From Candidatus Latescibacterota bacterium (lineage in GTDB: Bacteria > Latescibacterota > UBA2968 > UBA8231): a stretch of 64,000 bases of DNA. The notes beneath the pieces are model-generated. The model did not search any database. It was given only the letters and a program-made list of their open reading frames with translations, and was not told where the DNA came from. A program made the translations under genes and the position numbers. Below, one piece after another: positions 1-64,000 of the stretch. Location: the NCBI GenBank assembly GCA_965217585.1, contig OZ244561.1:544001-608000 (forward strand), read 5' to 3'. The stretch's first letter is position 1; each line of letters starts with the position of its first letter.

Positions 1-564
1 GTCGTCGCGGAAGATCCACGCAATGGCATAGAAGTGCGGGTGCTGCCAAGCGAAGAGAATGAGAAAGAGGACCACGGCTCCCGGGTCAATCGAGCCGGTC
101 GCCGCCGTCCAGCCCCCTACGGGCGGTAGGGCACCCGGCACGGCCCCCAGCGAGGTGTTGAGCCAATTTTGCCGCTTCATCGGCGTGTACACCACCACGT
201 AGAGAAACGCGGAGAGCAGCGCCAAAAACGCCGTTAATAACCCAGCGGTAAAAAGCAGGAAAAACACGCCGACCAACACCAGCACAAAACCCATCGCCAG
301 AGCCGTACCCGGCTTGACGCGCCCGGCTGGCAAGGGCCGGTTGCGGGTGCGCTTCATCAAACCATCGACATCGCGCTCCAGATACTGGTTGAGCACCGAC
401 GAGCCGCACGTGGTCAGGCCCGTGCCGACGAGCAGGCAGCAAAAAAGCAGCGGCGCGTGGATGCCTTGCCCGCCCCAGAAAAACCCCAAGGCGGCCGTAA
501 CCAGCACCAAAAAGGCAATTCTCGGTTTAGTCAGTTCCCAGTAGTCGTGCCAAGTAGCAGTCAT
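1..564 (-). CDS. cyoE: Protoheme IX farnesyltransferase (heme O synthase), 3' end outside window
   Basis: Manual translation from ATG at 564: MTATWHDYWELTKPRIAFLVLVTAALGF...NQYLERDVDGLMKRTRNRPLPAGR...YTPMKR...WQHPHFYAIAWIFRDD; UbiA/CyoE motifs. Not in the ORF track because the stop lies outside the window. Confidence 0.92.
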   Translation of the reverse strand, partial: MTATWHDYWELTKPRIAFLVLVTAALGFFWGGQGIHAPLLFCCLLVGTGLTTCGSSVLNQYLERDVDGLMKRTRNRPLPAGRVKPGTALAMGFVLVLVGVFFLLFTAGLLTAFLALLSAFLYVVVYTPMKRQNWLNTSLGAVPGALPPVGGWTAATGSIDPGAVVLFLILFAWQHPHFYAIAWIFRDD

Positions 565-618
565 ATCTATCTCGTTCCGCGACAAAAATATAACGCCAGA
601 TCCATCGACTGACAATAA

Positions 619-2987
<2,369 letters not shown>

Positions 2988-2995
2988 CTCCTAGA

Positions 2996-4432
2996 TCAGG
3001 CCAACGACGCAAATTCCCATTCCTCCAATTCCACCATCTCCTCCACTGCCACCGGCACTCCCACCCCCAAACCCGCCACTTGCAGCGACCCTACCTCGAT
3101 CTTTCCTCCCTGCACATCCAAGGCTACCAACCCACCGCCCACCGCCCGATAGAGCTTCCCGTGCGTGGCTAAGCAGGCCGCTTGCTCGTCCGCGGTCAAG
3201 TGATCCAACCCCCGCACGTAGTGGTGCCCGTTGCGCTCGACGTGTCCGATCCCCAGCGCCGCCACGTGCGCCAAATCCTGGTGCAGAGGCACCACCGGCA
3301 AGTTCATCAGGTCCTCGCCCGAGAGAAAACAGCCCTCCCGCCGCCGCGCCAACGCCAGATTGGCCAGCGCCTTGACCAGCCCTTTGCACGCCTTGGACGA
3401 AACGCCCGCGTATCCCAGCGCCAAGGCTTGGCGGAAGGTGTCCAGCGCATCGTCTGACTCGTCGATGAGCAAGGGACGACGCGCCGCGGCGGCCCGGATG
3501 CCCGGTTCTAGGGCAGCATCCAAAGCCACGCTCCGCTCAAGGGGCTGCTCGACGTAGAGAATGCTCTCGTACAAACGCGGCTGCTTGGCTGCAATGCCAT
3601 CGATCAAACCAATGAGCGAATCCATTTCCCGGTATTGCTCGTTGCCATCGAGCGAGACCTTGTACTCGGCATCGCGCCCGTCTAACAACTCGGCAATCGC
3701 GGCCAACCGCGCCAAGTCGGCCTCCAAGTCGCCGTTCACCTTGACCTTGAAGTACGTCAGTCCCTGGTGCTCGACGCAATCGGCCAGCGACTGCGGCAAC
3801 CCGTCCTCCAACCGCTCCTCGGGCGCAATATCGCTTGGGACAATCGGATCGGCCAATCCCACTGTGTGCCGCACGTGCAATTGCGCCAGCGGCGCAGCCC
3901 CTAGCATTTGGCCGGGTTCCACCCCTTGCAGCTCGGGGTGAATCGCCCCCAGCTCCAAGCCGAGGAGATTGGCCTTGAGCAACTCGAAGTAACTCGCGCC
4001 CACACCGCATCCCACCGCGTCGATCAGGGCGCGTTCCATCAGCGTACTGCCGTGGACGGCCGTCAGCCGATTCAAGCCGTGCGCGTCGCCAGCGGATACC
4101 GTCTGCGCATAACCGGCCTGCCAGATTGCAAAGAATGGCTTGGGCGACCGCGCCGCATCCAAATACGCCGACCGCGCCGCACGCGCCGCCCACAGCAAGT
4201 CGGCGACATTGTCTTCGTAGCTTTTGGCTGGGTCCTTGTCGAACCACTTAGGTGGAAGAATGTCGGCTGCAACTCCTTGTACCGGAGTGCCGTTTTTTAG
4301 CACGCCCTGAGCCACTACGTGAAGAATTGGCACGGCAGTCAGCACGGCCGCCCCGTATTTGAAGGGCATGCGGGTATGCACATTCCGCATGTAGAACCGC
4401 ACGTCTTCAAGCCTTATTTCTACGGCATTCAC
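2996..4432 (-). CDS. Uncharacterised enolase-superfamily protein (paralog 1)
   Basis: YFKVK (KxK), LDGNEQ, VEQP, IDESD candidate metal ligands, SSKACKG, ERNGHHY; start overlaps the upstream stop (GTGA). Confidence 0.8.
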   Translation of the reverse strand: MNAVEIRLEDVRFYMRNVHTRMPFKYGAAVLTAVPILHVVAQGVLKNGTPVQGVAADILPPKWFDKDPAKSYEDNVADLLWAARAARSAYLDAARSPKPFFAIWQAGYAQTVSAGDAHGLNRLTAVHGSTLMERALIDAVGCGVGASYFELLKANLLGLELGAIHPELQGVEPGQMLGAAPLAQLHVRHTVGLADPIVPSDIAPEERLEDGLPQSLADCVEHQGLTYFKVKVNGDLEADLARLAAIAELLDGRDAEYKVSLDGNEQYREMDSLIGLIDGIAAKQPRLYESILYVEQPLERSVALDAALEPGIRAAAARRPLLIDESDDALDTFRQALALGYAGVSSKACKGLVKALANLALARRREGCFLSGEDLMNLPVVPLHQDLAHVAALGIGHVERNGHHYVRGLDHLTADEQAACLATHGKLYRAVGGGLVALDVQGGKIEVGSLQVAGLGVGVPVAVEEMVELEEWEFASLA

Positions 4433-5856
4433 GACAATCGCGCCTCCGCCAGCGGCTGCATAGCTGCGATATCGACCGCGCCATCAACCCCGAGACCAGG
4501 CCGTTGTAGGGAACCGACCGCGATCTGGCCGTCGCGAATATCGAGAAAGCCGCTCTGGCCCTCGGAGCGGTACAGATCGCCGTGCCGATCAAAGCACCAC
4601 GCCCGCTCAGCGGCCGACAAGTGATCTAGCCCCCGCACGTAGTGGTGCCCATTGCGCTCGACGTGCCCGATCCCCAACGCCGCCACGTGCGCCAAATCCT
4701 GGTGCAGAGATACCACCGGCACCGCGGTCAGATCCTCGGCCGCGACAAAACAGGGGCGACCCGCGGCCGTGCGCTGCCAAGCGAGCGCGCTGTTGGCCAG
4801 CGCCTTGACCAAACCTTTGCAACTCTTGGACGAGACGCCGCTGTAGCCCAAGTCCAACGCGCGGCGGAAGGAATCCAAGGATTCGTCCGACTCGTCGATC
4901 AGCAGGGGGCGTTTCGCCGCCAAAACCCCGAGGTCGCTTTTTAGGGCGGGATCGAGGGAAAGGGCGCGGTCCATGGGCTGCTCGACGTAGAGGATGCGGT
5001 GGTAAAATCCCCCCAGGCCCTTTTCAACCCGCTCCAACAAGGCCAGCAAATCGGCTGCGTTGCCGTACTGCTCGTTGCCGTCGAGCGTAATGTGGTACTC
5101 CGCGCCGCTCTCGTCCAGGAGCGAGGCGATCTCCGCTAAGCGGTCGAAGTCTGCTGCGGGATCGCCGCCGATCTTGATCTTGAAATAGCGCAGGCCCTGG
5201 CACTGAATGCATTCCTCCAAGGACTGCGGCAACCCGTCGTCCAACCGCTCCTCGGGCCCAATCGCTGCCGTGCGGATGGGATCGACCAAGCCGACCGTAT
5301 GGCGGATGTACAGCGAGCGCACCGGCGTCGTTGGTAGCACTGCCGCAAGCTCCAGCCCTTCTAATTCTGGGTGAATCCTCCCCAGCACCAACCCGAGGAC
5401 ATTGTCCTGCAACAGCGCAAAATAGGGCTGCCCCAGCGCGACCCCCAAGCCGTCTATGAGTGCCCGCTCCATCAGGGCCGCGCCGTTGGACGCCAGCAGG
5501 TCGTTCGTACCCCGCGCCCGGCCCCACGCTCGACTGGCCTCGTAGCCCGCCTCCCATATTGCGAATGCAGTCGCGCCGGCGCGACCCGACTCCCGATAAG
5601 CAGCGGCGGCCGCTCGCGCTCCATCCACCAAGTCCCGGATGCCCTCGGCCATCGACTTGCTTGGGTCTTTGTCGAACCACCTAGGCGACAGCATGTCCGC
5701 GGACCAACCCCGCGCCCGCTGGCCATTGCCCAGCTCTAGATCCATGGCCACGTGCAGCGCGGTCAGGCTATCAGCGACCACATTGCCAAACTTAAACGGC
5801 ATGCGCATCGGCATGTCGCGCACGTAAAATTCGATGTCTTTAATCGTTACTAGCAT
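4429..5856 (-). CDS. Uncharacterised enolase-superfamily protein (paralog 2)
   Basis: Same motifs (YFKIK, LDGNEQ, VEQP, IDESD, SSKSCKG, ERNGHHY); ATG at 5856 overlaps the argH stop (ATGCTAG). Confidence 0.8.
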   Translation of the reverse strand: MLVTIKDIEFYVRDMPMRMPFKFGNVVADSLTALHVAMDLELGNGQRARGWSADMLSPRWFDKDPSKSMAEGIRDLVDGARAAAAAYRESGRAGATAFAIWEAGYEASRAWGRARGTNDLLASNGAALMERALIDGLGVALGQPYFALLQDNVLGLVLGRIHPELEGLELAAVLPTTPVRSLYIRHTVGLVDPIRTAAIGPEERLDDGLPQSLEECIQCQGLRYFKIKIGGDPAADFDRLAEIASLLDESGAEYHITLDGNEQYGNAADLLALLERVEKGLGGFYHRILYVEQPMDRALSLDPALKSDLGVLAAKRPLLIDESDESLDSFRRALDLGYSGVSSKSCKGLVKALANSALAWQRTAAGRPCFVAAEDLTAVPVVSLHQDLAHVAALGIGHVERNGHHYVRGLDHLSAAERAWCFDRHGDLYRSEGQSGFLDIRDGQIAVGSLQRPGLGVDGAVDIAAMQPLAEARLS

Positions 5857-7247
5857 TCGGCTCCGTTCGCGGCCCATGCCCGCCGCGCCTTCTCCATTTG
5901 TTCGGCCACGGCCTGCGGGCCAGTTCCACCCTCTATATTGCGGCGCGCCAAGCTGTGGCGCACATCGAGCAGGCCGAGCGCGTCCTCGCCAAAATCCGCG
6001 CTGTGTGCGCGCAGATCGTCCAAGCTAAGGTCGGTGAGGGCCCGGCCTTGCTCTAGCGCGGCCCGCACCAAGCGGCCAACGACGCGATGGGCCTCGCGGA
6101 AAGGTACGCCTTGGCCGACCAAATAGTCGGCCAGATCCGTTGCCAAGGCCGTGGAATCCACCGCGGACTCCATCCGCTCGGCGCGCACCTCCATGCTCTC
6201 CCAAGCACCAGCGAAAACCTCTAGGCAAATGGCCGACGTTTCCAGCGCATCGAAGAGCGGTTCCTTGTCTTCCTGCAGATCCTTGGAGTATGTCAACGGC
6301 ACGGCCTTCATCGTCGTCAGCAACGCCATCAAGCTGCCGTACACTCGGCCGGTCTTGCCGCGCACCAACTCCAGCGCGTCCGGGTTTTTCTTTTGCGGCA
6401 TCATGCTAGAGCCGGTGGCAAAGTGATCGTCGAGCTCGACAAAGCCAAACTCCGCCGACGACCAGAGGATCAGATCCTCGCAGAAGCGGCTCAAGTGCAT
6501 CATTAGAATCGCCAGCGCGGACAGGGTCTCGAGCAGAAAATCGCGGTCGCTGACCGCGTCGAGGCTATTGGGGGTCACCTGCGAGAACCCAAGTTCCTGG
6601 GCGAGGAACGCCCGGTCGAGCGGAAACGCGCTCCCGGCCAATGCCCCGGAACCCAACGGCAGAAAGTCGGCCCGCCGCCAAGCGTCCCCCAGCCGCCCTC
6701 GATCGCGCTCCAGCATCCAGAACAGCGACAGCGCGTAGTGGGGGAAAAGAACCGGTTGTGCCTGTTGTAAGTGAGTGTAGCCGGGCAGCACCACGCGGCT
6801 GTGCCGCTCGCCCGACGCTAGCAGCACGCCTTGCAGGTGGCGAATTTGCGCCTGGAGCGACGCAATCGCACCCCGCAGGTAGAGCCGCTCATCTAAGTTG
6901 ACTTGGTCGTTGCGGCTGCGCCCAGTGTGCAGCTTGCCCCCGACCGGCCCGATCAGCTCGGTCAGCCGCTGCTCCACGGCCATATGGATGTCTTCAAGCG
7001 CGTCGGAGAGCACGCAGTCTGGGGCTGAAAATTCTTCCTGCACCTGCTTTAGCCCCGCTTCCATCTTCTCCAGCTCCCCAGCACTGAGGACGCCGGCCCG
7101 CTTAAGGGCGCGGGCGTAGGCCACGCTGCCCGCAATATCGGCCTCCAACAGCTTGCGGTCGAAGCCAATAGAGGCGTTGAAGCGCTCCATCAGCTCGGCC
7201 GGCGCGGACTGGAACCGCCCGCCCCAAGGCGTTTGTACCTCGGCCAT
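5850..7247 (-). CDS. argH: Argininosuccinate lyase
   Basis: WGGRF, HTGRSRNDQV, GYTHLQ, GSSMMPQKKNPD signature. Confidence 0.98.
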   Translation of the reverse strand: MAEVQTPWGGRFQSAPAELMERFNASIGFDRKLLEADIAGSVAYARALKRAGVLSAGELEKMEAGLKQVQEEFSAPDCVLSDALEDIHMAVEQRLTELIGPVGGKLHTGRSRNDQVNLDERLYLRGAIASLQAQIRHLQGVLLASGERHSRVVLPGYTHLQQAQPVLFPHYALSLFWMLERDRGRLGDAWRRADFLPLGSGALAGSAFPLDRAFLAQELGFSQVTPNSLDAVSDRDFLLETLSALAILMMHLSRFCEDLILWSSAEFGFVELDDHFATGSSMMPQKKNPDALELVRGKTGRVYGSLMALLTTMKAVPLTYSKDLQEDKEPLFDALETSAICLEVFAGAWESMEVRAERMESAVDSTALATDLADYLVGQGVPFREAHRVVGRLVRAALEQGRALTDLSLDDLRAHSADFGEDALGLLDVRHSLARRNIEGGTGPQAVAEQMEKARRAWAANGAEC

Positions 7248-8443
7248 CAGACACCTTGGCGCAAGATCTCGTCGAATACATCTACTGCCTCGTCGAGCCG
7301 ATCCCGCTCGACGACCAGCGGCGGCAGGAAGCGCACCACATCGGCCCCAGCCGTGGCCACCAAGATGTCGCGTTGGCGGAAGGCGGCCAGATAGTCGGCG
7401 GCCGGCTGGTGGGTGACCGCGCCGGCGATCAGCCCTTTGCCGCGGATTTCGGCGATGTGCTCAGGCCAGCGCTGTTGCAGCTTTTGCAGACGACCGATCA
7501 GGTATTCGCCTTTTTCGCGCACCCCGTCGATAAAACCCGGCTCCAGCAGCTTGCCCAAGACCGCAGTCGCCGCGGCGCAGGCCACGGGATTGGCGCCGAA
7601 CGTCGCGGCGTGGTCGCCGGCCTCGATGGCGTCGGCCACCTTCTGCCGCAAGAGCGCGACGCCGATCGGCAAGCCACCGCCGAGCGCCTTGGCCAAGGTC
7701 ATAATATCCGGCTCAACCTCGTATTGTTGATAGGCCCACAGCGAGCCTAAGCGCCCGCACCCCACTTGGATCTCGTCGAAGACCAGCAGCATATCCCGCT
7801 CGTCGCACAAGTGCCTCAGCCCGGTGAGAAATTCCCCAGTCGCGGCGTGAATCCCACCCTCGGCCTGCACCGGCTCGACCAAAATCGCGCAGGTCTGATC
7901 CGTGACCAGCGACTCTACGGAGGCCAAATCGTTGAATTGGGCGAAGTCGATGCCCGGCAGCAGCGGCTCGAATCCCTTGTGGTACTTGGGCTGGCCGGTC
8001 GTCGAGATGGATCCATACGTCCGCCCGTGAAAGGAATTTTCAAAGGCGATGAGGCGGTTTTTGGGCGGGTCGTGGGTAGTGTTGCCCCACTTGCGGCAGA
8101 ACTTGAGCGAAGCCTCCCATGCCTCGGTGCCGCTGTTGCAGAAGAACACCCGGTCGGCAAACGAGTGCTCGACCAGCCGCTTCGCCACCTCGACCGAGGG
8201 GATCGTGTGGTAGAGGTTGGACACGTGCATCAGCTTGGCGGCCTGCGCCTCAATGGCCTTGAGCACTCCGTAGTCGCCGTAGCCCAACGCGTTGACTGCC
8301 AAGCCGCTGACAAAATCGAGGTAGCGGTTGCCGTCCATGTCGAAGAGATAGACCCCATTGCCCCTTTCTAGTACGAACTCGGGCCGGCCGTAGGTCTGCA
8401 AAATGTACTGTGCCTCGCCCTTGATAATATCTTCGGTTTTCAT
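7247..8443 (-). CDS. argD: Acetylornithine aminotransferase
   Basis: Class III PLP aminotransferase: NSGTEA, FHGRT, EPVQAEGG, DEIQ, AKALGGG; arg operon context; ATG 8443 (MKTEDII). Confidence 0.93.
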   Translation of the reverse strand: MKTEDIIKGEAQYILQTYGRPEFVLERGNGVYLFDMDGNRYLDFVSGLAVNALGYGDYGVLKAIEAQAAKLMHVSNLYHTIPSVEVAKRLVEHSFADRVFFCNSGTEAWEASLKFCRKWGNTTHDPPKNRLIAFENSFHGRTYGSISTTGQPKYHKGFEPLLPGIDFAQFNDLASVESLVTDQTCAILVEPVQAEGGIHAATGEFLTGLRHLCDERDMLLVFDEIQVGCGRLGSLWAYQQYEVEPDIMTLAKALGGGLPIGVALLRQKVADAIEAGDHAATFGANPVACAAATAVLGKLLEPGFIDGVREKGEYLIGRLQKLQQRWPEHIAEIRGKGLIAGAVTHQPAADYLAAFRQRDILVATAGADVVRFLPPLVVERDRLDEAVDVFDEILRQGV

Positions 8444-8459
8444 GGTTGTCTCCGTCGTC

Positions 8460-9347
8460 CTACTGGACAATTTGGGTGCCAATGCCCTGCCGGGTGTAAA
8501 ACTCGAGTAACATCGCATGCGGCACGCGCCCGTCGATGACGTGGGTTTTGCGCACGCCGGCTTTGACGGACCTGACACAGGCTTCGACTTTGGGAATCAT
8601 CCCACCGAAGATCACGCCTTGGTCAATCAGCTCGCCCACCTCAGAAACGCGCACGGTTGACAGCAGGGACGCATCGTCTTCGAGATCGCGCATAATGCCC
8701 TGTACGTCCGTCAAAAAAACCAATTTCTCGGCGTGCAGAGCCGCGGCGATTTCCCCGGCCGCTGTATCGGCATTGACGTTGAAGCTCTCGCCCTCCGGGC
8801 CGCGGCCAATCGGCGCAAGCACCGGGATCATGCCCTTGTCTATCAAGTCCAACAAAGGCGCGGTATCCACGTGCTTGACATTGCCGACATAGCCGATGTC
8901 CATGGCACCGCCATCGGTCTGGGCCCAGTGCTTGCGCACCTGCATGATCCCGGCGTCTTTGGCCGAGACGCCCACGGCCCGCCCGTCAAGCTCGCCGATC
9001 TCGCGGACGATCCGAGCGTTGACCTCGCCAAAGAGTACATCCTCAACCACCTTCATAGTCGTCGCGTCCGTCACCCGCAGCCCAGCTACGCGCTGGCTCT
9101 CAATGCCTAGCTCCTGCAGGCGTCGGGTGATGGCCGGGCCGCCACCGTGGACCACGACCGGACAGATGCCGACCGTCTGCATGAAGACGATATCCTTGTG
9201 TACGGTGTCCCCACCGCCCATGGTGCTGCCGCCATATTTGACGACCATTACTTTGCCGCGGAATTCCTGTAGGTAAGGCAACGCCTCGATCAGGGTCTCG
9301 GCTTTGTCAATCTGGGCCTGCAAGCCCTGCAAGACCTCGGCGTCCAT
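8460..9347 (-). CDS. argB: Acetylglutamate kinase
   Basis: VVKYGGS, VHGGGP, GLRVTD, NVNADTAA, GGMIPKV. Confidence 0.96.
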   Translation of the reverse strand: MDAEVLQGLQAQIDKAETLIEALPYLQEFRGKVMVVKYGGSTMGGGDTVHKDIVFMQTVGICPVVVHGGGPAITRRLQELGIESQRVAGLRVTDATTMKVVEDVLFGEVNARIVREIGELDGRAVGVSAKDAGIMQVRKHWAQTDGGAMDIGYVGNVKHVDTAPLLDLIDKGMIPVLAPIGRGPEGESFNVNADTAAGEIAAALHAEKLVFLTDVQGIMRDLEDDASLLSTVRVSEVGELIDQGVIFGGMIPKVEACVRSVKAGVRKTHVIDGRVPHAMLLEFYTRQGIGTQIVQ

Positions 9348-9814
9348 TACTCCTCCTCGCCGCACACCGTGTTGATCTTATCGACTAACTTCGCTGCATC
9401 TTGCTCGGAACGGGTGACGATAAAGATGGTGTTTTCGCCGGCAAGCGTGCCCGCGATCTCGGCCCAACCAATGCGATCAATGGCCTCACAGACGCTTTGG
9501 GCGTGCCCCGACGAGGTCCGCACCAGCACCATGTTGATTACCTGTTCGGTCTGGACCAAGAAGTCCTGTAACTCTCTCTCCAGAATGTGCAGGTCGCGCA
9601 GCGTGGCCCCAGCTTCGGGCAGCGTATAGCGAAATCCCCCATCGGCCTGCGGCACCCGGACCACGCCTATTTCGCGCAAGTCTTTCGACAAGGTCGACTG
9701 GCTGACCTCGATGCCCTGTTGCTGGAGAACCTCGGCCAATTTCTCGTGCGTATCAATGGCCCTTCTGTAGAGCAGCTCCCGTATGCGGGTCTGCCGCATC
9801 TGTTTGTTGCGCAT
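9347..9814 (-). CDS. argR: Arginine repressor
   Basis: VSQSTLSKDLREIG winged HTH; C-terminal GTLAGENTIF core. Confidence 0.93.
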   Translation of the reverse strand: MRNKQMRQTRIRELLYRRAIDTHEKLAEVLQQQGIEVSQSTLSKDLREIGVVRVPQADGGFRYTLPEAGATLRDLHILERELQDFLVQTEQVINMVLVRTSSGHAQSVCEAIDRIGWAEIAGTLAGENTIFIVTRSEQDAAKLVDKINTVCGEEE

Positions 9815-9874
9815 AATCTTTATGATTTAATTGAAATAAAAATTGAAGTTAGATTGCCGCAGAGACTGTGTCAA
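9812..9874 (-). promoter_or_regulatory. sigma70 promoter and AT-rich candidate ArgR operator upstream of argR
   Basis: TTGACA (9874-9869), 17 bp, TAACTT (9851-9846); palindrome CATAA-TCT-TTATG (9812-9824) and ARG-box-like TGAAATAAAAATTGA (9832-9846). Confidence 0.55.
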
Positions 9875-9890
9875 GCAAGGCGTAATCGCG

Positions 9891-10706
9891 CTACACTTCT
9901 TCGGCAACTGCGTCGATAGACACTTTGGTTCGGCCCGAGGCCATCTGCTCCTGCAGGCGCAGTTTGAGTTGCCGACGGTCCAACCCCCGCCAAAAGACCC
10001 CACCAATGGCCAGCGAAATGGTGCTGTTCTCCTCGGAGACGACGATGACTACCGCGTCCGATTCCTGCGATAGACCCAATGCCGCCCGATGGCGGGTTCC
10101 CAGTCGCTGGTCCTCGATCTCTTCCGCCAGAGGCAAGGTACAGCGGGCCGCCACCAAGCGCTCGCCTTGGATAACGACGGCTCGGTCGTGCAGCGGGGTG
10201 CGTGGGCTGAAGATCGTGGCCAGCAAATCGCCCGACACCTCCGAGTTCAGGGGTACCCCAGTCTCAATGACCGGCCTGATCTGGACTTGGCGCACCAGCA
10301 CGACCAGCGCCCCGTACCCCAAGTCAGCCAAGCGCCCGACTCCGCTGACGATCTCGTCGATGACCCGTGCCGGCTCGGCCTTGTAAAACCAGCGGAACGC
10401 CGGAGTCTGCCCCAAGACTTGGAGGAGCCGCCGTAGCTCGGGCTGGAAGAGGATGACCAGCAGGATCAGCAAGATGGAGCGCGCCTGCTCCAACAGCCAA
10501 GACAGGGCGTTCATCTTGAGCCAAGGCGCGGCCAAGGCTACGATCACCATTAGCAGTAGCCCGGCAACCATGTGCGCGGCTCGGGTTTCCTTGATCAGGG
10601 AGAGCAAGCGAAAAAAGATAAAGGCCACCAGCAGAATATCCACCAAGGAGGTCAGCGAGACGGGCAGAAAGCCAAAGAGGTGGAACAGGACCGGGTCTTT
10701 TAGCAC
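9891..10706 (-). CDS. cdaA: Diadenylate cyclase CdaA/DacA
   Basis: 3 N-terminal TMs, LFQPELRR, PLHDRAV (DGA variant), GTRHRAALGLS; GTG 10706 overlaps the folP stop. Confidence 0.92.
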   Translation of the reverse strand: MLKDPVLFHLFGFLPVSLTSLVDILLVAFIFFRLLSLIKETRAAHMVAGLLLMVIVALAAPWLKMNALSWLLEQARSILLILLVILFQPELRRLLQVLGQTPAFRWFYKAEPARVIDEIVSGVGRLADLGYGALVVLVRQVQIRPVIETGVPLNSEVSGDLLATIFSPRTPLHDRAVVIQGERLVAARCTLPLAEEIEDQRLGTRHRAALGLSQESDAVVIVVSEENSTISLAIGGVFWRGLDRRQLKLRLQEQMASGRTKVSIDAVAEEV

Positions 10707-11548
10707 GATACTTGGCCCCGCACGGCCTCGACTAAGCGGACGGCCCGCAGCGTCGCGGCCACATCGTGGACCCGCAGTACGTGGACTCCCGCCTCGGCCG
10801 CGAGCGCCGCCGCCGCCAAGCTGCCCTCCAAGCTCTCGGCAGCCGAGAGCCCGAGCGTCTTCCATATGAAAGACTTGCGCGAAGCACCCACTACCAGCGG
10901 GCACTCCAAGTCCAAGAAGCGCTCTAACATCCCCAATAAGGCGAGGTTGCCCTCCGGCGACTTGCCGAACCCCAAACCCGGATCCACAGCCACGTCCTCG
11001 ACGCCTTGAGCTTGGGCGACGCGTACGCGCTCTTGTAGAAAGGCGTACACCGTCCCGGGCAAGTCCTCGTAGTAAGTATTCTGCTGCATGGTAGCCGCCG
11101 TACCCCGGCGGTGCATCAGTACCACGGGGGCTTTGGCCTGTGCGGCGACCTCGGCCATGGCCGGATCGTACCTCAGGGCACTAATGTCGTTGATAATATC
11201 GGCACCGACCCCAAGAGCCCGGCGCGCCACCGCGGCCTTGACCGTGTCAACCGAAATGGGCACATCGCTTTGGCGGCGGAGGCCCTCGACGACCGGGAGA
11301 ACCCGGCCGCATTCCTCGGCGACCGAGACCTCCTCGGCGACCCCGTACATCGGCGGACGCGACGATTCACCGCCTATATCGACAATCGCCGCTCCTTCCT
11401 CCACCATCTCCAAGCCGCGTTCCACCGCAGCCCTCGGCTCGCAGTAGCGGCCCCCGTCGTAAAACGAATCGGGCGTCACATTGAGGACGCCCATGATCTG
11501 TACTTGATCGCCAAAGTGGAGAGCGCGACCCCCCAACTCCCAGATCAC
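10700..11548 (-). CDS. folP: Dihydropteroate synthase
   Basis: MGVLNVTPDSFYDGG, DIGGESSRP, DPGLGFGK, SRKSF, RVHDV. Confidence 0.97.
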   Translation of the reverse strand: MIWELGGRALHFGDQVQIMGVLNVTPDSFYDGGRYCEPRAAVERGLEMVEEGAAIVDIGGESSRPPMYGVAEEVSVAEECGRVLPVVEGLRRQSDVPISVDTVKAAVARRALGVGADIINDISALRYDPAMAEVAAQAKAPVVLMHRRGTAATMQQNTYYEDLPGTVYAFLQERVRVAQAQGVEDVAVDPGLGFGKSPEGNLALLGMLERFLDLECPLVVGASRKSFIWKTLGLSAAESLEGSLAAAALAAEAGVHVLRVHDVAATLRAVRLVEAVRGQVSC

Positions 11549-13482
11549 GCCCCATCCTCGTCGCTCAAGTCGCGCACCGGTTCGCGGGCGAGAGACTCTC
11601 CGGCCAAGACTTGGTCGATCTCCGCGTCGTCGAGCACCTCGTACGCGAGGAGGGCGCGGGCCAAGGAGTGGAGCTTGTCCTCGTTTTCCCCGAGAATGCG
11701 CAGTGCGGTTTCCTCGGCCTCCACCACTAGCTTGCGGATCTCGCGATCAACGGTTTGGGAGGTCTCCTCGCTCAGGTGGGGGCTGCGGCCGAATTCCTTG
11801 CCGAGGAAGACCTCCTCGTCGCCGCTGCCCAACGAGAGGGGGCCGAGCTCTTCGTTCATACCCCAATCACAGACCATCGAACGGGCTAAGCGCGTCACTT
11901 GCTGGTAGTCGCCTTGGGCACCCGTCGAGCGCTCGGCAAAAACCAATTTCTCGGCTGCGCAACCGCCCAGCGCCGTGGCCAAGTGCGCCTTCAGCCGCGT
12001 CTCGGTTAGCGAACGCCGCTCGTCGGCCAAAAAGGAAACCATCCCCATAGCCTGCCCCCGTGGAATAATGGTCGCCTTGCCAATAGTCGGGCCGCCTTTG
12101 ATGCTCTTGGCGACCAAGGCGTGGCCCGCTTCGTGATAGGCCGAAAGCCGTTGATCCTCCTCGGTCAGGACCATGCTGCGGCGCTCGGCCCCGAGCATCA
12201 CCTTGTCTTTGGCCGCCTCAAAGTCGCCCATGTCAACGGTTTTGCGATCTCGCCGCGAGGCCAGCAAGGCCGCTTCGTTGACCAAGTTCTCCAAGTCAGC
12301 TCCGGAAAGCCCGGGCGTGCCCTGCGCCACCTTTTGCAAATCGACGTCCGGATTCAGCGGCACCTTGCGCACGTGGACCTTGAGGACGCCCTCCCGACCT
12401 CTGACATCGGGTAGGTCAACCACCACCCGGCGGTCGAAGCGACCGGGCCGCAAAAGCGCCGGGTCGAGTACGTCTGGGCGGTTGGTCGCGGCGATGAGAA
12501 TGACGCCGTCGTTGGACTCGAAACCGTCCATTTCTACTAGCAGCTGGTTGAGGGTCTGCTCGCGCTCGTCGTGGCCACCGCCAATGCCCGCGCCTCGGTG
12601 GCGGCCCACCGCATCGATCTCATCGACGAAGATTAAGCACGGGGCATTGGCCTTGCCCTGTTCAAAGAGGTCGCGCACGCGCGAAGCTCCGACGCCGACG
12701 AACATCTCGACGAAATCTGAGCCGCTAATCGAAAAGAAGGGCACGCCCGCTTCGCCGGCCACCGCGCGCGCCAAGTGCGTCTTGCCCGTACCCGGCGGCC
12801 CGACCATCAAGACGCCTTTGGGAATCCGCCCACCGAGGCGCTGGAACCGTTGCGGATCCTTGAGAAATTCAATGATCTCCTCCAGTTCTTTCTTGGCCTC
12901 GTCGGCCCCGGCCACGTCGGCAAAGGTTGTTTTGCGCTTGTCTTCCATCAGGAGCTTGGCCCGACTTTTGCCAAAGGAAAACAGCCCGCGTGCACCGCCC
13001 TGCATCTGCCGCAACATGAATACCCAAAAGGCGATAAACAGCAGCCACGGCAAAAAGCTGAAGAGGAAATTGTACCACCGGAAGGGTTCTTCCTCAAAGC
13101 GAAAATCGACCCCTTGTTCCTCCCACTCGCGCTTGGTCTCCGCGTCTATTGGACCCAAGTTGACCACAAAGCGGGTCCGGTCGTTCAAGACGCCTTCAAA
13201 CTCGCGCTCGCCGACGATGACCGCCTCGGCGATGCGGCCCTCCTCCAAGTATTGGCGGTATTCCTTGTAGGAAACGATCTGGGGGTCGGAGGGTTTGCTG
13301 CCAAAGAACTTGGCGGCGAAGATCATCACCAACACAAAGAAGAGCCAAAACGCCTGGGTCCGCGAAGGGCGGCGCCAGCGACGCGGCTTGTCTTCGCCGT
13401 CGGCCTGCTGACGATCCGACCCGCGGTCGTCCCTAAGGCGCGTGGGGCGCTCCTCTTGGGCCTGCTTTTTTCTTCCCTCCAT
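11545..13482 (-). CDS. ftsH: ATP-dependent zinc metalloprotease FtsH
   Basis: 2 TMs, [18 protein letters not shown] (LLRPGRFDR), HEAGH. Confidence 0.98.
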
Positions 13483-13497
13483 GACAGATGCTCTATA

Positions 13498-14886
13498 TCA
13501 ATCGCCGTCCCAGCGCCTCAGCGTACACAAGGCGATGCGGCTCGTAGTGGATTTTATTCTGAAGGCATGACTAGAACGCAGGGGCGCGACCCAAGCTATT
13601 TCCTCTCCCCGAGTCAGCACCAGCACTTCGTCGCGCGAGATTTTCGGCCACTTGGAGTCGATGAGAAAGTCGCTCAGTTTTTTGTGCCCTTCCATGCCCA
13701 GCGGCTGGAAGCGATCGCCTAGCCGCTGGCTGCGCACTTGCACCCTCGCGCCGAGGCGATCCGCATCTAAAGCCACCTGCGCGCCTCCTAACTGGGCCTT
13801 GTCGAAGTGCTCCGGGGAGACGACTTGGACGCGGATTTCCACGCCGTGCTCTCTTAGCACCATCGCGCCGGGTATGTCGAAGCAGCGCGCGACCAGCGGC
13901 CGCCGGTCGCGGCGCAGGATATAGCGCGTGCCACAGCCCTGCCCCCTCAGCCCAGCACCCAACACCCGCAGGCGCTTGTCGTCAGCCCCAATCCAGTCCC
14001 GCACTTGCTCGACGCGGGCAAAATCAAAAGGGCCATCTGCGGCGGCGAGGCCCTGGAGCACGGCGCGCAACACGCGCCTTTGTACGGCTATATGATAAGT
14101 GAGAAGCCTAGTACTATCAAGGGCCACCTTGTCGTTGCAACGCTCACAAATCACTGTATCTAAAGCCTCTTGGGTCAGATCGGCGAGTAGGTCGTCCTCG
14201 GCTTTGAGAAGCGCGGCGGTGCGATTTAGGACCTCGGCGATGTTAGAATTATAGCTCTTGAGCAAGGGCATTAGTTCCCCGCGCACCCGATTGCGCAAAA
14301 AGCGCGGGTCGCGGTTGGAAGGATCTTCTCGGTAGCACAAGCCCCGCTGGCGCGCGTATCTTTCGATCTCAGCGCGCCGCACGCGCAGCAGCGGCCGCAG
14401 ATAGCGGCCCTCGCGCGCAATCTCCATCCCCCCTAAGCCGGTGGCACCGCTGCCGCGCAATAGGCGCATGATCACGGTCTCGGCTTGGTCGTCGGCGTGG
14501 TGCCCCAAGGCGATGAATTCGGCTCCGACCCGGCTGGCGACTTGGTCGAGAAAGGCGTAGCGCTGCCGCCGACCCGCTTCCTCCAGCGACAGGCCCTCGG
14601 TTCGGGCGTAAGCCCCTACATCGCGCCGCTCGATCGAGCATGGCAGCCCGCGCCGCTTTGCCTCGTCGGCGACAAAGCGGCTGTCGGCCGCCGAATTCGG
14701 CCGCAGCGCGTGGTCCAAGTGCGCCACGTGCAACCGGTACCCTAAGCCATCCAAGACATCGAGTAGTACGGTTGAATCGACGCCGCCCGACGCGGCGACG
14801 ACTACACTAGCACCGGCCTGCAACCCTGCCTCCTGTAACACCTGCCGCACACTGGCGACTATGGCTTCCATGGCCGTCGTTCCCAT
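13498..14886 (-). CDS. tilS: tRNA(Ile)-lysidine synthase
   Basis: SGGVDS PP-loop, HHADDQAET, EDPSN...RNRVR, TilS-C domain. Confidence 0.96.
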   Translation of the reverse strand: MGTTAMEAIVASVRQVLQEAGLQAGASVVVAASGGVDSTVLLDVLDGLGYRLHVAHLDHALRPNSAADSRFVADEAKRRGLPCSIERRDVGAYARTEGLSLEEAGRRQRYAFLDQVASRVGAEFIALGHHADDQAETVIMRLLRGSGATGLGGMEIAREGRYLRPLLRVRRAEIERYARQRGLCYREDPSNRDPRFLRNRVRGELMPLLKSYNSNIAEVLNRTAALLKAEDDLLADLTQEALDTVICERCNDKVALDSTRLLTYHIAVQRRVLRAVLQGLAAADGPFDFARVEQVRDWIGADDKRLRVLGAGLRGQGCGTRYILRRDRRPLVARCFDIPGAMVLREHGVEIRVQVVSPEHFDKAQLGGAQVALDADRLGARVQVRSQRLGDRFQPLGMEGHKKLSDFLIDSKWPKISRDEVLVLTRGEEIAWVAPLRSSHAFRIKSTTSRIALCTLRRWDGD

Positions 14887-14952
14887 CGCGCGAAACAGAA
14901 AATTTCCCCGAGTGAGTAATAGGAGAGGGCAAATTAGACGAATAGATGCCCC

Positions 14953-14994
14953 TTGACAAATGAACTAATGTGCAGTATATATAAGTTCAGGTTC
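14953..14994 (+). promoter_or_regulatory. lexA promoter with candidate LexA box TGAAC-TAAT-GTGCA
   Basis: TTGACA (14953-58), 17 bp, TATATA (14976-81); box at 14961-14974 lies between the -35 and -10. Confidence 0.65.
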
Positions 14995-15029
14995 GCTGTT
15001 CATCTTTCCTCCCCAATGGAGGTACACTC

Positions 15030-15656
15030 ATGCCCAAACCCCTAACCGAGCGCCAACAGGCAATTTACGACTTCATCGCCCATGCAATTCGCTCCGGGGG
15101 TCCCCCCACTATCCGCGAGATCATGGATGTCTTTGACATCAACTCCACCAATGGCGTGCGCACTACCTTGGAGACTTTAGAGAAAAAAGGCTACATCCGC
15201 CGCCGGGCGCGCCGCTCCCGGGGCATAGAGCTCGTCGATTTCGTCAGGCCCGCCTCCCTTTCCGCCGACTTGCGCGAAGTGCCCCTCGTTGGCCGGGTCG
15301 CCGCGGGCACCCCCATCCTCGCCGAAGAAAACATCGAGAACACGCTCAATGTCGATACATCGCTCGTCCCCGCTTCGGGCGATGTCTTCGCGCTGCGCAT
15401 CCACGGCGAGAGCATGTGCAACGCCGGGATTCTCGACGGCGACATCGTCATCGTCCACCAGAAAGACCGCGCCGAGCGCGGCGATATCGTCGTCGCGCTA
15501 CTCGGCGACGAGGCCACGGTCAAGCGCTATGCTCCCGACCCCGACGGCATCCGGCTCCTGCCCGAAAACGAGGCGTTCGACCCCATCGTCGTCCCGCCCG
15601 ACGCCGACGGGTTCAGCATCGCCGGCAAAGTAGTAGGCCTCATGCGCCGCTTCTAG
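15030..15656 (+). CDS. lexA: SOS repressor LexA
   Basis: PPTIREI HTH, VAAG cleavage site, GESM catalytic Ser, TVKR catalytic Lys. Confidence 0.97.
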   Translation: MPKPLTERQQAIYDFIAHAIRSGGPPTIREIMDVFDINSTNGVRTTLETLEKKGYIRRRARRSRGIELVDFVRPASLSADLREVPLVGRVAAGTPILAEENIENTLNVDTSLVPASGDVFALRIHGESMCNAGILDGDIVIVHQKDRAERGDIVVALLGDEATVKRYAPDPDGIRLLPENEAFDPIVVPPDADGFSIAGKVVGLMRRF

Positions 15657-15667
15657 GGTGCGCTTAG

Positions 15668-16996
15668 GTGGATGCTGCTTTGCGGCGCGCTCATGCGCGC
15701 GCCATTTTTGACGCCGGGGTCGCGGCCGCCGATCCCAGCCGTTGCGTCCACCAAGCCCTCGCGGTCGCAGACGATGAGTTGCGCTGTGGCCCGCTCCGCT
15801 TCCCCCTCGATACCATTTCCAGCCTGCGCCTAGTCGGCGCCGGCAAGGCCACCGCGGCCATGGCCGCGACCGCTGAAGCAATCCTCGGCGACCGCATTGA
15901 GTGCGGAGCCATCAGCACCAAGTACGGCCACGCGCTGCCGTTAGCGCGGGTCGAGACCTTTGAAGCCGGGCACCCGGTCCCGGACGAAGCCGGCGTGGCC
16001 GGCGCGTGCCGCCAGCTTGCGCTGCTAGCGGACTTGGATCCCGACGCGCTGGTCCTCGGCCTCTTCTCCGGCGGCGGCTCTGCCCTGCTGCCCGCCCCAG
16101 CCGAGGGCCTGACCCTCGCAGAAAAGCAAGAAACCACCCGCCTCCTGCTCGCCTGCGGCGCGACCATCGACGAAATCAACGCCCTGCGCAAACACCTCTC
16201 GGCCATCAAGGGCGGCCTGCTCGCCCGCGCGGCCGCGCCTGCCCGCGTCGTCGCCCTCATGCTCTCGGACGTCATCGGCGATCCCCTCGACACCATTGCC
16301 TCCGGTCCGACCCACCCAGACTCTACGACCTTTGGCGATTGCTTAGCAATCGTCGATCGCTATGACCTGCGCCACGAGCTTCCCTCCCCAGTCCGTCAGC
16401 ACCTCGAAGCCGGTGCCCGAGGGGAGCGGCCGGAAACCCCAAAACTCGGCGATCCCTGTTTTGCCCGCGCCGAGAGTTTGGTCATTGGCAACAGCCGCTT
16501 GGCCATTGACGCGGCCGCGCACAAAGCCAGCGCGCTCGGCTACGAGGTGCTCGTCCTCACCAGCCGCTTGCAGGGCGAGGCGCGCCAAGCCGCTGCCGCA
16601 TTGGTCTCTATCGCCCAAGAGACCGCCGAAGCCAACCGTCCCATCGCGCGGCCCGCCTGTCTCATCGCCGGCGGCGAGACGACCGTCACCTTGCGCAACA
16701 ACGGCAAGGGCGGGCGCAACCAAGAATTGGCCTTGGCCGCGGCCTTGCAACTCGACGGTTGGCCCGCCATCACCTTGCTCTCCGGCGGCACCGACGGCAC
16801 CGACGGCCCCACCGATGCCGCCGGTGCCCTAGCCGACGGCCAGACCTTGAGCCGCGCCTTTGCCCAAGGTCTCGACGCCCGCGCCTTTCTCGATCGCCAC
16901 GACTCCTATCCCTTCTTCGCGGCGTTGAACGACCTCGTCATCACGGGTCCTACGGGTACCAACGTCATGGATCTGCAAATCGTCCTCATAGCCTGA
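15668..16996 (+). CDS. Glycerate 2-kinase (MOFRL family)
   Basis: GAGKA, SGGGSAL, SDVIGD...IASGPT, GGETTV, GGRNQE, GTDGTDG, GPTGTNVMD. Confidence 0.92.
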   Translation: MDAALRRAHARAIFDAGVAAADPSRCVHQALAVADDELRCGPLRFPLDTISSLRLVGAGKATAAMAATAEAILGDRIECGAISTKYGHALPLARVETFEAGHPVPDEAGVAGACRQLALLADLDPDALVLGLFSGGGSALLPAPAEGLTLAEKQETTRLLLACGATIDEINALRKHLSAIKGGLLARAAAPARVVALMLSDVIGDPLDTIASGPTHPDSTTFGDCLAIVDRYDLRHELPSPVRQHLEAGARGERPETPKLGDPCFARAESLVIGNSRLAIDAAAHKASALGYEVLVLTSRLQGEARQAAAALVSIAQETAEANRPIARPACLIAGGETTVTLRNNGKGGRNQELALAAALQLDGWPAITLLSGGTDGTDGPTDAAGALADGQTLSRAFAQGLDARAFLDRHDSYPFFAALNDLVITGPTGTNVMDLQIVLIA

Positions 16997-17075
16997 AGAT
17001 CGCCCACCCTTGCGGGAGATGATGCAATAAGCCGATTTGACACTCGGCCACCCTTCCGCTAGCTTTTTACAACCC

Positions 17076-18008
17076 ATGCCCAAGAGTCTTCTTCCGCTTG
17101 TATTAGCCCTGTTGCTGACCGGGGCTGCACACGCTGCCTCCCGCTACGCCGGCGAGTTCCTCGGCTTGGGCGCAGGTGCCCGCTCTGCGGCCTTGGGCAG
17201 TGCCTATGTGGCCCTCGCGGACGACGCCACCGCGGGCTATTGGAATGCAGCCGGCCTATCCGCCCTCAGCGGTCGCCAAGTTCATCTGACACATGCCGAG
17301 CACTTCTCCGGCCTCATCCAGCGCGATTTTATCGCCGTCGCTCGGCCGGGTCGTCTTTTGCACGGTATGGCTCTGAGCTTGGTACGCATGGGCATTGACG
17401 GCATCCACTTTACCGAACTGCCGGATCCCCTCCAGCCTCCAAGCACCGACAACCGTCCTCTAATCGCCTCGACCGAACAAAGCGCAGATTACGCCCTGTA
17501 TCTGTCGGGCAGTCGCCGGCTCGGTACGCGCCTATCCCTCGGGCTAAGCGCCAAGGCCATTTACCGCCAAGTCGCCTCCATCAACGCCTACGGCTTCGGC
17601 CTCGACCTAGGCATGCGCTACCAATTGAGCCACCAGATCGCGCTGGCGGCTAACGTGCGCGACATTACCACCACGCCTATCGTCTGGAATACGGACAGCA
17701 CCGACCGCATCCAGCCCGCACTGCTGTTGGGCGTAGCGTACGCCATACCCATCGCCGGGGGCCAGACCACCGCCCTCTTAGCCACCCGCTCCGGCGGCGA
17801 CGCCTCCGCTACGACCGACGACGTCCCGCTCAACGCCGGCATAGAATACCGTCATCGCTACATCGCCTTGCGGGCCGGCTTGGAGGAGGGCCGCCAGTCC
17901 TTGGGGCTGGGACTCAAGCCCCACCGCAACCTCGACCTCGACCTCGCCTATTTGCAGCACGATGCACTCGAAGCAACCTACCAGTTGTCCGTCGGCTTCC
18001 GCTTCTGA
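17076..18008 (+). CDS. PorV/UPF0164-family outer-membrane beta-barrel
   Basis: Signal peptide; FLGLGAGARSAALGSAYVALADDATAGYWNAAGL N-terminal motif; ends in GFRF. Confidence 0.8.
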   Translation: MPKSLLPLVLALLLTGAAHAASRYAGEFLGLGAGARSAALGSAYVALADDATAGYWNAAGLSALSGRQVHLTHAEHFSGLIQRDFIAVARPGRLLHGMALSLVRMGIDGIHFTELPDPLQPPSTDNRPLIASTEQSADYALYLSGSRRLGTRLSLGLSAKAIYRQVASINAYGFGLDLGMRYQLSHQIALAANVRDITTTPIVWNTDSTDRIQPALLLGVAYAIPIAGGQTTALLATRSGGDASATTDDVPLNAGIEYRHRYIALRAGLEEGRQSLGLGLKPHRNLDLDLAYLQHDALEATYQLSVGFRF

Positions 18009-18888
18009 GCAACCCCGCGTCGGCTACGTAGCCCTGGCCGGTCGCCCCAATGCGGGTAAATCCACCCTTTTCAACGCCTTCTTGGGCCAGCGGCTCTCCA
18101 TCGTCACCGCCAAACCGCAGACGACGCGCAGCCGCATCCTCGGCATCCTCACCCGGCCGCAGAGCCAGATAATTTTCTTGGATACGCCGGGCCTGCTCGA
18201 CGCCTCCTACAAGCTGCACGAGGCCATGGCGCACCAGATCGACCAAGCCGCCCGCCAAGCCGACCTAGTCTTGCTGCTGTTCGACGCTTCCCACCCCAAA
18301 GACCGCAGTGCGCTGGTCAAGCACTTCTTAGAGCGCGCGCGGGTACCAGTCTTGGCCGTGCTCAACAAGATTGACCTAGTACAACCCTCCCAGCTAGACG
18401 GCCTGCAAAAAAGCCTCGCCGACGAGTTCGGCATCGCCAGCCCGCTCCCGGTTTCCGCCCTGCGCGGCGACGGACTCGGCAAATTGCTGTCGCGCCTAGA
18501 AGCCCAACTACCCTGCGGCCCCAAGCTCTACCCAGACGATATGGTGGCCGAACAGCCCGAACGGTTTTTTGCCGCCGAGCGCATCCGCGAGGTAGCTTTT
18601 GAGCACCTTGAGGACGAGCTGCCCTACGCCATCAACATCCACATCGAGGAATTCCGCGAGCGCCCAGGCCACAAGACCTACATTCGCGCGATTATCTACG
18701 TCGGGCGAGAGAGCCAAAAGGGCATCGTCATCGGCAAGAAGGGTATGCGCCTGCGATCCATCGGACGCCAAGCCCGCGCTGCCTTAGAGGAACTACTCGA
18801 CGCGCCCGTCTATATAGAGCTGTGGGTAAAAGTCCGCTCAGACTGGCGCGACAAAGAGCGCGATTTGCGAGAATTTGGTTATCTCTGA
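17962..18888 (+). CDS. era: GTPase Era
   Basis: GRPNAGKST, PQTTR, DTPG, NKID, KH domain (SQKGIVIGKKG); start uncertain. Confidence 0.96.
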   Translation: MHSKQPTSCPSASASEQPRVGYVALAGRPNAGKSTLFNAFLGQRLSIVTAKPQTTRSRILGILTRPQSQIIFLDTPGLLDASYKLHEAMAHQIDQAARQADLVLLLFDASHPKDRSALVKHFLERARVPVLAVLNKIDLVQPSQLDGLQKSLADEFGIASPLPVSALRGDGLGKLLSRLEAQLPCGPKLYPDDMVAEQPERFFAAERIREVAFEHLEDELPYAINIHIEEFRERPGHKTYIRAIIYVGRESQKGIVIGKKGMRLRSIGRQARAALEELLDAPVYIELWVKVRSDWRDKERDLREFGYL

Positions 18889-18907
18889 GTCTCAGAAAGG
18901 AGCAGCC

Positions 18908-20215
18908 ATGAACGTCCTAGTCGTCGGCAAAGGGGGGCGCGAACACGCCCTCGTGTGGAAGCTGGCGCAGAGTCAGCGCATCGACAAACTCTACGTCGCC
19001 CCCGGCAATCCCGGCATGGCTGCCCTCGCTGAATGCGTCGATATCCGCGTCGATACCCCCGTGGCCGAGCGCGAAAAACTCGCTGGCGAAATCGAGCGCC
19101 TAGTCGCCTTTGCCCATGAACAGCAAATCGGGCTGACCGTCGTCGGCCCAGACGACGCGCTCGCCGGCGGCATCGTCGATCGCTTCCGCGCCAGCGGCCT
19201 GGCGATCTTCGGCCCCACTGAAGCCGCGGCCCGCATCGAAAGCAGCAAGGTCTTCGCCAAAGAGCTAATGGAACGCGTCGGCGTCCCCACCGCCCGGCAC
19301 CAGAGCTTCACCGACAGCCAAGCCGCCAGCGCCTATATCCGCGCCCAGGGTGCCCCGATCGTAGTCAAGGCCAGCGGCCTAGCCGCTGGCAAGGGCGCGG
19401 TCGTCTGTCAGAGTGTAGATCAAGCCCTCGCAGCAGCGCACGAAATGCTCGACGAAGACATCTTAGGCGGGGCCGGCCGACAGATCGTCGTCGAGGAATA
19501 CATGGCCGGCGAGGAAGCCTCGCTCTTTGCAATCTGCGACGGCGAGCACTTTATCACCCTGACACCGGCTCAAGACCACAAACCCATCTACGACGGCGAC
19601 CAAGGCCCCAATACCGGCGGCATGGGGGCCTACGCTCCGGCACCCGTGATGACGCCCGCCCTAGTGCGCGAAGCCGAGGAGCGCGTCATCCGGCCCGTGC
19701 TCGACGAAATGCGCCGGCTGGGCACCCCGTACCAAGGAGTGCTTTACTGCGGGCTGATGTGTACCGACGCCGGCGTTAAAGTGGTAGAGTTCAACGCCCG
19801 CTTCGGCGACCCCGAATGCCAAATTCTCATGCCCCTGCTCAAAACCGACCTCGTCGATTTGCTCACTGCCGCCTGCGACGGCCGCTTAGACCAAGTGCAA
19901 GTCGAATGCACGCCTGGGGCGGCCGTCTGCGTGGTTATGGCCTCGGGAGGCTATCCGCAAGCTTATGAGAAGGGCCTTGAGATCCGCGGCTTGGAGGCGT
20001 TTCCCGACCGCGACGACATCCTCGTCTTTCACGCCGGTACAGCCCAGCGAGACGGTCGCCTCATTACGGATGGTGGCCGGGTGCTCGGCGTGACGGCCAC
20101 GGACGCCGATCTCCAAGCCGCCGTCGCCAAAGCCTACTCGGCGGTCGATCAGATCGCCTTCGACAACGCCTATTGCCGCCGCGACATCGCCTATCGGGCG
20201 TTGGGCCAAGCCTGA
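18908..20215 (+). CDS. purD: Phosphoribosylamine-glycine ligase
   Basis: GGREHAL, GLAAGKG, GPNTGGMGAY, EFNARFGDPE. Confidence 0.98.
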   Translation: MNVLVVGKGGREHALVWKLAQSQRIDKLYVAPGNPGMAALAECVDIRVDTPVAEREKLAGEIERLVAFAHEQQIGLTVVGPDDALAGGIVDRFRASGLAIFGPTEAAARIESSKVFAKELMERVGVPTARHQSFTDSQAASAYIRAQGAPIVVKASGLAAGKGAVVCQSVDQALAAAHEMLDEDILGGAGRQIVVEEYMAGEEASLFAICDGEHFITLTPAQDHKPIYDGDQGPNTGGMGAYAPAPVMTPALVREAEERVIRPVLDEMRRLGTPYQGVLYCGLMCTDAGVKVVEFNARFGDPECQILMPLLKTDLVDLLTAACDGRLDQVQVECTPGAAVCVVMASGGYPQAYEKGLEIRGLEAFPDRDDILVFHAGTAQRDGRLITDGGRVLGVTATDADLQAAVAKAYSAVDQIAFDNAYCRRDIAYRALGQA

Positions 20216-20224
20216 GCTTTTGCC

Positions 20225-20590
20225 ATGCCCAGCGACGCGCTCCGCCTGCGCAACATGCGCTTTTTTGCCTACCACGGACTTTTCCCCGAAGAGACCGCAC
20301 TCGGCCAGCACTACGAAGTCGATGTCGAACTCTACGGCGATTTTCGCCAAGCAGGGCGCAGCGACGACATTGACGCAGCGATCAACTATCCAGAGGTGTA
20401 CGCGCTGGTGGCCGATGTAGTCACCGGCAAACCCTGCAAATTGGTCGAAGCTCTCGCCGAGCGCATCGCCGAGAAGGTGGGCACCCACTGCGCTCCGGTC
20501 GAACTCGTCGTCCGCGTGCGTAAACCCAACCCCCCAGTCGCCGCGCACTTCGACGGCATCGAAGTCGAAATACGCCGTTCCTATGCCTGA
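20225..20590 (+). CDS. folB: Dihydroneopterin aldolase
   Basis: FAYHG..PEE..LGQ, INY, LVEALAE, VRKP. Confidence 0.95.
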   Translation: MPSDALRLRNMRFFAYHGLFPEETALGQHYEVDVELYGDFRQAGRSDDIDAAINYPEVYALVADVVTGKPCKLVEALAERIAEKVGTHCAPVELVVRVRKPNPPVAAHFDGIEVEIRRSYA

Positions 20591-21095
20591 GCGAGCCTAT
20601 ATCGCCATCGGCAGCAACCTCGGCGACCGCCGCGCGTACCTCGAAGCTGGGATCAAAGAAGTCGCCGCACTCCCCAACACGCGCCTTGCGGCGGTCTCCC
20701 TCGCCTACGAAACCCGGCCGCTGGGGCCGGTCGCGCAACCGGATTTCCTCAACGCCGTCTTTGCCATAGAAACTTCGCTCGCCCCCGAGCCGCTGTTAGC
20801 CGCCCTGCTCGCCGCAGAAAAAAAACACCAGCGGCAACGCCATATTCACTGGGGGCCGCGCACCCTTGATCTCGACCTGCTCCTCTATGGCGAGCGCGTC
20901 GTCGAAAACGCGGATCTGACCCTGCCGCATCCGCGCATGAACGAGCGGCGCTTTGTGCTAGTGCCCCTCTGCGAAATCGCCCCCGACCTGCACCATCCCA
21001 TCACCGGCCTACCTTTTGCCAACCACCTCGCCGCGCTCGCTGATGTCGGGGACGCCCGCGCCGTCGGCCCTCTCATCCTCCCCGCCACCGCATGA
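20583..21095 (+). CDS. folK: HPPK
   Basis: IAIGSNLGD, WGPRTLDLDLL, LPHPRM.ERRFV. Confidence 0.96.
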   Translation: MPERAYIAIGSNLGDRRAYLEAGIKEVAALPNTRLAAVSLAYETRPLGPVAQPDFLNAVFAIETSLAPEPLLAALLAAEKKHQRQRHIHWGPRTLDLDLLLYGERVVENADLTLPHPRMNERRFVLVPLCEIAPDLHHPITGLPFANHLAALADVGDARAVGPLILPATA

Positions 21096-21946
21096 AACGC
21101 ATACACCCAGTCGCGGAAATGCAGGCTCAGTCCGACGCTTGGCGCGGCGCGGGCCTGTGCATCGGGCTGGTGCCGACGATGGGTTTTTTGCACGAGGGAC
21201 ACCTCAGCTTGGTCGATCACAGCCTCGAAGCCGCGGACCGCACGGTCGTCAGCATCTTCGTCAACCCGCTGCAATTCGGGCCGAAAGAAGACTTCGCCAT
21301 CTATCCGCGCGACATGGAGCGCGACCTCGACCTGCTGTCCCGCCGGGGAGTCGATGCGGTCTTCCAACCGGGAACGGTGGAATTCTATCCCCCCGATTTC
21401 TCGACCTTTGTCGAAGTCGAAGAGCTAACCAAGGGCCTGTGCGGCCCCTTCCGCCCCGGGCACTTCCGCGGCGTCACCACCGTAGTGACCAAGCTATTCA
21501 CCGCCGTCAAACCACACCTAGCAGTCTTCGGCCAGAAAGACTACCAGCAGACGGCCGTCATTCGTCGGTTGGTGCGCGATTTGAACTTGGACTTGCGCGT
21601 TGAGGTCGCCCCTACCGTGCGCGAAGCAGACGGCTTAGCCATGAGTTCGCGCAACATCCTCCTCAGCGCAGAAGAACGACAGCGTGCATCAGCCCTCTAC
21701 AAAGCGCTCACAATGGGCCGAGAACGGATCGAACAGGGCGAGCGCGACGCCAGCCAAATCATAGCCGAGATGCGGGCGCACATCGAGCGCACACTCGACG
21801 CGTCCATTGACTACATTTCTATCGCGCACCCGGACACGCTCGAAGAAATAGCCCATATCACCGGCCCGATCGTCATCGCCCTCGCCGTGCGCCTGTCCAA
21901 CGTCCGGCTGATTGACAACATTATCGCCGCACCGCTCGGCTACTAG
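21092..21946 (+). CDS. panC: Pantoate-beta-alanine ligase
   Basis: PTMGFLHEGH, FVNPLQF, RPGHF, FGQKDYQQ, GLAMSSRN. Confidence 0.97.
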   Translation: MKRIHPVAEMQAQSDAWRGAGLCIGLVPTMGFLHEGHLSLVDHSLEAADRTVVSIFVNPLQFGPKEDFAIYPRDMERDLDLLSRRGVDAVFQPGTVEFYPPDFSTFVEVEELTKGLCGPFRPGHFRGVTTVVTKLFTAVKPHLAVFGQKDYQQTAVIRRLVRDLNLDLRVEVAPTVREADGLAMSSRNILLSAEERQRASALYKALTMGRERIEQGERDASQIIAEMRAHIERTLDASIDYISIAHPDTLEEIAHITGPIVIALAVRLSNVRLIDNIIAAPLGY

Positions 21947-21980
21947 ATAGCCGACTCTTAGTAAAGGAGAACAAAACGCA

Positions 21981-22664
21981 ATGGCTTCCAATATCGCCAA
22001 GGTAGACAAGCGATTCTTGTGCCCTGGGCCGCTGCCAAATGGCATCCAAGCTGCCCCCGACGGCCTGTGGGTCATCGACCAAGCCGATAACAAAGTGTAC
22101 AAGTTGGATTATGGAACCGGCGAGACCTTGTTCGCAGCCCAGACCGATACGGTCCACTCCAGCGGCATTACCGTGGGAGATGGGTATCTGTGGATCGCCT
22201 CTACCTATGAACTCAAAATTGCCAAACTAGAACTGGCAACGGGCCGCACCATCGCCAAATACGACTCGCCCGGGGCCGGCATCACAGCGCCTCGGGAGGG
22301 TACCGCAGACGCACGTACCACCGGCTCCCACGGCTTAGAATGGAAAGACGGCAAGCTATACGTGGCCACGCCACCTTCTCAGATGGTCCACGTTATGAAC
22401 CCCGACACTTGGGGAGAAGAACACCAATTTCGCACCCCCGGTCTTCGCAATCACGGCCTCGCTTGGGGGCCGGATGACAGGCTGTGGGTGGCCGACACCT
22501 CGGCCGGCACCGTCAGTCTGCTCGACACCAAGGATGGGCGGGTCTATGACGTCATTCGGGTGGCCGCCCCCGATGAGGTACACGGATTGACCGCGCACCA
22601 AGGCGTCTTGTGGTACTGCGACGCCAACACCCGCGACATTGGCACTCTCGCGTTGGAGGACTGA
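21981..22664 (+). CDS. Beta-propeller protein (NHL/Vgb/glutaminyl cyclase-like)
   Basis: Repeated (P/S/H)G(I/L)x(W)xxxxLW(V/I) blades; AAGGAG RBS. Confidence 0.7.
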   Translation: MASNIAKVDKRFLCPGPLPNGIQAAPDGLWVIDQADNKVYKLDYGTGETLFAAQTDTVHSSGITVGDGYLWIASTYELKIAKLELATGRTIAKYDSPGAGITAPREGTADARTTGSHGLEWKDGKLYVATPPSQMVHVMNPDTWGEEHQFRTPGLRNHGLAWGPDDRLWVADTSAGTVSLLDTKDGRVYDVIRVAAPDEVHGLTAHQGVLWYCDANTRDIGTLALED

Positions 22665-22729
22665 GTTTGCGGCATCGGGGCTGACGTCTGAACCTGATAG
22701 GGAATTCGATAAGGGGTTTAGTCCAACCT

Positions 22730-24316
22730 TCACCGGACCAGCATCAACCGGTGCGTCCGCGTTTCCCCGCCGGCCTTCAACACGGCCCAATACGCCCCGC
22801 TGGCCGCGCGCTCACCGCTCCAGTGCGCCAAGTGCTTCCCGGCCGCGAGCCGCTCCGCCACCAAAAGGGCCAGACGCTGGCCCAAGGCATTGTATATCGC
22901 CAACTCGACGTCCGCTTCCCTTGCCAAGCGAAAGGGCAGGTTCACCGCGCTGTTGGCCGGGTTTGGATAAGCCGGTGCCAAGTCGCTGGCCCCGGCCCGC
23001 TCCTCTGCCTGCATGGCTACGACTGTAGGCGTAACATACCGGGCCGCGAGGGCAAAATCTCCGCCCGTCGGCGAGGCTCTGCCGACAATGACTGCCACGC
23101 TATCTATCGCCGCGGCCTGCACCTGCCCTGTGTTGTCCGCGCTAAGTTCCATCGCTATCAGCTCGCCGCGCTGGCCATGCATGGCGTACACCCACACGGC
23201 ATAGCGCCCCTCGGCCGCGCCGGCGAAATCAACGGCTACATCGCCCTCCGAGCGAATAACCACATTGGCCGCGCCCCATTGGTTGCCAACCTCGCCGGCC
23301 AGTTCCGCGAAAGGCACCTCGGGCGCGGCAACCGCAGCGGCGCGGCGGCCGCGCAGAGCCTCGTACCCAGTCGCATAGTTGGCCGCGATCCACAAGCGCC
23401 ACGCACCCGCGTAGTCCTCGACCCAGTTTTGGTTTTTGAAGGCGTCGTCAATGCCCAGAATGCCGTTGCGCGGCTCAGCGACGATTTGGCGAATCAGCCC
23501 CGGACCATAGCGCTCGGCCAAAAACGAGGCGAACAGATAGGTTTTGCCGTAGCTCGCCGAATTGAACACCCAGAGCGTTAGATCGCGGCTCGGATCGGCG
23601 AGAAAATCCGGCACCATGTTCGGATCGGCCTCGGGAAAACCCACCAGTTCCTCGGCGTACCCAGAAAGCCCTTCGTCGATCCATCTCTCCTCGTCGGAAT
23701 CGCGGCCCCAATGGATTAGATGCTGGAATTCGTGCGCTAAGGTTGCGTGGGCGAGATAGGCGCTGAAGGCCACCTTGCTCGCGTCGAGGTAAATCGTATC
23801 GCGCCGCAATTCGGGTTGCGCCCGCTCGTACAGTTCATCGTCGAAATAGCCGATCACGCGCTCGTCGGGAATGTCCAAAACCAGGATAAAGATGCGGGGA
23901 TCGCCGTCCTCATCGGCAGGCTCGCCAAAGGCATCGACCGCTATTTCAAATATCCCGCGCTCGGGATCGGCCGGGGTCGCCGCGTCAAAAAGCGCGCCCA
24001 GCTTATCCACATCTGGCTGGGCTGCGATAATGTCCCACTGGCTTTCCTCGACGAAGATATAGCAGTGCGTCCCCTTGTAGCGACAGGTAGCCAACTTGAG
24101 CACGGGTTCAAGCGGTGCGTAAAAGGCGAGCTGAGTCCCCACTTCAATGGGGCCTAGCTCTTGACTTGCGCCGACTGCCTTGGCGGCTGGCGAGGGGAAA
24201 GAAGCGCGGTGCTGTTCGAGCCAGCGCGTCCCGCATATCCGCTCTTCGGCTGCGGCCGCCAGCGGCAGCGAGAGCATCCACGCGGCTAAGGCAACCCGCG
24301 GAAAAAAGCAGGCCAT
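22730..24316 (-). CDS. Secreted zinc metallopeptidase (M30-like) with T9SS-type/FlgD C-terminal domain
   Basis: Signal peptide, CGT propeptide-like motif, HEFQHLIH...WIDEGLS, C-terminal AYPNPAN...IYNALGQ...SGAY. Confidence 0.82.
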   Translation of the reverse strand: MACFFPRVALAAWMLSLPLAAAAEERICGTRWLEQHRASFPSPAAKAVGASQELGPIEVGTQLAFYAPLEPVLKLATCRYKGTHCYIFVEESQWDIIAAQPDVDKLGALFDAATPADPERGIFEIAVDAFGEPADEDGDPRIFILVLDIPDERVIGYFDDELYERAQPELRRDTIYLDASKVAFSAYLAHATLAHEFQHLIHWGRDSDEERWIDEGLSGYAEELVGFPEADPNMVPDFLADPSRDLTLWVFNSASYGKTYLFASFLAERYGPGLIRQIVAEPRNGILGIDDAFKNQNWVEDYAGAWRLWIAANYATGYEALRGRRAAAVAAPEVPFAELAGEVGNQWGAANVVIRSEGDVAVDFAGAAEGRYAVWVYAMHGQRGELIAMELSADNTGQVQAAAIDSVAVIVGRASPTGGDFALAARYVTPTVVAMQAEERAGASDLAPAYPNPANSAVNLPFRLAREADVELAIYNALGQRLALLVAERLAAGKHLAHWSGERAASGAYWAVLKAGGETRTHRLMLVR

Positions 24317-24921
24317 CAGTAGAAATGCCGCACCAAGAAGAAAGACGCTCCCGCAGGCCCCACCGCCACCTTGGGCGCGAAGCCAGTCTGCGCTTGATCC
24401 GCGCCGGCCACCCGTGCCGCATGGATGGCAGCCACGAGGTGATTAGCGACTACCAATCCCGTCATATAGAGCGCCTGCCGCTGCGCGTGCTGGCTCGCAT
24501 TGCGCAACTCTCGATAGCGCTGGCGCGACTCGTCGCGATCCCATTCCCAGAAGAAGTCCGCGGCCACAGGATAGAGCGCAGCCTCCGGGCCGTCCTTGTA
24601 GCGGGCGAACTGGTTGTGCTCCAGCCGACTCGCATAAAATCCCAAGTCGTCGAAATAGGCGCGCCCCTTGCCCTCGGGCCGCGCACCTGCGCGTTCCGCC
24701 GCATACGCCTGGTACCGATCGCGGCGCACCTGACCCAGCCACTCAAAACCCCAATAGCCGCCCCAAAGCGCCAACTCAGCGGCCAAAAAGCTACCGCCGC
24801 CGCCTCGGGCGTACTTCTGCCCCCAACCGGGCACTAGCAAGGAGCGCCAAAACGCTCCTTGGGACTTCCCGGCCTCAGCCACGCCGGGCAGCAACAAAAC
24901 CAACGCAATCCATCGCCACAT
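24316..24921 (-). CDS. Hypothetical exported/membrane protein (DUF5683-like)
   Basis: Signal peptide, RSLLVPGWGQKY, NHLVAAIHAAR; paralog of the next gene. Confidence 0.65.
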   Translation of the reverse strand: MWRWIALVLLLPGVAEAGKSQGAFWRSLLVPGWGQKYARGGGGSFLAAELALWGGYWGFEWLGQVRRDRYQAYAAERAGARPEGKGRAYFDDLGFYASRLEHNQFARYKDGPEAALYPVAADFFWEWDRDESRQRYRELRNASQHAQRQALYMTGLVVANHLVAAIHAARVAGADQAQTGFAPKVAVGPAGASFFLVRHFY

Positions 24922-24925
24922 CAGC

Positions 24926-25867
24926 TCAATCCAACGGTTTGTACGCCACGAACATGGGTACGCGCGCCCGCACCCAAGGCTGCATGACTAACGCGAAGCG
25001 CGTCCGCCGCCGCAGGGCCGCTTCGTCGGCACCCGCAGCGCGCGCCCGCGCCACCCGCGCCGCGTCAATGGCGCTGATAACGTGGTTGATCAGGATGACC
25101 CCGCTTACCGTGGAGGCTCGCTTGAGAAAGCGATTGCTCTCGTCGCGGTCGTCTTCGTAGCGGAGCCGCCGCTCGGAATGGAAATTTTCGACCGAATCGA
25201 CTTCGGTCGGCACAGCGGCATTGCCAGTACTGCCACCGCGCCTCAGATCATCCCAACCGGCGACAAATTGGTCGTATTTGCCAATCAACTCGTAGTATTG
25301 CTGAATCTGGCTCGGCGCGCACCCGCCAAAAACCTCACTCCTATCTAGCGCACTCAGTTTTTCCCCCGCCTGTAGTTTCCCTTCTCTTCTCGCCTCAACA
25401 ATGTACCCGTGGACCTCGCTACTACAAGGCAGCGCGTGCGTGATTGACGAATTGTTCGAGATCGTCGATTCACGCCAAAGAATGTAGTCTTCCGGATCCC
25501 AGTGCTCGTCGGCTACTGCCCGGAACTCTTCCACTACATCGTTGCCCTTGCCCTTCCAAGCCGCCCACATGCCTACCAGCGCGGCTTCGGCCCCGAAAAA
25601 AGCTAACGCCCGCTTCTTCGACCCCGCATACCACTCGCCCAACCCCGGCACCAGCGCGGAAAGCAAAAACGCCCGCTTGGACGACTTGCCCTTGCGCGTC
25701 TCTGTGCGCGGCATCGGTGCCGGCTCAGGATCAGCATCGCCTTCCACCGCCCGCAATCCCACCAAAAACGCCTGTCCCTCCTCGCTCAAAATACTCGGCA
25801 ATCCCTCGGCCCGGACGCTAGCGGCAGTTAACACGGCAACCACCAGCGCGATTCCTGTTCTCGTCAT
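24926..25867 (-). CDS. Hypothetical exported/membrane protein (DUF5683-like)
   Basis: Signal peptide, LSALVPGLGEWY, QQYYELIGKYDQFVAGWDD, NHVISAIDAAR; AAGGAG RBS; TATAAT at 25918-25913. Confidence 0.7.
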   Translation of the reverse strand: MTRTGIALVVAVLTAASVRAEGLPSILSEEGQAFLVGLRAVEGDADPEPAPMPRTETRKGKSSKRAFLLSALVPGLGEWYAGSKKRALAFFGAEAALVGMWAAWKGKGNDVVEEFRAVADEHWDPEDYILWRESTISNNSSITHALPCSSEVHGYIVEARREGKLQAGEKLSALDRSEVFGGCAPSQIQQYYELIGKYDQFVAGWDDLRRGGSTGNAAVPTEVDSVENFHSERRLRYEDDRDESNRFLKRASTVSGVILINHVISAIDAARVARARAAGADEAALRRRTRFALVMQPWVRARVPMFVAYKPLD

Positions 25868-25920
25868 GTTTGCTCCTTTCCATTGCGGCAGTACCCCAAA
25901 GCGCGACCGGCTATTATACC

Positions 25921-26127
25921 CTAATCGCCTTCACATTCGAGATGATTTCTCAACACATTCTTGACGTAGGTCGTCGTCTCTTCTCCCACTTTTCCTGCTG
26001 TCTCTTTCAATTGGTCATACTCGGTCACTTCCTCACCTACCCAGAGAACATCCAGCCTGCGAATCTCTCGCATTGCTACATGACTATAGGATTCTGGAAA
26101 CGCCCAATAGCATGACCGGCAGTTGCT
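25921..26127 (-). pseudogene. C-terminal remnant of a probable HNH-type restriction endonuclease
   Basis: Manual translation: ...NCRSCYWAFPESYSHVAMREIRRLDVLWVGEEVTEYDQLKETAGKVGEETTTYVKNVLRNHLECEGD*; no plausible full-length start (in-frame stop at 26164-66); overlaps the MTase tail. Confidence 0.6.
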
Positions 26128-27044
26128 GATTCCAAAGCGAGCTCCTGCTGAATTTGCGGTATTCTATCACGTCTCTGCCCATCGTTCAAACGCTCCACCA
26201 AAGCCGGCGAAAGATACAGAGATTCGACGGTCTCGCTCTTGTCACCCAGGAGCGTGGCTTGGCTTGAGCGTCCGGCGCTAATGTGCAAATGAGTGAGGGA
26301 AAGCGAGCGGGGAAGCGGCTTGCCGTGACTTTTTTCGCCGGTTTTCCCGTCGTAGCTCGCCATGTAAGAAAGCCCCCGGTCGTTCATGGCTTGGAGCGCG
26401 TCTGCGAACTCGGCATAGCTCAGCCCGCTGCAATACCTGTGATCTCTCGTAAAGGACGTGCCCTGATAGGGTGGGTCCATGTAAATGAGGTCCTCTTTCG
26501 CGGCCTCCGCGACCACTGCGCGAAAATCGACTGCGGAAAGCGTGGTTTTTCCGACGAGCAGTGCGTGAACGCCGAGTATCTGGCGCTGCATAAGTATGGG
26601 ACGCATGCCCGACCGTCGGTTGTCCGCGCTTTGATTGAACAGGCCCTCGGCACTGTACCGCACCGAGCCTTTTACTATGCGCGCCAGCAGATAGAGCAAA
26701 TGATGAGGCCGATGTGCAGCATTGAACTTATCGCGGATGCCGAGGAAGAAGGTCTTTTTATCCGGGTGCTGTTCCGTCCACAGCCGCTCGTAGTTTTTGC
26801 TAAGCTCATTTGGCCGCTGCAAAATTTCTTCCCATAGCGCCATCAACGGTTCGTTCAAATCATTGAGCCAAAATCGCTTTGCGAGCCCGTGTGCGGCCGC
26901 GGCAAGAGAAATGGCACCAGACCCGCAAAAAGGCTCAATGAGGCAATCGACATCGCGCGGAAAATGCGTGAGGATATGCCGTGCAATGCCGCGCTTACTA
27001 CCCTGATAAGGAAATGGATGCGGAATTGCCATGTGCTGCAACAT
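26076..27044 (-). CDS. N6-adenine DNA methyltransferase (D12/Dam class)
   Basis: PYQGSKR, EPFCGSGA (motif I), DPPY (motif IV); lower GC than flanks. Confidence 0.9.
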   Translation of the reverse strand: MLQHMAIPHPFPYQGSKRGIARHILTHFPRDVDCLIEPFCGSGAISLAAAAHGLAKRFWLNDLNEPLMALWEEILQRPNELSKNYERLWTEQHPDKKTFFLGIRDKFNAAHRPHHLLYLLARIVKGSVRYSAEGLFNQSADNRRSGMRPILMQRQILGVHALLVGKTTLSAVDFRAVVAEAAKEDLIYMDPPYQGTSFTRDHRYCSGLSYAEFADALQAMNDRGLSYMASYDGKTGEKSHGKPLPRSLSLTHLHISAGRSSQATLLGDKSETVESLYLSPALVERLNDGQRRDRIPQIQQELALESATAGHAIGRFQNPIVM

Positions 27045-27046
27045 CT

Positions 27047-27966
27047 CTACTGCCTCTGCATCACGACAATGCGATTCGAATTCGTTCCGCGCTCGTTGTT
27101 GTCAACGCCCCACATATTCGAGGTCTTGGTAAACGTCTGTTCGTTGATTACGATGCAGACCGGTTTCCATGCCGTCTCTTGCGCAACCTCGGCGACTACG
27201 CGATCGAGCAACAGCGATCCCCGCCGGATTTCGCCCACCTCAAATGCAAACACCCCGCCAGGGCGCGCAATCGCGGCTACGCTTTCCAACACGCCGTGCA
27301 CCAGCGCCTTCCATTCTGCGAGCTTGCGAGTCTGCGTGATGCGAATTGCATCGGGATCGACGCCGACGAACCAACAGCGCATCCAGTTGTCCTTTTTGTA
27401 GTTCACGATGTCCATGAAGGGCGGCGAGGTCGCCGCGAGCGCCACCCGAGGACCGTCGTATTCAAAGGGCGCATCGACCGCTTGTTGAAAAAACCTCGGC
27501 TGCGCCCCTTGGGTGCCTGCGCCTCCGCATCCCGCAAAAGCGCACGCGTCTTGCGCAGGATCAACTGCGCGACATCGCGGTACTCGGGCCGCTGGCCGCG
27601 CCGCGCGGCGACCTCGGACAGGGTCGGCGGATCCAACCGCGCTTCCACAAGAACGCGGGACAGGGGATTGACGTCGTTGCCTAGCGCGTCCCGTCCGAGC
27701 AAGACCGCTTCGAGCAACGTCGTCCCGCGCCCCATAAACGGGTCGAACACCACGTCGCCGGGGTCCGTCAGCCGCTCGATGAAAAAGCGCGGCAACTGCG
27801 GCTTAAAACACGCCCGATAGGAAACCTCGTGCAGCGAGTGCGCGGCGCGTTGCTTGGACGTCCAGAACTCATTGGCGAATACGGGAATGCCGTCGCGTTC
27901 TGCAACGACTGTCTCCTTGCCGTAGCGCCGCCATTGTTCAAGCTCGCGTCTGAACTCGTCGAGCAC
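27047..27966 (-). pseudogene. Frameshifted, probably internally deleted amino-DNA methyltransferase
   Basis: DPFMGRGTT (motif I) in ORF 27403-28014 and TSPPF (motif IV) in ORF 27047-27445 are in different frames; adding one base at the A6 run (27488-27493) joins them. Confidence 0.75.
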
Positions 27967-28040
27967 CAGACATCCCTTACCAATAAAAGGAACCTGGCGT
28001 TGCACTTGTTGCAATATACACCCCTAACGATCTGCGTCCC

Positions 28041-31000
28041 CTACAAATACCCGAACAACACCGTAAAATACGACTTCCACCGCCCCTTATATTCTACCTC
28101 GTCAATCCCATACGCCACATCCACCTGCACCCGCGTCGGCACGCTGTAATAAGAAATCAAGTCAAAGCGCAACTGCCCCCCCACATCCCGCAGCGGGCCG
28201 TCGCGGCCATACCGTTCGTTCCACTCGCCTATATTCTGATCCCAAGCCTTGCCCATACTGGTGTACACCGCGCCATAGACTTTGTCGAAATATAGCTGCG
28301 CAACGCGTTTGCCCATATCCGGCAGCAGGGGAAAGCGCAGCGTCGCCGTGCCCATCAGGGCCTTGCGCCCCTCGATGCTGTAAAAAGTATAGCCCTTCAT
28401 AAAGTTGAGGCCGCCGAGGCGGTAGTCGAAGAAATCGCCGACCCGCGACGTGTCGTTCACTGCGTCGCTGTCGATCCAGCCGCCGTACAGCCGCAGGCCC
28501 AAGCGGGTATTGGCGGGCATGGCCATGTATTCCTTCCAATCGACGGTAAACTGATTGTAAAAGAGCTTGATGTAATTCTCGTCGATAAAAGACGCCTGCT
28601 CGTTAAAGCCGTCGATAAAATAGTTGAACATCCGGTCGTAGCGCGCGTAGAGCTGGCGGCCCACAGGGCTTATATCGCGGTCCCGCCGCCGCGCAATCAG
28701 CTCCATCCGATAGGTCAACCCCAAGCCAAAGCCGTTGAGATAGGTATAGCCAAAAGGCCGCTGGGCGGTGCGCTCGAAACCGACCTGTCCGTCGCCTTTG
28801 CAGACGAGGCAGTCGCTCTCGACGCTGGCGTCGTAGCGGTCGTACGTGGCCGAGGCCGTCAGCTCCCCATGGCGACCCAATTTGCCGCGCACCCCTGCGC
28901 TGAGCTGGCTCAAGCTATAGTTGACGGCGTTGACAATGATCGTCCGCGCTTCCGAGCTATCGCCGCGAGCCGAGTGCCGGCGCTGGTTGAATACCTGTAA
29001 AAAGAAAGTGGGGCGGAATCCCTTGAACTCGTATATGGCGAATAGATCGCGGTCGGCGTTGGTCGGCGCAATGGCACCCCCGACGAATACGCTCTGGCGG
29101 TTGAGCACATCGCCGGCACCGAGGTACGCGCCCGCCTTGAACTGCCCCTCGTCCATGAACAGCCTCGGCAGAATCCCAGTCTTGAGGAAGTCGATGCCAT
29201 ACGCTTGGGGCTCGCCCGGCAACGCGGGTGCCGACGTGCCACGCCAATCCAGCGGCATGTCTTGGGAAAACCACGCCTCTTCAGCCGCAACCAGCGTCCC
29301 CTCGTCCTGCAACTGGCGAATCTCAAAGCCAGCCGCCGTATAAGCCGTAAAGACGAGCTCGCCCTCCGAGCCGACCGATGGGCTAAATGCGCCGCCGATA
29401 GTATTAGTTATCTGCCGCAGCGCGAGCGTTTCCAAATTGAGGGCATAAATATTGAAAATGCCGCTGAAATCCGAGGCAAAGACGATCTCCGTGCCGTCCG
29501 CGCTCCACGCTGGGTCCCGGTCCGTGCCGGGTGTGGCAATGGCGAGGTCGAATGCCCCTTCGGCCAGCAGGGGTGTTGCGGCAGCAGCGTCCGCGTCCAG
29601 TTGCACCACGGCGAGGTCGCGCTGTCCCTCGCGCGAGATTGCAAACGCCAGCTTGCGTCCGTCGGGCGAAAAGCGCGGCGTGTAGAGCTGGGTGCCGTCC
29701 GCGAAGTGGGTTAGATAGCGCAGTCCCGTGCCGTCGGCCCGCATCATCGCCAAGTTGTTGCTGGTGTCCTTGTTTTGCACGAAGACGATCCACTCGCCAT
29801 CGGGCGAATAGGTCGGATACAACGCACGCAGCCCGCGGGTCAGCCGCTTGACGCGCGGCGTCTCCGGCGCCGTGCCGCTAACCATGGCCGGCACCAACCA
29901 CAGCATATTGCGCCAAAAACTAGGGCCAGCGGCAGCGGAATTCCACTCGTAGATATCTGCCTGCCGCGAACCGTATTTGTCCGCTCGGTCAATGCGCGAA
30001 AAGAGCAGCCTGCTCCCGTCCGGCGACCAATCCACGGTCGAAGCCGCCGCTGGGAACGCTGCGACTTCCTCTTCGCCGGTAGCGAGGTCGCGGACGATCA
30101 AACCGTGTGGGTAGTGGTGCCGCTTGCGCGTCGATAGATACGCCAATTGCTCGCCATTGGGCGCGAGCCGCGGCCGCAGATTGGAAAAGCCGACATCCAC
30201 GATCCGCTCGCCCTCGCGTAGCGGCCCCAACGCCGCTACCTGCGCCTGATAGCCCTGCCGCAGGGACTCGATCCACTCGCCGTATAGCTCGTCCGCGCTC
30301 TTGCCCAAGACCTTTTTGCACGCCCCGTCAATGGCGAGGGTATGCCATTGCGACGCGGCCCGGTACAGCGCGGCGATTTTTTCTTCGCCGTATGTCTCGG
30401 CGATGTAGCGCACCAAGCCAAAACCGTGGTCGTACACGTATTCGTTGCCAAAGCCCTGCTTGCCAAAGACGCCCATCTGGTCGAAGGATAGCTGCTCGTC
30501 CGCCAGCACCAAGGAGCGGAGCACCATGTCGCGGTTGGCATCCCAGCGGTCGTGCCCCGTAGTCGCAGTCCCGTACTGGGCCGCGCCCTCGGCCAGCCAC
30601 ATCGGCACCACCGTGCCCATCACCGGATAGGAAGCAATGACGTCTGGATAGCCGATGAGAATATCCGGCCGGTTTTTCTCCCGCTGGTAGCCAAAGTACT
30701 GCAAGTAGAGCGCGGGGACGCGCTGCACGCCTTTGCGCGCCGCCCCTAGCGAAACGATGTGGGCAAATTCGTGGGTTATTACGTTGCGCAGCCAGTCTGA
30801 ACTACCGCGCAAGTCGAAGTCGTGGTCGAGCGACGTGGCCCAAATCTCAATGGTGTCTTGATAGAAAAAAGCCGCGCCATTGGCGTAGTCGTCGTGGTCC
30901 TTGAGCACAATCCGCACGCGCCCGTCGGGCGCGTACCCATATAGCTCGGTAATGGACGCGTACGCGGCTTCGGCAATGCGCGCCGCCCGCGCCGCCGCCC

Positions 31001-31157
31001 CGGCCAGTCCCTCGTGGTAGAAAATGCGGAAGTGCTCGGTCTCCACCACCTGCCACGCGAGTTCCGGGTGGTTTTGGGCAAAGGACGCGCTCGTCCAGCC
31101 GAGTACTAGACAAAATACGCACAGGCCAGCCAGCAGCAGGGTCGTCAGTTTCCCCAT
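28041..31157 (-). CDS. Outer-membrane protein: zincin domain + TolB-like (PD40) beta-propeller + Omp85/BamA-like barrel
   Basis: Signal peptide, HEFAH...WLAEG, multiple P.WSPDG repeats, C-terminal LGG...KGY loop and aromatic-rich end (YFTVLFGYL). Confidence 0.78.
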   Translation of the reverse strand: MGKLTTLLLAGLCVFCLVLGWTSASFAQNHPELAWQVVETEHFRIFYHEGLAGAAARAARIAEAAYASITELYGYAPDGRVRIVLKDHDDYANGAAFFYQDTIEIWATSLDHDFDLRGSSDWLRNVITHEFAHIVSLGAARKGVQRVPALYLQYFGYQREKNRPDILIGYPDVIASYPVMGTVVPMWLAEGAAQYGTATTGHDRWDANRDMVLRSLVLADEQLSFDQMGVFGKQGFGNEYVYDHGFGLVRYIAETYGEEKIAALYRAASQWHTLAIDGACKKVLGKSADELYGEWIESLRQGYQAQVAALGPLREGERIVDVGFSNLRPRLAPNGEQLAYLSTRKRHHYPHGLIVRDLATGEEEVAAFPAAASTVDWSPDGSRLLFSRIDRADKYGSRQADIYEWNSAAAGPSFWRNMLWLVPAMVSGTAPETPRVKRLTRGLRALYPTYSPDGEWIVFVQNKDTSNNLAMMRADGTGLRYLTHFADGTQLYTPRFSPDGRKLAFAISREGQRDLAVVQLDADAAAATPLLAEGAFDLAIATPGTDRDPAWSADGTEIVFASDFSGIFNIYALNLETLALRQITNTIGGAFSPSVGSEGELVFTAYTAAGFEIRQLQDEGTLVAAEEAWFSQDMPLDWRGTSAPALPGEPQAYGIDFLKTGILPRLFMDEGQFKAGAYLGAGDVLNRQSVFVGGAIAPTNADRDLFAIYEFKGFRPTFFLQVFNQRRHSARGDSSEARTIIVNAVNYSLSQLSAGVRGKLGRHGELTASATYDRYDASVESDCLVCKGDGQVGFERTAQRPFGYTYLNGFGLGLTYRMELIARRRDRDISPVGRQLYARYDRMFNYFIDGFNEQASFIDENYIKLFYNQFTVDWKEYMAMPANTRLGLRLYGGWIDSDAVNDTSRVGDFFDYRLGGLNFMKGYTFYSIEGRKALMGTATLRFPLLPDMGKRVAQLYFDKVYGAVYTSMGKAWDQNIGEWNERYGRDGPLRDVGGQLRFDLISYYSVPTRVQVDVAYGIDEVEYKGRWKSYFTVLFGYL

Positions 31158-31237
31158 AGAAGAGTTCTCCTCAGCTCGTAATACAATGATGCCTCTAGTA
31201 CTAAGGCGATCTCACTGCTGCAAAGGCACTCCTCTCG
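31119..31237 (-). repeat. Copy B of duplicated leader + signal-peptide segment
   Basis: Near-identical to 35079-35208 (GAGAGGAGTGCCTTTG.AGCAGTGAGATCGCCTTA...GAGGCATCATT...AGCTGAGGAG...ATG.GGAAACTGACGACCCTGCTGCT). Confidence 0.9.
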
Positions 31238-31258
31238 ACCAGACAAAACGCCAACCCC

Positions 31259-34000
31259 TCACTGACTCACCGCCATTTTGACCACGGCTTCTCCTCGCCG
31301 CTCGTCGTCGCCGTGCGCGATCAATCGGCATAGATACAGGCCGCTCGCATAGCCTTCCACCGACCAAGTAACTTCGCGCTCACCGGCTGCCAAACCGTTG
31401 CTGCGGTGCTGCCAAACGCGCCCGCCCAACGCATCAAATACCTCCAATTCGATGCGCCCGGCCGCGCTCAGCGCAAAGCGCAAATGCGCCTCTTCATCGG
31501 GACCGACTGGATTGGGATAGCAATAGACCCGGCCTAGCAAGGCCGCCTCTGGCTCTACGACGGGCCGACCAGCAACCAGCGCAGCCCGCGACCCGGCCGC
31601 GTCGGCACCGGCCTGCGGCCAATGGGCCGGCCCCCCGGCGTACTGCGCCGCCACCTTAAGCAGATCCCACGCATACACGGCCGTGCCATCCAAAGCCGCT
31701 AGCGCCAGGCGGCCATCGCCATCTAAGTCCAATACCACCGGCGACGCCGTCGGGGGGGCGGCCATTAGCAGGGGGAAGTCCGGCAAGAGCCGCCCATCGT
31801 CGTCCACGCCGAAAATTCCGCTGTGGCCGGCGACGAATATCTCCTGCTTGCCGTCGGCATCCACATCGCAAAGCACCGGCTCGAAGACGATATCTCCAAC
31901 CTCGGCAAAGCGCGGCAAGGCCGCGGGGAAGTCGGCGTGGCGCAATCCGTCAGCTCGCAGGGCGTGTATCGCTCCATTCCGCGCAAGCAAAACCACTTCC
32001 AACAGGCCATCGCCGTCCAAATCGCCCAGGACCGGCGGCGCGGCTAGGGAATCGCCTAACTCGGCGCTATGAGATCCGATCTCGACCTGTCCGCCGGTCG
32101 TGGCGAAGACCCATTCGACTTGGCCGTCGCCGTCCAAATCGCCTGTCGCCGGGGGTAACGAGGCCGCAGCCACCGGCGGCCTTTGCTCCTTTAACTCGCC
32201 GCTTATGGCATCTACCACGTAGATCTGTTCCGCTCCGACGAGCAGCAGTTCAGCCTCTGCGCCCGCGCTGAAACTCGCGTCCAACGGCACCTCGTCCAGC
32301 ACAAGCCGCCACCGCGGTTGGTCGGCCCCGGTGTCCCACGCGCTGATCTCTGCGTCGCGCCGCACAAAAACCTCGGGCCGGCCATCGCCGTCGCCGTCGC
32401 CAGCAGCCAGCAGCCGCGCCCTTGGTACTTGCCACGCCGCCACGCCATCTCCGGTCGCATAGCTGACTCCACCCCCGGCCTCAAAGAGCAATTCATCCAC
32501 TCCGTCGCCGTCCAAATCCGCAGCTTGCAGCCGGCCATCACCCGGCAAATCCCGTGGCCAACCCGGGCGGGCGCGCCCAAAGCGTATGGCCACCTGCATG
32601 GTATCGCCGAGTGCGGAAAGCACTTCGATCTCAATGCCGGTTTCCCACTCTCGGTTGCTGCGCGAGTCAGGTTGAGTCGTCGGGCCGAACAGCGTTTGTC
32701 CGCCGACAAAGAACGGATCGTCGGGCCATCCATCGACTTGCAACTCCCACGCACGGCGCGGATCACCAATGTCGCGGTACCCGTCGGCCTCTTCCAAGGC
32801 AATCCCCTTCCAGTGGAGCTGATTGTTCGCGGCACTGGGGTCCGCAGCGCGAGCCATCACGCCCTCGTCTACATGCCATATCAGCACCCCCGACCCTGGG
32901 ACAAAGGCGTCGTATTCCTCCATCGCCACCCACACGCCCTCGTCTATGGTGACCTGATCGAGATCGATCCACATCGTCTCTTCGTCTTCGCCCTCCACAA
33001 CGCCGCGCTGCCCACGCTGTTGCCTGTTCTCCAGCAAGAAGTATTCGCGTGCGTCAATGGGTATGCGCACTGCCTTGGGGAGATCGCCGCTGCGGTCGGT
33101 CGCCAGCAACGATAGTACAGTGTCGCGCCGCACCACCACCGGCTCAATCCACCCTAGCTGCATCTTGCTCCAAGCCATGGGATGCGGCGGCGCGAAGCCG
33201 CGTACCCACGCGAGGCTATCCGTCCGCACGTAGCCCCAAGCGTTGGCCCCCACGTCCATCAGGCTCCAGCTACCTAGGGCCGGCAGGCCGTCGGCAAAAT
33301 TGGACAACCCAGGCAGGCCCAACTGATGGCCAAAGAACTTGGCAAGCAAGCCATTGAGGCCAGCCCGGCCGTTGAGGCTAGGCGACTCCGGCAGGATCCA
33401 CGCCTCATCGATCGCTGCGTCGCCCACGGTCAGCGGACCGCCGTTAAAGAGCGCAAAATCGCCCTCGGATAGGAAAACCGAGCGAATATCGTTCAGCTCG
33501 CCGGTCTCGTGGCCGATCCCGGCATGGAACACGAGGAAGCTGTTGAATTCATCCAAACGCGGGCCGTCGGGATCAGCCAGCGCGGCATGAAGGGCATCGC
33601 TCACCAGCTCGATCCACTTCACACCGATCTCCTCAGTCGTGCGTCCGTTGCCGTAGTGGAGCATAGATTGGGGAAGCGTGTACGCCTGCCGAGCGGCGCG
33701 GGGGAACACCTCGGCGGAAATCGCCACCTGACCGGCAGAAACGACCTCGTAATAGCGCGCCAGCGCGGTCAGATGCCGCTCGAAATAAGCGCGGTCGTGC
33801 GGCGGCACGTCGTAGGGAAGCGCGTAGTCCTCGGCCGCTTCCTCTACCGAGCGCAAGTCAAAAGCCCCGACGCCAGTCGTCGTCAGCTCATCGGGATTTT
33901 CGCGCGGAAAATCGACGCGCAAGGCCAAGATTCGCCACTTGGCGTCGGCCGCGGTGGTCGCTGACAACAGCAGTGAGAAGCAGAAGCCTAAGAGGAGCAA
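31259..34000 (-). CDS. M6 (InhA)-like protein with FG-GAP repeats and T9SS-type C-terminal domain; zinc motif degenerate
   Basis: LALRVDF, FHAG.G, WSLMD.G, WSKMQLGW, EYFLLENR, GVLIWHVDE; several DLDGDG repeats; YCYPNP...SGLYL CTD; start uncertain. Confidence 0.8.
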   Translation of the reverse strand: MLLLGFCFSLLLSATTAADAKWRILALRVDFPRENPDELTTTGVGAFDLRSVEEAAEDYALPYDVPPHDRAYFERHLTALARYYEVVSAGQVAISAEVFPRAARQAYTLPQSMLHYGNGRTTEEIGVKWIELVSDALHAALADPDGPRLDEFNSFLVFHAGIGHETGELNDIRSVFLSEGDFALFNGGPLTVGDAAIDEAWILPESPSLNGRAGLNGLLAKFFGHQLGLPGLSNFADGLPALGSWSLMDVGANAWGYVRTDSLAWVRGFAPPHPMAWSKMQLGWIEPVVVRRDTVLSLLATDRSGDLPKAVRIPIDAREYFLLENRQQRGQRGVVEGEDEETMWIDLDQVTIDEGVWVAMEEYDAFVPGSGVLIWHVDEGVMARAADPSAANNQLHWKGIALEEADGYRDIGDPRRAWELQVDGWPDDPFFVGGQTLFGPTTQPDSRSNREWETGIEIEVLSALGDTMQVAIRFGRARPGWPRDLPGDGRLQAADLDGDGVDELLFEAGGGVSYATGDGVAAWQVPRARLLAAGDGDGDGRPEVFVRRDAEISAWDTGADQPRWRLVLDEVPLDASFSAGAEAELLLVGAEQIYVVDAISGELKEQRPPVAAASLPPATGDLDGDGQVEWVFATTGGQVEIGSHSAELGDSLAAPPVLGDLDGDGLLEVVLLARNGAIHALRADGLRHADFPAALPRFAEVGDIVFEPVLCDVDADGKQEIFVAGHSGIFGVDDDGRLLPDFPLLMAAPPTASPVVLDLDGDGRLALAALDGTAVYAWDLLKVAAQYAGGPAHWPQAGADAAGSRAALVAGRPVVEPEAALLGRVYCYPNPVGPDEEAHLRFALSAAGRIELEVFDALGGRVWQHRSNGLAAGEREVTWSVEGYASGLYLCRLIAHGDDERRGEAVVKMAVSQ

Positions 34001-34064
34001 GGGGGCTAAATCGCAGCGTCGCCGCTCGGTGCGGCAACAGAACCAGCGTCCGATTGGAACACCC

Positions 34065-35117
34065 TCAGAAAATGATGTTCAGGGAAATTGGCGTATTGTC
34101 TCCCACCACCGCGTCTTCGCTGCCGATTATATACGCCACATCAAACTGGAAGCGATTGTATTTTAGGCCAACGCCAAAGGTCTTGGAATGTACCTCGCCG
34201 TCGCTGTCCCGCGAAAGGCCCGCACGCAACGCGATAAACGCCTCACCTTCGTGCGCGGAAAGCCCGTATTGGTATTCGCCGCCCACGTGCAGATCCATCT
34301 CCTTGAACTCGTTGCTCAAGCCCTCGTCGGCCCATGCCGTGGCCAAGTTGCTGACAAAAGACCCATCGGCAATCAGAGGTTTGTACAGGTCAAAAGAGAG
34401 CAGCAGGTCGTTGTATTGGGTATCCATCACGTCGTAGGCCACCCCGACGACGATATGTTGGGGCAGCGGGTCGGCCTGTTCGGCGTCGATATAGGCGATC
34501 TTGGGGCCTAGGTTGCGCAGGGCCGCGCCAAAGCTGAGGCTGGAGGTGGGCTTCCATAAAAATCCCAGATCCGCGGCAAAGCTGCTACCCACGCCCCGGC
34601 CCCGCTCAATGCCGGCCCCCGCATCGGCTAAGTTGCTGCGGATGAACTTCAAGCCGATGCCAGCGGACGTATTGTCGCCGATATCCGCCCCGTAGGCCAC
34701 AGACATAGCTACGTCATAGCTGCGGAAGGTGCCTTGTTGGTTGCCGCGTTCGTCTGTGCGGATCTGCTCGCCTAGATTTAGCAGCGCGACGTTGAGGCCG
34801 AAGTTGCCCCACCCCTCCACAGGCATGGAATAGGCCAGAAACTCGTAGGACAAGTCGTCAGCCAGCTTCGGCAGCCACGCGGTGTGGGAGAAGTGCATGT
34901 TTCTTTTTTGCTGCCCGACAAGCGCGGCTGGGTTGAAGTAGCTGGCCGTGGCGTCATCGGCCACCGCCACATAGGATTCGCCCATGGCAACGGCGCGGGA
35001 ACCCGGATTGATCAACAAAAAAAGCGGAGCACTTCGGCTCTCGGGCGTGGCCCGAACCCCATTGGGCAATGCGCCGACACAAAGGCCGACTAGCAGCAGG
35101 GTCGTCAGTTTCCTCAT
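34065..35117 (-). CDS. porV: T9SS outer-membrane shuttle PorV
   Basis: FLLINPGSRAVAMGE.YVAVADDATASYFNPA, SHTAWLP.LA.D, NLGPKI.Y, DPLP; directly downstream of porU. Confidence 0.85.
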   Translation of the reverse strand: MRKLTTLLLVGLCVGALPNGVRATPESRSAPLFLLINPGSRAVAMGESYVAVADDATASYFNPAALVGQQKRNMHFSHTAWLPKLADDLSYEFLAYSMPVEGWGNFGLNVALLNLGEQIRTDERGNQQGTFRSYDVAMSVAYGADIGDNTSAGIGLKFIRSNLADAGAGIERGRGVGSSFAADLGFLWKPTSSLSFGAALRNLGPKIAYIDAEQADPLPQHIVVGVAYDVMDTQYNDLLLSFDLYKPLIADGSFVSNLATAWADEGLSNEFKEMDLHVGGEYQYGLSAHEGEAFIALRAGLSRDSDGEVHSKTFGVGLKYNRFQFDVAYIIGSEDAVVGDNTPISLNIIF

Positions 35118-35208
35118 AGCGGAGTCCTCCTCAGCTAAGAATAAAAGTATAAAAATGATGCCTCCTAAGTATTAAGGCGATCTCACTGCTACAAAGGCAC
35201 TCCTCTCG
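35079..35208 (-). repeat. Copy V of duplicated leader + signal-peptide segment
   Basis: Near-identical to 31119-31237, with an extra U-rich insert. Confidence 0.9.
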
Positions 35209-35214
35209 CAACGC

Positions 35215-38200
35215 TCACTTGGCAACCTGCAAGACGGCGCGGCGCGCGACCGCAGCGCCACTTTCCCGTTCGGCTTCTATTCGGTATAAATACGAGCCGT
35301 TGGCCAAGCTCGGCGGCGGCGTCCAAGGCACTTGGTTGTAGCCAGCGTGTGTCTGTCCGTCTAGCTGGTCTATCAGCCGACCGGCCAGCGAAAAAACCTC
35401 TATCTGCACAGCGCGCATGTCGTCTTCTAGCTCATACGTGAAGTAGCCGCTATCGCGCATGGGATTCGGGTAAAACAGGACATTGGCAAGGCCCGCGTCG
35501 CCGGCGGCGTCCCCGACCGCGACCGACACCGTTGCACGCGACGAATTGTTGAAGTTGTCCCAGGCCTTCAGGCGGATCTCGTGTTTGCCCGCTTCCAGCT
35601 CGGGCAGGGGAAATTCAATGACCCCCTGACGGTAGTCCCCGCCTTGCACGCTGTAAAGCTCCGTCAATGTGAAGAACTGGCCGTCGATGGCCAGCTCGAT
35701 TTCGTGCCCGGTCTCTCCGGTGATGTTGATGCCGCTGGGATCTGCAATCGAGGCCAACAACACCGTCTGCCGCGGAATCGTGGTGCCTTTGGCCCCCTCG
35801 AAGCGCAGGGAAATTTCCGGCCCCTCCACGTCCGCTTCCACGCCTGCGGCCGTGCCCGCTAGCACCAATCCTTCGGCCGAGCCAAAGGCCGCCGGGCTGT
35901 CATCGCTCCAGACGTAGGCGCTGATGCGGCCGTTCTTCCCGCCGTAGGTAATGTCTTTAGGGACCCGAAACGCGGCGCGGAAGCGGCCCTCGGCTACTGG
36001 AAAGCGGCCGCGAAAGATGGGGGCACCGGTCTGCTGGTAAGTCAAGCCCTCCAAGTCGCTCTCTTCGCTCGAATCAAATGCCTGCAACCACACTTGGCCC
36101 TCATAGGTGGTGGCCGGCGCACCAGCCGCGTCGAGGACTTGGCCGGCCAGAGCCACTTCGCCTAGGGCGTGGAGCGAATCGGCCACGTCGATCTGCACCT
36201 GAAAGCGCGGCATGGCCAAGCGCGTCGCCGGGTCGCCGAAGAGCGTATAGCGCTGAATGTTGCGGAATGTACGGAATGCAGTGGGGCCACTGGGGGAATA
36301 CAGCGGCAGCAGTAATTGCTTAGCCTCGAAGAGGGCCAGCCCAATAGGCACGTGCTCCCGTCCGGTGTGGTACATCTGCCGGTAGAACTGGTTGGCCAAC
36401 TCGACATTGCTGTCGTGATATCCCACTCGGGCCGCGCAAATCATGCCGATCACGCCCCCGTCTTCCTTCTTCAAGAGCGCCTCGGGGATGGAGATGCGCA
36501 CTGGATCGTCGAACACCCCAACTTGACTGGCGGCCGTGAAAAACAAGGGCAGGCGACCGCCATTTCTGACATCGTCCAAATCGCGGGAAAGCAAGAACAT
36601 CCACTCGTGGGCCAAGCGGTCGTAGGTGCCGTGCCCCAAATAGGTCACAATAAGCGCGCCCTTGTTGAGGAGCCGGATGAACGCGTCCCGCGCCCGCGGT
36701 TTCTTCCCTCCCTCTAGGGGGAATTGGGCGATGTAGAGCTTGGTCACGTCCAACGCCTCAGGCATGACGTTTTGGGCCATGTATTCGCTGTCGTTGAGAA
36801 AGTATTTCTCGACATTAAGCGGCTTGTCTCGATTGAATAAATCATCCGCAACCAGCGCCACGCGGCTCTGCCAAGGCCCCAATTCAGGCGCGCGGTCGTA
36901 GGCGATGATTTTGTCGGCGAGCGCGTCGGCCTCAGCCGCGGTCTGCACCGTCAGCCGACCAATAGCCATGTCGGGGAACAAATCGCCGCCGACCACGCGC
37001 GTGTACCACTCGTCGTACGTGCTGTCGCCGTCTTGGAAGGCCGGGATCCAATTGCCCTGACTGAGGGCCGAATTGTTCTTGTAATCGTACGAGCCATCGC
37101 CGACCAAGACCACGAATAGGGGAGCGGGATCCCAGTGCTCGGCCGCATAGGCGAGAAAATTGCGGATCGCCGCTGGATCCAAAAGTCCGCCGGAAAATTC
37201 GTCGTAGATGTCTTGTACGTCGATGGCCACCGTCCGCAGGGGCGGACCGAAGCGGTCGTCTTCAGCCCGCCATTGCGCCAAGCGCTCGGCCGCGGCGCGG
37301 AAATCGCGGTGGTAAATCGCCACCCAATCGGCCCCCCAGCCCCCAGTCGTCAAATCGCCGGGCAAGTCAAGCTCGACCCGCACTGGTCGCTTCCAAGTCG
37401 CCGGACCGCCGACTATGTACTGACGCGGCACCTCCCCGGGTCGATCCTGAAAAGTTACCGTCCCGGCTTGCGCGTCGTACTCGAAGTCCACGACCTCGGC
37501 CAAGCCCGCAGTAACCTCAAAGACGCGCGGCTGCTCGTCGGCAAAACCAGCGAGACGGAATTGAGTGGTGCCCGTCAGCGGATAGGTGAAGATCAGCTCG
37601 CCGCGCTCGGCGACAAAGCCGCGGCTGTACTCCACCTCGTACCAGTCTAAGCGGGACGGATTACCGGAGTGAACGATCCCCAAGTGGTTCAGCCCCTCCT
37701 GCGCCCCCATCGGTGCCCACAGCGTATCGGATGCAACGGGCGTCTGGCGAGGTTCGTCTGGGATTGCAAAAGCCTCTCTTCCGATGGTCTCTTCGTTCCA
37801 GCGCACCTCAAACCGCGGCCGCGTCCCGGGTACCCCGATAAAGCCCAAACGCACGGCTACCGGCTCGGGCACGGCCTGCCGCACCACCACCGGAAAATTG
37901 CGCGCATTGCCGCGAAAGTCCTCCCAGTACCAAGTGTAGCCAGACTTGATGCTATAAAGCTGGTTGAGAACGAACTGCTCGGCTTCCTCGTGGACCCGCA
38001 CCCGATAGCTCGTGGGCTGCTGCGGGTCGGACGCCACCAGAGCACCACTCCTTTGCTCGGCCCGCCGCCCCTCGCCTCCACCGCCAAAACCCAGCCAGTA
38101 CGCGTTCTCGCGCGTGTAGAGGTTGTGCCGATATTGAAACGAGCGGCTAGTCTGGACGTATTCCCAGCGGCTGACCGGCTCGGCCCAAAACAAGACGAAG

Positions 38201-38940
38201 TCGTCCGCGTCCAAACGGCCATCGCCCCCATCTTCTACGACCAAGCCCACTTCTGGCATGGCTTGGGGTGGACCTACCTGACTGATGGACAAGGCTTTAC
38301 CACCTCCGTAGTGCAGGCGCAAACTCGCCGGATCGATGTCGTCGAGCGATACCCCGGCGGCCTCTAAGTCGGCACCCGATATCCTGTACATCCCCTCTTC
38401 CGAGACCAAGATCCGCAGCCAAGTCCCTTCTTGCAACGCGGCCTTGCGCGCTGGCCGCCGCTTGGGTGGCAATCGCCAGTTCCTAGCTTGCTCGGGATTG
38501 ACGAGCACCCCTCGGTAGAATGCTTCGCCCCAAGGGTCGGCAACGCGGGTGCCGCCACTGCCGGTCACGTGCAGGTCAACGACGATGCGATCATACAGGG
38601 TCCGCGTCCCATCTGCTTCGACGCGCGGGGCAAACGCCACCGGAACGACGCGCTGGCGACGCGCAAAACCACTCTCGCCGAGGAAGACCGGCTCGGGCGT
38701 AGACGCGTCGTCTTCAGCGGCGCGATCCGTCCGCGCCACGTGGGCTTCGATCAACTCCAAGCGAACCTGTCCGTCGATTGGGACGCCGATCAAGGCACCG
38801 CGCCCCCGCTCCAATTCTTGGCCCTCGGGGAGCCAAACCAACCGCAGGCGCTGTGGCGTCTGTTCGCTCACGCGCAATTCCGCCATGGCCGCACTCCCGC
38901 AAAAAAGCGCGAGCGCCCAAAAGCAGCATTTGAATCTCAT
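35215..38940 (-). CDS. porU: PorU-like gingipain-clan (C25) sortase with C-terminal CTD
   Basis: EEGMYRI, NLYTRENAYWL, IYDEFSGG..DP.AIRNFL, GDGSYDYKN, IGRL, ADD, YLGHG, LFGDPA, GINITG..GH, LKAWDNFNN, FYPNP...NGSYLY. Confidence 0.87.
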   Translation of the reverse strand: MRFKCCFWALALFCGSAAMAELRVSEQTPQRLRLVWLPEGQELERGRGALIGVPIDGQVRLELIEAHVARTDRAAEDDASTPEPVFLGESGFARRQRVVPVAFAPRVEADGTRTLYDRIVVDLHVTGSGGTRVADPWGEAFYRGVLVNPEQARNWRLPPKRRPARKAALQEGTWLRILVSEEGMYRISGADLEAAGVSLDDIDPASLRLHYGGGKALSISQVGPPQAMPEVGLVVEDGGDGRLDADDFVLFWAEPVSRWEYVQTSRSFQYRHNLYTRENAYWLGFGGGGEGRRAEQRSGALVASDPQQPTSYRVRVHEEAEQFVLNQLYSIKSGYTWYWEDFRGNARNFPVVVRQAVPEPVAVRLGFIGVPGTRPRFEVRWNEETIGREAFAIPDEPRQTPVASDTLWAPMGAQEGLNHLGIVHSGNPSRLDWYEVEYSRGFVAERGELIFTYPLTGTTQFRLAGFADEQPRVFEVTAGLAEVVDFEYDAQAGTVTFQDRPGEVPRQYIVGGPATWKRPVRVELDLPGDLTTGGWGADWVAIYHRDFRAAAERLAQWRAEDDRFGPPLRTVAIDVQDIYDEFSGGLLDPAAIRNFLAYAAEHWDPAPLFVVLVGDGSYDYKNNSALSQGNWIPAFQDGDSTYDEWYTRVVGGDLFPDMAIGRLTVQTAAEADALADKIIAYDRAPELGPWQSRVALVADDLFNRDKPLNVEKYFLNDSEYMAQNVMPEALDVTKLYIAQFPLEGGKKPRARDAFIRLLNKGALIVTYLGHGTYDRLAHEWMFLLSRDLDDVRNGGRLPLFFTAASQVGVFDDPVRISIPEALLKKEDGGVIGMICAARVGYHDSNVELANQFYRQMYHTGREHVPIGLALFEAKQLLLPLYSPSGPTAFRTFRNIQRYTLFGDPATRLAMPRFQVQIDVADSLHALGEVALAGQVLDAAGAPATTYEGQVWLQAFDSSEESDLEGLTYQQTGAPIFRGRFPVAEGRFRAAFRVPKDITYGGKNGRISAYVWSDDSPAAFGSAEGLVLAGTAAGVEADVEGPEISLRFEGAKGTTIPRQTVLLASIADPSGINITGETGHEIELAIDGQFFTLTELYSVQGGDYRQGVIEFPLPELEAGKHEIRLKAWDNFNNSSRATVSVAVGDAAGDAGLANVLFYPNPMRDSGYFTYELEDDMRAVQIEVFSLAGRLIDQLDGQTHAGYNQVPWTPPPSLANGSYLYRIEAERESGAAVARRAVLQVAK

Positions 38941-39031
38941 AAAATGGTATAGGTGGGATTGGTCATGTGGTCATGGCGATTGGCACTTTTAAGGTCATTC
39001 CAAGCCCCCTTTTTGTCAAGGGCATCTCACC

Positions 39032-39060
39032 TTGACTTATCGACTCAGCACCGCTATGTT
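39032..39060 (+). promoter_or_regulatory. sigma70 promoter of rpmB, back-to-back with a TTGACA facing porU
   Basis: TTGACT (39032-37), 17 bp, TATGTT (39055-60); minus-strand TTGACA at 39019-39014. Confidence 0.55.
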
Positions 39061-39087
39061 TTACTATTTCTTAACAGGGAGGCACTC

Positions 39088-39315
39088 ATGGCCAGACAAT
39101 GCAGCCTGACCAACGTTAAGGGCCTAGTTGGCAACAAAGTCAGCCACTCGCAGCGCAAAACCAAGCGTGTCCAACAGCCCAACCTCATCAAAAAGCGCAT
39201 CTTCATTCCCGAAGAAAACCGCACCGTCACCCTACGCCTGACCGCCCGCGCCCTACGCACTTTAAACAAAAAAGGCGTCCATCAGTTCCTCAAGGAAAAC
39301 GGGATCAAGGTCTGA
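39088..39315 (+). CDS. rpmB: 50S ribosomal protein L28
   Basis: MARQCSLT...GNKVSHSQRKTKRVQQPNL; GGAGG RBS. Confidence 0.97.
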   Translation: MARQCSLTNVKGLVGNKVSHSQRKTKRVQQPNLIKKRIFIPEENRTVTLRLTARALRTLNKKGVHQFLKENGIKV

Positions 39316-39338
39316 GCGGGCAAAAGCCCTCCGCGCAC

Positions 39339-40454
39339 ATGAACCAAGGTGACGACGTAGCCGACGCCATCCAAGAGCGAGTTCACCAAGCCCTAGCCGA
39401 AAACGCGGCCTTAAAAATTTTTGCCGGCCGCACTAAGTCCTTTCTCGGACGCCGACACGACGGAGCCCCACTCGACCTCTCCGCTCTGGCCGGCGTCGTC
39501 AGCTACGAGCCAAACGAATTGGTTTTAGTCGCCCGCCCGGGCACCAAGCTGAGCGAAATAGAAGCCCTGTGCCGTAGCGAAAACCAGTACTTCGCTTTCG
39601 AGCCGCCCGCTTGGGGTGCGGCCGCGACCATCGGCGGCACCGTGGCCTGCAACCTCTCGGGACCGCGGCGCTTCAAGATGGGCGCACTGCGCGATCACTT
39701 GCTCGGTGCCGAGCTAATCGACGGCCGCGGCGAGCGAATTCGCACCGGCGGCAAAGTCGTCAAGAACGTCACGGGCTACGATCTATCCAAGGTACTGGCC
39801 GGCTCCTTTGGGACGCTGGGGGTGCTTACCGAGGTTTGCCTCAAGGTCTGGCCGCGCCCTGAAACCCAAGCAACCCTGTTCATTCACGGACTGAGGCCCG
39901 CAGCGGCGTTGGAGCGGATTCTCGACTGGGCGGCGCGGCCCCTACAGATCACGGGCCTAGTCTGCGACGCCGACCAGTTAGCCGCCCGTGTCGAAGGCCC
40001 AGCACCAGCGGTGCTGGCGCAGCTAGCACCGCTGCGCGAAGGAGAAACAGCAGAGTCGGAGATAATAGAAGAGGCCGAGTCGCACGCCTTCTGGCGACGT
40101 TGGCGCGAGCTCGAATGGCTGGCCCCGGCCGAGGGCCAACAGCGCTGGCGCTTTTCTGGACCGCCGACCAAGATGGTGCAGCTAATGGAAGCGCTAGAGG
40201 CCGAGGGGCTAAGTCGCTGGGGGCTGGACTGGGCCGGCGGCTTGCTGTGGGTGCTGTTGCCGGTGGCCGCCCAAGCCTCGCGCTTGCACCGCATCGCAGC
40301 CCGCCACCAAGCCCTTGGCTGGCGCTTTGCAGCCGACGAGCACAACGAAGACGTCTTTACCCCACTCAGTGCCGGCGCGGCGCGCATGAACCAGATGCTC
40401 AAGCGCGCCCTCGACCCACAAGGCATTTTTAACCCAGGCAAGATGTACGCCTAA
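39339..40454 (+). CDS. glcE: Glycolate oxidase FAD-binding subunit GlcE-like
   Basis: YEPNELV, FEPP, ATIGG.VACNLSGPRR, GGKVVKNVTGYDLSK, DPQGIFNPG. Confidence 0.85.
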   Translation: MNQGDDVADAIQERVHQALAENAALKIFAGRTKSFLGRRHDGAPLDLSALAGVVSYEPNELVLVARPGTKLSEIEALCRSENQYFAFEPPAWGAAATIGGTVACNLSGPRRFKMGALRDHLLGAELIDGRGERIRTGGKVVKNVTGYDLSKVLAGSFGTLGVLTEVCLKVWPRPETQATLFIHGLRPAAALERILDWAARPLQITGLVCDADQLAARVEGPAPAVLAQLAPLREGETAESEIIEEAESHAFWRRWRELEWLAPAEGQQRWRFSGPPTKMVQLMEALEAEGLSRWGLDWAGGLLWVLLPVAAQASRLHRIAARHQALGWRFAADEHNEDVFTPLSAGAARMNQMLKRALDPQGIFNPGKMYA

Positions 40455-41635
40455 TATATCTGGCCCGGGCGATAGTCCGGCGGCGGCGTTTCCCGTTCGC
40501 TGAGCCACAGCGCCCGCCCAACCCGCGCCTGGACGTATTGATAGTCATAGCTCGTGTCCGGAGCGGAGATGTTGCCCTGCGACGGGTATTGGGCAATAGC
40601 CTCCTCGACAAGGTCCACGCCCAACCCAGGAGTATCCGGCACCGCGATATGGCTATCGACGACTTCGGGCTGGCCAGTCATCACCTCGTAGCGTTGCGGC
40701 ACATCGTCGGCTAGGTGCTCCAAGATCAGGAAGTTGGGGAGCGTGGCCATTAGGTGTACGGCCGCCATTTCGGCCACCGGCCCCAACGAGCCGTCGTGCG
40801 GGGCTACCATGCAGTAGTGAGCCTCGGCCATAGCGGCGATCTTCTTCATCTGCCCCAAGCCCCCAGCCCGACCCGTATCGGGTTGGACCACATCGATGAT
40901 CTCGCGCTCAATCAGCTCCTTTACTCCCCAAATGGTGGCGTGGCGCTCGCCCGCGGCAATGGGAATATCCACTGCGTCGGCAACCCGAGCGAGGGCGTCG
41001 ATATTTTCAGGGGCTACTGGATCTTCGTAAAACAGCAGGTCGTATTCTTCAAGCGCGTGGCCCAAGGCAATGGCGTCACGCGTCGTCAACCAAGGCGGCC
41101 CGTGGACGTCGACCATGAGATCCACCTCGTCGCCGACCTCTTTGCGGATGGCGGCAACCGTTTCGACGCAGTTTTTGATTCCCCCGGTCTTTATCGCCGT
41201 ATAGCCTTGATCGACCAAAGCCCGCGCCCCCTCTTTCTCGTGCGCGTGGGCATAAACTCGCACCCGGTCGCGCATCTTGCCGCCCAAGAGGTTCCACACC
41301 GGCTGCTCAAGGGCCTTGCCCTTGATGTCCCACAGCGCCATCTCAATGCCGGTCATGGCACCAGAGCCGACGATGCCGGTCATGCCGTGGCCCATCATCG
41401 CCACCTGCATCTTGCCCCACAGCCGCTCGATGTGGAAGGGGTCCTCACCGATCATCAAAGGCGTCAGGTCGTGGATAGCCGTTTCGACCACGCGCGGCCA
41501 GCCCGAGGCCTCACCCACGCCGTAGATGCCTGCGTCGGTCTCGACCTTGACGAAGAGCCAGTTGCGCGCCGACCAACCGCTTGCCTGCGGGGGCGCACAC
41601 TGCATCAAATAGGTCTTGATCTGGGTAATTTTCAT
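40451..41635 (-). CDS. Mandelate racemase/galactonate dehydratase-like enzyme
   Basis: IEMALWDIKGK, VDVH, YEDP, AGER, QPD, APHD. Confidence 0.88.
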   Translation of the reverse strand: MKITQIKTYLMQCAPPQASGWSARNWLFVKVETDAGIYGVGEASGWPRVVETAIHDLTPLMIGEDPFHIERLWGKMQVAMMGHGMTGIVGSGAMTGIEMALWDIKGKALEQPVWNLLGGKMRDRVRVYAHAHEKEGARALVDQGYTAIKTGGIKNCVETVAAIRKEVGDEVDLMVDVHGPPWLTTRDAIALGHALEEYDLLFYEDPVAPENIDALARVADAVDIPIAAGERHATIWGVKELIEREIIDVVQPDTGRAGGLGQMKKIAAMAEAHYCMVAPHDGSLGPVAEMAAVHLMATLPNFLILEHLADDVPQRYEVMTGQPEVVDSHIAVPDTPGLGVDLVEEAIAQYPSQGNISAPDTSYDYQYVQARVGRALWLSERETPPPDYRPGQIY

Positions 41636-41717
41636 AGAGGGCTCCCCATGTTGCGATGGAGCGACAAGTATAAGCCATAGAGCAAAATCAATCCATTGCC
41701 GGCACCCTGCGCGTAGA

Positions 41718-41746
41718 TTGACAGGTATATTTTCAATACTTAGCTT
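41718..41746 (+). promoter_or_regulatory. sigma70 promoter
   Basis: TTGACA (41718-23), 17 bp, TAGCTT (41741-46). Confidence 0.55.
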
Positions 41747-41795
41747 CTAAATTTTCTATTTCTTTAGCGATTTAATTCTGATAGATGCCTTTCTC

Positions 41796-42764
41796 ATGGA
41801 TCCCTGCATAGGTCTGATCGATCAAGAACTATCCCTGTTTGAAAAGCGGCTCAACGCCGAGCTCAACGCCGATGTCGAGCTGGTCCACGTCATTGCTCGC
41901 TACATGGCCACGCTCAAGGGCAAGCGCCTCCGGCCAGCCCTCATCTTGCTCGTGGGCAAAGCGGCCGGTGCCTGGAACGAACAGCTAATCGACACGGCCG
42001 TGGCTGTCGAGATGATTCACGCCGCCACCATGGCTCACGACGACGTAGTGGACTCAGCGACCGTGCGCCGGGGTCGAGAGACGGTCAACGAGCGCTGGAG
42101 CGGGCAGATCGCCGTGCTCATGGGCGACTTTCTCCTCGCGCGTGCACTGCGCCTGCTGATCGAAGTCGGCAATCTACAGGTCCTAAGCGTGGTTGCGCAC
42201 GCCACCGAGCGGCTGAGCATAGGCGAAATATTTGAAATTCAGATCGGCACTCAGTGCGATACGCGCGAAGAGTCGTACTTTGCCATGGTCAGCGACAAGA
42301 CGGCTTCTCTGATCTCGGCCGCAGCGCGGATTGGCGCGATTCTTTCCGGCGCATCGGACGAGGTCGTGCAATCCATGGGGCGCTACGGAGAATCGCTCGG
42401 CCGCGCCTTCCAAGTCGCCGACGACATTCTCGATCTCACTAGCGATCAGGCGACCATGGGCAAGCCCGTCGGACACGACCTGCGCGAAGGCAAGATCACC
42501 TTGCCGTTGATACGTGCCTTACAGCAAGCCCCATCAGGAGCGCGGGCCGAGATGGAGGCTCTTTTGGCCCAGCCGGACAAAGACGAAGCGGAATGGGGGC
42601 AGATCGTGGCCTTTGTCGATAAGCACCAAGGAGTCGCCGCCGCCGCCGAGACCGCGCACGAATACGCCGCCCACGCTCAAGAATGCCTAGAGGTCCTGGC
42701 CCCTTCCCCGGCCCGCATAGCGCTAGAACGAGCCGTGCAGCTCGTCGTCGAACGCAACAATTGA
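41796..42764 (+). CDS. Polyprenyl diphosphate synthase (IspB/HepT-like)
   Basis: GKRLRP, HDDVVD, KTA, FQVADDILD. Confidence 0.93.
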   Translation: MDPCIGLIDQELSLFEKRLNAELNADVELVHVIARYMATLKGKRLRPALILLVGKAAGAWNEQLIDTAVAVEMIHAATMAHDDVVDSATVRRGRETVNERWSGQIAVLMGDFLLARALRLLIEVGNLQVLSVVAHATERLSIGEIFEIQIGTQCDTREESYFAMVSDKTASLISAAARIGAILSGASDEVVQSMGRYGESLGRAFQVADDILDLTSDQATMGKPVGHDLREGKITLPLIRALQQAPSGARAEMEALLAQPDKDEAEWGQIVAFVDKHQGVAAAAETAHEYAAHAQECLEVLAPSPARIALERAVQLVVERNN

Positions 42765-42776
42765 CGCAACCAGCCC

Positions 42777-43814
42777 ATGCTCAAGCGCAGTCTGCTGGCC
42801 ATAGGCGGTTTGGCCGTGGTCCTGTACTTTCTGCCGTCGCCTCGGCCCGCCGCACCGGTACGTGCAGACCGCCTCTTGTTGGGAACCCTCGTCACGGTCA
42901 AGCTCTACGGAGACGAAGCAGTGGTTCGCCCGCACATAGAAGCGGCGTACGCGGAGATCGCCCGCGTCGATTCGTCGATGAGCCACTACCGCGAGGACGG
43001 CGCATTGCGGCGGCTGGAACAGCAGGCGCGGCTCGCTCCAACGCGTGGCTCGGCCGGACTGATTGCGGTCTTGACGCGCAGCCAGCACTTCGCCGCGTTG
43101 ACAGATGGAGCTTTTGACTGCACGGTGGGAGCCTTGACGGGCCTGTGGAACTTCCCCGATGCGGTAGCGCCACCCACCTCGGCGCAGATTGATTCGGCGC
43201 TGGCGCTGGTGGACTACGAAGACCTAGAGGTTGCGGCCCAGTCATTTCGGATCAACAGGCCGGGGCTGCGGTTGGATCTGGGGGCGGCGGCCAAAGGCTA
43301 CGCGGTTGACCAAGCAGTGGCGGCGATGCAGGAGCTAGGAGTGGAGGCTGGGGTGATCGAGGCCGGGGGCGATATTCGCTATTGGGGCGAAAAACCGGAC
43401 GAGAGGCCTTGGCTCTTTGGGATCCAGCACCCGCGCGCCCCAGAGCAATACATATCAGTAGAGAACCTCGGGCTCGCGGCGATTGCGACCTCTGGCGACT
43501 ACGAGCAGTACTTTGATTGGGAGGGCGAGCGCTATCACCACCTGCTCGATCCCAAGATCGGCTATCCAGCGCGGGCGTGCATAAGCGCTACTGTGTGGTC
43601 TGCTACCGCACTAGACGCCGACATCCTGTCGACCGCGGTCTTCGTCTTAGGGCCCGATCAAGGGCTCGCGCTCGTCGAGGGCCTAGCGGACGTCGAAGGC
43701 TTCATTTTCTTTGAGCGAGATGGGCAGCTCATGCACCGGGCGTCAACCGGGATGCGCGGCCGCTTTCGCTTTTGCAATAGTAGCGAACTTTCGCCGGGCT
43801 GCGCCCGGCAATAG
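42777..43814 (+). CDS. apbE: FAD:protein FMN transferase
   Basis: GAFDCTVG, DLGAAAKGYAVD, ATSGDYE, YHHLLDP, ADILST. Confidence 0.93.
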   Translation: MLKRSLLAIGGLAVVLYFLPSPRPAAPVRADRLLLGTLVTVKLYGDEAVVRPHIEAAYAEIARVDSSMSHYREDGALRRLEQQARLAPTRGSAGLIAVLTRSQHFAALTDGAFDCTVGALTGLWNFPDAVAPPTSAQIDSALALVDYEDLEVAAQSFRINRPGLRLDLGAAAKGYAVDQAVAAMQELGVEAGVIEAGGDIRYWGEKPDERPWLFGIQHPRAPEQYISVENLGLAAIATSGDYEQYFDWEGERYHHLLDPKIGYPARACISATVWSATALDADILSTAVFVLGPDQGLALVEGLADVEGFIFFERDGQLMHRASTGMRGRFRFCNSSELSPGCARQ

Positions 43815-43833
43815 CGGAGTAAAGACAACTCTT

Positions 43834-46356
43834 ATGAAACGCAACCGGAAACTCGTGCTGATCGTGGCACTGATCGCCGCCGCAGTGTACTACCTGCTGC
43901 CGAGTGTGGAATTTTACAGCATGACGGACGCCGAGCGAGAGGCCATAGGGCTGAAGGCCCCCGAGCAGCTCGCCGATCTGAAAAAGCGCTCGCTCAACTT
44001 GGGGCTAGACTTGCAAGGCGGCATCCACCTCGTCCTAGAGGTCAAAACCGAGGGGATGGAGCAACAGGAAGCCCAAGATGCGGTCGCCCAAGCACAGGAA
44101 GTCATCCGCAACCGCGTCGATCAGTTCGGGGTGGCCGAACCGACCATCCAGCGCCAAGGCGACAACCGCATCATCATCGAGTTGCCCGGCGTACAGGACG
44201 TGCAGCGCGCCAAGGATCTAGTGGGCCAGACCGCGCTCCTCGAATTCCAGCTCCTCGAACCCTCTGAGGATCGCACTCGCCTGATCCAGCGCATCGACCA
44301 AGTGCTGGCCCCGGAAGAAGAAGAGGAAGAAGAGGAAGAAGACCTCCTCCTTTCCTCCACAGCAGAAAGCGCCCCCCTCTCCTCCATGCTCAGCCTCGCC
44401 GGCGAAGACCTCACAGTCTCGGGCCGCGACTTGCAGCGCATCAAGAACTTGCTCAACACCCCAGAGGCCCAAGAGCTCATTCCCGCAGACGTGGAATTTA
44501 TCTTTTCGAGCAAGCCCGCCGGGGCCGAAGGCAATGAGTTTTACTTCCTCTACTTGGTGCGCAAGAAGCCGGAGATGACCGGGCACATGATTCAGGATGC
44601 CTTCGTCTCCATCGGCCAAGTCGTCGAGTACATGGGCCAGCCCATCGTCAATTTCTCGACCACCGACGAAGGAGTGAGGCTCTTCAGCCGCATCACGGGT
44701 TCGCACATCGGCGAGCGCATGGCCATCGTCCTCGACGAATCGGTGTACTCGGCCCCAGTCATCCAGAGCAAAATCAGCGAGGGTCGAGGCATCATCACCG
44801 GCAGCGGCACCCAAGAAGAGGCCAAAGACCTCGCTATCGTACTGCGGGCCGGCGCGCTACCGGCCGAGGTCGAGATCATCGAAGACCGCACGGTCGGCCC
44901 CTCGCTTGGACGCGACTCGATCGAGCAAGGCAAGACCGCAGCCATCTACAGCATGGTGCTGATAGCGATCTTCATGGTCCTCTACTACCGAGCTGTCGGG
45001 CTAATCGCCGACTTTGCCCTCCTGCTCAACATGTTCTTCATCATGGCGGTACTGGCCGGTTTTCACGCCACTTTGACCTTACCCGGCATCGCCGGCATCA
45101 TCCTGACCATCGGCATGGCCGTTGACGCCAATGTGCTGATCTTTGAGCGCATCCGCGAAGAACTGCGCTCGGGCAAAACCGTCCGCGCGGCCATAGATTC
45201 CGGCTTCGGCCACGCGCTCTCGGCCATCATCGACGCTAATGTGACCACGTTCCTAGTTGGCATCGTGCTCTATCAGTTCGGCACCGGGCCGATTCGCGGC
45301 TTTGCCTTGACCCTGTGCATCGGCATCGTCTCCAGCCTCTTTACGGCCTTCTTTGTGACCCGCACAATCTTCGATCTGATTACCCGGAAATCGCAGCAAT
45401 CGACCTTGAGCATCGGGCCAGTTGGGCTCTTCGCCAACCTGAACATCCGCTTCCTCTCGTTGCGCAACATTGGTTTCGGTGCCTCGGCGGCTGTACTGCT
45501 CCTCGGCGGCGTCTCCATTTTGGGCATCAATGGCATCCGGCAGGGCATTGACTTCGCCGGCGGCACCTTGCTGGAGTTGCACTTCGATCCAGCCGTACAA
45601 GTCGAGAATATCCGCAGCCAGCTCGGCCGCGTTCCCGTGGGCGATGCCGAGATCGATCTAAGCAAGAGCGAAATCAAGCAGTTCGGGTCGGCAAACGACA
45701 TCCTCATCCGCGTCAGCGAGAGTGGGGAAGGCACCGAGGTGGCCGATGGCATTATGGGGGTTCTCAAGTCCGGATTTGCCGACAGCATCGCGGAGATGGA
45801 GTGGATCCGGCGCCAAGAAAAGGTCGGCCCCAAAATCGGCAGCGAACTGAGCAGCGCGGCCGTGCGCGCGGTGTTGGTGGCCCTGGGACTGATTCTGCTC
45901 TACATGGCTTGGCGCTTCCACCGCTTCCTCTACGGCATCGCCGCGGTCGTCGCGCTCTTCCACGACGTGCTCATCACCCTCGGGCTGCTTTCGCTCTTCA
46001 ATATTGAGATTACCCTCGCGGTGGTCGCCGCCCTGCTGGCCATTGTCGGCTACTCGCTCAACGACACGATCGTGGTCTTCGACCGCATCCGCGAAAACCT
46101 GCACACGGCCCGCCGACAGGGCTTTGACGGCACAGTCAACCAGAGCATCAACGAGTGTCTGAGCCGTACGCTGATCACCTCGGCGACGACCCTCTTGGCG
46201 GTGCTAGTGCTGATGCTTTTTGGCGGCGAGGTCAACCGCGACTTCACTATCACCTTGATGATCGGCGTCGTGGTCGGTACCTATTCGTCTGTATTCGTCG
46301 CCAGCCCGGTGCTTTACCTAGGCCAACAGCGGGCCGCCGCAAAAGAGGGCGATTAA
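43834..46356 (+). CDS. secDF: Fused protein translocase SecDF
   Basis: LGLDLQGG, VGPSLG, MAVDANVLIFERIREE, GIDFAGG, GYSLNDTIVVFDRIRE. Confidence 0.96.
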   Translation: MKRNRKLVLIVALIAAAVYYLLPSVEFYSMTDAEREAIGLKAPEQLADLKKRSLNLGLDLQGGIHLVLEVKTEGMEQQEAQDAVAQAQEVIRNRVDQFGVAEPTIQRQGDNRIIIELPGVQDVQRAKDLVGQTALLEFQLLEPSEDRTRLIQRIDQVLAPEEEEEEEEEDLLLSSTAESAPLSSMLSLAGEDLTVSGRDLQRIKNLLNTPEAQELIPADVEFIFSSKPAGAEGNEFYFLYLVRKKPEMTGHMIQDAFVSIGQVVEYMGQPIVNFSTTDEGVRLFSRITGSHIGERMAIVLDESVYSAPVIQSKISEGRGIITGSGTQEEAKDLAIVLRAGALPAEVEIIEDRTVGPSLGRDSIEQGKTAAIYSMVLIAIFMVLYYRAVGLIADFALLLNMFFIMAVLAGFHATLTLPGIAGIILTIGMAVDANVLIFERIREELRSGKTVRAAIDSGFGHALSAIIDANVTTFLVGIVLYQFGTGPIRGFALTLCIGIVSSLFTAFFVTRTIFDLITRKSQQSTLSIGPVGLFANLNIRFLSLRNIGFGASAAVLLLGGVSILGINGIRQGIDFAGGTLLELHFDPAVQVENIRSQLGRVPVGDAEIDLSKSEIKQFGSANDILIRVSESGEGTEVADGIMGVLKSGFADSIAEMEWIRRQEKVGPKIGSELSSAAVRAVLVALGLILLYMAWRFHRFLYGIAAVVALFHDVLITLGLLSLFNIEITLAVVAALLAIVGYSLNDTIVVFDRIRENLHTARRQGFDGTVNQSINECLSRTLITSATTLLAVLVLMLFGGEVNRDFTITLMIGVVVGTYSSVFVASPVLYLGQQRAAAKEGD

Positions 46357-46389
46357 AGCCAGCCGATTGCGGCGGGATCGCCTCTCGCC

Positions 46390-47601
46390 ATGAAAACTAT
46401 AGTAGTAGCTGCCTTTGTCCTGTTCTTGATCTACCACGGACCGCCGCAGGATCGCTCCAGCCCCTTTGACGCCGCGTGGATGCTGGGCGCTCTGGCTCTC
46501 TTGGCCGCGGCTGGAGGCCAACTGGCGCAGGCGGTTCGTCTGCCGGCGCTGGTTGGGTGGATCGGAGCCGGGATGTTGCTGGGCACCGGCGGCTTACAGC
46601 TCGTCGATCTAGACGCGTTCTCCCTGCACCAAATGCTCTTTCTCACGGCGGGCCTCGGGGTCGGATTCCAAGTGGGGCTGCACGTGGTATGGCCAACGCA
46701 CGCTTGGCGCACGCTTGGGTTGGTAGCGGCGGCGACCGCGCTGGTCTTTGCCGCGGTGACCGCGGCCACCGCATTGCTCGGGCTGCCTTGGGAGCAGGCC
46801 GTACTCCTCGGCGCGTTGGCTAGCTTGTGGGGACCTTTCACCGGCGCACCGGAATTTGGCCGGCGCGGTGCGCTGGTGCTGGCTGTGCTGGGGACGGGCT
46901 GCGCCCTTGGGGCATTGGGGGGCGCGCTGGTCTGGCTAGAAATCGGAGCCGAGGGATGGGTCGGGCGCGTCGGCCTGTCGCTTGTGGCCGGCGGAGGGCT
47001 GGGGCTGGGGCTGCGCTTTTTAGGTCGGTTCGCCACCCCGAGTGCGACTATAGTCTCCGGCCTAGTAGGAGCTTTTTTCTTAGCGGCTCTCGTGCTGGAA
47101 ACCCTCGGGCTGATGGCTCTCCCCTGCGGGCTGATGGCGGGATTGGTGCAGAACAAGACGCAAAGCCGCCGCGTGCGGTTGCTGCTGCACCGGGGGGCGC
47201 CGGTCGCTTTCATGCTCTTTTTCGCACTCGTGGGGACCGCGCTCGACCTCGGCGCGCTGTGGCCTCCCGCAGCCGGACTGTACGAGGCCGCACTCGTGCT
47301 AGTGGCCGTACCGTTGCTTTTGCGGGGGTTGGCCCCCATGGCGTACTACCCGCTGCCCGGTCCCCATCCAGGGCGGCGCATTGGCTGGCGACTCTTGCCG
47401 CGCGGTGCGTTGCTGTTCGAGTTGTTCTGCGGCCCGCACGGGCTGGCTCCTTACGTAGAGGCTGGCGGTCTGTTAGCGCAGGCCGTGCTCTTGGACATTT
47501 TCGTTTCGACCCTGCTCTTCTCCTCCTTATCATCGCTCGTAGATGCGAGCCTTTTCGCGGCGGAAAAGGCTCGCTCCTCAGAAGACAGCGCAACGGCCTA
47601 A
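46390..47601 (+). CDS. Polytopic membrane protein, divergent cation:proton antiporter-like
   Basis: About 11-12 hydrophobic segments; LPALVGWIGAGMLLG and FF.LVG..LD CPA2-like motifs. Confidence 0.6.
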   Translation: MKTIVVAAFVLFLIYHGPPQDRSSPFDAAWMLGALALLAAAGGQLAQAVRLPALVGWIGAGMLLGTGGLQLVDLDAFSLHQMLFLTAGLGVGFQVGLHVVWPTHAWRTLGLVAAATALVFAAVTAATALLGLPWEQAVLLGALASLWGPFTGAPEFGRRGALVLAVLGTGCALGALGGALVWLEIGAEGWVGRVGLSLVAGGGLGLGLRFLGRFATPSATIVSGLVGAFFLAALVLETLGLMALPCGLMAGLVQNKTQSRRVRLLLHRGAPVAFMLFFALVGTALDLGALWPPAAGLYEAALVLVAVPLLLRGLAPMAYYPLPGPHPGRRIGWRLLPRGALLFELFCGPHGLAPYVEAGGLLAQAVLLDIFVSTLLFSSLSSLVDASLFAAEKARSSEDSATA

Positions 47602-47665
47602 GTGCGCCGCTGCTCGTTTGTGTCCAACTAGGCTGATTTGTATCTTTAACGGTCTAACATTTTGT

Positions 47666-48358
47666 ATGGACCATATTCGCGACAACTGGGAATTGCTGCG
47701 CGGCCGCATCGAGCGGGCATCCGCGCGTAGCGGGCGCGCAGCGAGCGCGATTGAGGTCGTCGCCGTCAGCAAAACGCGCAGCGCACGCGAGATTGAGGCG
47801 GCTTACGCCTGCGGCTTGCGCCTCGTGGGCGAAAACCGCATCCAAGAAGCAGCGGCCAAGCGCCCGCAGGTCGCCGCGCCGCTTGCCTGGCACTTTGTCG
47901 GCCAGTTGCAGACGAATAAAGCCGGGCGGGCCGTCGAGCTTTTCGACCTCGTGCAATCGGTCGATTCCGCGCGGCTAGCGGAGGCACTCAGCCGCCGAGC
48001 TGGACAGGCAGGTCGCACCATTGAGGTGCTCTTGCAGGTAAACACGGCCGGCAGCCTGAGCCAAGCCGGAGTGGTGCCCGACCAGCTCGTCGATCTAGTC
48101 GCAGCCCTCGCACCGCTGCCGCACTTGCGGATCCGCGGCCTGATGACCATTGCCGCTCACAGCGAGGACGAGGCCACAGTCCGAGGCTGCTTTCGGACCT
48201 TGCGCGAGCTTGGCGAAAAAGTCGCCGAGTGCGAATTTGCGGGTGTATCCATGGACTACCTGTCCATGGGCATGAGCGGCGACTTTGAACTCGCCATAGC
48301 CGAAGGGGCCAATCTACTGCGCCTCGGCACGGCGATCTTCGGCCCGCGGCCGACCTGA
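47666..48358 (+). CDS. yggS: PLP homeostasis protein
   Basis: AVSKT, GENRIQE, WHFVGQLQTNK, LSMGMSGDF, RLGTAIFG. Confidence 0.95.
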   Translation: MDHIRDNWELLRGRIERASARSGRAASAIEVVAVSKTRSAREIEAAYACGLRLVGENRIQEAAAKRPQVAAPLAWHFVGQLQTNKAGRAVELFDLVQSVDSARLAEALSRRAGQAGRTIEVLLQVNTAGSLSQAGVVPDQLVDLVAALAPLPHLRIRGLMTIAAHSEDEATVRGCFRTLRELGEKVAECEFAGVSMDYLSMGMSGDFELAIAEGANLLRLGTAIFGPRPT

Positions 48359-48374
48359 TTTACAGGAGATACTC

Positions 48375-48668
48375 GTGTTCGATTTCGGCGGTTTTTTTAC
48401 AGACGTCAAGGGCCTCATCATCACCCTCATTGAGATCTACAGCTATGTGGTCCTCATCCGGGTGCTGCTCTCGTGGTTCAACCCCAACCCCCACAACCCA
48501 CTCGTCCAATTCCTGCGCGGCGTCACCGATCCGGCCCTCGATACAGTGCGTTCCTTCTTGCCGAGGTTTTTTTGGTCAACCGGAATAGACTTTACGCCGA
48601 TAGTCCTGTTTTTCCTACTCAAGCTCGTCGTCATCTTTCTCCACCGTATCTTTCCCGCAGCCGGATGA
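48375..48668 (+). CDS. yggT: YggT-family membrane protein
   Basis: LLSWF.P.P.NP.VQFL..VTDP, IDFTPI. Confidence 0.9.
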   Translation: MFDFGGFFTDVKGLIITLIEIYSYVVLIRVLLSWFNPNPHNPLVQFLRGVTDPALDTVRSFLPRFFWSTGIDFTPIVLFFLLKLVVIFLHRIFPAAG

Positions 48669-51600
48669 GCATGGCACCCCAAACCCCTTTTGCCCCGGTC
48701 CCGTCCCAAGTGGACTTTCCCGCTCAGGAGCGCCACATCCTCGAGTTCTGGCGCGCCGGCGACCTGTATCGCAAATCCGTCGATGCCCGTCCCATCGAGC
48801 AGCCCTTTCGGTTCTACGACGGACCGCCCTTTGCGACCGGACTGCCCCACTACGGACACCTGTTGGCGTCCATCACTAAGGACGTGGTGCCTCGCTACTG
48901 GACGATGCGCGGCTACCGGGTCGAGCGCCGCTGGGGCTGGGACTGCCACGGCCTGCCCGTCGAAAACGAAGTCGAGCAGCAACTCGGGCTCCGGTCTCGG
49001 CGCGATATTCTCGAATACGGCGTGTCCCAGTTCAACGAGGCTTGCCGAGACTTGGTGCTGCACTACACGGCCGAGTGGCAGCGGCTGATTGAGCGACTAG
49101 GGCGCTGGGTTGACTGGGACAACCAGTACCGGACGATGGACCCCAACTTCATGGAGTCCGTGTGGTGGGTGTTCAAGTCGCTGTGGGACAAGGGACTCGT
49201 CTATGAGGGCTACAAGTCCCTCGCCTACTGTCCCCGCTGCGCGACACCGCTGTCGAACTTCGAGGTCAACCAAGGCTACCAGGACACGCAGGACCCGTCG
49301 ATCACAGTGCGCTTCCGCGTCGTCGGCGAGCAGCGCCTGTCCCTGCTCGCTTGGACGACGACCCCGTGGACCCTGCCCTCCAACATGGGCTTAGCCATTG
49401 GCCGCGACATCGACTATGTGCGCGTCACCACCCGCGACGGAGAGCACTTAATCCTCGCCGCTTCCCTCGTCGAAAGCCTCTTCCGCCGGCACGACAGCGA
49501 AATCGCCGAGGTAACGCCAGTCGCCGTCGAAGATCTCGTCGGGCTGCGTTACGAGCCTCTGTTCGACTGCTTCGCCGACCGTGCCGAGGAGGGCGCTTTC
49601 CGCGTCGTGACGGCCGATTTTGTGTCCACCGACGACGGCACCGGCATCGTCCACATTGCCCCGGGGTTTGGCGAGGACGATTACCAACTCGGCCTAGCCG
49701 AGGGCTTGCCCGTGGTCTGCCCCATCGACGCCGACTGCTGCTTCACCGACGAGATCCCGGACTTTGAGGGCACTTTCGTGAAGGACACCGATACGCCCAT
49801 CATCCGCCGATTGCGCACCTCGGGTCAGCTATTCTCCGAGGGCTCCATCGAGCACTCGTACCCATTCTGCTGGCGCTGCGACTCGCCCCTCATCTACCGC
49901 ACGATCTCCACTTGGTTTGTGAAAATCGAAGGCGAGGTGAAGGAGAAGATGCTCGCCGCCAATCAGCAGATCTGGTGGATTCCCGAGCACATCCGCAATG
50001 GCCGCTTCGGCAAGGGCGTTGAGTCGGCACCGGACTGGGCCGTGAGCCGCAATCGCTACTGGGGAACGCCGCTGCCGATTTGGCGCAACGAGGAGACGGG
50101 CGAAGCCGTGTGCGTCGGCAGTCGCCAGGAGCTGTGCGAACTCGCCGGACGCGACGTGGACGACCTGCACAAGCACTTCATCGACGACCTCGAGATCCCA
50201 GCACCGTCCGGGAACGGCTCGCTGCGGCGCGTGCCCGAAGTCCTCGACTGCTGGTTCGAGTCCGGATCGATGCCGTACGCGCAGAACCACTACCCCTTTG
50301 GGCGGCGCGAGGACTTCGAAGCCTCTTTCCCAGCCGACTTCATCTCCGAGAACCTCGATATGACCCGCGGGTGGTTCTACACCCTGACGATCCTGGCTGC
50401 GGCGCTGTTCAACAAGCCAGCTTTCCACAACTGCATCGTCGGCGGCATGCTGCTAGCCACCGACGGACGCAAGCTGAGCAAGCGCTTGAAGAACTATCCC
50501 GATCCGGCTGAGATGCTCGAGACCTACGGCGCCGACGCCCTGCGCCTCTATCTGCTCAACTCGCCGGCCATGAAGGCCGAGGAGATGCGTCTTACTGAAG
50601 AGGGCATTAAGCAGAGCCTGCGCGATGTCATCATCCCCTTGTGGAATGCCTATAGCTTCTTTGTCACCTACGCGGCTATTGACGGTTGGACACCAGACGA
50701 GAGCCGTGTGCAGACGCTCGACCACCGCCTCGACCGCTGGATTCTTTCGGAGTTGCAGACCCTGCTCCGCGATCTCAACGCCGAAATGGAAGCATACCGG
50801 CTCTATCGCACAGTGCCGGCGATGGTGGCCTTTACCGAGAAGCTGACCAACTGGTACATCCGCCGCAGCCGTCGCCGCTTCTGGAAGTCCGAAGACGACC
50901 AAGACAAGGCGGCGGCGTACGACACTCTCTATCGGGTGCTAGTGACCTTCATCAAAGCCCTAGCTCCGGTCTTGCCCTTTATCACCGAGATTATCTACCA
51001 GAACTTGGTGCGCCGAGTGGACGCGGAGGCACCCGCAAGCGTCCATCTATGCGACATGCCGCAGGCCGACGAGCACTTGCGCGACGACGCCTTAGAGCAG
51101 CAAATGGAACTGGCGACGCGGGCCGTGGTCTTGGGCCGCTCGCTGCGCAGCAAGCACGAGCTCAAGGTGCGCCAGCCGCTGCGGCACCTCTGGCTTTTGC
51201 CCCCCAACGGGCACAGCCATCACGGACTGGAGCAGATGACTGACCTGCTAGCCGACGAGCTCAACGTCAAGGAGGTGGTGCTGGTGGAGGACGAGACCGA
51301 TTTCAGCGAGATCTCCTATCGGCCCGACTTCCGCGCCTTGGGGCCGCGCTTCGGCAAGCGGATGCCAGAAGTCGCCGCCCGCATCCAAGCCCTGACGACC
51401 GAGGATGTACACCTCCTCAAGAGCGGCGGCCAGCTCTCCGTGGCCGGCGGCGAGATCGGGCTGGCCGACATCGCCGTGCAGCGCCGGGAGAAAGAGGGCG
51501 TGGTGGTAGCCCTCGACAACAACCTCGGGGTGGGTCTAAACATCCAGCTCGACGACGAATTGATCGCCGAGTGCACTGCGCGCGAATTCGTCAACCGCGT

Positions 51601-51826
51601 GCAGAACATGCGCAAAGACGCCGGACTAGACGTCTCCGACCGCATCTACGTCTGGGTGCGAGGCGACACCGGGCTGGAAGAGGCTGTCGAGCAGCACCGC
51701 GAGTACATCGCCGCTGAAACCCTAGCGCTGACCCTCCACACCGAGAAACTGCCCCAAGAGGCACTCTTGCAGCAGGAGCGGCAGGTCAATGGCCAAGCCG
51801 GCACCATTGCCATCGCTAAGGCCTAG
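48665..51826 (+). CDS. ileS: Isoleucine-tRNA ligase (type 2)
   Basis: DGPPFATGLPHYGH, GWDCHGLP, WTTTPWTLP, KLSKR; C-terminus of IleRS2 type without a zinc finger. Confidence 0.97.
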   Translation: MSMAPQTPFAPVPSQVDFPAQERHILEFWRAGDLYRKSVDARPIEQPFRFYDGPPFATGLPHYGHLLASITKDVVPRYWTMRGYRVERRWGWDCHGLPVENEVEQQLGLRSRRDILEYGVSQFNEACRDLVLHYTAEWQRLIERLGRWVDWDNQYRTMDPNFMESVWWVFKSLWDKGLVYEGYKSLAYCPRCATPLSNFEVNQGYQDTQDPSITVRFRVVGEQRLSLLAWTTTPWTLPSNMGLAIGRDIDYVRVTTRDGEHLILAASLVESLFRRHDSEIAEVTPVAVEDLVGLRYEPLFDCFADRAEEGAFRVVTADFVSTDDGTGIVHIAPGFGEDDYQLGLAEGLPVVCPIDADCCFTDEIPDFEGTFVKDTDTPIIRRLRTSGQLFSEGSIEHSYPFCWRCDSPLIYRTISTWFVKIEGEVKEKMLAANQQIWWIPEHIRNGRFGKGVESAPDWAVSRNRYWGTPLPIWRNEETGEAVCVGSRQELCELAGRDVDDLHKHFIDDLEIPAPSGNGSLRRVPEVLDCWFESGSMPYAQNHYPFGRREDFEASFPADFISENLDMTRGWFYTLTILAAALFNKPAFHNCIVGGMLLATDGRKLSKRLKNYPDPAEMLETYGADALRLYLLNSPAMKAEEMRLTEEGIKQSLRDVIIPLWNAYSFFVTYAAIDGWTPDESRVQTLDHRLDRWILSELQTLLRDLNAEMEAYRLYRTVPAMVAFTEKLTNWYIRRSRRRFWKSEDDQDKAAAYDTLYRVLVTFIKALAPVLPFITEIIYQNLVRRVDAEAPASVHLCDMPQADEHLRDDALEQQMELATRAVVLGRSLRSKHELKVRQPLRHLWLLPPNGHSHHGLEQMTDLLADELNVKEVVLVEDETDFSEISYRPDFRALGPRFGKRMPEVAARIQALTTEDVHLLKSGGQLSVAGGEIGLADIAVQRREKEGVVVALDNNLGVGLNIQLDDELIAECTAREFVNRVQNMRKDAGLDVSDRIYVWVRGDTGLEEAVEQHREYIAAETLALTLHTEKLPQEALLQQERQVNGQAGTIAIAKA

Positions 51827-51860
51827 TACAAACGGACGACGCGAAGAGAGGTAAAATCAA

Positions 51861-52265
51861 ATGGACGACAAACCCAAGCAGCTAGACAAAGAACACCTCG
51901 GCTTTTTTAAGAAATTGCTACTCAAAAAAATCGCCCAGACCTCAGACGACGTCGAAGCCATCGAAAACACCGCACGCAACGACGCCCGGGAAACGGCCTC
52001 CGAGGACCGCTCGACCTATTCGCTGCACATGGCCGACCACGGGACCGACGCCATGGAGCGAGAGAAATCCCTGCTTCTCGCCCAGCGCGGGGGTGATTAC
52101 ATCGACTACTTAAACGAGGCCCTGCAACGCATCGAGGACGGCACCTTCGGGATTTGCCGCATCTGCAAAGGGCCGATCGGCCGCGGCCGCCTAGAGGCCG
52201 TGCCCACTGCCACCCAGTGCATTAGCTGCAAGTCCAAGCGCGAGGAGGAGTCGGACTTAGAGTGA
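51861..52265 (+). CDS. DksA/TraR C4 zinc-finger protein
   Basis: HMADHGTD, C..C...RLEAVP....C..C. Confidence 0.9.
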   Translation: MDDKPKQLDKEHLGFFKKLLLKKIAQTSDDVEAIENTARNDARETASEDRSTYSLHMADHGTDAMEREKSLLLAQRGGDYIDYLNEALQRIEDGTFGICRICKGPIGRGRLEAVPTATQCISCKSKREEESDLE

Positions 52266-52744
52266 CGTTCCTGTGGATCATACCACTGGCCGTGGCCATC
52301 GATCAAGCTAGTAAATTCATCGTCCGCGGCTCCATGGCGCTGCACCAGTCCGAGCCTGTGCTGGGCGACTTTTTCCGCCTGACCTACATCCACAACCCAG
52401 GCGCAGCCTTCGGGCTGAACGTGGGCAGCCCGCTTCTGCACACCGCCTTCTCGATCCTCGCACTCGGCATCCTCGTGTACCTCTATCGCTCGCTCGCCGA
52501 GAACGAGCGGCTCTTGCGCCTAGCCCTCTGCCTAGTACTAGGGGGTGCCGTGGGCAACATCATCGACCGCCTGTACTTGGGGGAAGTGGTGGATTTTTTC
52601 GACTTCGGCCTCGGGGATTTGCGCTGGCCGATCTTCAACTTTGCCGATTCCTTCGTCACCGTCGGCGTCTTGCTCTTGGCCTTGGGCTACTCGCGCCGCG
52701 AAAAAGCCCCGGCTGCCCCTGTAGAGGAAGCCGCCCCCAGTTAA
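52262..52744 (+). CDS. lspA: Lipoprotein signal peptidase
   Basis: DQASK, NPGAAFG, GNIIDR, VVDF, FNFAD. Confidence 0.96.
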   Translation: MTFLWIIPLAVAIDQASKFIVRGSMALHQSEPVLGDFFRLTYIHNPGAAFGLNVGSPLLHTAFSILALGILVYLYRSLAENERLLRLALCLVLGGAVGNIIDRLYLGEVVDFFDFGLGDLRWPIFNFADSFVTVGVLLLALGYSRREKAPAAPVEEAAPS

Positions 52745-52748
52745 CGCC

Positions 52749-53699
52749 ATGCACCTCGCCGTTGACGCCGAGGCTCCCGAGCGGCTCGATCTCTTTCTAC
52801 GCCACCGCTGTCCCGAGCTTTCTCGGAGCCGCATCCAAACGCTGATCAAGTCCGGAGCGATTCGCGTCAATGGCGCGCAGACGCGCCCGGCCTACTTGAT
52901 CCAGTCCGGGGACGAGATCGCCGTCGAACTGCCCGCGCCCGAGCCGCTAGCCGCGCGCCCCGAGCCAGTGCCCCTATCCATCGCGTACGAAGACGACGAC
53001 CTGCTGGTCGTAGACAAGGCGGCCGGCATGACCGTACATCCGGCCCCGGGCGCAGCCGAGGGCACCCTCGTCAACGCGCTGTTGCACCACTGCCGCAACC
53101 TATCGGGCATCAACGGCACCCTCCGGCCGGGGATCGTCCACCGGCTCGATAAGGAAACGAGCGGTTTGCTCGTGGTGGCCAAGCGCGACACCGCCCACCG
53201 GACGCTGGCTGCAAAATTTCAAGCGCACCAGATCGAACGCCACTACGTAGCCTTGGTGTGGGGCGTCTTGCGCGGGGAAAGCGGGCGAATCGAAGCGCCG
53301 ATTGAGCGCCATCCCAAAAATCGCAAGAAGATGGCCGTAGTCGCCGACGGTCGAGCCGCGGCCACGAACTTCAAGGTCGTCGAGCGCGGCCCTTTTACGA
53401 CCTGGGTCGAGTGCCAGCTAGAAACGGGACGGACGCACCAGATTCGCGTCCACATGGCCCATATCGGCCATCCTGTCTTCGGCGATCTAGTGTACGGGGG
53501 CCGCGACCAAGCCAGAGGGATCCGCCCCGAGTACCGACGTCAAGCCAACTGGATGCTGAGCTTGATCAAACGCCAAGCCCTGCATGCAAAGGAACTGCGC
53601 TTCGCGCATCCGACCACCGGAGAAATGATGGAGTTTACCGCGCCGCTGCCGGAGGATTTGCGGGCCGTATTAGAGGCGGCGCGGATGGAGAGCGGATAG
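52749..53699 (+). CDS. rluD: RluA-family pseudouridine synthase
   Basis: S4 domain, HRLDKETSG, TGRTHQIRVH. Confidence 0.93.
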   Translation: MHLAVDAEAPERLDLFLRHRCPELSRSRIQTLIKSGAIRVNGAQTRPAYLIQSGDEIAVELPAPEPLAARPEPVPLSIAYEDDDLLVVDKAAGMTVHPAPGAAEGTLVNALLHHCRNLSGINGTLRPGIVHRLDKETSGLLVVAKRDTAHRTLAAKFQAHQIERHYVALVWGVLRGESGRIEAPIERHPKNRKKMAVVADGRAAATNFKVVERGPFTTWVECQLETGRTHQIRVHMAHIGHPVFGDLVYGGRDQARGIRPEYRRQANWMLSLIKRQALHAKELRFAHPTTGEMMEFTAPLPEDLRAVLEAARMESG

Positions 53700-53738
53700 T
53701 GCGCGACGACTATAGACAACCGACGAGGAGTACAGCCT

Positions 53739-55100
53739 GTGGACTTTCGACTCAGTAACGACGAGATGCTCGCCTTTATCGCGCGGGGGTACCACATCTT
53801 CCACCCCGCGATCGACGCGGAGATACACCGAGCGGTTTGCGCCCAGACCCGCGCCGCCTTTGTCCAAGGCAAAAATCCCGGCAACGCCATCTACGAGCAG
53901 GTCCCGGCACTTGCGCAGGTATTGTCGCATCCACAGGTGGTGGGGGCGCTGACGAGCCTCTTGGGCGCGGATTATCACCTGCTCTGCCACCGCCATGCCC
54001 ACCTGACCCAACCCGGTCAAGCAGCCGGAGGGTTCCACCAAGACGGAACGCCTCGGGCCTTGCGGGGCTGGACCCGCCCCTGGCGCTATGGTCACCGGCC
54101 GCGCAAGGTGCTGCTGGTGTATTTCCCCCATGCGGTGCCCAAAGAGTTGGGGCCGACGACCTTGGCACCTGGGTCGCAGTACTATCGGCAGCGTCCCGAG
54201 GCGATGGAGGCCTTGGAATGCGGGGTCGAGGGCGAGGCTGGTGTGATGGCTATCTGCCATTTTTCTTGTTGGCACCGGGCTGGGGCCAATACAAGCGGCT
54301 CCGAGCGGATTATGCTCAAATTTGTCTTCGACCGCCGGGGCGAGCCGCGCGGGCCTAGCTGGAAGGCCGCAGCGGACTACAATCCCGATTTTGCGGCAAC
54401 CGCGCGCCAATGGTCGGCGCGCCCCGACGGGCGCTTGTTGTGCCTTCCCAAGACTTGGCAGACGATGTGGAACTGGCTTGGCGGCCGCGGGGCCGAACGG
54501 CTCGGAGGCACGGCGTCGGTGGACTCGCTATGCAAAGGCTTGGCGTCGGAGCAGGAGCACGAGGCCCTAGAGGCGGCCTATGGACTGGGTGGGCAAGTAG
54601 ATGCCGATGGGGCGAGGGCTTTAGTCGCCCGGATGCGCCACGGGGACGAGCAAGAGCGCGAGATGGCGGCGGTGGCGCTGAGTGCGGCGGGCCGCGTCGC
54701 CGTAGATGCGCTGCGCGAGACGCTGGCGGACCCCGATCCGTGGCTACGGGCGATGGCCGCGGATATCGCGGGTGATCTGGGGCGCGAAAGCCTAGCGCTG
54801 GTGCCCGATATGGAGCGCGCTATAGACGACGCGGATGTCTGGGTGCGGCACAATGCGCTACAGACGCTGTCACTATGGGGCCGGGAGGCGCGCGGTGCGG
54901 AGGAGCGGGTAGTAGAGGCGCTGACCGACGCCGAGCCTTTTGTGCGCTTTAACGCCCTCGGCGCGCTGATGAATATGCGTCCCTTGGATGCGCGTTGTGC
55001 CGAGTGGCTGCAGCACGTCGCCGCCAACGATGAAGCGCAGCCCCAATGGCAGGCACAAGATGCGTTGCGACGGTGGGATAACGCGGCGTTGCGCTATTAG
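53739..55100 (+). CDS. PhyH-family Fe/2OG dioxygenase fused to HEAT repeats
   Basis: FHQDG (HxD), GPT.L.PGSQ, WHRA; C-terminal L.D.D.W(V/L)R repeats. Confidence 0.8.
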   Translation: MDFRLSNDEMLAFIARGYHIFHPAIDAEIHRAVCAQTRAAFVQGKNPGNAIYEQVPALAQVLSHPQVVGALTSLLGADYHLLCHRHAHLTQPGQAAGGFHQDGTPRALRGWTRPWRYGHRPRKVLLVYFPHAVPKELGPTTLAPGSQYYRQRPEAMEALECGVEGEAGVMAICHFSCWHRAGANTSGSERIMLKFVFDRRGEPRGPSWKAAADYNPDFAATARQWSARPDGRLLCLPKTWQTMWNWLGGRGAERLGGTASVDSLCKGLASEQEHEALEAAYGLGGQVDADGARALVARMRHGDEQEREMAAVALSAAGRVAVDALRETLADPDPWLRAMAADIAGDLGRESLALVPDMERAIDDADVWVRHNALQTLSLWGREARGAEERVVEALTDAEPFVRFNALGALMNMRPLDARCAEWLQHVAANDEAQPQWQAQDALRRWDNAALRY

Positions 55101-55152
55101 CCAAAGAACAGATAGAGAGCGGCCAGATCGGATTCAACTAAAAGGAAAAGCC

Positions 55153-56568
55153 ATGCACGAGACCAACCTACTGAGAGCCGGAGCGGCGATGATCGACATC
55201 ACCCCGCCCGCAGGTACGCATTTATCAGGTAGCGGGGCTGGCGAACACCGCCCTGCTCAGGCCGTGATGGATCCACTCTTTGCCAAAGCTATCGTCTTTG
55301 AGGTCGGCGCGCGGCGCATCTGCATGGTGATATTAGATCTCACCATTGTCACCGGCGACTACACGGACCAAATCCGCGCCGCCATCGGCGATCAAACGGG
55401 TCTAGCACCGGAGGCGATCATGGTCCAGGCGACCCAAACGCATTCCGCCCCGAGCCTCGGCTACTTTATGCTGGATCCAGATTTCCCATTGGAGACCACC
55501 GAGGAGACCGAGTATCTGCGCGGGGCCGAACGCGCCTACGGCGACCGGGCCGCTGCCGCCGCAGTCGAGGCCGCAGTCGAGGCGATGAGCAAGCTGCAAC
55601 CTGTGCGCATCGGTTTGGGGCGCGGCGTGTTGGGCGACTTGGCTTTCAATCGCCGTGGCGTGCGCCGCGACGGCACCATCGCCATGCCCAAGCCGCAGGG
55701 TCGGGAGCAGCAGCCGTTCGGGATCGCGGATATCTGCTATCTCGAAGGACCGATGGACCCGGAAGTCGGCGTGTGCTGTATACAGGATATGGACATGCAG
55801 CCGCTGGCCTTTCTCCTGCACTACACCTGTCACCCGGTCAATGCGTTCGGGTACCGCGAGACCTACCGGGCCGTGTCGGCGGATTGGCCTGGCGCTTGGG
55901 CGCGGGAGATGCAGCAGCTATTCGGTGGCAACACAGTACCGTTGGTCGTCAACGGCTGTTGCGGCAACATCAACCCCTGGCATCCCTTCGACTCGGACTG
56001 CCGGCCGGATCACCAGCGGATGGGGCGCGAATTGGCCCAGATGAGCGAACGAATCGTGCACAATATGGCGTTTGCCAGCGGCGCTGCGTTGGATTGTAGA
56101 ATCGAAAAGGTCGGCCTGCCCTTGCGCGAGATTCCGGCCGAGCGCTTGCGCGAGGTCAACGCGATTCTCGCTGAGAACCCGCAACCGCCGCGCGGATCAA
56201 ACGGCGAAGTGGATCCGCACTGGTTTCGGGCCGCATCGACCCACAGCGTCGAACTAGCCCGGCAGCGGGACGCTGAATTCCCCTATGAGATCCAGGCTTT
56301 CCGCATCGGCGACCTCGGCGTAATCGGCCTGCCTGGCGAACCTTTTGTCGAAGGACAACTCGCGCTCAAAACGAACTCAGCGGCACCGTTTCTCTTTCCG
56401 GCGCATCTCACGACGCACTATGTCGGCTACCTACCGACGCGAGCGGCCTACGCCCGAGGCGGACACGAGGCCAACGAAGACGTTACCTACTGGGCCAAGC
56501 TCGCCCCCGGCAGCCTCGAAACGGTCGTCGAGCAGGCCCGGACGCTGGTAGAAGAACTGTTTGTATAA
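55153..56568 (+). CDS. Neutral ceramidase-like hydrolase
   Basis: DITPP, DPL, ATQTHSAP, NRR, YTCHP, SADWPG, GNINP, PGEPF, GYLPT. Confidence 0.78.
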   Translation: MHETNLLRAGAAMIDITPPAGTHLSGSGAGEHRPAQAVMDPLFAKAIVFEVGARRICMVILDLTIVTGDYTDQIRAAIGDQTGLAPEAIMVQATQTHSAPSLGYFMLDPDFPLETTEETEYLRGAERAYGDRAAAAAVEAAVEAMSKLQPVRIGLGRGVLGDLAFNRRGVRRDGTIAMPKPQGREQQPFGIADICYLEGPMDPEVGVCCIQDMDMQPLAFLLHYTCHPVNAFGYRETYRAVSADWPGAWAREMQQLFGGNTVPLVVNGCCGNINPWHPFDSDCRPDHQRMGRELAQMSERIVHNMAFASGAALDCRIEKVGLPLREIPAERLREVNAILAENPQPPRGSNGEVDPHWFRAASTHSVELARQRDAEFPYEIQAFRIGDLGVIGLPGEPFVEGQLALKTNSAAPFLFPAHLTTHYVGYLPTRAAYARGGHEANEDVTYWAKLAPGSLETVVEQARTLVEELFV

Positions 56569-56629
56569 GCTAGGGGGATCGCAGGCGTTCACATGCGGGT
56601 GGATGGGGAACCAAATTTACTAAACAGAG

Positions 56630-57268
56630 CTAGCCGCTAAACGCCTTGAACGCTAGCCCGGCAATCGCTAAGATCGTCGTTATCTGAAGTGGTACAACCC
56701 AGCGGTATAATCGGTCAATTTTGGTTTCCAGCGACTCCCGAGTGGCGTCGATTTTGTCGTCCAGTGACTCGCGGGTAGTGTCGATCTTGGTTTCCAGCGA
56801 CTCCCGAGTGGCGTCGATTTTGTCGTCCAGTGACTCGCGGGTAGTGTCGATCTTGGTTTCCAACGACTCCCGAGTGGCGTCGATTTTGTCGTCCAGTGAC
56901 TCGCGGGTAGTGTCGATCTTGGTTTCCAACGACTCCCGAGTGGCGTCGATTTTGTTGTCTAACACCGCACGAGTGGCGTCGATTTTACCGTCGAATGCCT
57001 CGCGGGTGGCGTCGATTTTGCCGTCGAGCGCCGCATGATTGGCGTCGATTTTAGTTTCCAGCGACTCCCGGGTAGCGTCAATTTTGGTTTCCAGCGACTC
57101 CCGGGTAGCGTCAATTTTGCCGTCGAGTGCCGCATGATTGGCGTCGATTTTGGTTTCGATGCGACCCAGCCGCACGTCGATTTGCTCGACAATGCCCTCT
57201 AGCCGGGCGATGCGCCCCTCGTGGTCTAACGGATACGGACGCTCTGGCGGCGGATGGTGCTCACTCAC
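56630..57268 (-). CDS. Membrane-anchored coiled-coil protein with KID repeats (DUF1640/CCDC90/Bdr-like)
   Basis: 13 units of 11 aa followed by a C-terminal TM; GAGGAGG RBS. Confidence 0.8.
   Translation of the reverse strand: MSEHHPPPERPYPLDHEGRIARLEGIVEQIDVRLGRIETKIDANHAALDGKIDATRESLETKIDATRESLETKIDANHAALDGKIDATREAFDGKIDATRAVLDNKIDATRESLETKIDTTRESLDDKIDATRESLETKIDTTRESLDDKIDATRESLETKIDTTRESLDDKIDATRESLETKIDRLYRWVVPLQITTILAIAGLAFKAFSG
56714..57142. repeat. 33-bp coding tandem repeat x13 with a 66-bp higher-order unit
   Basis: Units ATRESLETKID / TTRESLDDKID / ANHAALDGKID; the last three pairs are near-identical in DNA. Confidence 0.95.
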
Positions 57269-57348
57269 GATCCGACCTCCTCGGTGTTAAAGCGTGAACA
57301 GCGCGAAACCCCCGCCCCGGATACTCGCAAGATCCATGCCACGGCGGC

Positions 57349-57377
57349 AGTGTAGTGGGGAGGACGGGGCCGTGCAA
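57349..57377 (-). promoter_or_regulatory. sigma70 promoter of the repeat-protein gene
   Basis: TTGCAC (57377-72), 17 bp, TACACT (57354-49). Confidence 0.5.
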
Positions 57378-57498
57378 GTCAGACTGTATCGGGCACAACC
57401 CATCCATGAGACCTTTAGGGAGCACCCCCAAAAAGAGTAGTGCGTCAGGTTGAAAATTTCAATCCCTTGGTAAAGAGACAAAACATCCAAGAAAATTC

Positions 57499-57526
57499 AA
57501 ACTGACGGATTATCGTCAGTTTTTTT
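57499..57526. terminator. Intrinsic terminator downstream of the KAP NTPase gene
   Basis: AAACTGACG-GATTAT-CGTCAGTTT hairpin with T/A tracts, adjacent to the KAP stop. Confidence 0.7.
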
Positions 57527-59582
57527 ACTCAAAGGGATCGTCTCTCCAGCCGCCGAGGTATTTGTCTGCAAGTCCTAGAAGATCATCTGCGCCATCGAGC
57601 TTTGCAGCCTTCAGACTCTCAATCCGTTCCTTCAGCGTTGCCTCGTCGCCGTAAAGCTCAGTCAGAGCATCCCAAAATAAACGCGGAGAGCGTTGGACTG
57701 CCCGGCTTCCCTCTGCTTGGCTCTTGATCTCATCATAAGCAGCACGAAGCAGAGCTAACGTCAATTTAGGTGTGCTGTCGATTTTGAACGGGCTTTCCGA
57801 CGGACACGCAGCCTGCTTCATACAAAGAAAAATCCTTAAAAGTTCATGCTCACCCGCCAGAGTATCAACCGAGGCTGATCGCACTTCTTCACTCCAAGCC
57901 TTCTCAAACTCTGATGCCATTCGTTCCGATACCAACTTATGGCCGACGCGCTCGCGATACCCGACAATGTTGATTAGTTCCAATTTAGAAGATAGGGACC
58001 TTAGTTCAGGTAGGACTTGGCATACCGCTTTTTCGACTTTAGCAGGGTCATTCAGCGATCTCAAGAGGCGGAGTATGACACGAGTGACAGAACTTTTGGA
58101 AGGCCCACCAAACATGCCCCTCCGCCGCTCGGGAAGCGGTAAAAGATTGAGCAATACGATCGTTCCCGGTACTACGTGTTCTGAGGCGAACTCTTCCTCA
58201 AACATCTCTAATGATGCGATAACATCCTGTAGTTGTGCCTGGTCAATAGAACGCAAGTAGTTATCGAAAGCATCGCGGTCAGCGATGTATTTCCATGCCT
58301 GTTCTGCTCCCATAACGGCTTGCAGATTTTCATTTGTGAAACGCTCCAAGTAAAGCCGCAGAATATCCTCATGAGCGACGCGACGCTCCTTAAGCCATTC
58401 CTCCTTCCGGCTACTACCGAAGAGGTTGCCACCGATATAGTACTCCCCAGCCGGAAAGAGTAGTCTAATCATACTTTCAACGACGCGATTTTCATCTTTA
58501 GCGGTCTCAATCAAGCCATTGACCTGTGTCTTAAGGTGAGCCTGATCGCTGTGGGTGGCAGAGGCGGAATTGAAATCTGTTGTAAGACCGTCAATAGCAC
58601 CATGCAAGAGCTTGAAAACATCTGGAAGGAATATGCGAATAGCTTCGAGTGCGAGTAGGTCGGCAAGCGCAATTTGTCCATCGAGGGATGTTACAGCGCT
58701 GTGGATGGCAGCAGCGTATCGTCTAACATCTCGCATGTTTCGGATAAGTGGCCGGATGATCTCCATGAAGATATCTGGCCAGACTTGCTTATCAAACGGG
58801 CCGGTATTTTCGATGTTGTCAAGGGCCTTATCCAAGGCCGAGGTTACCTGCTGGTGTAGCACATGACTAGGCACTACAGGCAAATCCTCTGGGAATTGAA
58901 GGATTTTCTCCAAATAGTCGCGCCCCGGTATTCCCTGCTCATCGAGTGCCTTTTCGACGCGATCCCGGTCAAAGGCCACGATATAAATGATATTGGGAAA
59001 GTTGGCCGTTAGCCGAACTAGCTTGAAAACATCTCGAATTTCAGATGTCGCCAACCGATCAATGTCGTCGAGTACAACCACAATCGGTTCGTTGAGAGCA
59101 GAAAGAGCTTTTTCAATCTTGCGTCGCCGACCACCAACACCTTCCTTCCGACGCTGAAGGAACTTGCCTCCGATTTTCATTGCACTGCGAATTCGCTCAG
59201 ACCATACACCGACAACAGGCAACCATCCTAAGCCGGAGAATATCTCTCCATACGCCTCAAAATCTTTGCCTATCTCGGCAAGGTCACTATGAATCTTCAG
59301 TTGGGCGGCGAGTTCGATAAAAAACGACTCGACGAGTTGCGCTGCACCACTAAACATCCACGGATTAAAGTCGAGTATGGGGACTTCGGCCTTCTTAAAC
59401 TCATTCCGGGCAAGGTTGATAAAAGACGTTTTTCCAGAACCCCAAGGACCAAGGACGCCGACTACAACCCCCTCCTTGGTATCAAGGGCGAGTACATGCT
59501 GAGCAAAATTTTGAGCGGTAGAAATTCTACCGATAGCATCATCTTCGGGATTTTTTATAGGATTGTCGCCAACGATCATCAC
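57525..59582 (-). CDS. KAP-family P-loop NTPase
   Basis: DNPI...DD.IGR, GPWGSGKTS, FNPW, VVLDDIDRL, YLEKI.Q, NMRDVRR; GTG 59582 with AGGAGA RBS; low GC. Confidence 0.9.
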   Translation of the reverse strand: MMIVGDNPIKNPEDDAIGRISTAQNFAQHVLALDTKEGVVVGVLGPWGSGKTSFINLARNEFKKAEVPILDFNPWMFSGAAQLVESFFIELAAQLKIHSDLAEIGKDFEAYGEIFSGLGWLPVVGVWSERIRSAMKIGGKFLQRRKEGVGGRRRKIEKALSALNEPIVVVLDDIDRLATSEIRDVFKLVRLTANFPNIIYIVAFDRDRVEKALDEQGIPGRDYLEKILQFPEDLPVVPSHVLHQQVTSALDKALDNIENTGPFDKQVWPDIFMEIIRPLIRNMRDVRRYAAAIHSAVTSLDGQIALADLLALEAIRIFLPDVFKLLHGAIDGLTTDFNSASATHSDQAHLKTQVNGLIETAKDENRVVESMIRLLFPAGEYYIGGNLFGSSRKEEWLKERRVAHEDILRLYLERFTNENLQAVMGAEQAWKYIADRDAFDNYLRSIDQAQLQDVIASLEMFEEEFASEHVVPGTIVLLNLLPLPERRRGMFGGPSKSSVTRVILRLLRSLNDPAKVEKAVCQVLPELRSLSSKLELINIVGYRERVGHKLVSERMASEFEKAWSEEVRSASVDTLAGEHELLRIFLCMKQAACPSESPFKIDSTPKLTLALLRAAYDEIKSQAEGSRAVQRSPRLFWDALTELYGDEATLKERIESLKAAKLDGADDLLGLADKYLGGWRDDPFE

Positions 59583-59734
59583 GTATCTCCTATGCAAATC
59601 GGGATGTTGTGGAATGAATCCGTATTCGCTCTTCCATGCAGCCTTCAAATAAAAAATAGGCTCCTTAGTAGAATGAGCATGACTTCCGGCCGAGAAAACT
59701 GATACCCGCGTCTTCGTCACGCCGCCTGTCGGGA

Positions 59735-59780
59735 TTGACGCGGTGCAGGCATGACAGTAGATTCATGATGTCATGCCTGC
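59735..59780 (+). promoter_or_regulatory. Toxin-antitoxin promoter with 12-bp perfect inverted-repeat operator
   Basis: TTGACG (59735-40), 17 bp, TAGATT (59758-63); GCAGGCATGACA-N12-TGTCATGCCTGC (59745-59780). Confidence 0.75.
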
Positions 59781-60018
59781 TACTCAGATTACCCTTCGCA
59801 ATGTCGATCCCGAACTCTCTCGGCGGCTTCGCGCTGTCAGCGCGGAACGCGGTGAGAGCCTGAACAGCACCGTGCTGCGCCTCCTGAAAGACGCGGTCGG
59901 CTTGGATGCGCGTCGCGACCGCCTGCGCCGATACGTCACATGGACGGCTGACGACCTCTCGGAGTTTACCGATGCGCTACGTGCGCAGCGAGTCGTCGAT
60001 GAACGGTACTGGCAGTGA
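59773..60018 (+). CDS. Ribbon-helix-helix antitoxin (FitA/VapB-like)
   Basis: QITLRNVD..L...LR..S...G.SLN; GTGA overlap with the toxin. Confidence 0.85.
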   Translation: MPATQITLRNVDPELSRRLRAVSAERGESLNSTVLRLLKDAVGLDARRDRLRRYVTWTADDLSEFTDALRAQRVVDERYWQ

Positions 60019-60425
60019 ACTCGACCGACCGACTTGTCCTCGACACCAGCGCGTACTCGCACCTGCGTACCGGACATCCTCAAGTGATCGACTATGTGGC
60101 GGACGCGCCGGTAGTCATCATGCCGGTGACAGTGCTCGGAGAGATTGAAGCGGGATTCGAGTTGGGGAGCCGTGTGCAGGAGAATCGCCACGCCCTCGCC
60201 GACTTCCTCAATGAGCCTTTCGTCAGCGTGTTGGACGTCACTTCCGAAACCGTTCGGCACTATGCCCGAATCTTCGTGGCGTTGCGTCGAGCCGGCACAC
60301 CAATCCCCATGAACGATGTGTGGATTGCGGCAGCAACGATGGAATGCCGCGGGTGCCTGTTGACCTTCGATAGCGACTATCGCCACGTCGCAGAACTCGA
60401 CTACACGTTGCTCGACGTGCCTTGA
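60015..60425 (+). CDS. vapC: PIN-domain toxin
   Basis: LDTSAY, GEI..GF, PIPMNDVWIAA, LLTFD.DY. Confidence 0.92.
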   Translation: MNSTDRLVLDTSAYSHLRTGHPQVIDYVADAPVVIMPVTVLGEIEAGFELGSRVQENRHALADFLNEPFVSVLDVTSETVRHYARIFVALRRAGTPIPMNDVWIAAATMECRGCLLTFDSDYRHVAELDYTLLDVP

Positions 60426-60489
60426 CAGCTATCGTTTGGAGCACAAGCATCCTCGCTCGCCGTAGGTTTTTCTCCCCACTTTTACCTCG

Positions 60490-61521
60490 TCAGCTACTGA
60501 ACCCAACTTCGCGCTCCCCTCTGTCGGCCGCCTCCTGAATGCGCAGGACGTTACGCGTCGAGCGCAGTACCGCAGCGGTGTCGAGGCCGTTGGCGGGCAT
60601 TTTGCCGGCGATGTCGTCGAGGAAGGAGCGCAGGTAGCCGCCCGCTTGAGCCGGGGGTAGTGGCTCGATTCGCACGGTGGCGTCTTCCCTGCCGAGCACT
60701 TGAATGTCCTTGGCCGTAGTCGAAGTCTCGATTACTCCATCCCTGCCCCAAAACGTGGTCCGCCAGTAGTAAGGCATCTTGTAGCCAGCCCTATCGGGTG
60801 CGAAGTACGACACGTCGCCCAAGACCCCGCAGCCGTTGTCCATCTCCAGCATCATCTGCCCCGCATCCTCCAAGTGAAGACCCTCGGGGGCAAAGGCTCT
60901 CCAGCAGCGGGCGGCGTTGATTTTCGCCCACTGGCGGCCAGTGACCCAAGGCAAAGCGTCGATGACGTGGATGCCAATATCGGTGATGGTGCCGCCGTGC
61001 TTGCCCTGTTCAAAGTACCAGCCGGGCCGCGAACCCAAGAGCAGCGGGTGTTGGCCACCAAAGGCGACGGCGTGGACCTCGCCGATGCGGCCGGCTTGGA
61101 TCAGGTTGCGCGCACCGATAACCGGGGCGGCATCGCGCATAGTCAACATGCAGCCGACCTTGAGGTTTTTCTCGCGCGCCAGCGCCTCAATGCGGTCGAG
61201 GTCGGCCATCTTAGTACACAGGGGTTTGTCGCTGATGACGTGTTTGCCGCGTGTGAGGGCTTCGATTAGCACCGGGCCGCGACCGGCGAAATAAGTGCCG
61301 GTCGCGACGATATCGCAGTCCACCTCGTCGAGCATCTGCTCGATCCGGTCGTGGGTGATCTCGGCGCGGCCCTTTGCGTGGATTTCGGCGCACGTCTCGG
61401 CGTGCTCCTCGCAGGCAGCTACCACTTCGAGCGCAGCCGAAGCGCGGGCCAGTGAGTAGAGGTCGAAGATGTGGCCGTGCCGGAAGCCGGCGAAGGCGAT
61501 CTTGTGAGGAGCTTCACCCAT
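60490..61521 (-). CDS. Gfo/Idh/MocA oxidoreductase
   Basis: GKHVISDKP, GG...DIGIH.ID. Confidence 0.88.
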   Translation of the reverse strand: MGEAPHKIAFAGFRHGHIFDLYSLARASAALEVVAACEEHAETCAEIHAKGRAEITHDRIEQMLDEVDCDIVATGTYFAGRGPVLIEALTRGKHVISDKPLCTKMADLDRIEALAREKNLKVGCMLTMRDAAPVIGARNLIQAGRIGEVHAVAFGGQHPLLLGSRPGWYFEQGKHGGTITDIGIHVIDALPWVTGRQWAKINAARCWRAFAPEGLHLEDAGQMMLEMDNGCGVLGDVSYFAPDRAGYKMPYYWRTTFWGRDGVIETSTTAKDIQVLGREDATVRIEPLPPAQAGGYLRSFLDDIAGKMPANGLDTAAVLRSTRNVLRIQEAADRGEREVGFSS

Positions 61522-61533
61522 CCCTACCTCTGA

Positions 61534-62262
61534 TCACGATTCCTCTTCCTCGTCGCCGTATGAGTGCCCGCCGAAGATGGCCCGCAGTTCGGCAGCGGAT
61601 GTGGCTTGGCGCATCTGGGCCATGCGCTCGGCCTCGTGTTTTTGCAGGGCGCGGACGTTTTCCAGCACGTCGCTGAGCTTGTCGGCGGGGAATTTTACCG
61701 CGCCGTTTTCATCCATGTGGACGATCTCGCCTGGAGCCACATCCATACCGGCGACCGAGACGGGGACATTGACCGCGTGGACCGCCATGGCACCGTGACC
61801 GGCGGTGACGCCGCTGAGCAAGTACTGGAATTTCATCGGGCGAATCTCGTCGATGTCGCGCGAGGGGCCATTGGAAATCGCGCCGACGCAGCCGACAGCC
61901 TGCATGGCAGTGGTCATATTGCCGCCAGCCAAGCCGATCTTGCCCTCGATTTCGGGCGGAAACTTCTGCTGGAAGACGAAGATCGTCGGCTTAGGCGAGG
62001 CGTCGAGGGCGTCGAGAACGTCCATGAAGCCAACGCCGTTGTAATTGGGGTCAGGCAGGCCATAGGTGCAGGTGACCGCGTAGCCGACGGTAGGGCCGAG
62101 CTCGGGATACATGCAGCGCAGCGACTGGTCGGTGTACCAGTTTTCACTCCAGGGATTGTATAGCCCCAAGCACAAGGGATCGCCTGGATAGGTAGCGACG
62201 ACATTGGTGATCGAGGGCGTATCAAAGTTTCTCAGCTCGGCGAGCATTTCTTGTTCGGTCAT
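61534..62262 (-). CDS. RraA/HMG-aldolase-like protein
   Basis: DTPSITN, VGYAVT, GGNM, GPSRD, V.PGEIVHMDENG. Confidence 0.85.
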   Translation of the reverse strand: MTEQEMLAELRNFDTPSITNVVATYPGDPLCLGLYNPWSENWYTDQSLRCMYPELGPTVGYAVTCTYGLPDPNYNGVGFMDVLDALDASPKPTIFVFQQKFPPEIEGKIGLAGGNMTTAMQAVGCVGAISNGPSRDIDEIRPMKFQYLLSGVTAGHGAMAVHAVNVPVSVAGMDVAPGEIVHMDENGAVKFPADKLSDVLENVRALQKHEAERMAQMRQATSAAELRAIFGGHSYGDEEEES

Positions 62263-62292
62263 AGGAAACTCCTGATTAGGTAATGGGAAAGG

Positions 62293-62697
62293 TCAACCCG
62301 CGTCCATCGCGTTTTTCTTTTGCGCACGATAAAATAGATTCGCAGAGATAATGAGCATCGCAAGTATGATCGCAACTTTGCCGCCTAGTAAGTTCTCAAC
62401 GGACAAGGACGGCAAGGTCGCTATAATTCCGATGAGTAACGCCGCGCCGTACAGCACAAGAACATGCCACAACTTAAAATGCCAACGGCTCATGTCACTC
62501 GTTCCTTGCGTCGTCGCTTTCTTCCTTCGCGCTTGGTAAAACATATTAGCAGATACGAGGAGCATAACGAGTATGTTCAATGCGCGTGAGTCCGCCAGGG
62601 ATGCAGACATCCATATCCATACTGTCACAGCACCGATGGTTAATGCCGCGCCGTACAGCACAAGAACATGCCACAACTTAAAATGCCAACGGTTCAT
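62293..62697 (-). CDS. Small internally duplicated membrane protein (2 x 2 TM)
   Basis: Two ~68-codon units starting M(N/S)RWHFKLWHVLVLYGAAL; AT-rich. Confidence 0.65.
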   Translation of the reverse strand: MNRWHFKLWHVLVLYGAALTIGAVTVWIWMSASLADSRALNILVMLLVSANMFYQARRKKATTQGTSDMSRWHFKLWHVLVLYGAALLIGIIATLPSLSVENLLGGKVAIILAMLIISANLFYRAQKKNAMDAG

Positions 62698-62763
62698 GTC
62701 ACTCGCTCCTTATTCGCAGTGGTTCCAATGTGCGCGTCGCACTTAAAATTCCAACGGTTCTCG

Positions 62764-63576
62764 TCAATGCTGGTCGCGGCGCGGCAGGATCGGCTGATTC
62801 TTCAGCTCGCGGATTAGCTCTACAAGCCCCTCAGTTGCCGCTGCTAAAAATTTCTCGCCCTTTTCCTTGGTGGCTTTGGTCGCGTCGCCCATCACCCCGC
62901 TGGCCGTCTGCTGACTCCAGTAGGGTATCAGCCGCGCGCCCGATCCCTCGGGATGCGTGCCAGCCAACAGGTCGGTGCGAAAGCTGGACGACAAGGGCGA
63001 GCGCTCGTCAACGGCCTTGTCCATTTCGACGAGTTCCGGCTTGAGCGCGAGATAGAGCGAGGTCTCGTATTCTCCAGCGTGCGAGGTGCCGCCGTAGTCC
63101 GAGTCGCGCAGTTCGTTGCCCACGGTCTTGGCGCGGCGTATATCCCAGTGATTGACCGAGGCGCAGAGGATCTGGCCCTCGTATTCGAGGACGGTGAGAC
63201 GGGCCGCTAGGTCGAGCGGCGAGGTGTTGGAGCCGTGGCCATTGACGATGAGGATGCGCTCAAAGCCGTGGTGGGCCAAGCTGCAACACACGTCCTTGAC
63301 GTAGCGGATAAAGGTGTCCCACGTAATGGTCAGGGTGCCGTGGAAATCCATGTGGTGCGGGCTGTAGCCGTGGGTGACGGGCGGAGCGAGCACCGCTTCT
63401 TCTGGGATGCGGGCGACGGCGCGCTCGCAGATGCCGTGGCACAGCACCACGTCCGTATCCACCGGCAGATGCGGGCCGTGGTCTTCGTGGGTAGCGACGG
63501 GCAGCACGGCGACGCGGCCCGCGGCGGCGGCGTCCCGAGTCTCGTTCCAAATCATTTCGGCATAGCGGTATTTCAC
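62764..63576 (-). CDS. Creatininase-family amidohydrolase
   Basis: EDHGPHLP.DTD, NGHGSN, HAGEYETS, GVMGD. Confidence 0.9.
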   Translation of the reverse strand: MKYRYAEMIWNETRDAAAAGRVAVLPVATHEDHGPHLPVDTDVVLCHGICERAVARIPEEAVLAPPVTHGYSPHHMDFHGTLTITWDTFIRYVKDVCCSLAHHGFERILIVNGHGSNTSPLDLAARLTVLEYEGQILCASVNHWDIRRAKTVGNELRDSDYGGTSHAGEYETSLYLALKPELVEMDKAVDERSPLSSSFRTDLLAGTHPEGSGARLIPYWSQQTASGVMGDATKATKEKGEKFLAAATEGLVELIRELKNQPILPRRDQH

Positions 63577-63740
63577 GGGTTTCGCTCCTCACGGCAGTAG
63601 GGTTAGATATGGAGACGCGGAAAGAGGTACGCAATTCGCGCAGCAGGAGCAAGTTGCCATTCCTCGACAGTTTTCAGCATCCCTTCTATATTTTGGAAGG
63701 GGGAACTCTACTCGCAACTTAACTAAAGGAACAGCAATAC

Positions 63741-64000
63741 ATGGGTCGCAAGATACGCCTCGGAGTGCTCTGCGGTGGGCGCTCGGCCGAGCATGAAGTC
63801 TCGGTGATTTCGGCGCGCTCGATGTTGGAAGCCATCGACAAGGACAAGTACGAGCTGGTGATGATCGGCATCTCCAAGGAAGGGCTCTGGCTGTCCGCAA
63901 CGGACACGCAGCAGCTTCTGGCGTCTAGTCAGGTCCACGAGGATGGGCTAACGCCGGTAGCGCTGGACTATCTGGGGACGCGCACGCTCGTGGCGCAGCA
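63741..64000 (+). CDS. ddl: D-alanine-D-alanine ligase, 3' end outside window
   Basis: Manual translation MGRKIRLGVLCGGRSAEHEVSVISARSMLEAIDKDKYE; AAGGA RBS; upstream TCGACA-17-TATATT. Confidence 0.9.
   Translation, partial: MGRKIRLGVLCGGRSAEHEVSVISARSMLEAIDKDKYELVMIGISKEGLWLSATDTQQLLASSQVHEDGLTPVALDYLGTRTLVAQ

Follow-up and report, generated by a model that had tools for sequence, protein, structure and literature searches.

Almost everything known about the T9SS comes from Bacteroidota, where the PorLM motor and the PorKN ring are treated as core components. The attachment complex of P. gingivalis comprises PorU-PorV and PorZ-PorQ, with Sov/SprA as translocon, and its PorZ is held by PorQ. 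Omp85 proteins offer further points of comparison. In the F. johnsoniae BAM (BamA-BamD-BamG-BamH-BamM-BamP), as described in PMC12611786, the Omp85 protein BamA is bound by BamG, a FadL-family 14-strand barrel, a surface canopy is formed by BamH and BamM, and a loop of the periplasmic BamP enters the BamA seam. A 'WD40-Omp85' subgroup of the Omp85/TpsB superfamily has been read as a BamA-BamB-like fusion (Heinz and Lithgow 2014, PMC4104836), and the same account describes PlpD, an Omp85 protein whose N-terminal passenger is an enzyme, as delivering a lipolytic domain to the surface. Profile models NF052323-NF052325 additionally define an M6-like protein and putative PorU2 and PorV2; we looked for literature on PorU2/PorV2 systems and found no paper.

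Here, we analyze an operon from an uncultured Latescibacterota bacterium, contained in a 64,000-nucleotide stretch of DNA (hereafter the window). Besides PorU and PorV, it encodes an M6-like CTD protein with a dead active site, the zincin-PD40-Omp85 fusion, a pair of DUF5683-like paralogues, and a CTD-bearing HExxH peptidase, and all open reading frames lie on the minus strand at the coordinates originally assigned to them (Table 1). We read the locus, with a probability of roughly 0.55, as the outer-membrane operon of a reduced T9SS joined to a protease-barrel fusion, forming a PorV-centred outer-membrane processing or attachment module; this reading is based on gene order, and the mechanism is an inference. 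The fusion, which always travels with the operon, may be an undescribed accessory of the T9SS pathway, and a search of the literature for a description of the cassette found no paper. Housekeeping genes (rpmB, panC, folBK, and purD) flank the operon.

Table 1. Genes of the operon and of its insert, with positions in the window.
Feature	Position	Strand	Properties
porU	35215..38940	-	1241 aa; C25-type T9SS sortase homologue; own type A CTD at ~35260-35472
porV	34065..35117	-	350 aa; PorV/PorQ-family outer-membrane barrel
M6-like pseudo-protease	31259..34000	-	913 aa; FG-GAP repeats; type A CTD at ~31313-31519
Zincin-PD40-Omp85 fusion	28041..31157	-	1038 aa; HEFAH at residues 129-133; PD40/TolB-like propeller; POTRA-less barrel at residues ~661-1035
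N4/N6 DNA methyltransferase remnant	27047..28014	-	overlapping ORFs 27403-28014 and 27047-27445; N6_N4_Mtase 50 bits
Dam-type (D12 class) adenine methyltransferase	26076..27044	-	MethyltransfD12 115 bits; apparently intact
p313	24926..25867	-	signal-peptide protein; DUF5683-like family
p201	24316..24921	-	shorter paralogue of p313
HExxH zincin (HEFQH) with CTD	22730..24316	-	528 aa; type A CTD at ~22742-22972

The initial annotation had proposed a T9SS-like locus, probably outside Bacteroidota, and this assignment holds, as T9SS models are matched and the close relatives are Latescibacterota. Its remark that the window lacks sprA and porK/L/M/N agrees with the Pfam and NCBIfam matches of the window, which include none of these genes, and the YPNP...G.Y pattern it had described for three C-terminal domains is seen in all three CTD proteins. 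In a six-frame genome search with the type A CTD model (TIGR04183; cut-off 23 bits), PorU passes with 27.1 bits and the HExxH protein with 34.5, and the M6-like protein falls just under with 22.4.

PorU matches the T9SS_sortase model NF033707 at 627 bits (cut-off 420) and Peptidase_C25 at 262 bits, and a profile search identified it as the sole C25-domain protein of the genome. Alignment to P. gingivalis PorU (6za2) revealed that the catalytic His770 is retained and that Ser805, in the motif TAASQVG, aligns with the cysteine of ATCDF, leaving the His-Cys catalytic dyad of the C25 sortase incomplete. In the Latescibacterota loci, every one of the 52 PorU ORFs has serine at the nucleophile position. 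PorU ORFs sampled in other families of the phylum retain cysteine in 9 of 10 cases, and metagenome PorU ORFs do so in 10 of 11, the eleventh being ambiguous. Judged from these alignments, the Cys-to-Ser change is clade-specific and strictly conserved. PorV scores 239 bits against the PorV_fam model NF033709 (cut-off 90) and 67 bits against PF19572, and is the top PorV-family match of the genome. Against the PorV equivalog NF033710 it reaches 161 bits, under the cut-off of 250, and it could instead represent a PorV-like barrel that serves a different function.

The M6-like protein matches NF052323 ('T9SS-dependent M6-like inactivated metalloprotease') at 286 bits and FG-GAP_3 at 55 bits; the orthologue in relative L097 reaches 362 bits with NF052323 (cut-off 600 for both) and 35.3 bits for its CTD. 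GHQLG stands at the expected HExxH position, and this replacement, like Ser805 beside the intact His770 in PorU, confirms the altered active sites that had been suspected in the two proteins. HExxH has been lost from 47 of the 48 Latescibacterota orthologues and from 59 of the 60 found in metagenomes; [YFW]PNP close to the C-terminus is conserved in every one of these 60.

In the fusion, PD40 is matched at 81 bits and Peptidase_MA_2 at 28.4 bits, under the Pfam cut-off of 32.4. The gluzincin signature of HExxH plus a downstream glutamate (AEG, residues 189-191) is present; an alignment of 33 sequences shows no variation at H129, E130, H133, or E190, and a wider count found HExxH kept in 50 of 50. 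An AF2 model (pLDDT 75.5, pTM 0.77) places a barrel of about 16 strands at the C-terminus, behind a linker of ~45 residues (~617-660) that follows the propeller, and Foldseek matched TolB (E 2e-9) and TamA (8us3; E 5.6e-7 over 387 columns). AF2 and Foldseek together thus reveal an Omp85-type 16-strand barrel. PF01103 is precomputed on some homologues and gave no match at E<=0.01 in the window fusion itself, and a POTRA domain was found with neither Pfam nor NCBIfam. The barrel contains an L6-like motif, (M)KGY, whose G922 and Y923 are invariant in the 33-sequence alignment. Elsewhere, the genome encodes a paralogue of the fusion without the cassette and canonical Omp85 proteins of 810 aa (169 bits) and 723 aa (86 bits). 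All 52 high-quality genomes of the phylum encode the fusion, as do 118 of the 121 overall, and named homologues belong to Fidelibacter multiformis, Marinimicrobia, Zixiibacteriota, KSB1, Calditrichaeota, Zhuqueibacterota, and LCP-89.

The HMM search for SprA and GldK-N recommended by the initial annotation had a divided outcome. SprA was found outside the window, at 3.68 Mb and ~3.1 Mb from the operon (TIGR04189, 483.5 and 116.5 bits; 604.8 in a single 2153-aa frame; cut-off 200), and it exceeds the cut-off in 115 of the 121 genomes. Because the genome encodes SprA, the fusion is unlikely to be the translocon, a role once proposed for it. The other role suggested at the time, that of a processing protease, may apply: the zincin motif is invariant, and PorU of this clade lacks the cysteine nucleophile. 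Type A CTD genes are abundant: 129 of 150 scored matches to TIGR04183 exceed the cut-off, from 210 candidates of which 60 are unscored. Models for GldL and GldM (TIGR03513, TIGR03517, PF12081, PF12080) and GldN (TIGR03523, PF19841) gave no match in the genome, and none of the 121 genomes has a TIGR03517 match above the cut-off; the GldL, GldM, and GldN HMMs are Bacteroidota-built, and none of these models matched a T9SS control genome. For GldK there are only FGE-sulfatase-domain matches of at most 80 bits (cut-off 350), with no gldLMN adjoining. A full canonical set was not found by these models, in line with the non-canonical T9SS that had been postulated.

We compared gene order in 80 Latescibacterota loci (barrel 41–94% identical) and 80 metagenome loci with fusion homologues ~30–35% identical to the window protein. 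The counts are restricted to loci whose flank is long enough, and 10 flagged Latescibacterota loci were checked by eye. The M6-like gene lies upstream of the barrel in 74/74 Latescibacterota and 68/68 metagenome loci, PorV accompanies the fusion in 64/64 and 46/46, and p313 lies downstream of the barrel in 65/67 and 55/55. The order PorV, M6-like, fusion, DUF5683-like is kept wherever flank exists in both sets; some of the metagenome homologues are closest to a Fidelibacter/Marinimicrobia protein cluster. By contrast, porU is upstream in only 43/56 and 10/36 loci, so that the expected co-occurrence of the fusion with porUV is borne out throughout for porV and in part for porU, the remaining loci having no adjacent porU. 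In other families of the phylum, PorU, PorV, M6-like, and barrel genes are contiguous in seven of eight cassette stretches. Families f2-f4 keep the cassette with no canonical PorU nearby, and their genomes hold only a ~1900-aa protein matching PorU-model positions 5-737. As porU is upstream in only 10 of 36 metagenome loci and f2-f4 have no canonical PorU near the cassette, the conserved core of PorV, M6-like protein, fusion, and DUF5683-like protein goes with PorV and not with the sortase.

The genes downstream of the barrel differ in how firmly they belong. In p313, a homologue alignment contains conserved motifs and the AF2 model (pLDDT 82) forms a long helical hairpin, for which we looked for a fold relative among solved structures and found none. 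Its paralogy with p201, as initially annotated, stands (BLASTP E 1e-8); the label 'exported' fits less well than DUF5683-like, on weak matches of 17–20 bits. DUF5683 (PF18935; cut-off 26.7) scores 16.8 bits in p201 and 19.1 and 20.5 bits in the L097 orthologues, all under the cut-off, and does not match p313, whose Atlas neighbours carry DUF5683 in 25–30% of members, a lead only. Whereas p201 is present in 64/66 Latescibacterota loci, it occurs in 5/53 metagenome loci, and the HExxH CTD gene is likewise found in 60/63 versus 0/44. The HExxH protein matches TIGR04183 at 30.6 bits (cut-off 23), has MXAN_6640_HExxH as its best match (38 bits; cut-off 140), and retains HExxH in 36 of 36 orthologues; it had been called M30-like, and neither Pfam nor NCBIfam gives a Peptidase_M30 match at E<=0.01. 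It is probably a T9SS cargo peptidase that joined the operon in this phylum. The methyltransferases, bracketed as an R-M relic in the initial annotation, are a variable insert that does not belong to the system: compared with the intact 414-aa ORF of L038, the remnant has lost ~267 bp internally, and it is missing in many relatives, and the Dam-type gene is present or absent among close relatives.

RNA-library contigs matched porU and porV with 0–1 mismatches, those from a 90–95% identical relative span the whole operon, and one contig bridges the M6-like and barrel genes; all may reflect DNA carry-over.

In the mechanism we propose, type A CTD cargo would cross the outer membrane via SprA and PorV would receive the cargo CTD, with Ser-PorU, either catalytic or structural, docking with PorV through its own CTD. 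PorV, the M6-like protein, the fusion, and the DUF5683-like protein would form a single PorV-centred outer-membrane assembly, in which the CTD of the inactive M6-like/FG-GAP protein would keep it on the cell surface, much as PorQ does for PorZ. An active gluzincin would be anchored by the Omp85 barrel, gated by the TolB-like propeller, on the periplasmic side, and this peptidase may trim or clear CTD cargo or CTD remnants, with p313 and p201 as putative small envelope partners. A further-reaching and doubtful version extends to Latescibacterota and several more of the non-Bacteroidota FCB phyla. Their T9SS would operate without PorKLMN, the core module would take on tasks that fall to PorKLMN, PorU, or PorZ in Bacteroidota, and the zincin would remove or clear CTDs. 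In the clade of the window, PorU would thereby have been free to exchange cysteine for serine and act as a serine transpeptidase or a scaffold.

The same genes might instead encode a BAM-like machine, made up of the Omp85 barrel, a FadL/PorV-family barrel docked to it, a surface protein, and a small periplasmic protein. It would act as a specialised insertase, or as a vestibule in which large outer-membrane or surface proteins fold, T9SS components such as SprA or PorV included, and would process no cargo. The BamA-BamG pairing, BamH-BamM canopy, and BamP loop of F. johnsoniae offer a template for this, the BamA-BamB-like reading of WD40-Omp85 proteins and the near-universal presence of the fusion in the phylum fit it, and (M)KGY may be equivalent to the VRGF/Y motif. 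However, the modeled fusion has no POTRA, its invariant HExxH...E site suggests proteolysis, separate canonical Omp85 proteins are available in the genome, and the partner barrel scores as PorV/PorQ family; we consider such a machine unlikely.

We give still less weight to a type Vd-like autotransporter, in which the barrel would export its own zincin-propeller passenger to the cell surface as a nutrient-acquiring or sheddase protease beside the M6-like protein. PlpD is a precedent, and a surface zincin would share its side with the CTD proteins of the operon. PlpD has a POTRA domain, though, and the propeller-to-barrel linker would be too short for one like it, while a folded zincin plus propeller of ~600 aa is a large passenger. 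It is about as improbable that the neighbours share no mechanism, the fusion being an envelope housekeeping protease kept near porV by operon inertia and the rest porUV with unrelated genes. The housekeeping flanks and the tolerance of insertions (the methyltransferases here, a 451-aa gene in L097, 2 kb in L102) would suit this explanation. Against it, the four-gene order holds to ~30% identity across lineages named as different phyla. The flanks vary, and porU, p201, and the HExxH gene each accompany the core in some loci and are missing from others.

A PorV-centred module of a reduced T9SS would have wider consequences. The phylum combines SprA, PorV, PorU, and more than 100 CTD genes per genome with a motor and ring that went undetected by models of which those for GldL, GldM, and GldN were silent on T9SS control genomes, and it has an extra four-gene outer-membrane module in common with other candidate phyla. 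If the absence of the motor is true, the drive and completion of SprA-dependent export become directly testable. An Omp85-family protein may here have a new function, as a metallopeptidase that is anchored in the outer membrane and gated by a propeller, and the conserved Cys-to-Ser PorU represents a natural experiment on sortase mechanism. A homologue of the fusion is recorded in the cultured species Fidelibacter multiformis, and bench tests are therefore conceivable.

Among described families, NF052323 matches the N-terminal half of the M6-like protein and its CTD, and loss of HExxH along with a CTD is common to both; the M6-like scores (286–362 bits) nevertheless stay below the equivalog cut-off, and the neighbouring PorU and PorV are closer to the canonical models than to those for PorU2 and PorV2. 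By description, the WD40-Omp85 subgroup likewise joins an N-terminal TolB-like propeller to a POTRA-less Omp85 barrel, and the window fusion adds a zincin domain and a porV and T9SS link that do not feature in the subgroup's description in PMC4104836. The F. johnsoniae BAM, as set out in PMC12611786, is alike in architecture, pairing an Omp85 protein with a FadL-family 14-strand barrel, surface partners, and a small periplasmic partner, whereas here a peptidase is fused to a POTRA-less Omp85 protein, the PorV/PorQ family is what the 14-strand barrel matches, and the surface protein is CTD-anchored rather than a lipoprotein. With the P. gingivalis T9SS, the locus shares adjacent PorU and PorV homologues and a PorU that has its own CTD, and the genome shares SprA and numerous genes for type A CTD proteins; a second CTD-bearing protein, the propeller-containing non-enzyme M6-like/FG-GAP, stands at the position expected for a PorZ-like partner. 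The locus differs in that no PorK/L/M/N was detected, the HMMs for L, M, and N being Bacteroidota-built and silent on T9SS control genomes, in the serine at the PorU nucleophile position, in its Latescibacterota host, and in that the zincin-PD40-Omp85 fusion and a DUF5683-like protein are two unrelated fixed members.

The window's minus strand carries ten consecutive ORFs, arranged head to tail between 22730 and 38940 and flanked by housekeeping genes (rpmB, panC, folB, folK, purD, era, secDF and ileS), in a genome assembled as a single contig (7.32 Mb, ~62% G+C, completeness 94.6%, contamination 6.9%). A promoter and terminator scan of 21900-39400 yielded no more sites than shuffled sequences. 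At window 56000-60000 the G+C falls to 50-56%, against ~62% elsewhere; this segment encodes a repeat protein resembling apolipoproteins (56630-57268) and a P-loop NTPase of the KAP family (57525-59720), and may be an acquired island.

Genes of the locus and how often each recurs at its side of the barrel fusion, counted with profiles built from Latescibacterota loci and only where there is sufficient flank
Product	Window position	Strand	Evidence	Side of barrel fusion	Latescibacterota loci	Metagenome loci
PorU	35215-38940	-	NF033707 627 bits (cut-off 420); Peptidase_C25 262 bits (HMM scan)	upstream	43/56	10/36
PorV	34065-35117	-	PorV/PorQ family 239 bits (cut-off 90); PorV equivalog 161, below 250	upstream	64/64	46/46
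M6-like protein, 913 aa	31259-34000	-	NF052323 'T9SS-dependent M6-like inactivated metalloprotease' 286, below 600; FG-GAP repeats	upstream	74/74 (2 kb off in L102)	68/68
Barrel fusion (zincin-PD40-Omp85), 1038 aa	28041-31157	-	Peptidase_MA_2-like zincin 28 bits, below 32.4; PD40 repeats 81 bits
N4/N6 methyltransferase, two overlapping pieces	27403-28014 and 27047-27445	-	HMM scan
Dam-type methyltransferase	26076-27044	-	HMM scan
p313, 313 aa	24926-25867	-	no family above a cut-off (HMM scan)	downstream	65/67	55/55
p201, 201 aa	24316-24921	-	no family above a cut-off (HMM scan)	downstream	64/66	5/53
HExxH-CTD protein, 528 aa	22730-24316	-	type A CTD, TIGR04183 30.6 bits (cut-off 23)	downstream	60/63	0/44

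We compared the locus with those of the best 80 Latescibacterota genome records carrying a relative of the barrel fusion (some are MAGs labelled Gemmatimonadetes or Handelsmanbacteria) and with 80 metagenome loci, recovered by searching with aligned remote homologues that share 24-35% identity among themselves and ~30-41% with the window protein. The Latescibacterota order is PorU, PorV, M6-like protein, barrel fusion, (methyltransferases), p313, p201 and HExxH-CTD protein. A positional filter alone placed the M6-like gene correctly in 66 of 74 loci, which inspection raised to the tabulated count; seven of the 10 loci that it flagged were artefacts of long stop-to-stop frames, and L045, L099 and L102 are real exceptions. 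The counts therefore define a conserved core of PorV, the M6-like protein, the barrel fusion and p313. To this core, individual lineages have added PorU, p201 and the HExxH-CTD gene. PorU, PorV, M6-like and barrel genes are contiguous in 7/8 cassette stretches from other families of the phylum, and in genome G003 PorU lies on a separate contig. The barrel fusion occurs in 118 of 121 sampled genomes of the phylum (52/52 high-quality ones), and named members of its family come from Fidelibacter multiformis, Marinimicrobia, Zixiibacteriota, KSB1, Calditrichaeota, Zhuqueibacterota and LCP-89, with no Bacteroidota among them.

The methyltransferase genes are a variable insert in the operon. They are missing from some close relatives, while the relative L038 has an intact 414-aa ORF; the window N4/N6 copy carries a ~267 bp internal deletion, and the 255-aa wHTH ORF of other loci is missing. 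Comparison of window 26076-28014 with the relatives' stretches L024-L058 marks the gap between the barrel and p313 genes as an insertion hot spot, which is empty (69 bp in L031), holds the Dam-type gene alone, or holds N4/N6, Dam and the wHTH ORF together. Across these stretches no restriction enzyme was recognised in the insert, whose window copy shows partial decay. In a relative, one RNA-library contig skips the methyltransferase stretch.

RNA-library contigs from two metatranscriptomes labelled 'sponge metagenome' (X18 and X19) match porU and porV with 0-1 mismatches over 220-400 bases; these near-identical contigs lie within window 34572-38922. In runs X16 and X17 the entire operon is covered by contigs of a 90-95% relative, one of them bridging the M6-like and barrel genes. 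As contigs, and with possible carry-over of DNA, these data give only a hint of expression, and the operon parts that have no near-identical X18/X19 contigs are no evidence of silence.

The initial annotation held that both PorU and the M6-like protein have altered active sites, and both alterations are borne out. Aligned to P. gingivalis PorU (6za2), the window PorU retains His770 (the His of GHG) and has Ser805 at the Cys position of ATCDF. Serine occupies the nucleophile position in all 52 PorU ORFs of Latescibacterota loci, within an invariant TAAS(Q/A)(V/I/T)G. Among ten canonical-length PorU ORFs from other families of the phylum, nine have Cys and one (G009) Ser, and 10/11 metagenome-locus ORFs read A-x-T-C, the pattern giving no call for the eleventh. 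The Cys-to-Ser change is derived and clade-specific. The window PorU is the sole full-length PorU match and sole C25 domain of its genome; PorU2 identity (NF052324) was rejected, the single genome match being this same protein at 145 bits, below 450. In the M6-like protein, FFGHQLGLPG stands at the HExxH position, and HExxH is absent from 47/48 Latescibacterota and 59/60 metagenome orthologues. By contrast, all 50 barrel fusions have HExxH, with H129, E130, H133 and E190 invariant; the motif is also present in 36/36 HExxH-CTD orthologues.

Across the phylum, the PorU model matches 116/121 genomes at E<=1e-40 and 71/121 over its cut-off. In families f2-f4, PorV is the first operon gene, and the only PorU-like gene encodes a ~1850-1950 aa protein that matches PorU positions 5-737, keeps the Cys and scores 350, below 420. 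Such proteins, with the same model positions and the Cys kept, occur in many genomes of the phylum (for example L192:1246-6960 in G039); the window's genome has none. First-look candidates of the PorU model, mostly CTD-like stretches and an unvalidated proxy, number 10-29 in f2-f4, which lack canonical PorU, versus 30-259 in family f1, hinting that PorU loss was accompanied by a smaller CTD repertoire.

An AlphaFold2 model of the barrel fusion (33 sequences, pLDDT 75.5, pTM 0.77) has a helical/strand zincin domain (residues ~36-310), a propeller (~317-616) and ~16 long strands (661-1035). Only ~45 residues separate the propeller from the strands in the model, and the protein therefore has no POTRA domain. 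Foldseek returned TolB as the top match (E 2e-9) and TamA (8us3) at E 5.6e-7 across 387 columns. Pfam PF01103 is precomputed for some homologues, with no match to the window protein at E<=0.01, and against solved structures the barrel-fusion profile matched TolB-type and S9/tricorn-type propellers only. The M6-like protein had no match at E<=0.1 among sequences of solved structures. Away from the cassette, the genome encodes a 1062-aa barrel-fusion paralogue with an HELTH motif (177 bits with the barrel profile; L198:6581-9769, that is G000:C1:1572581-1575769, +), and a distant PorV-like 527-aa ORF lies 1.5 kb from it on the opposite strand. In deep-branching members of the phylum, a second, divergent ORF resembling the barrel fusion (174-222 bits) is found beyond p201 (L186:15392-18487, L188:1584-3974 and L191:2848-6000), at the place of the HExxH-CTD gene in the window's clade and G009.

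The core protein encoded downstream of the barrel fusion, p313, is a distant paralogue of p201 (E 1e-8); each has a signal peptide, and they have three motifs in common: S..PG.GE.Y, QQYYELIGKYDQF..GWDD and NH..SA.DA. The p313 model (pLDDT 82) consists of a long helical hairpin and a small C-terminal hairpin. Foldseek against the PDB gave nothing better than E 0.3, and VIA-align wide gave generic helical hairpins (top Z 6.8), so no known fold can be assigned and a solved relative was not found. A complex predicted between p313 (residues 49-313) and residues 317-1038 of the barrel fusion scored 0.00, which is informative neither way.

The YPNP...G.Y pattern is present in all three C-terminal domains in which the initial annotation saw it. 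In a six-frame genome search two of these CTDs scored above the cut-off and that of the M6-like protein fell just below (22.4 bits); its orthologue in L097 scores 35.3 bits. Genome-wide, 129/150 scored CTD matches were above the cut-off, with 60 further candidates left unscored. Seven PorV/PorQ-family matches over cut-off were found in the genome, two sharing one frame and one located at 17037-18008 of the window. Two further PorV-family genes (G000:C1:1047402-1048717 and 1643772-1645134; 167 and 143 bits) each directly adjoin an ORF with a type A CTD at its end and may form dedicated cargo-shuttle pairs with these neighbours. A second PorV/PorQ-family gene in the window (17037-18008, +, 323 aa) has a glycerate-kinase-like gene on one side and era on the other; it scores 101 with PorV_fam (above 90), and among named families 'PorV2' fits it best, with 150 (below 325). 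The relatives L074, L078 and L080 have a weak match to the window PorV beyond panC on the opposite strand.

The T9SS parts that the initial annotation did not recognise in the window were searched for across the genome. SprA is present, as a 2145-aa ORF at 3.68 Mb surrounded by housekeeping genes, and is over cut-off in 115/121 genomes of the phylum. GldL searches, three GldM models and two GldN models gave no match in the window's genome, and GldM none over cut-off in the 121; the control genomes were without T9SS, so the sensitivity of the GldK-N negatives is unproven. GldK candidates were rejected as FGE-sulfatase-domain matches with no gldLMN alongside, those at 1.306 Mb neighbouring TPR, FG-GAP and CHU_C proteins. 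NF033708, a ChiA-type CTD model and not one for PorZ, had no match in the genome. Abby et al. (2016), in the part concerning this system, give complete T9SS in Bacteroidetes only (60/97 genomes).

From the observed identities, site states, fold, synteny and genome-wide parts list we infer, with a probability of roughly 55%, the following mechanism. SprA would export CTD cargo and PorV would receive it; PorV, the M6-like protein, the barrel fusion and p313 would make up one PorV-centred outer-membrane assembly. The dead M6-like/FG-GAP protein would be held at the surface through its CTD, by analogy with PorZ held by PorQ, and the Omp85 barrel would anchor a gluzincin, gated by the propeller, whose task would be to trim or clear away cargo or the remnants of CTDs. 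A translocon role for the barrel fusion, suggested in the initial annotation, is unlikely because SprA is present.

The strongest rival, though an improbable one, would make the cassette a BAM-like assembly device. It draws on the F. johnsoniae BAM structure (PMC12611786), in which an Omp85 protein is paired with a FadL-family barrel, together with a canopy at the surface and a small subunit in the periplasm. Against this reading, the window's genome encodes separate canonical Omp85 proteins (an 810-aa frame at 169 bits and a 723-aa frame at 86 bits). We give little credence to a type Vd-like self-exporting protease. Equally slim, given how four genes recur in both sets of loci, is the chance that the cassette genes are mere neighbours.

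Literature searches returned no paper on the cassette, a Ser-type PorU or a Latescibacterota T9SS; supplementary tables of cited papers may list members. A 'WD40-Omp85' cluster was catalogued by Heinz and Lithgow (2014, PMC4104836), who likened it to a BamA-BamB fusion. Their passages on this cluster mention neither a peptidase nor the T9SS, whereas the barrel fusion of the window carries a zincin domain and has porV as a neighbour.
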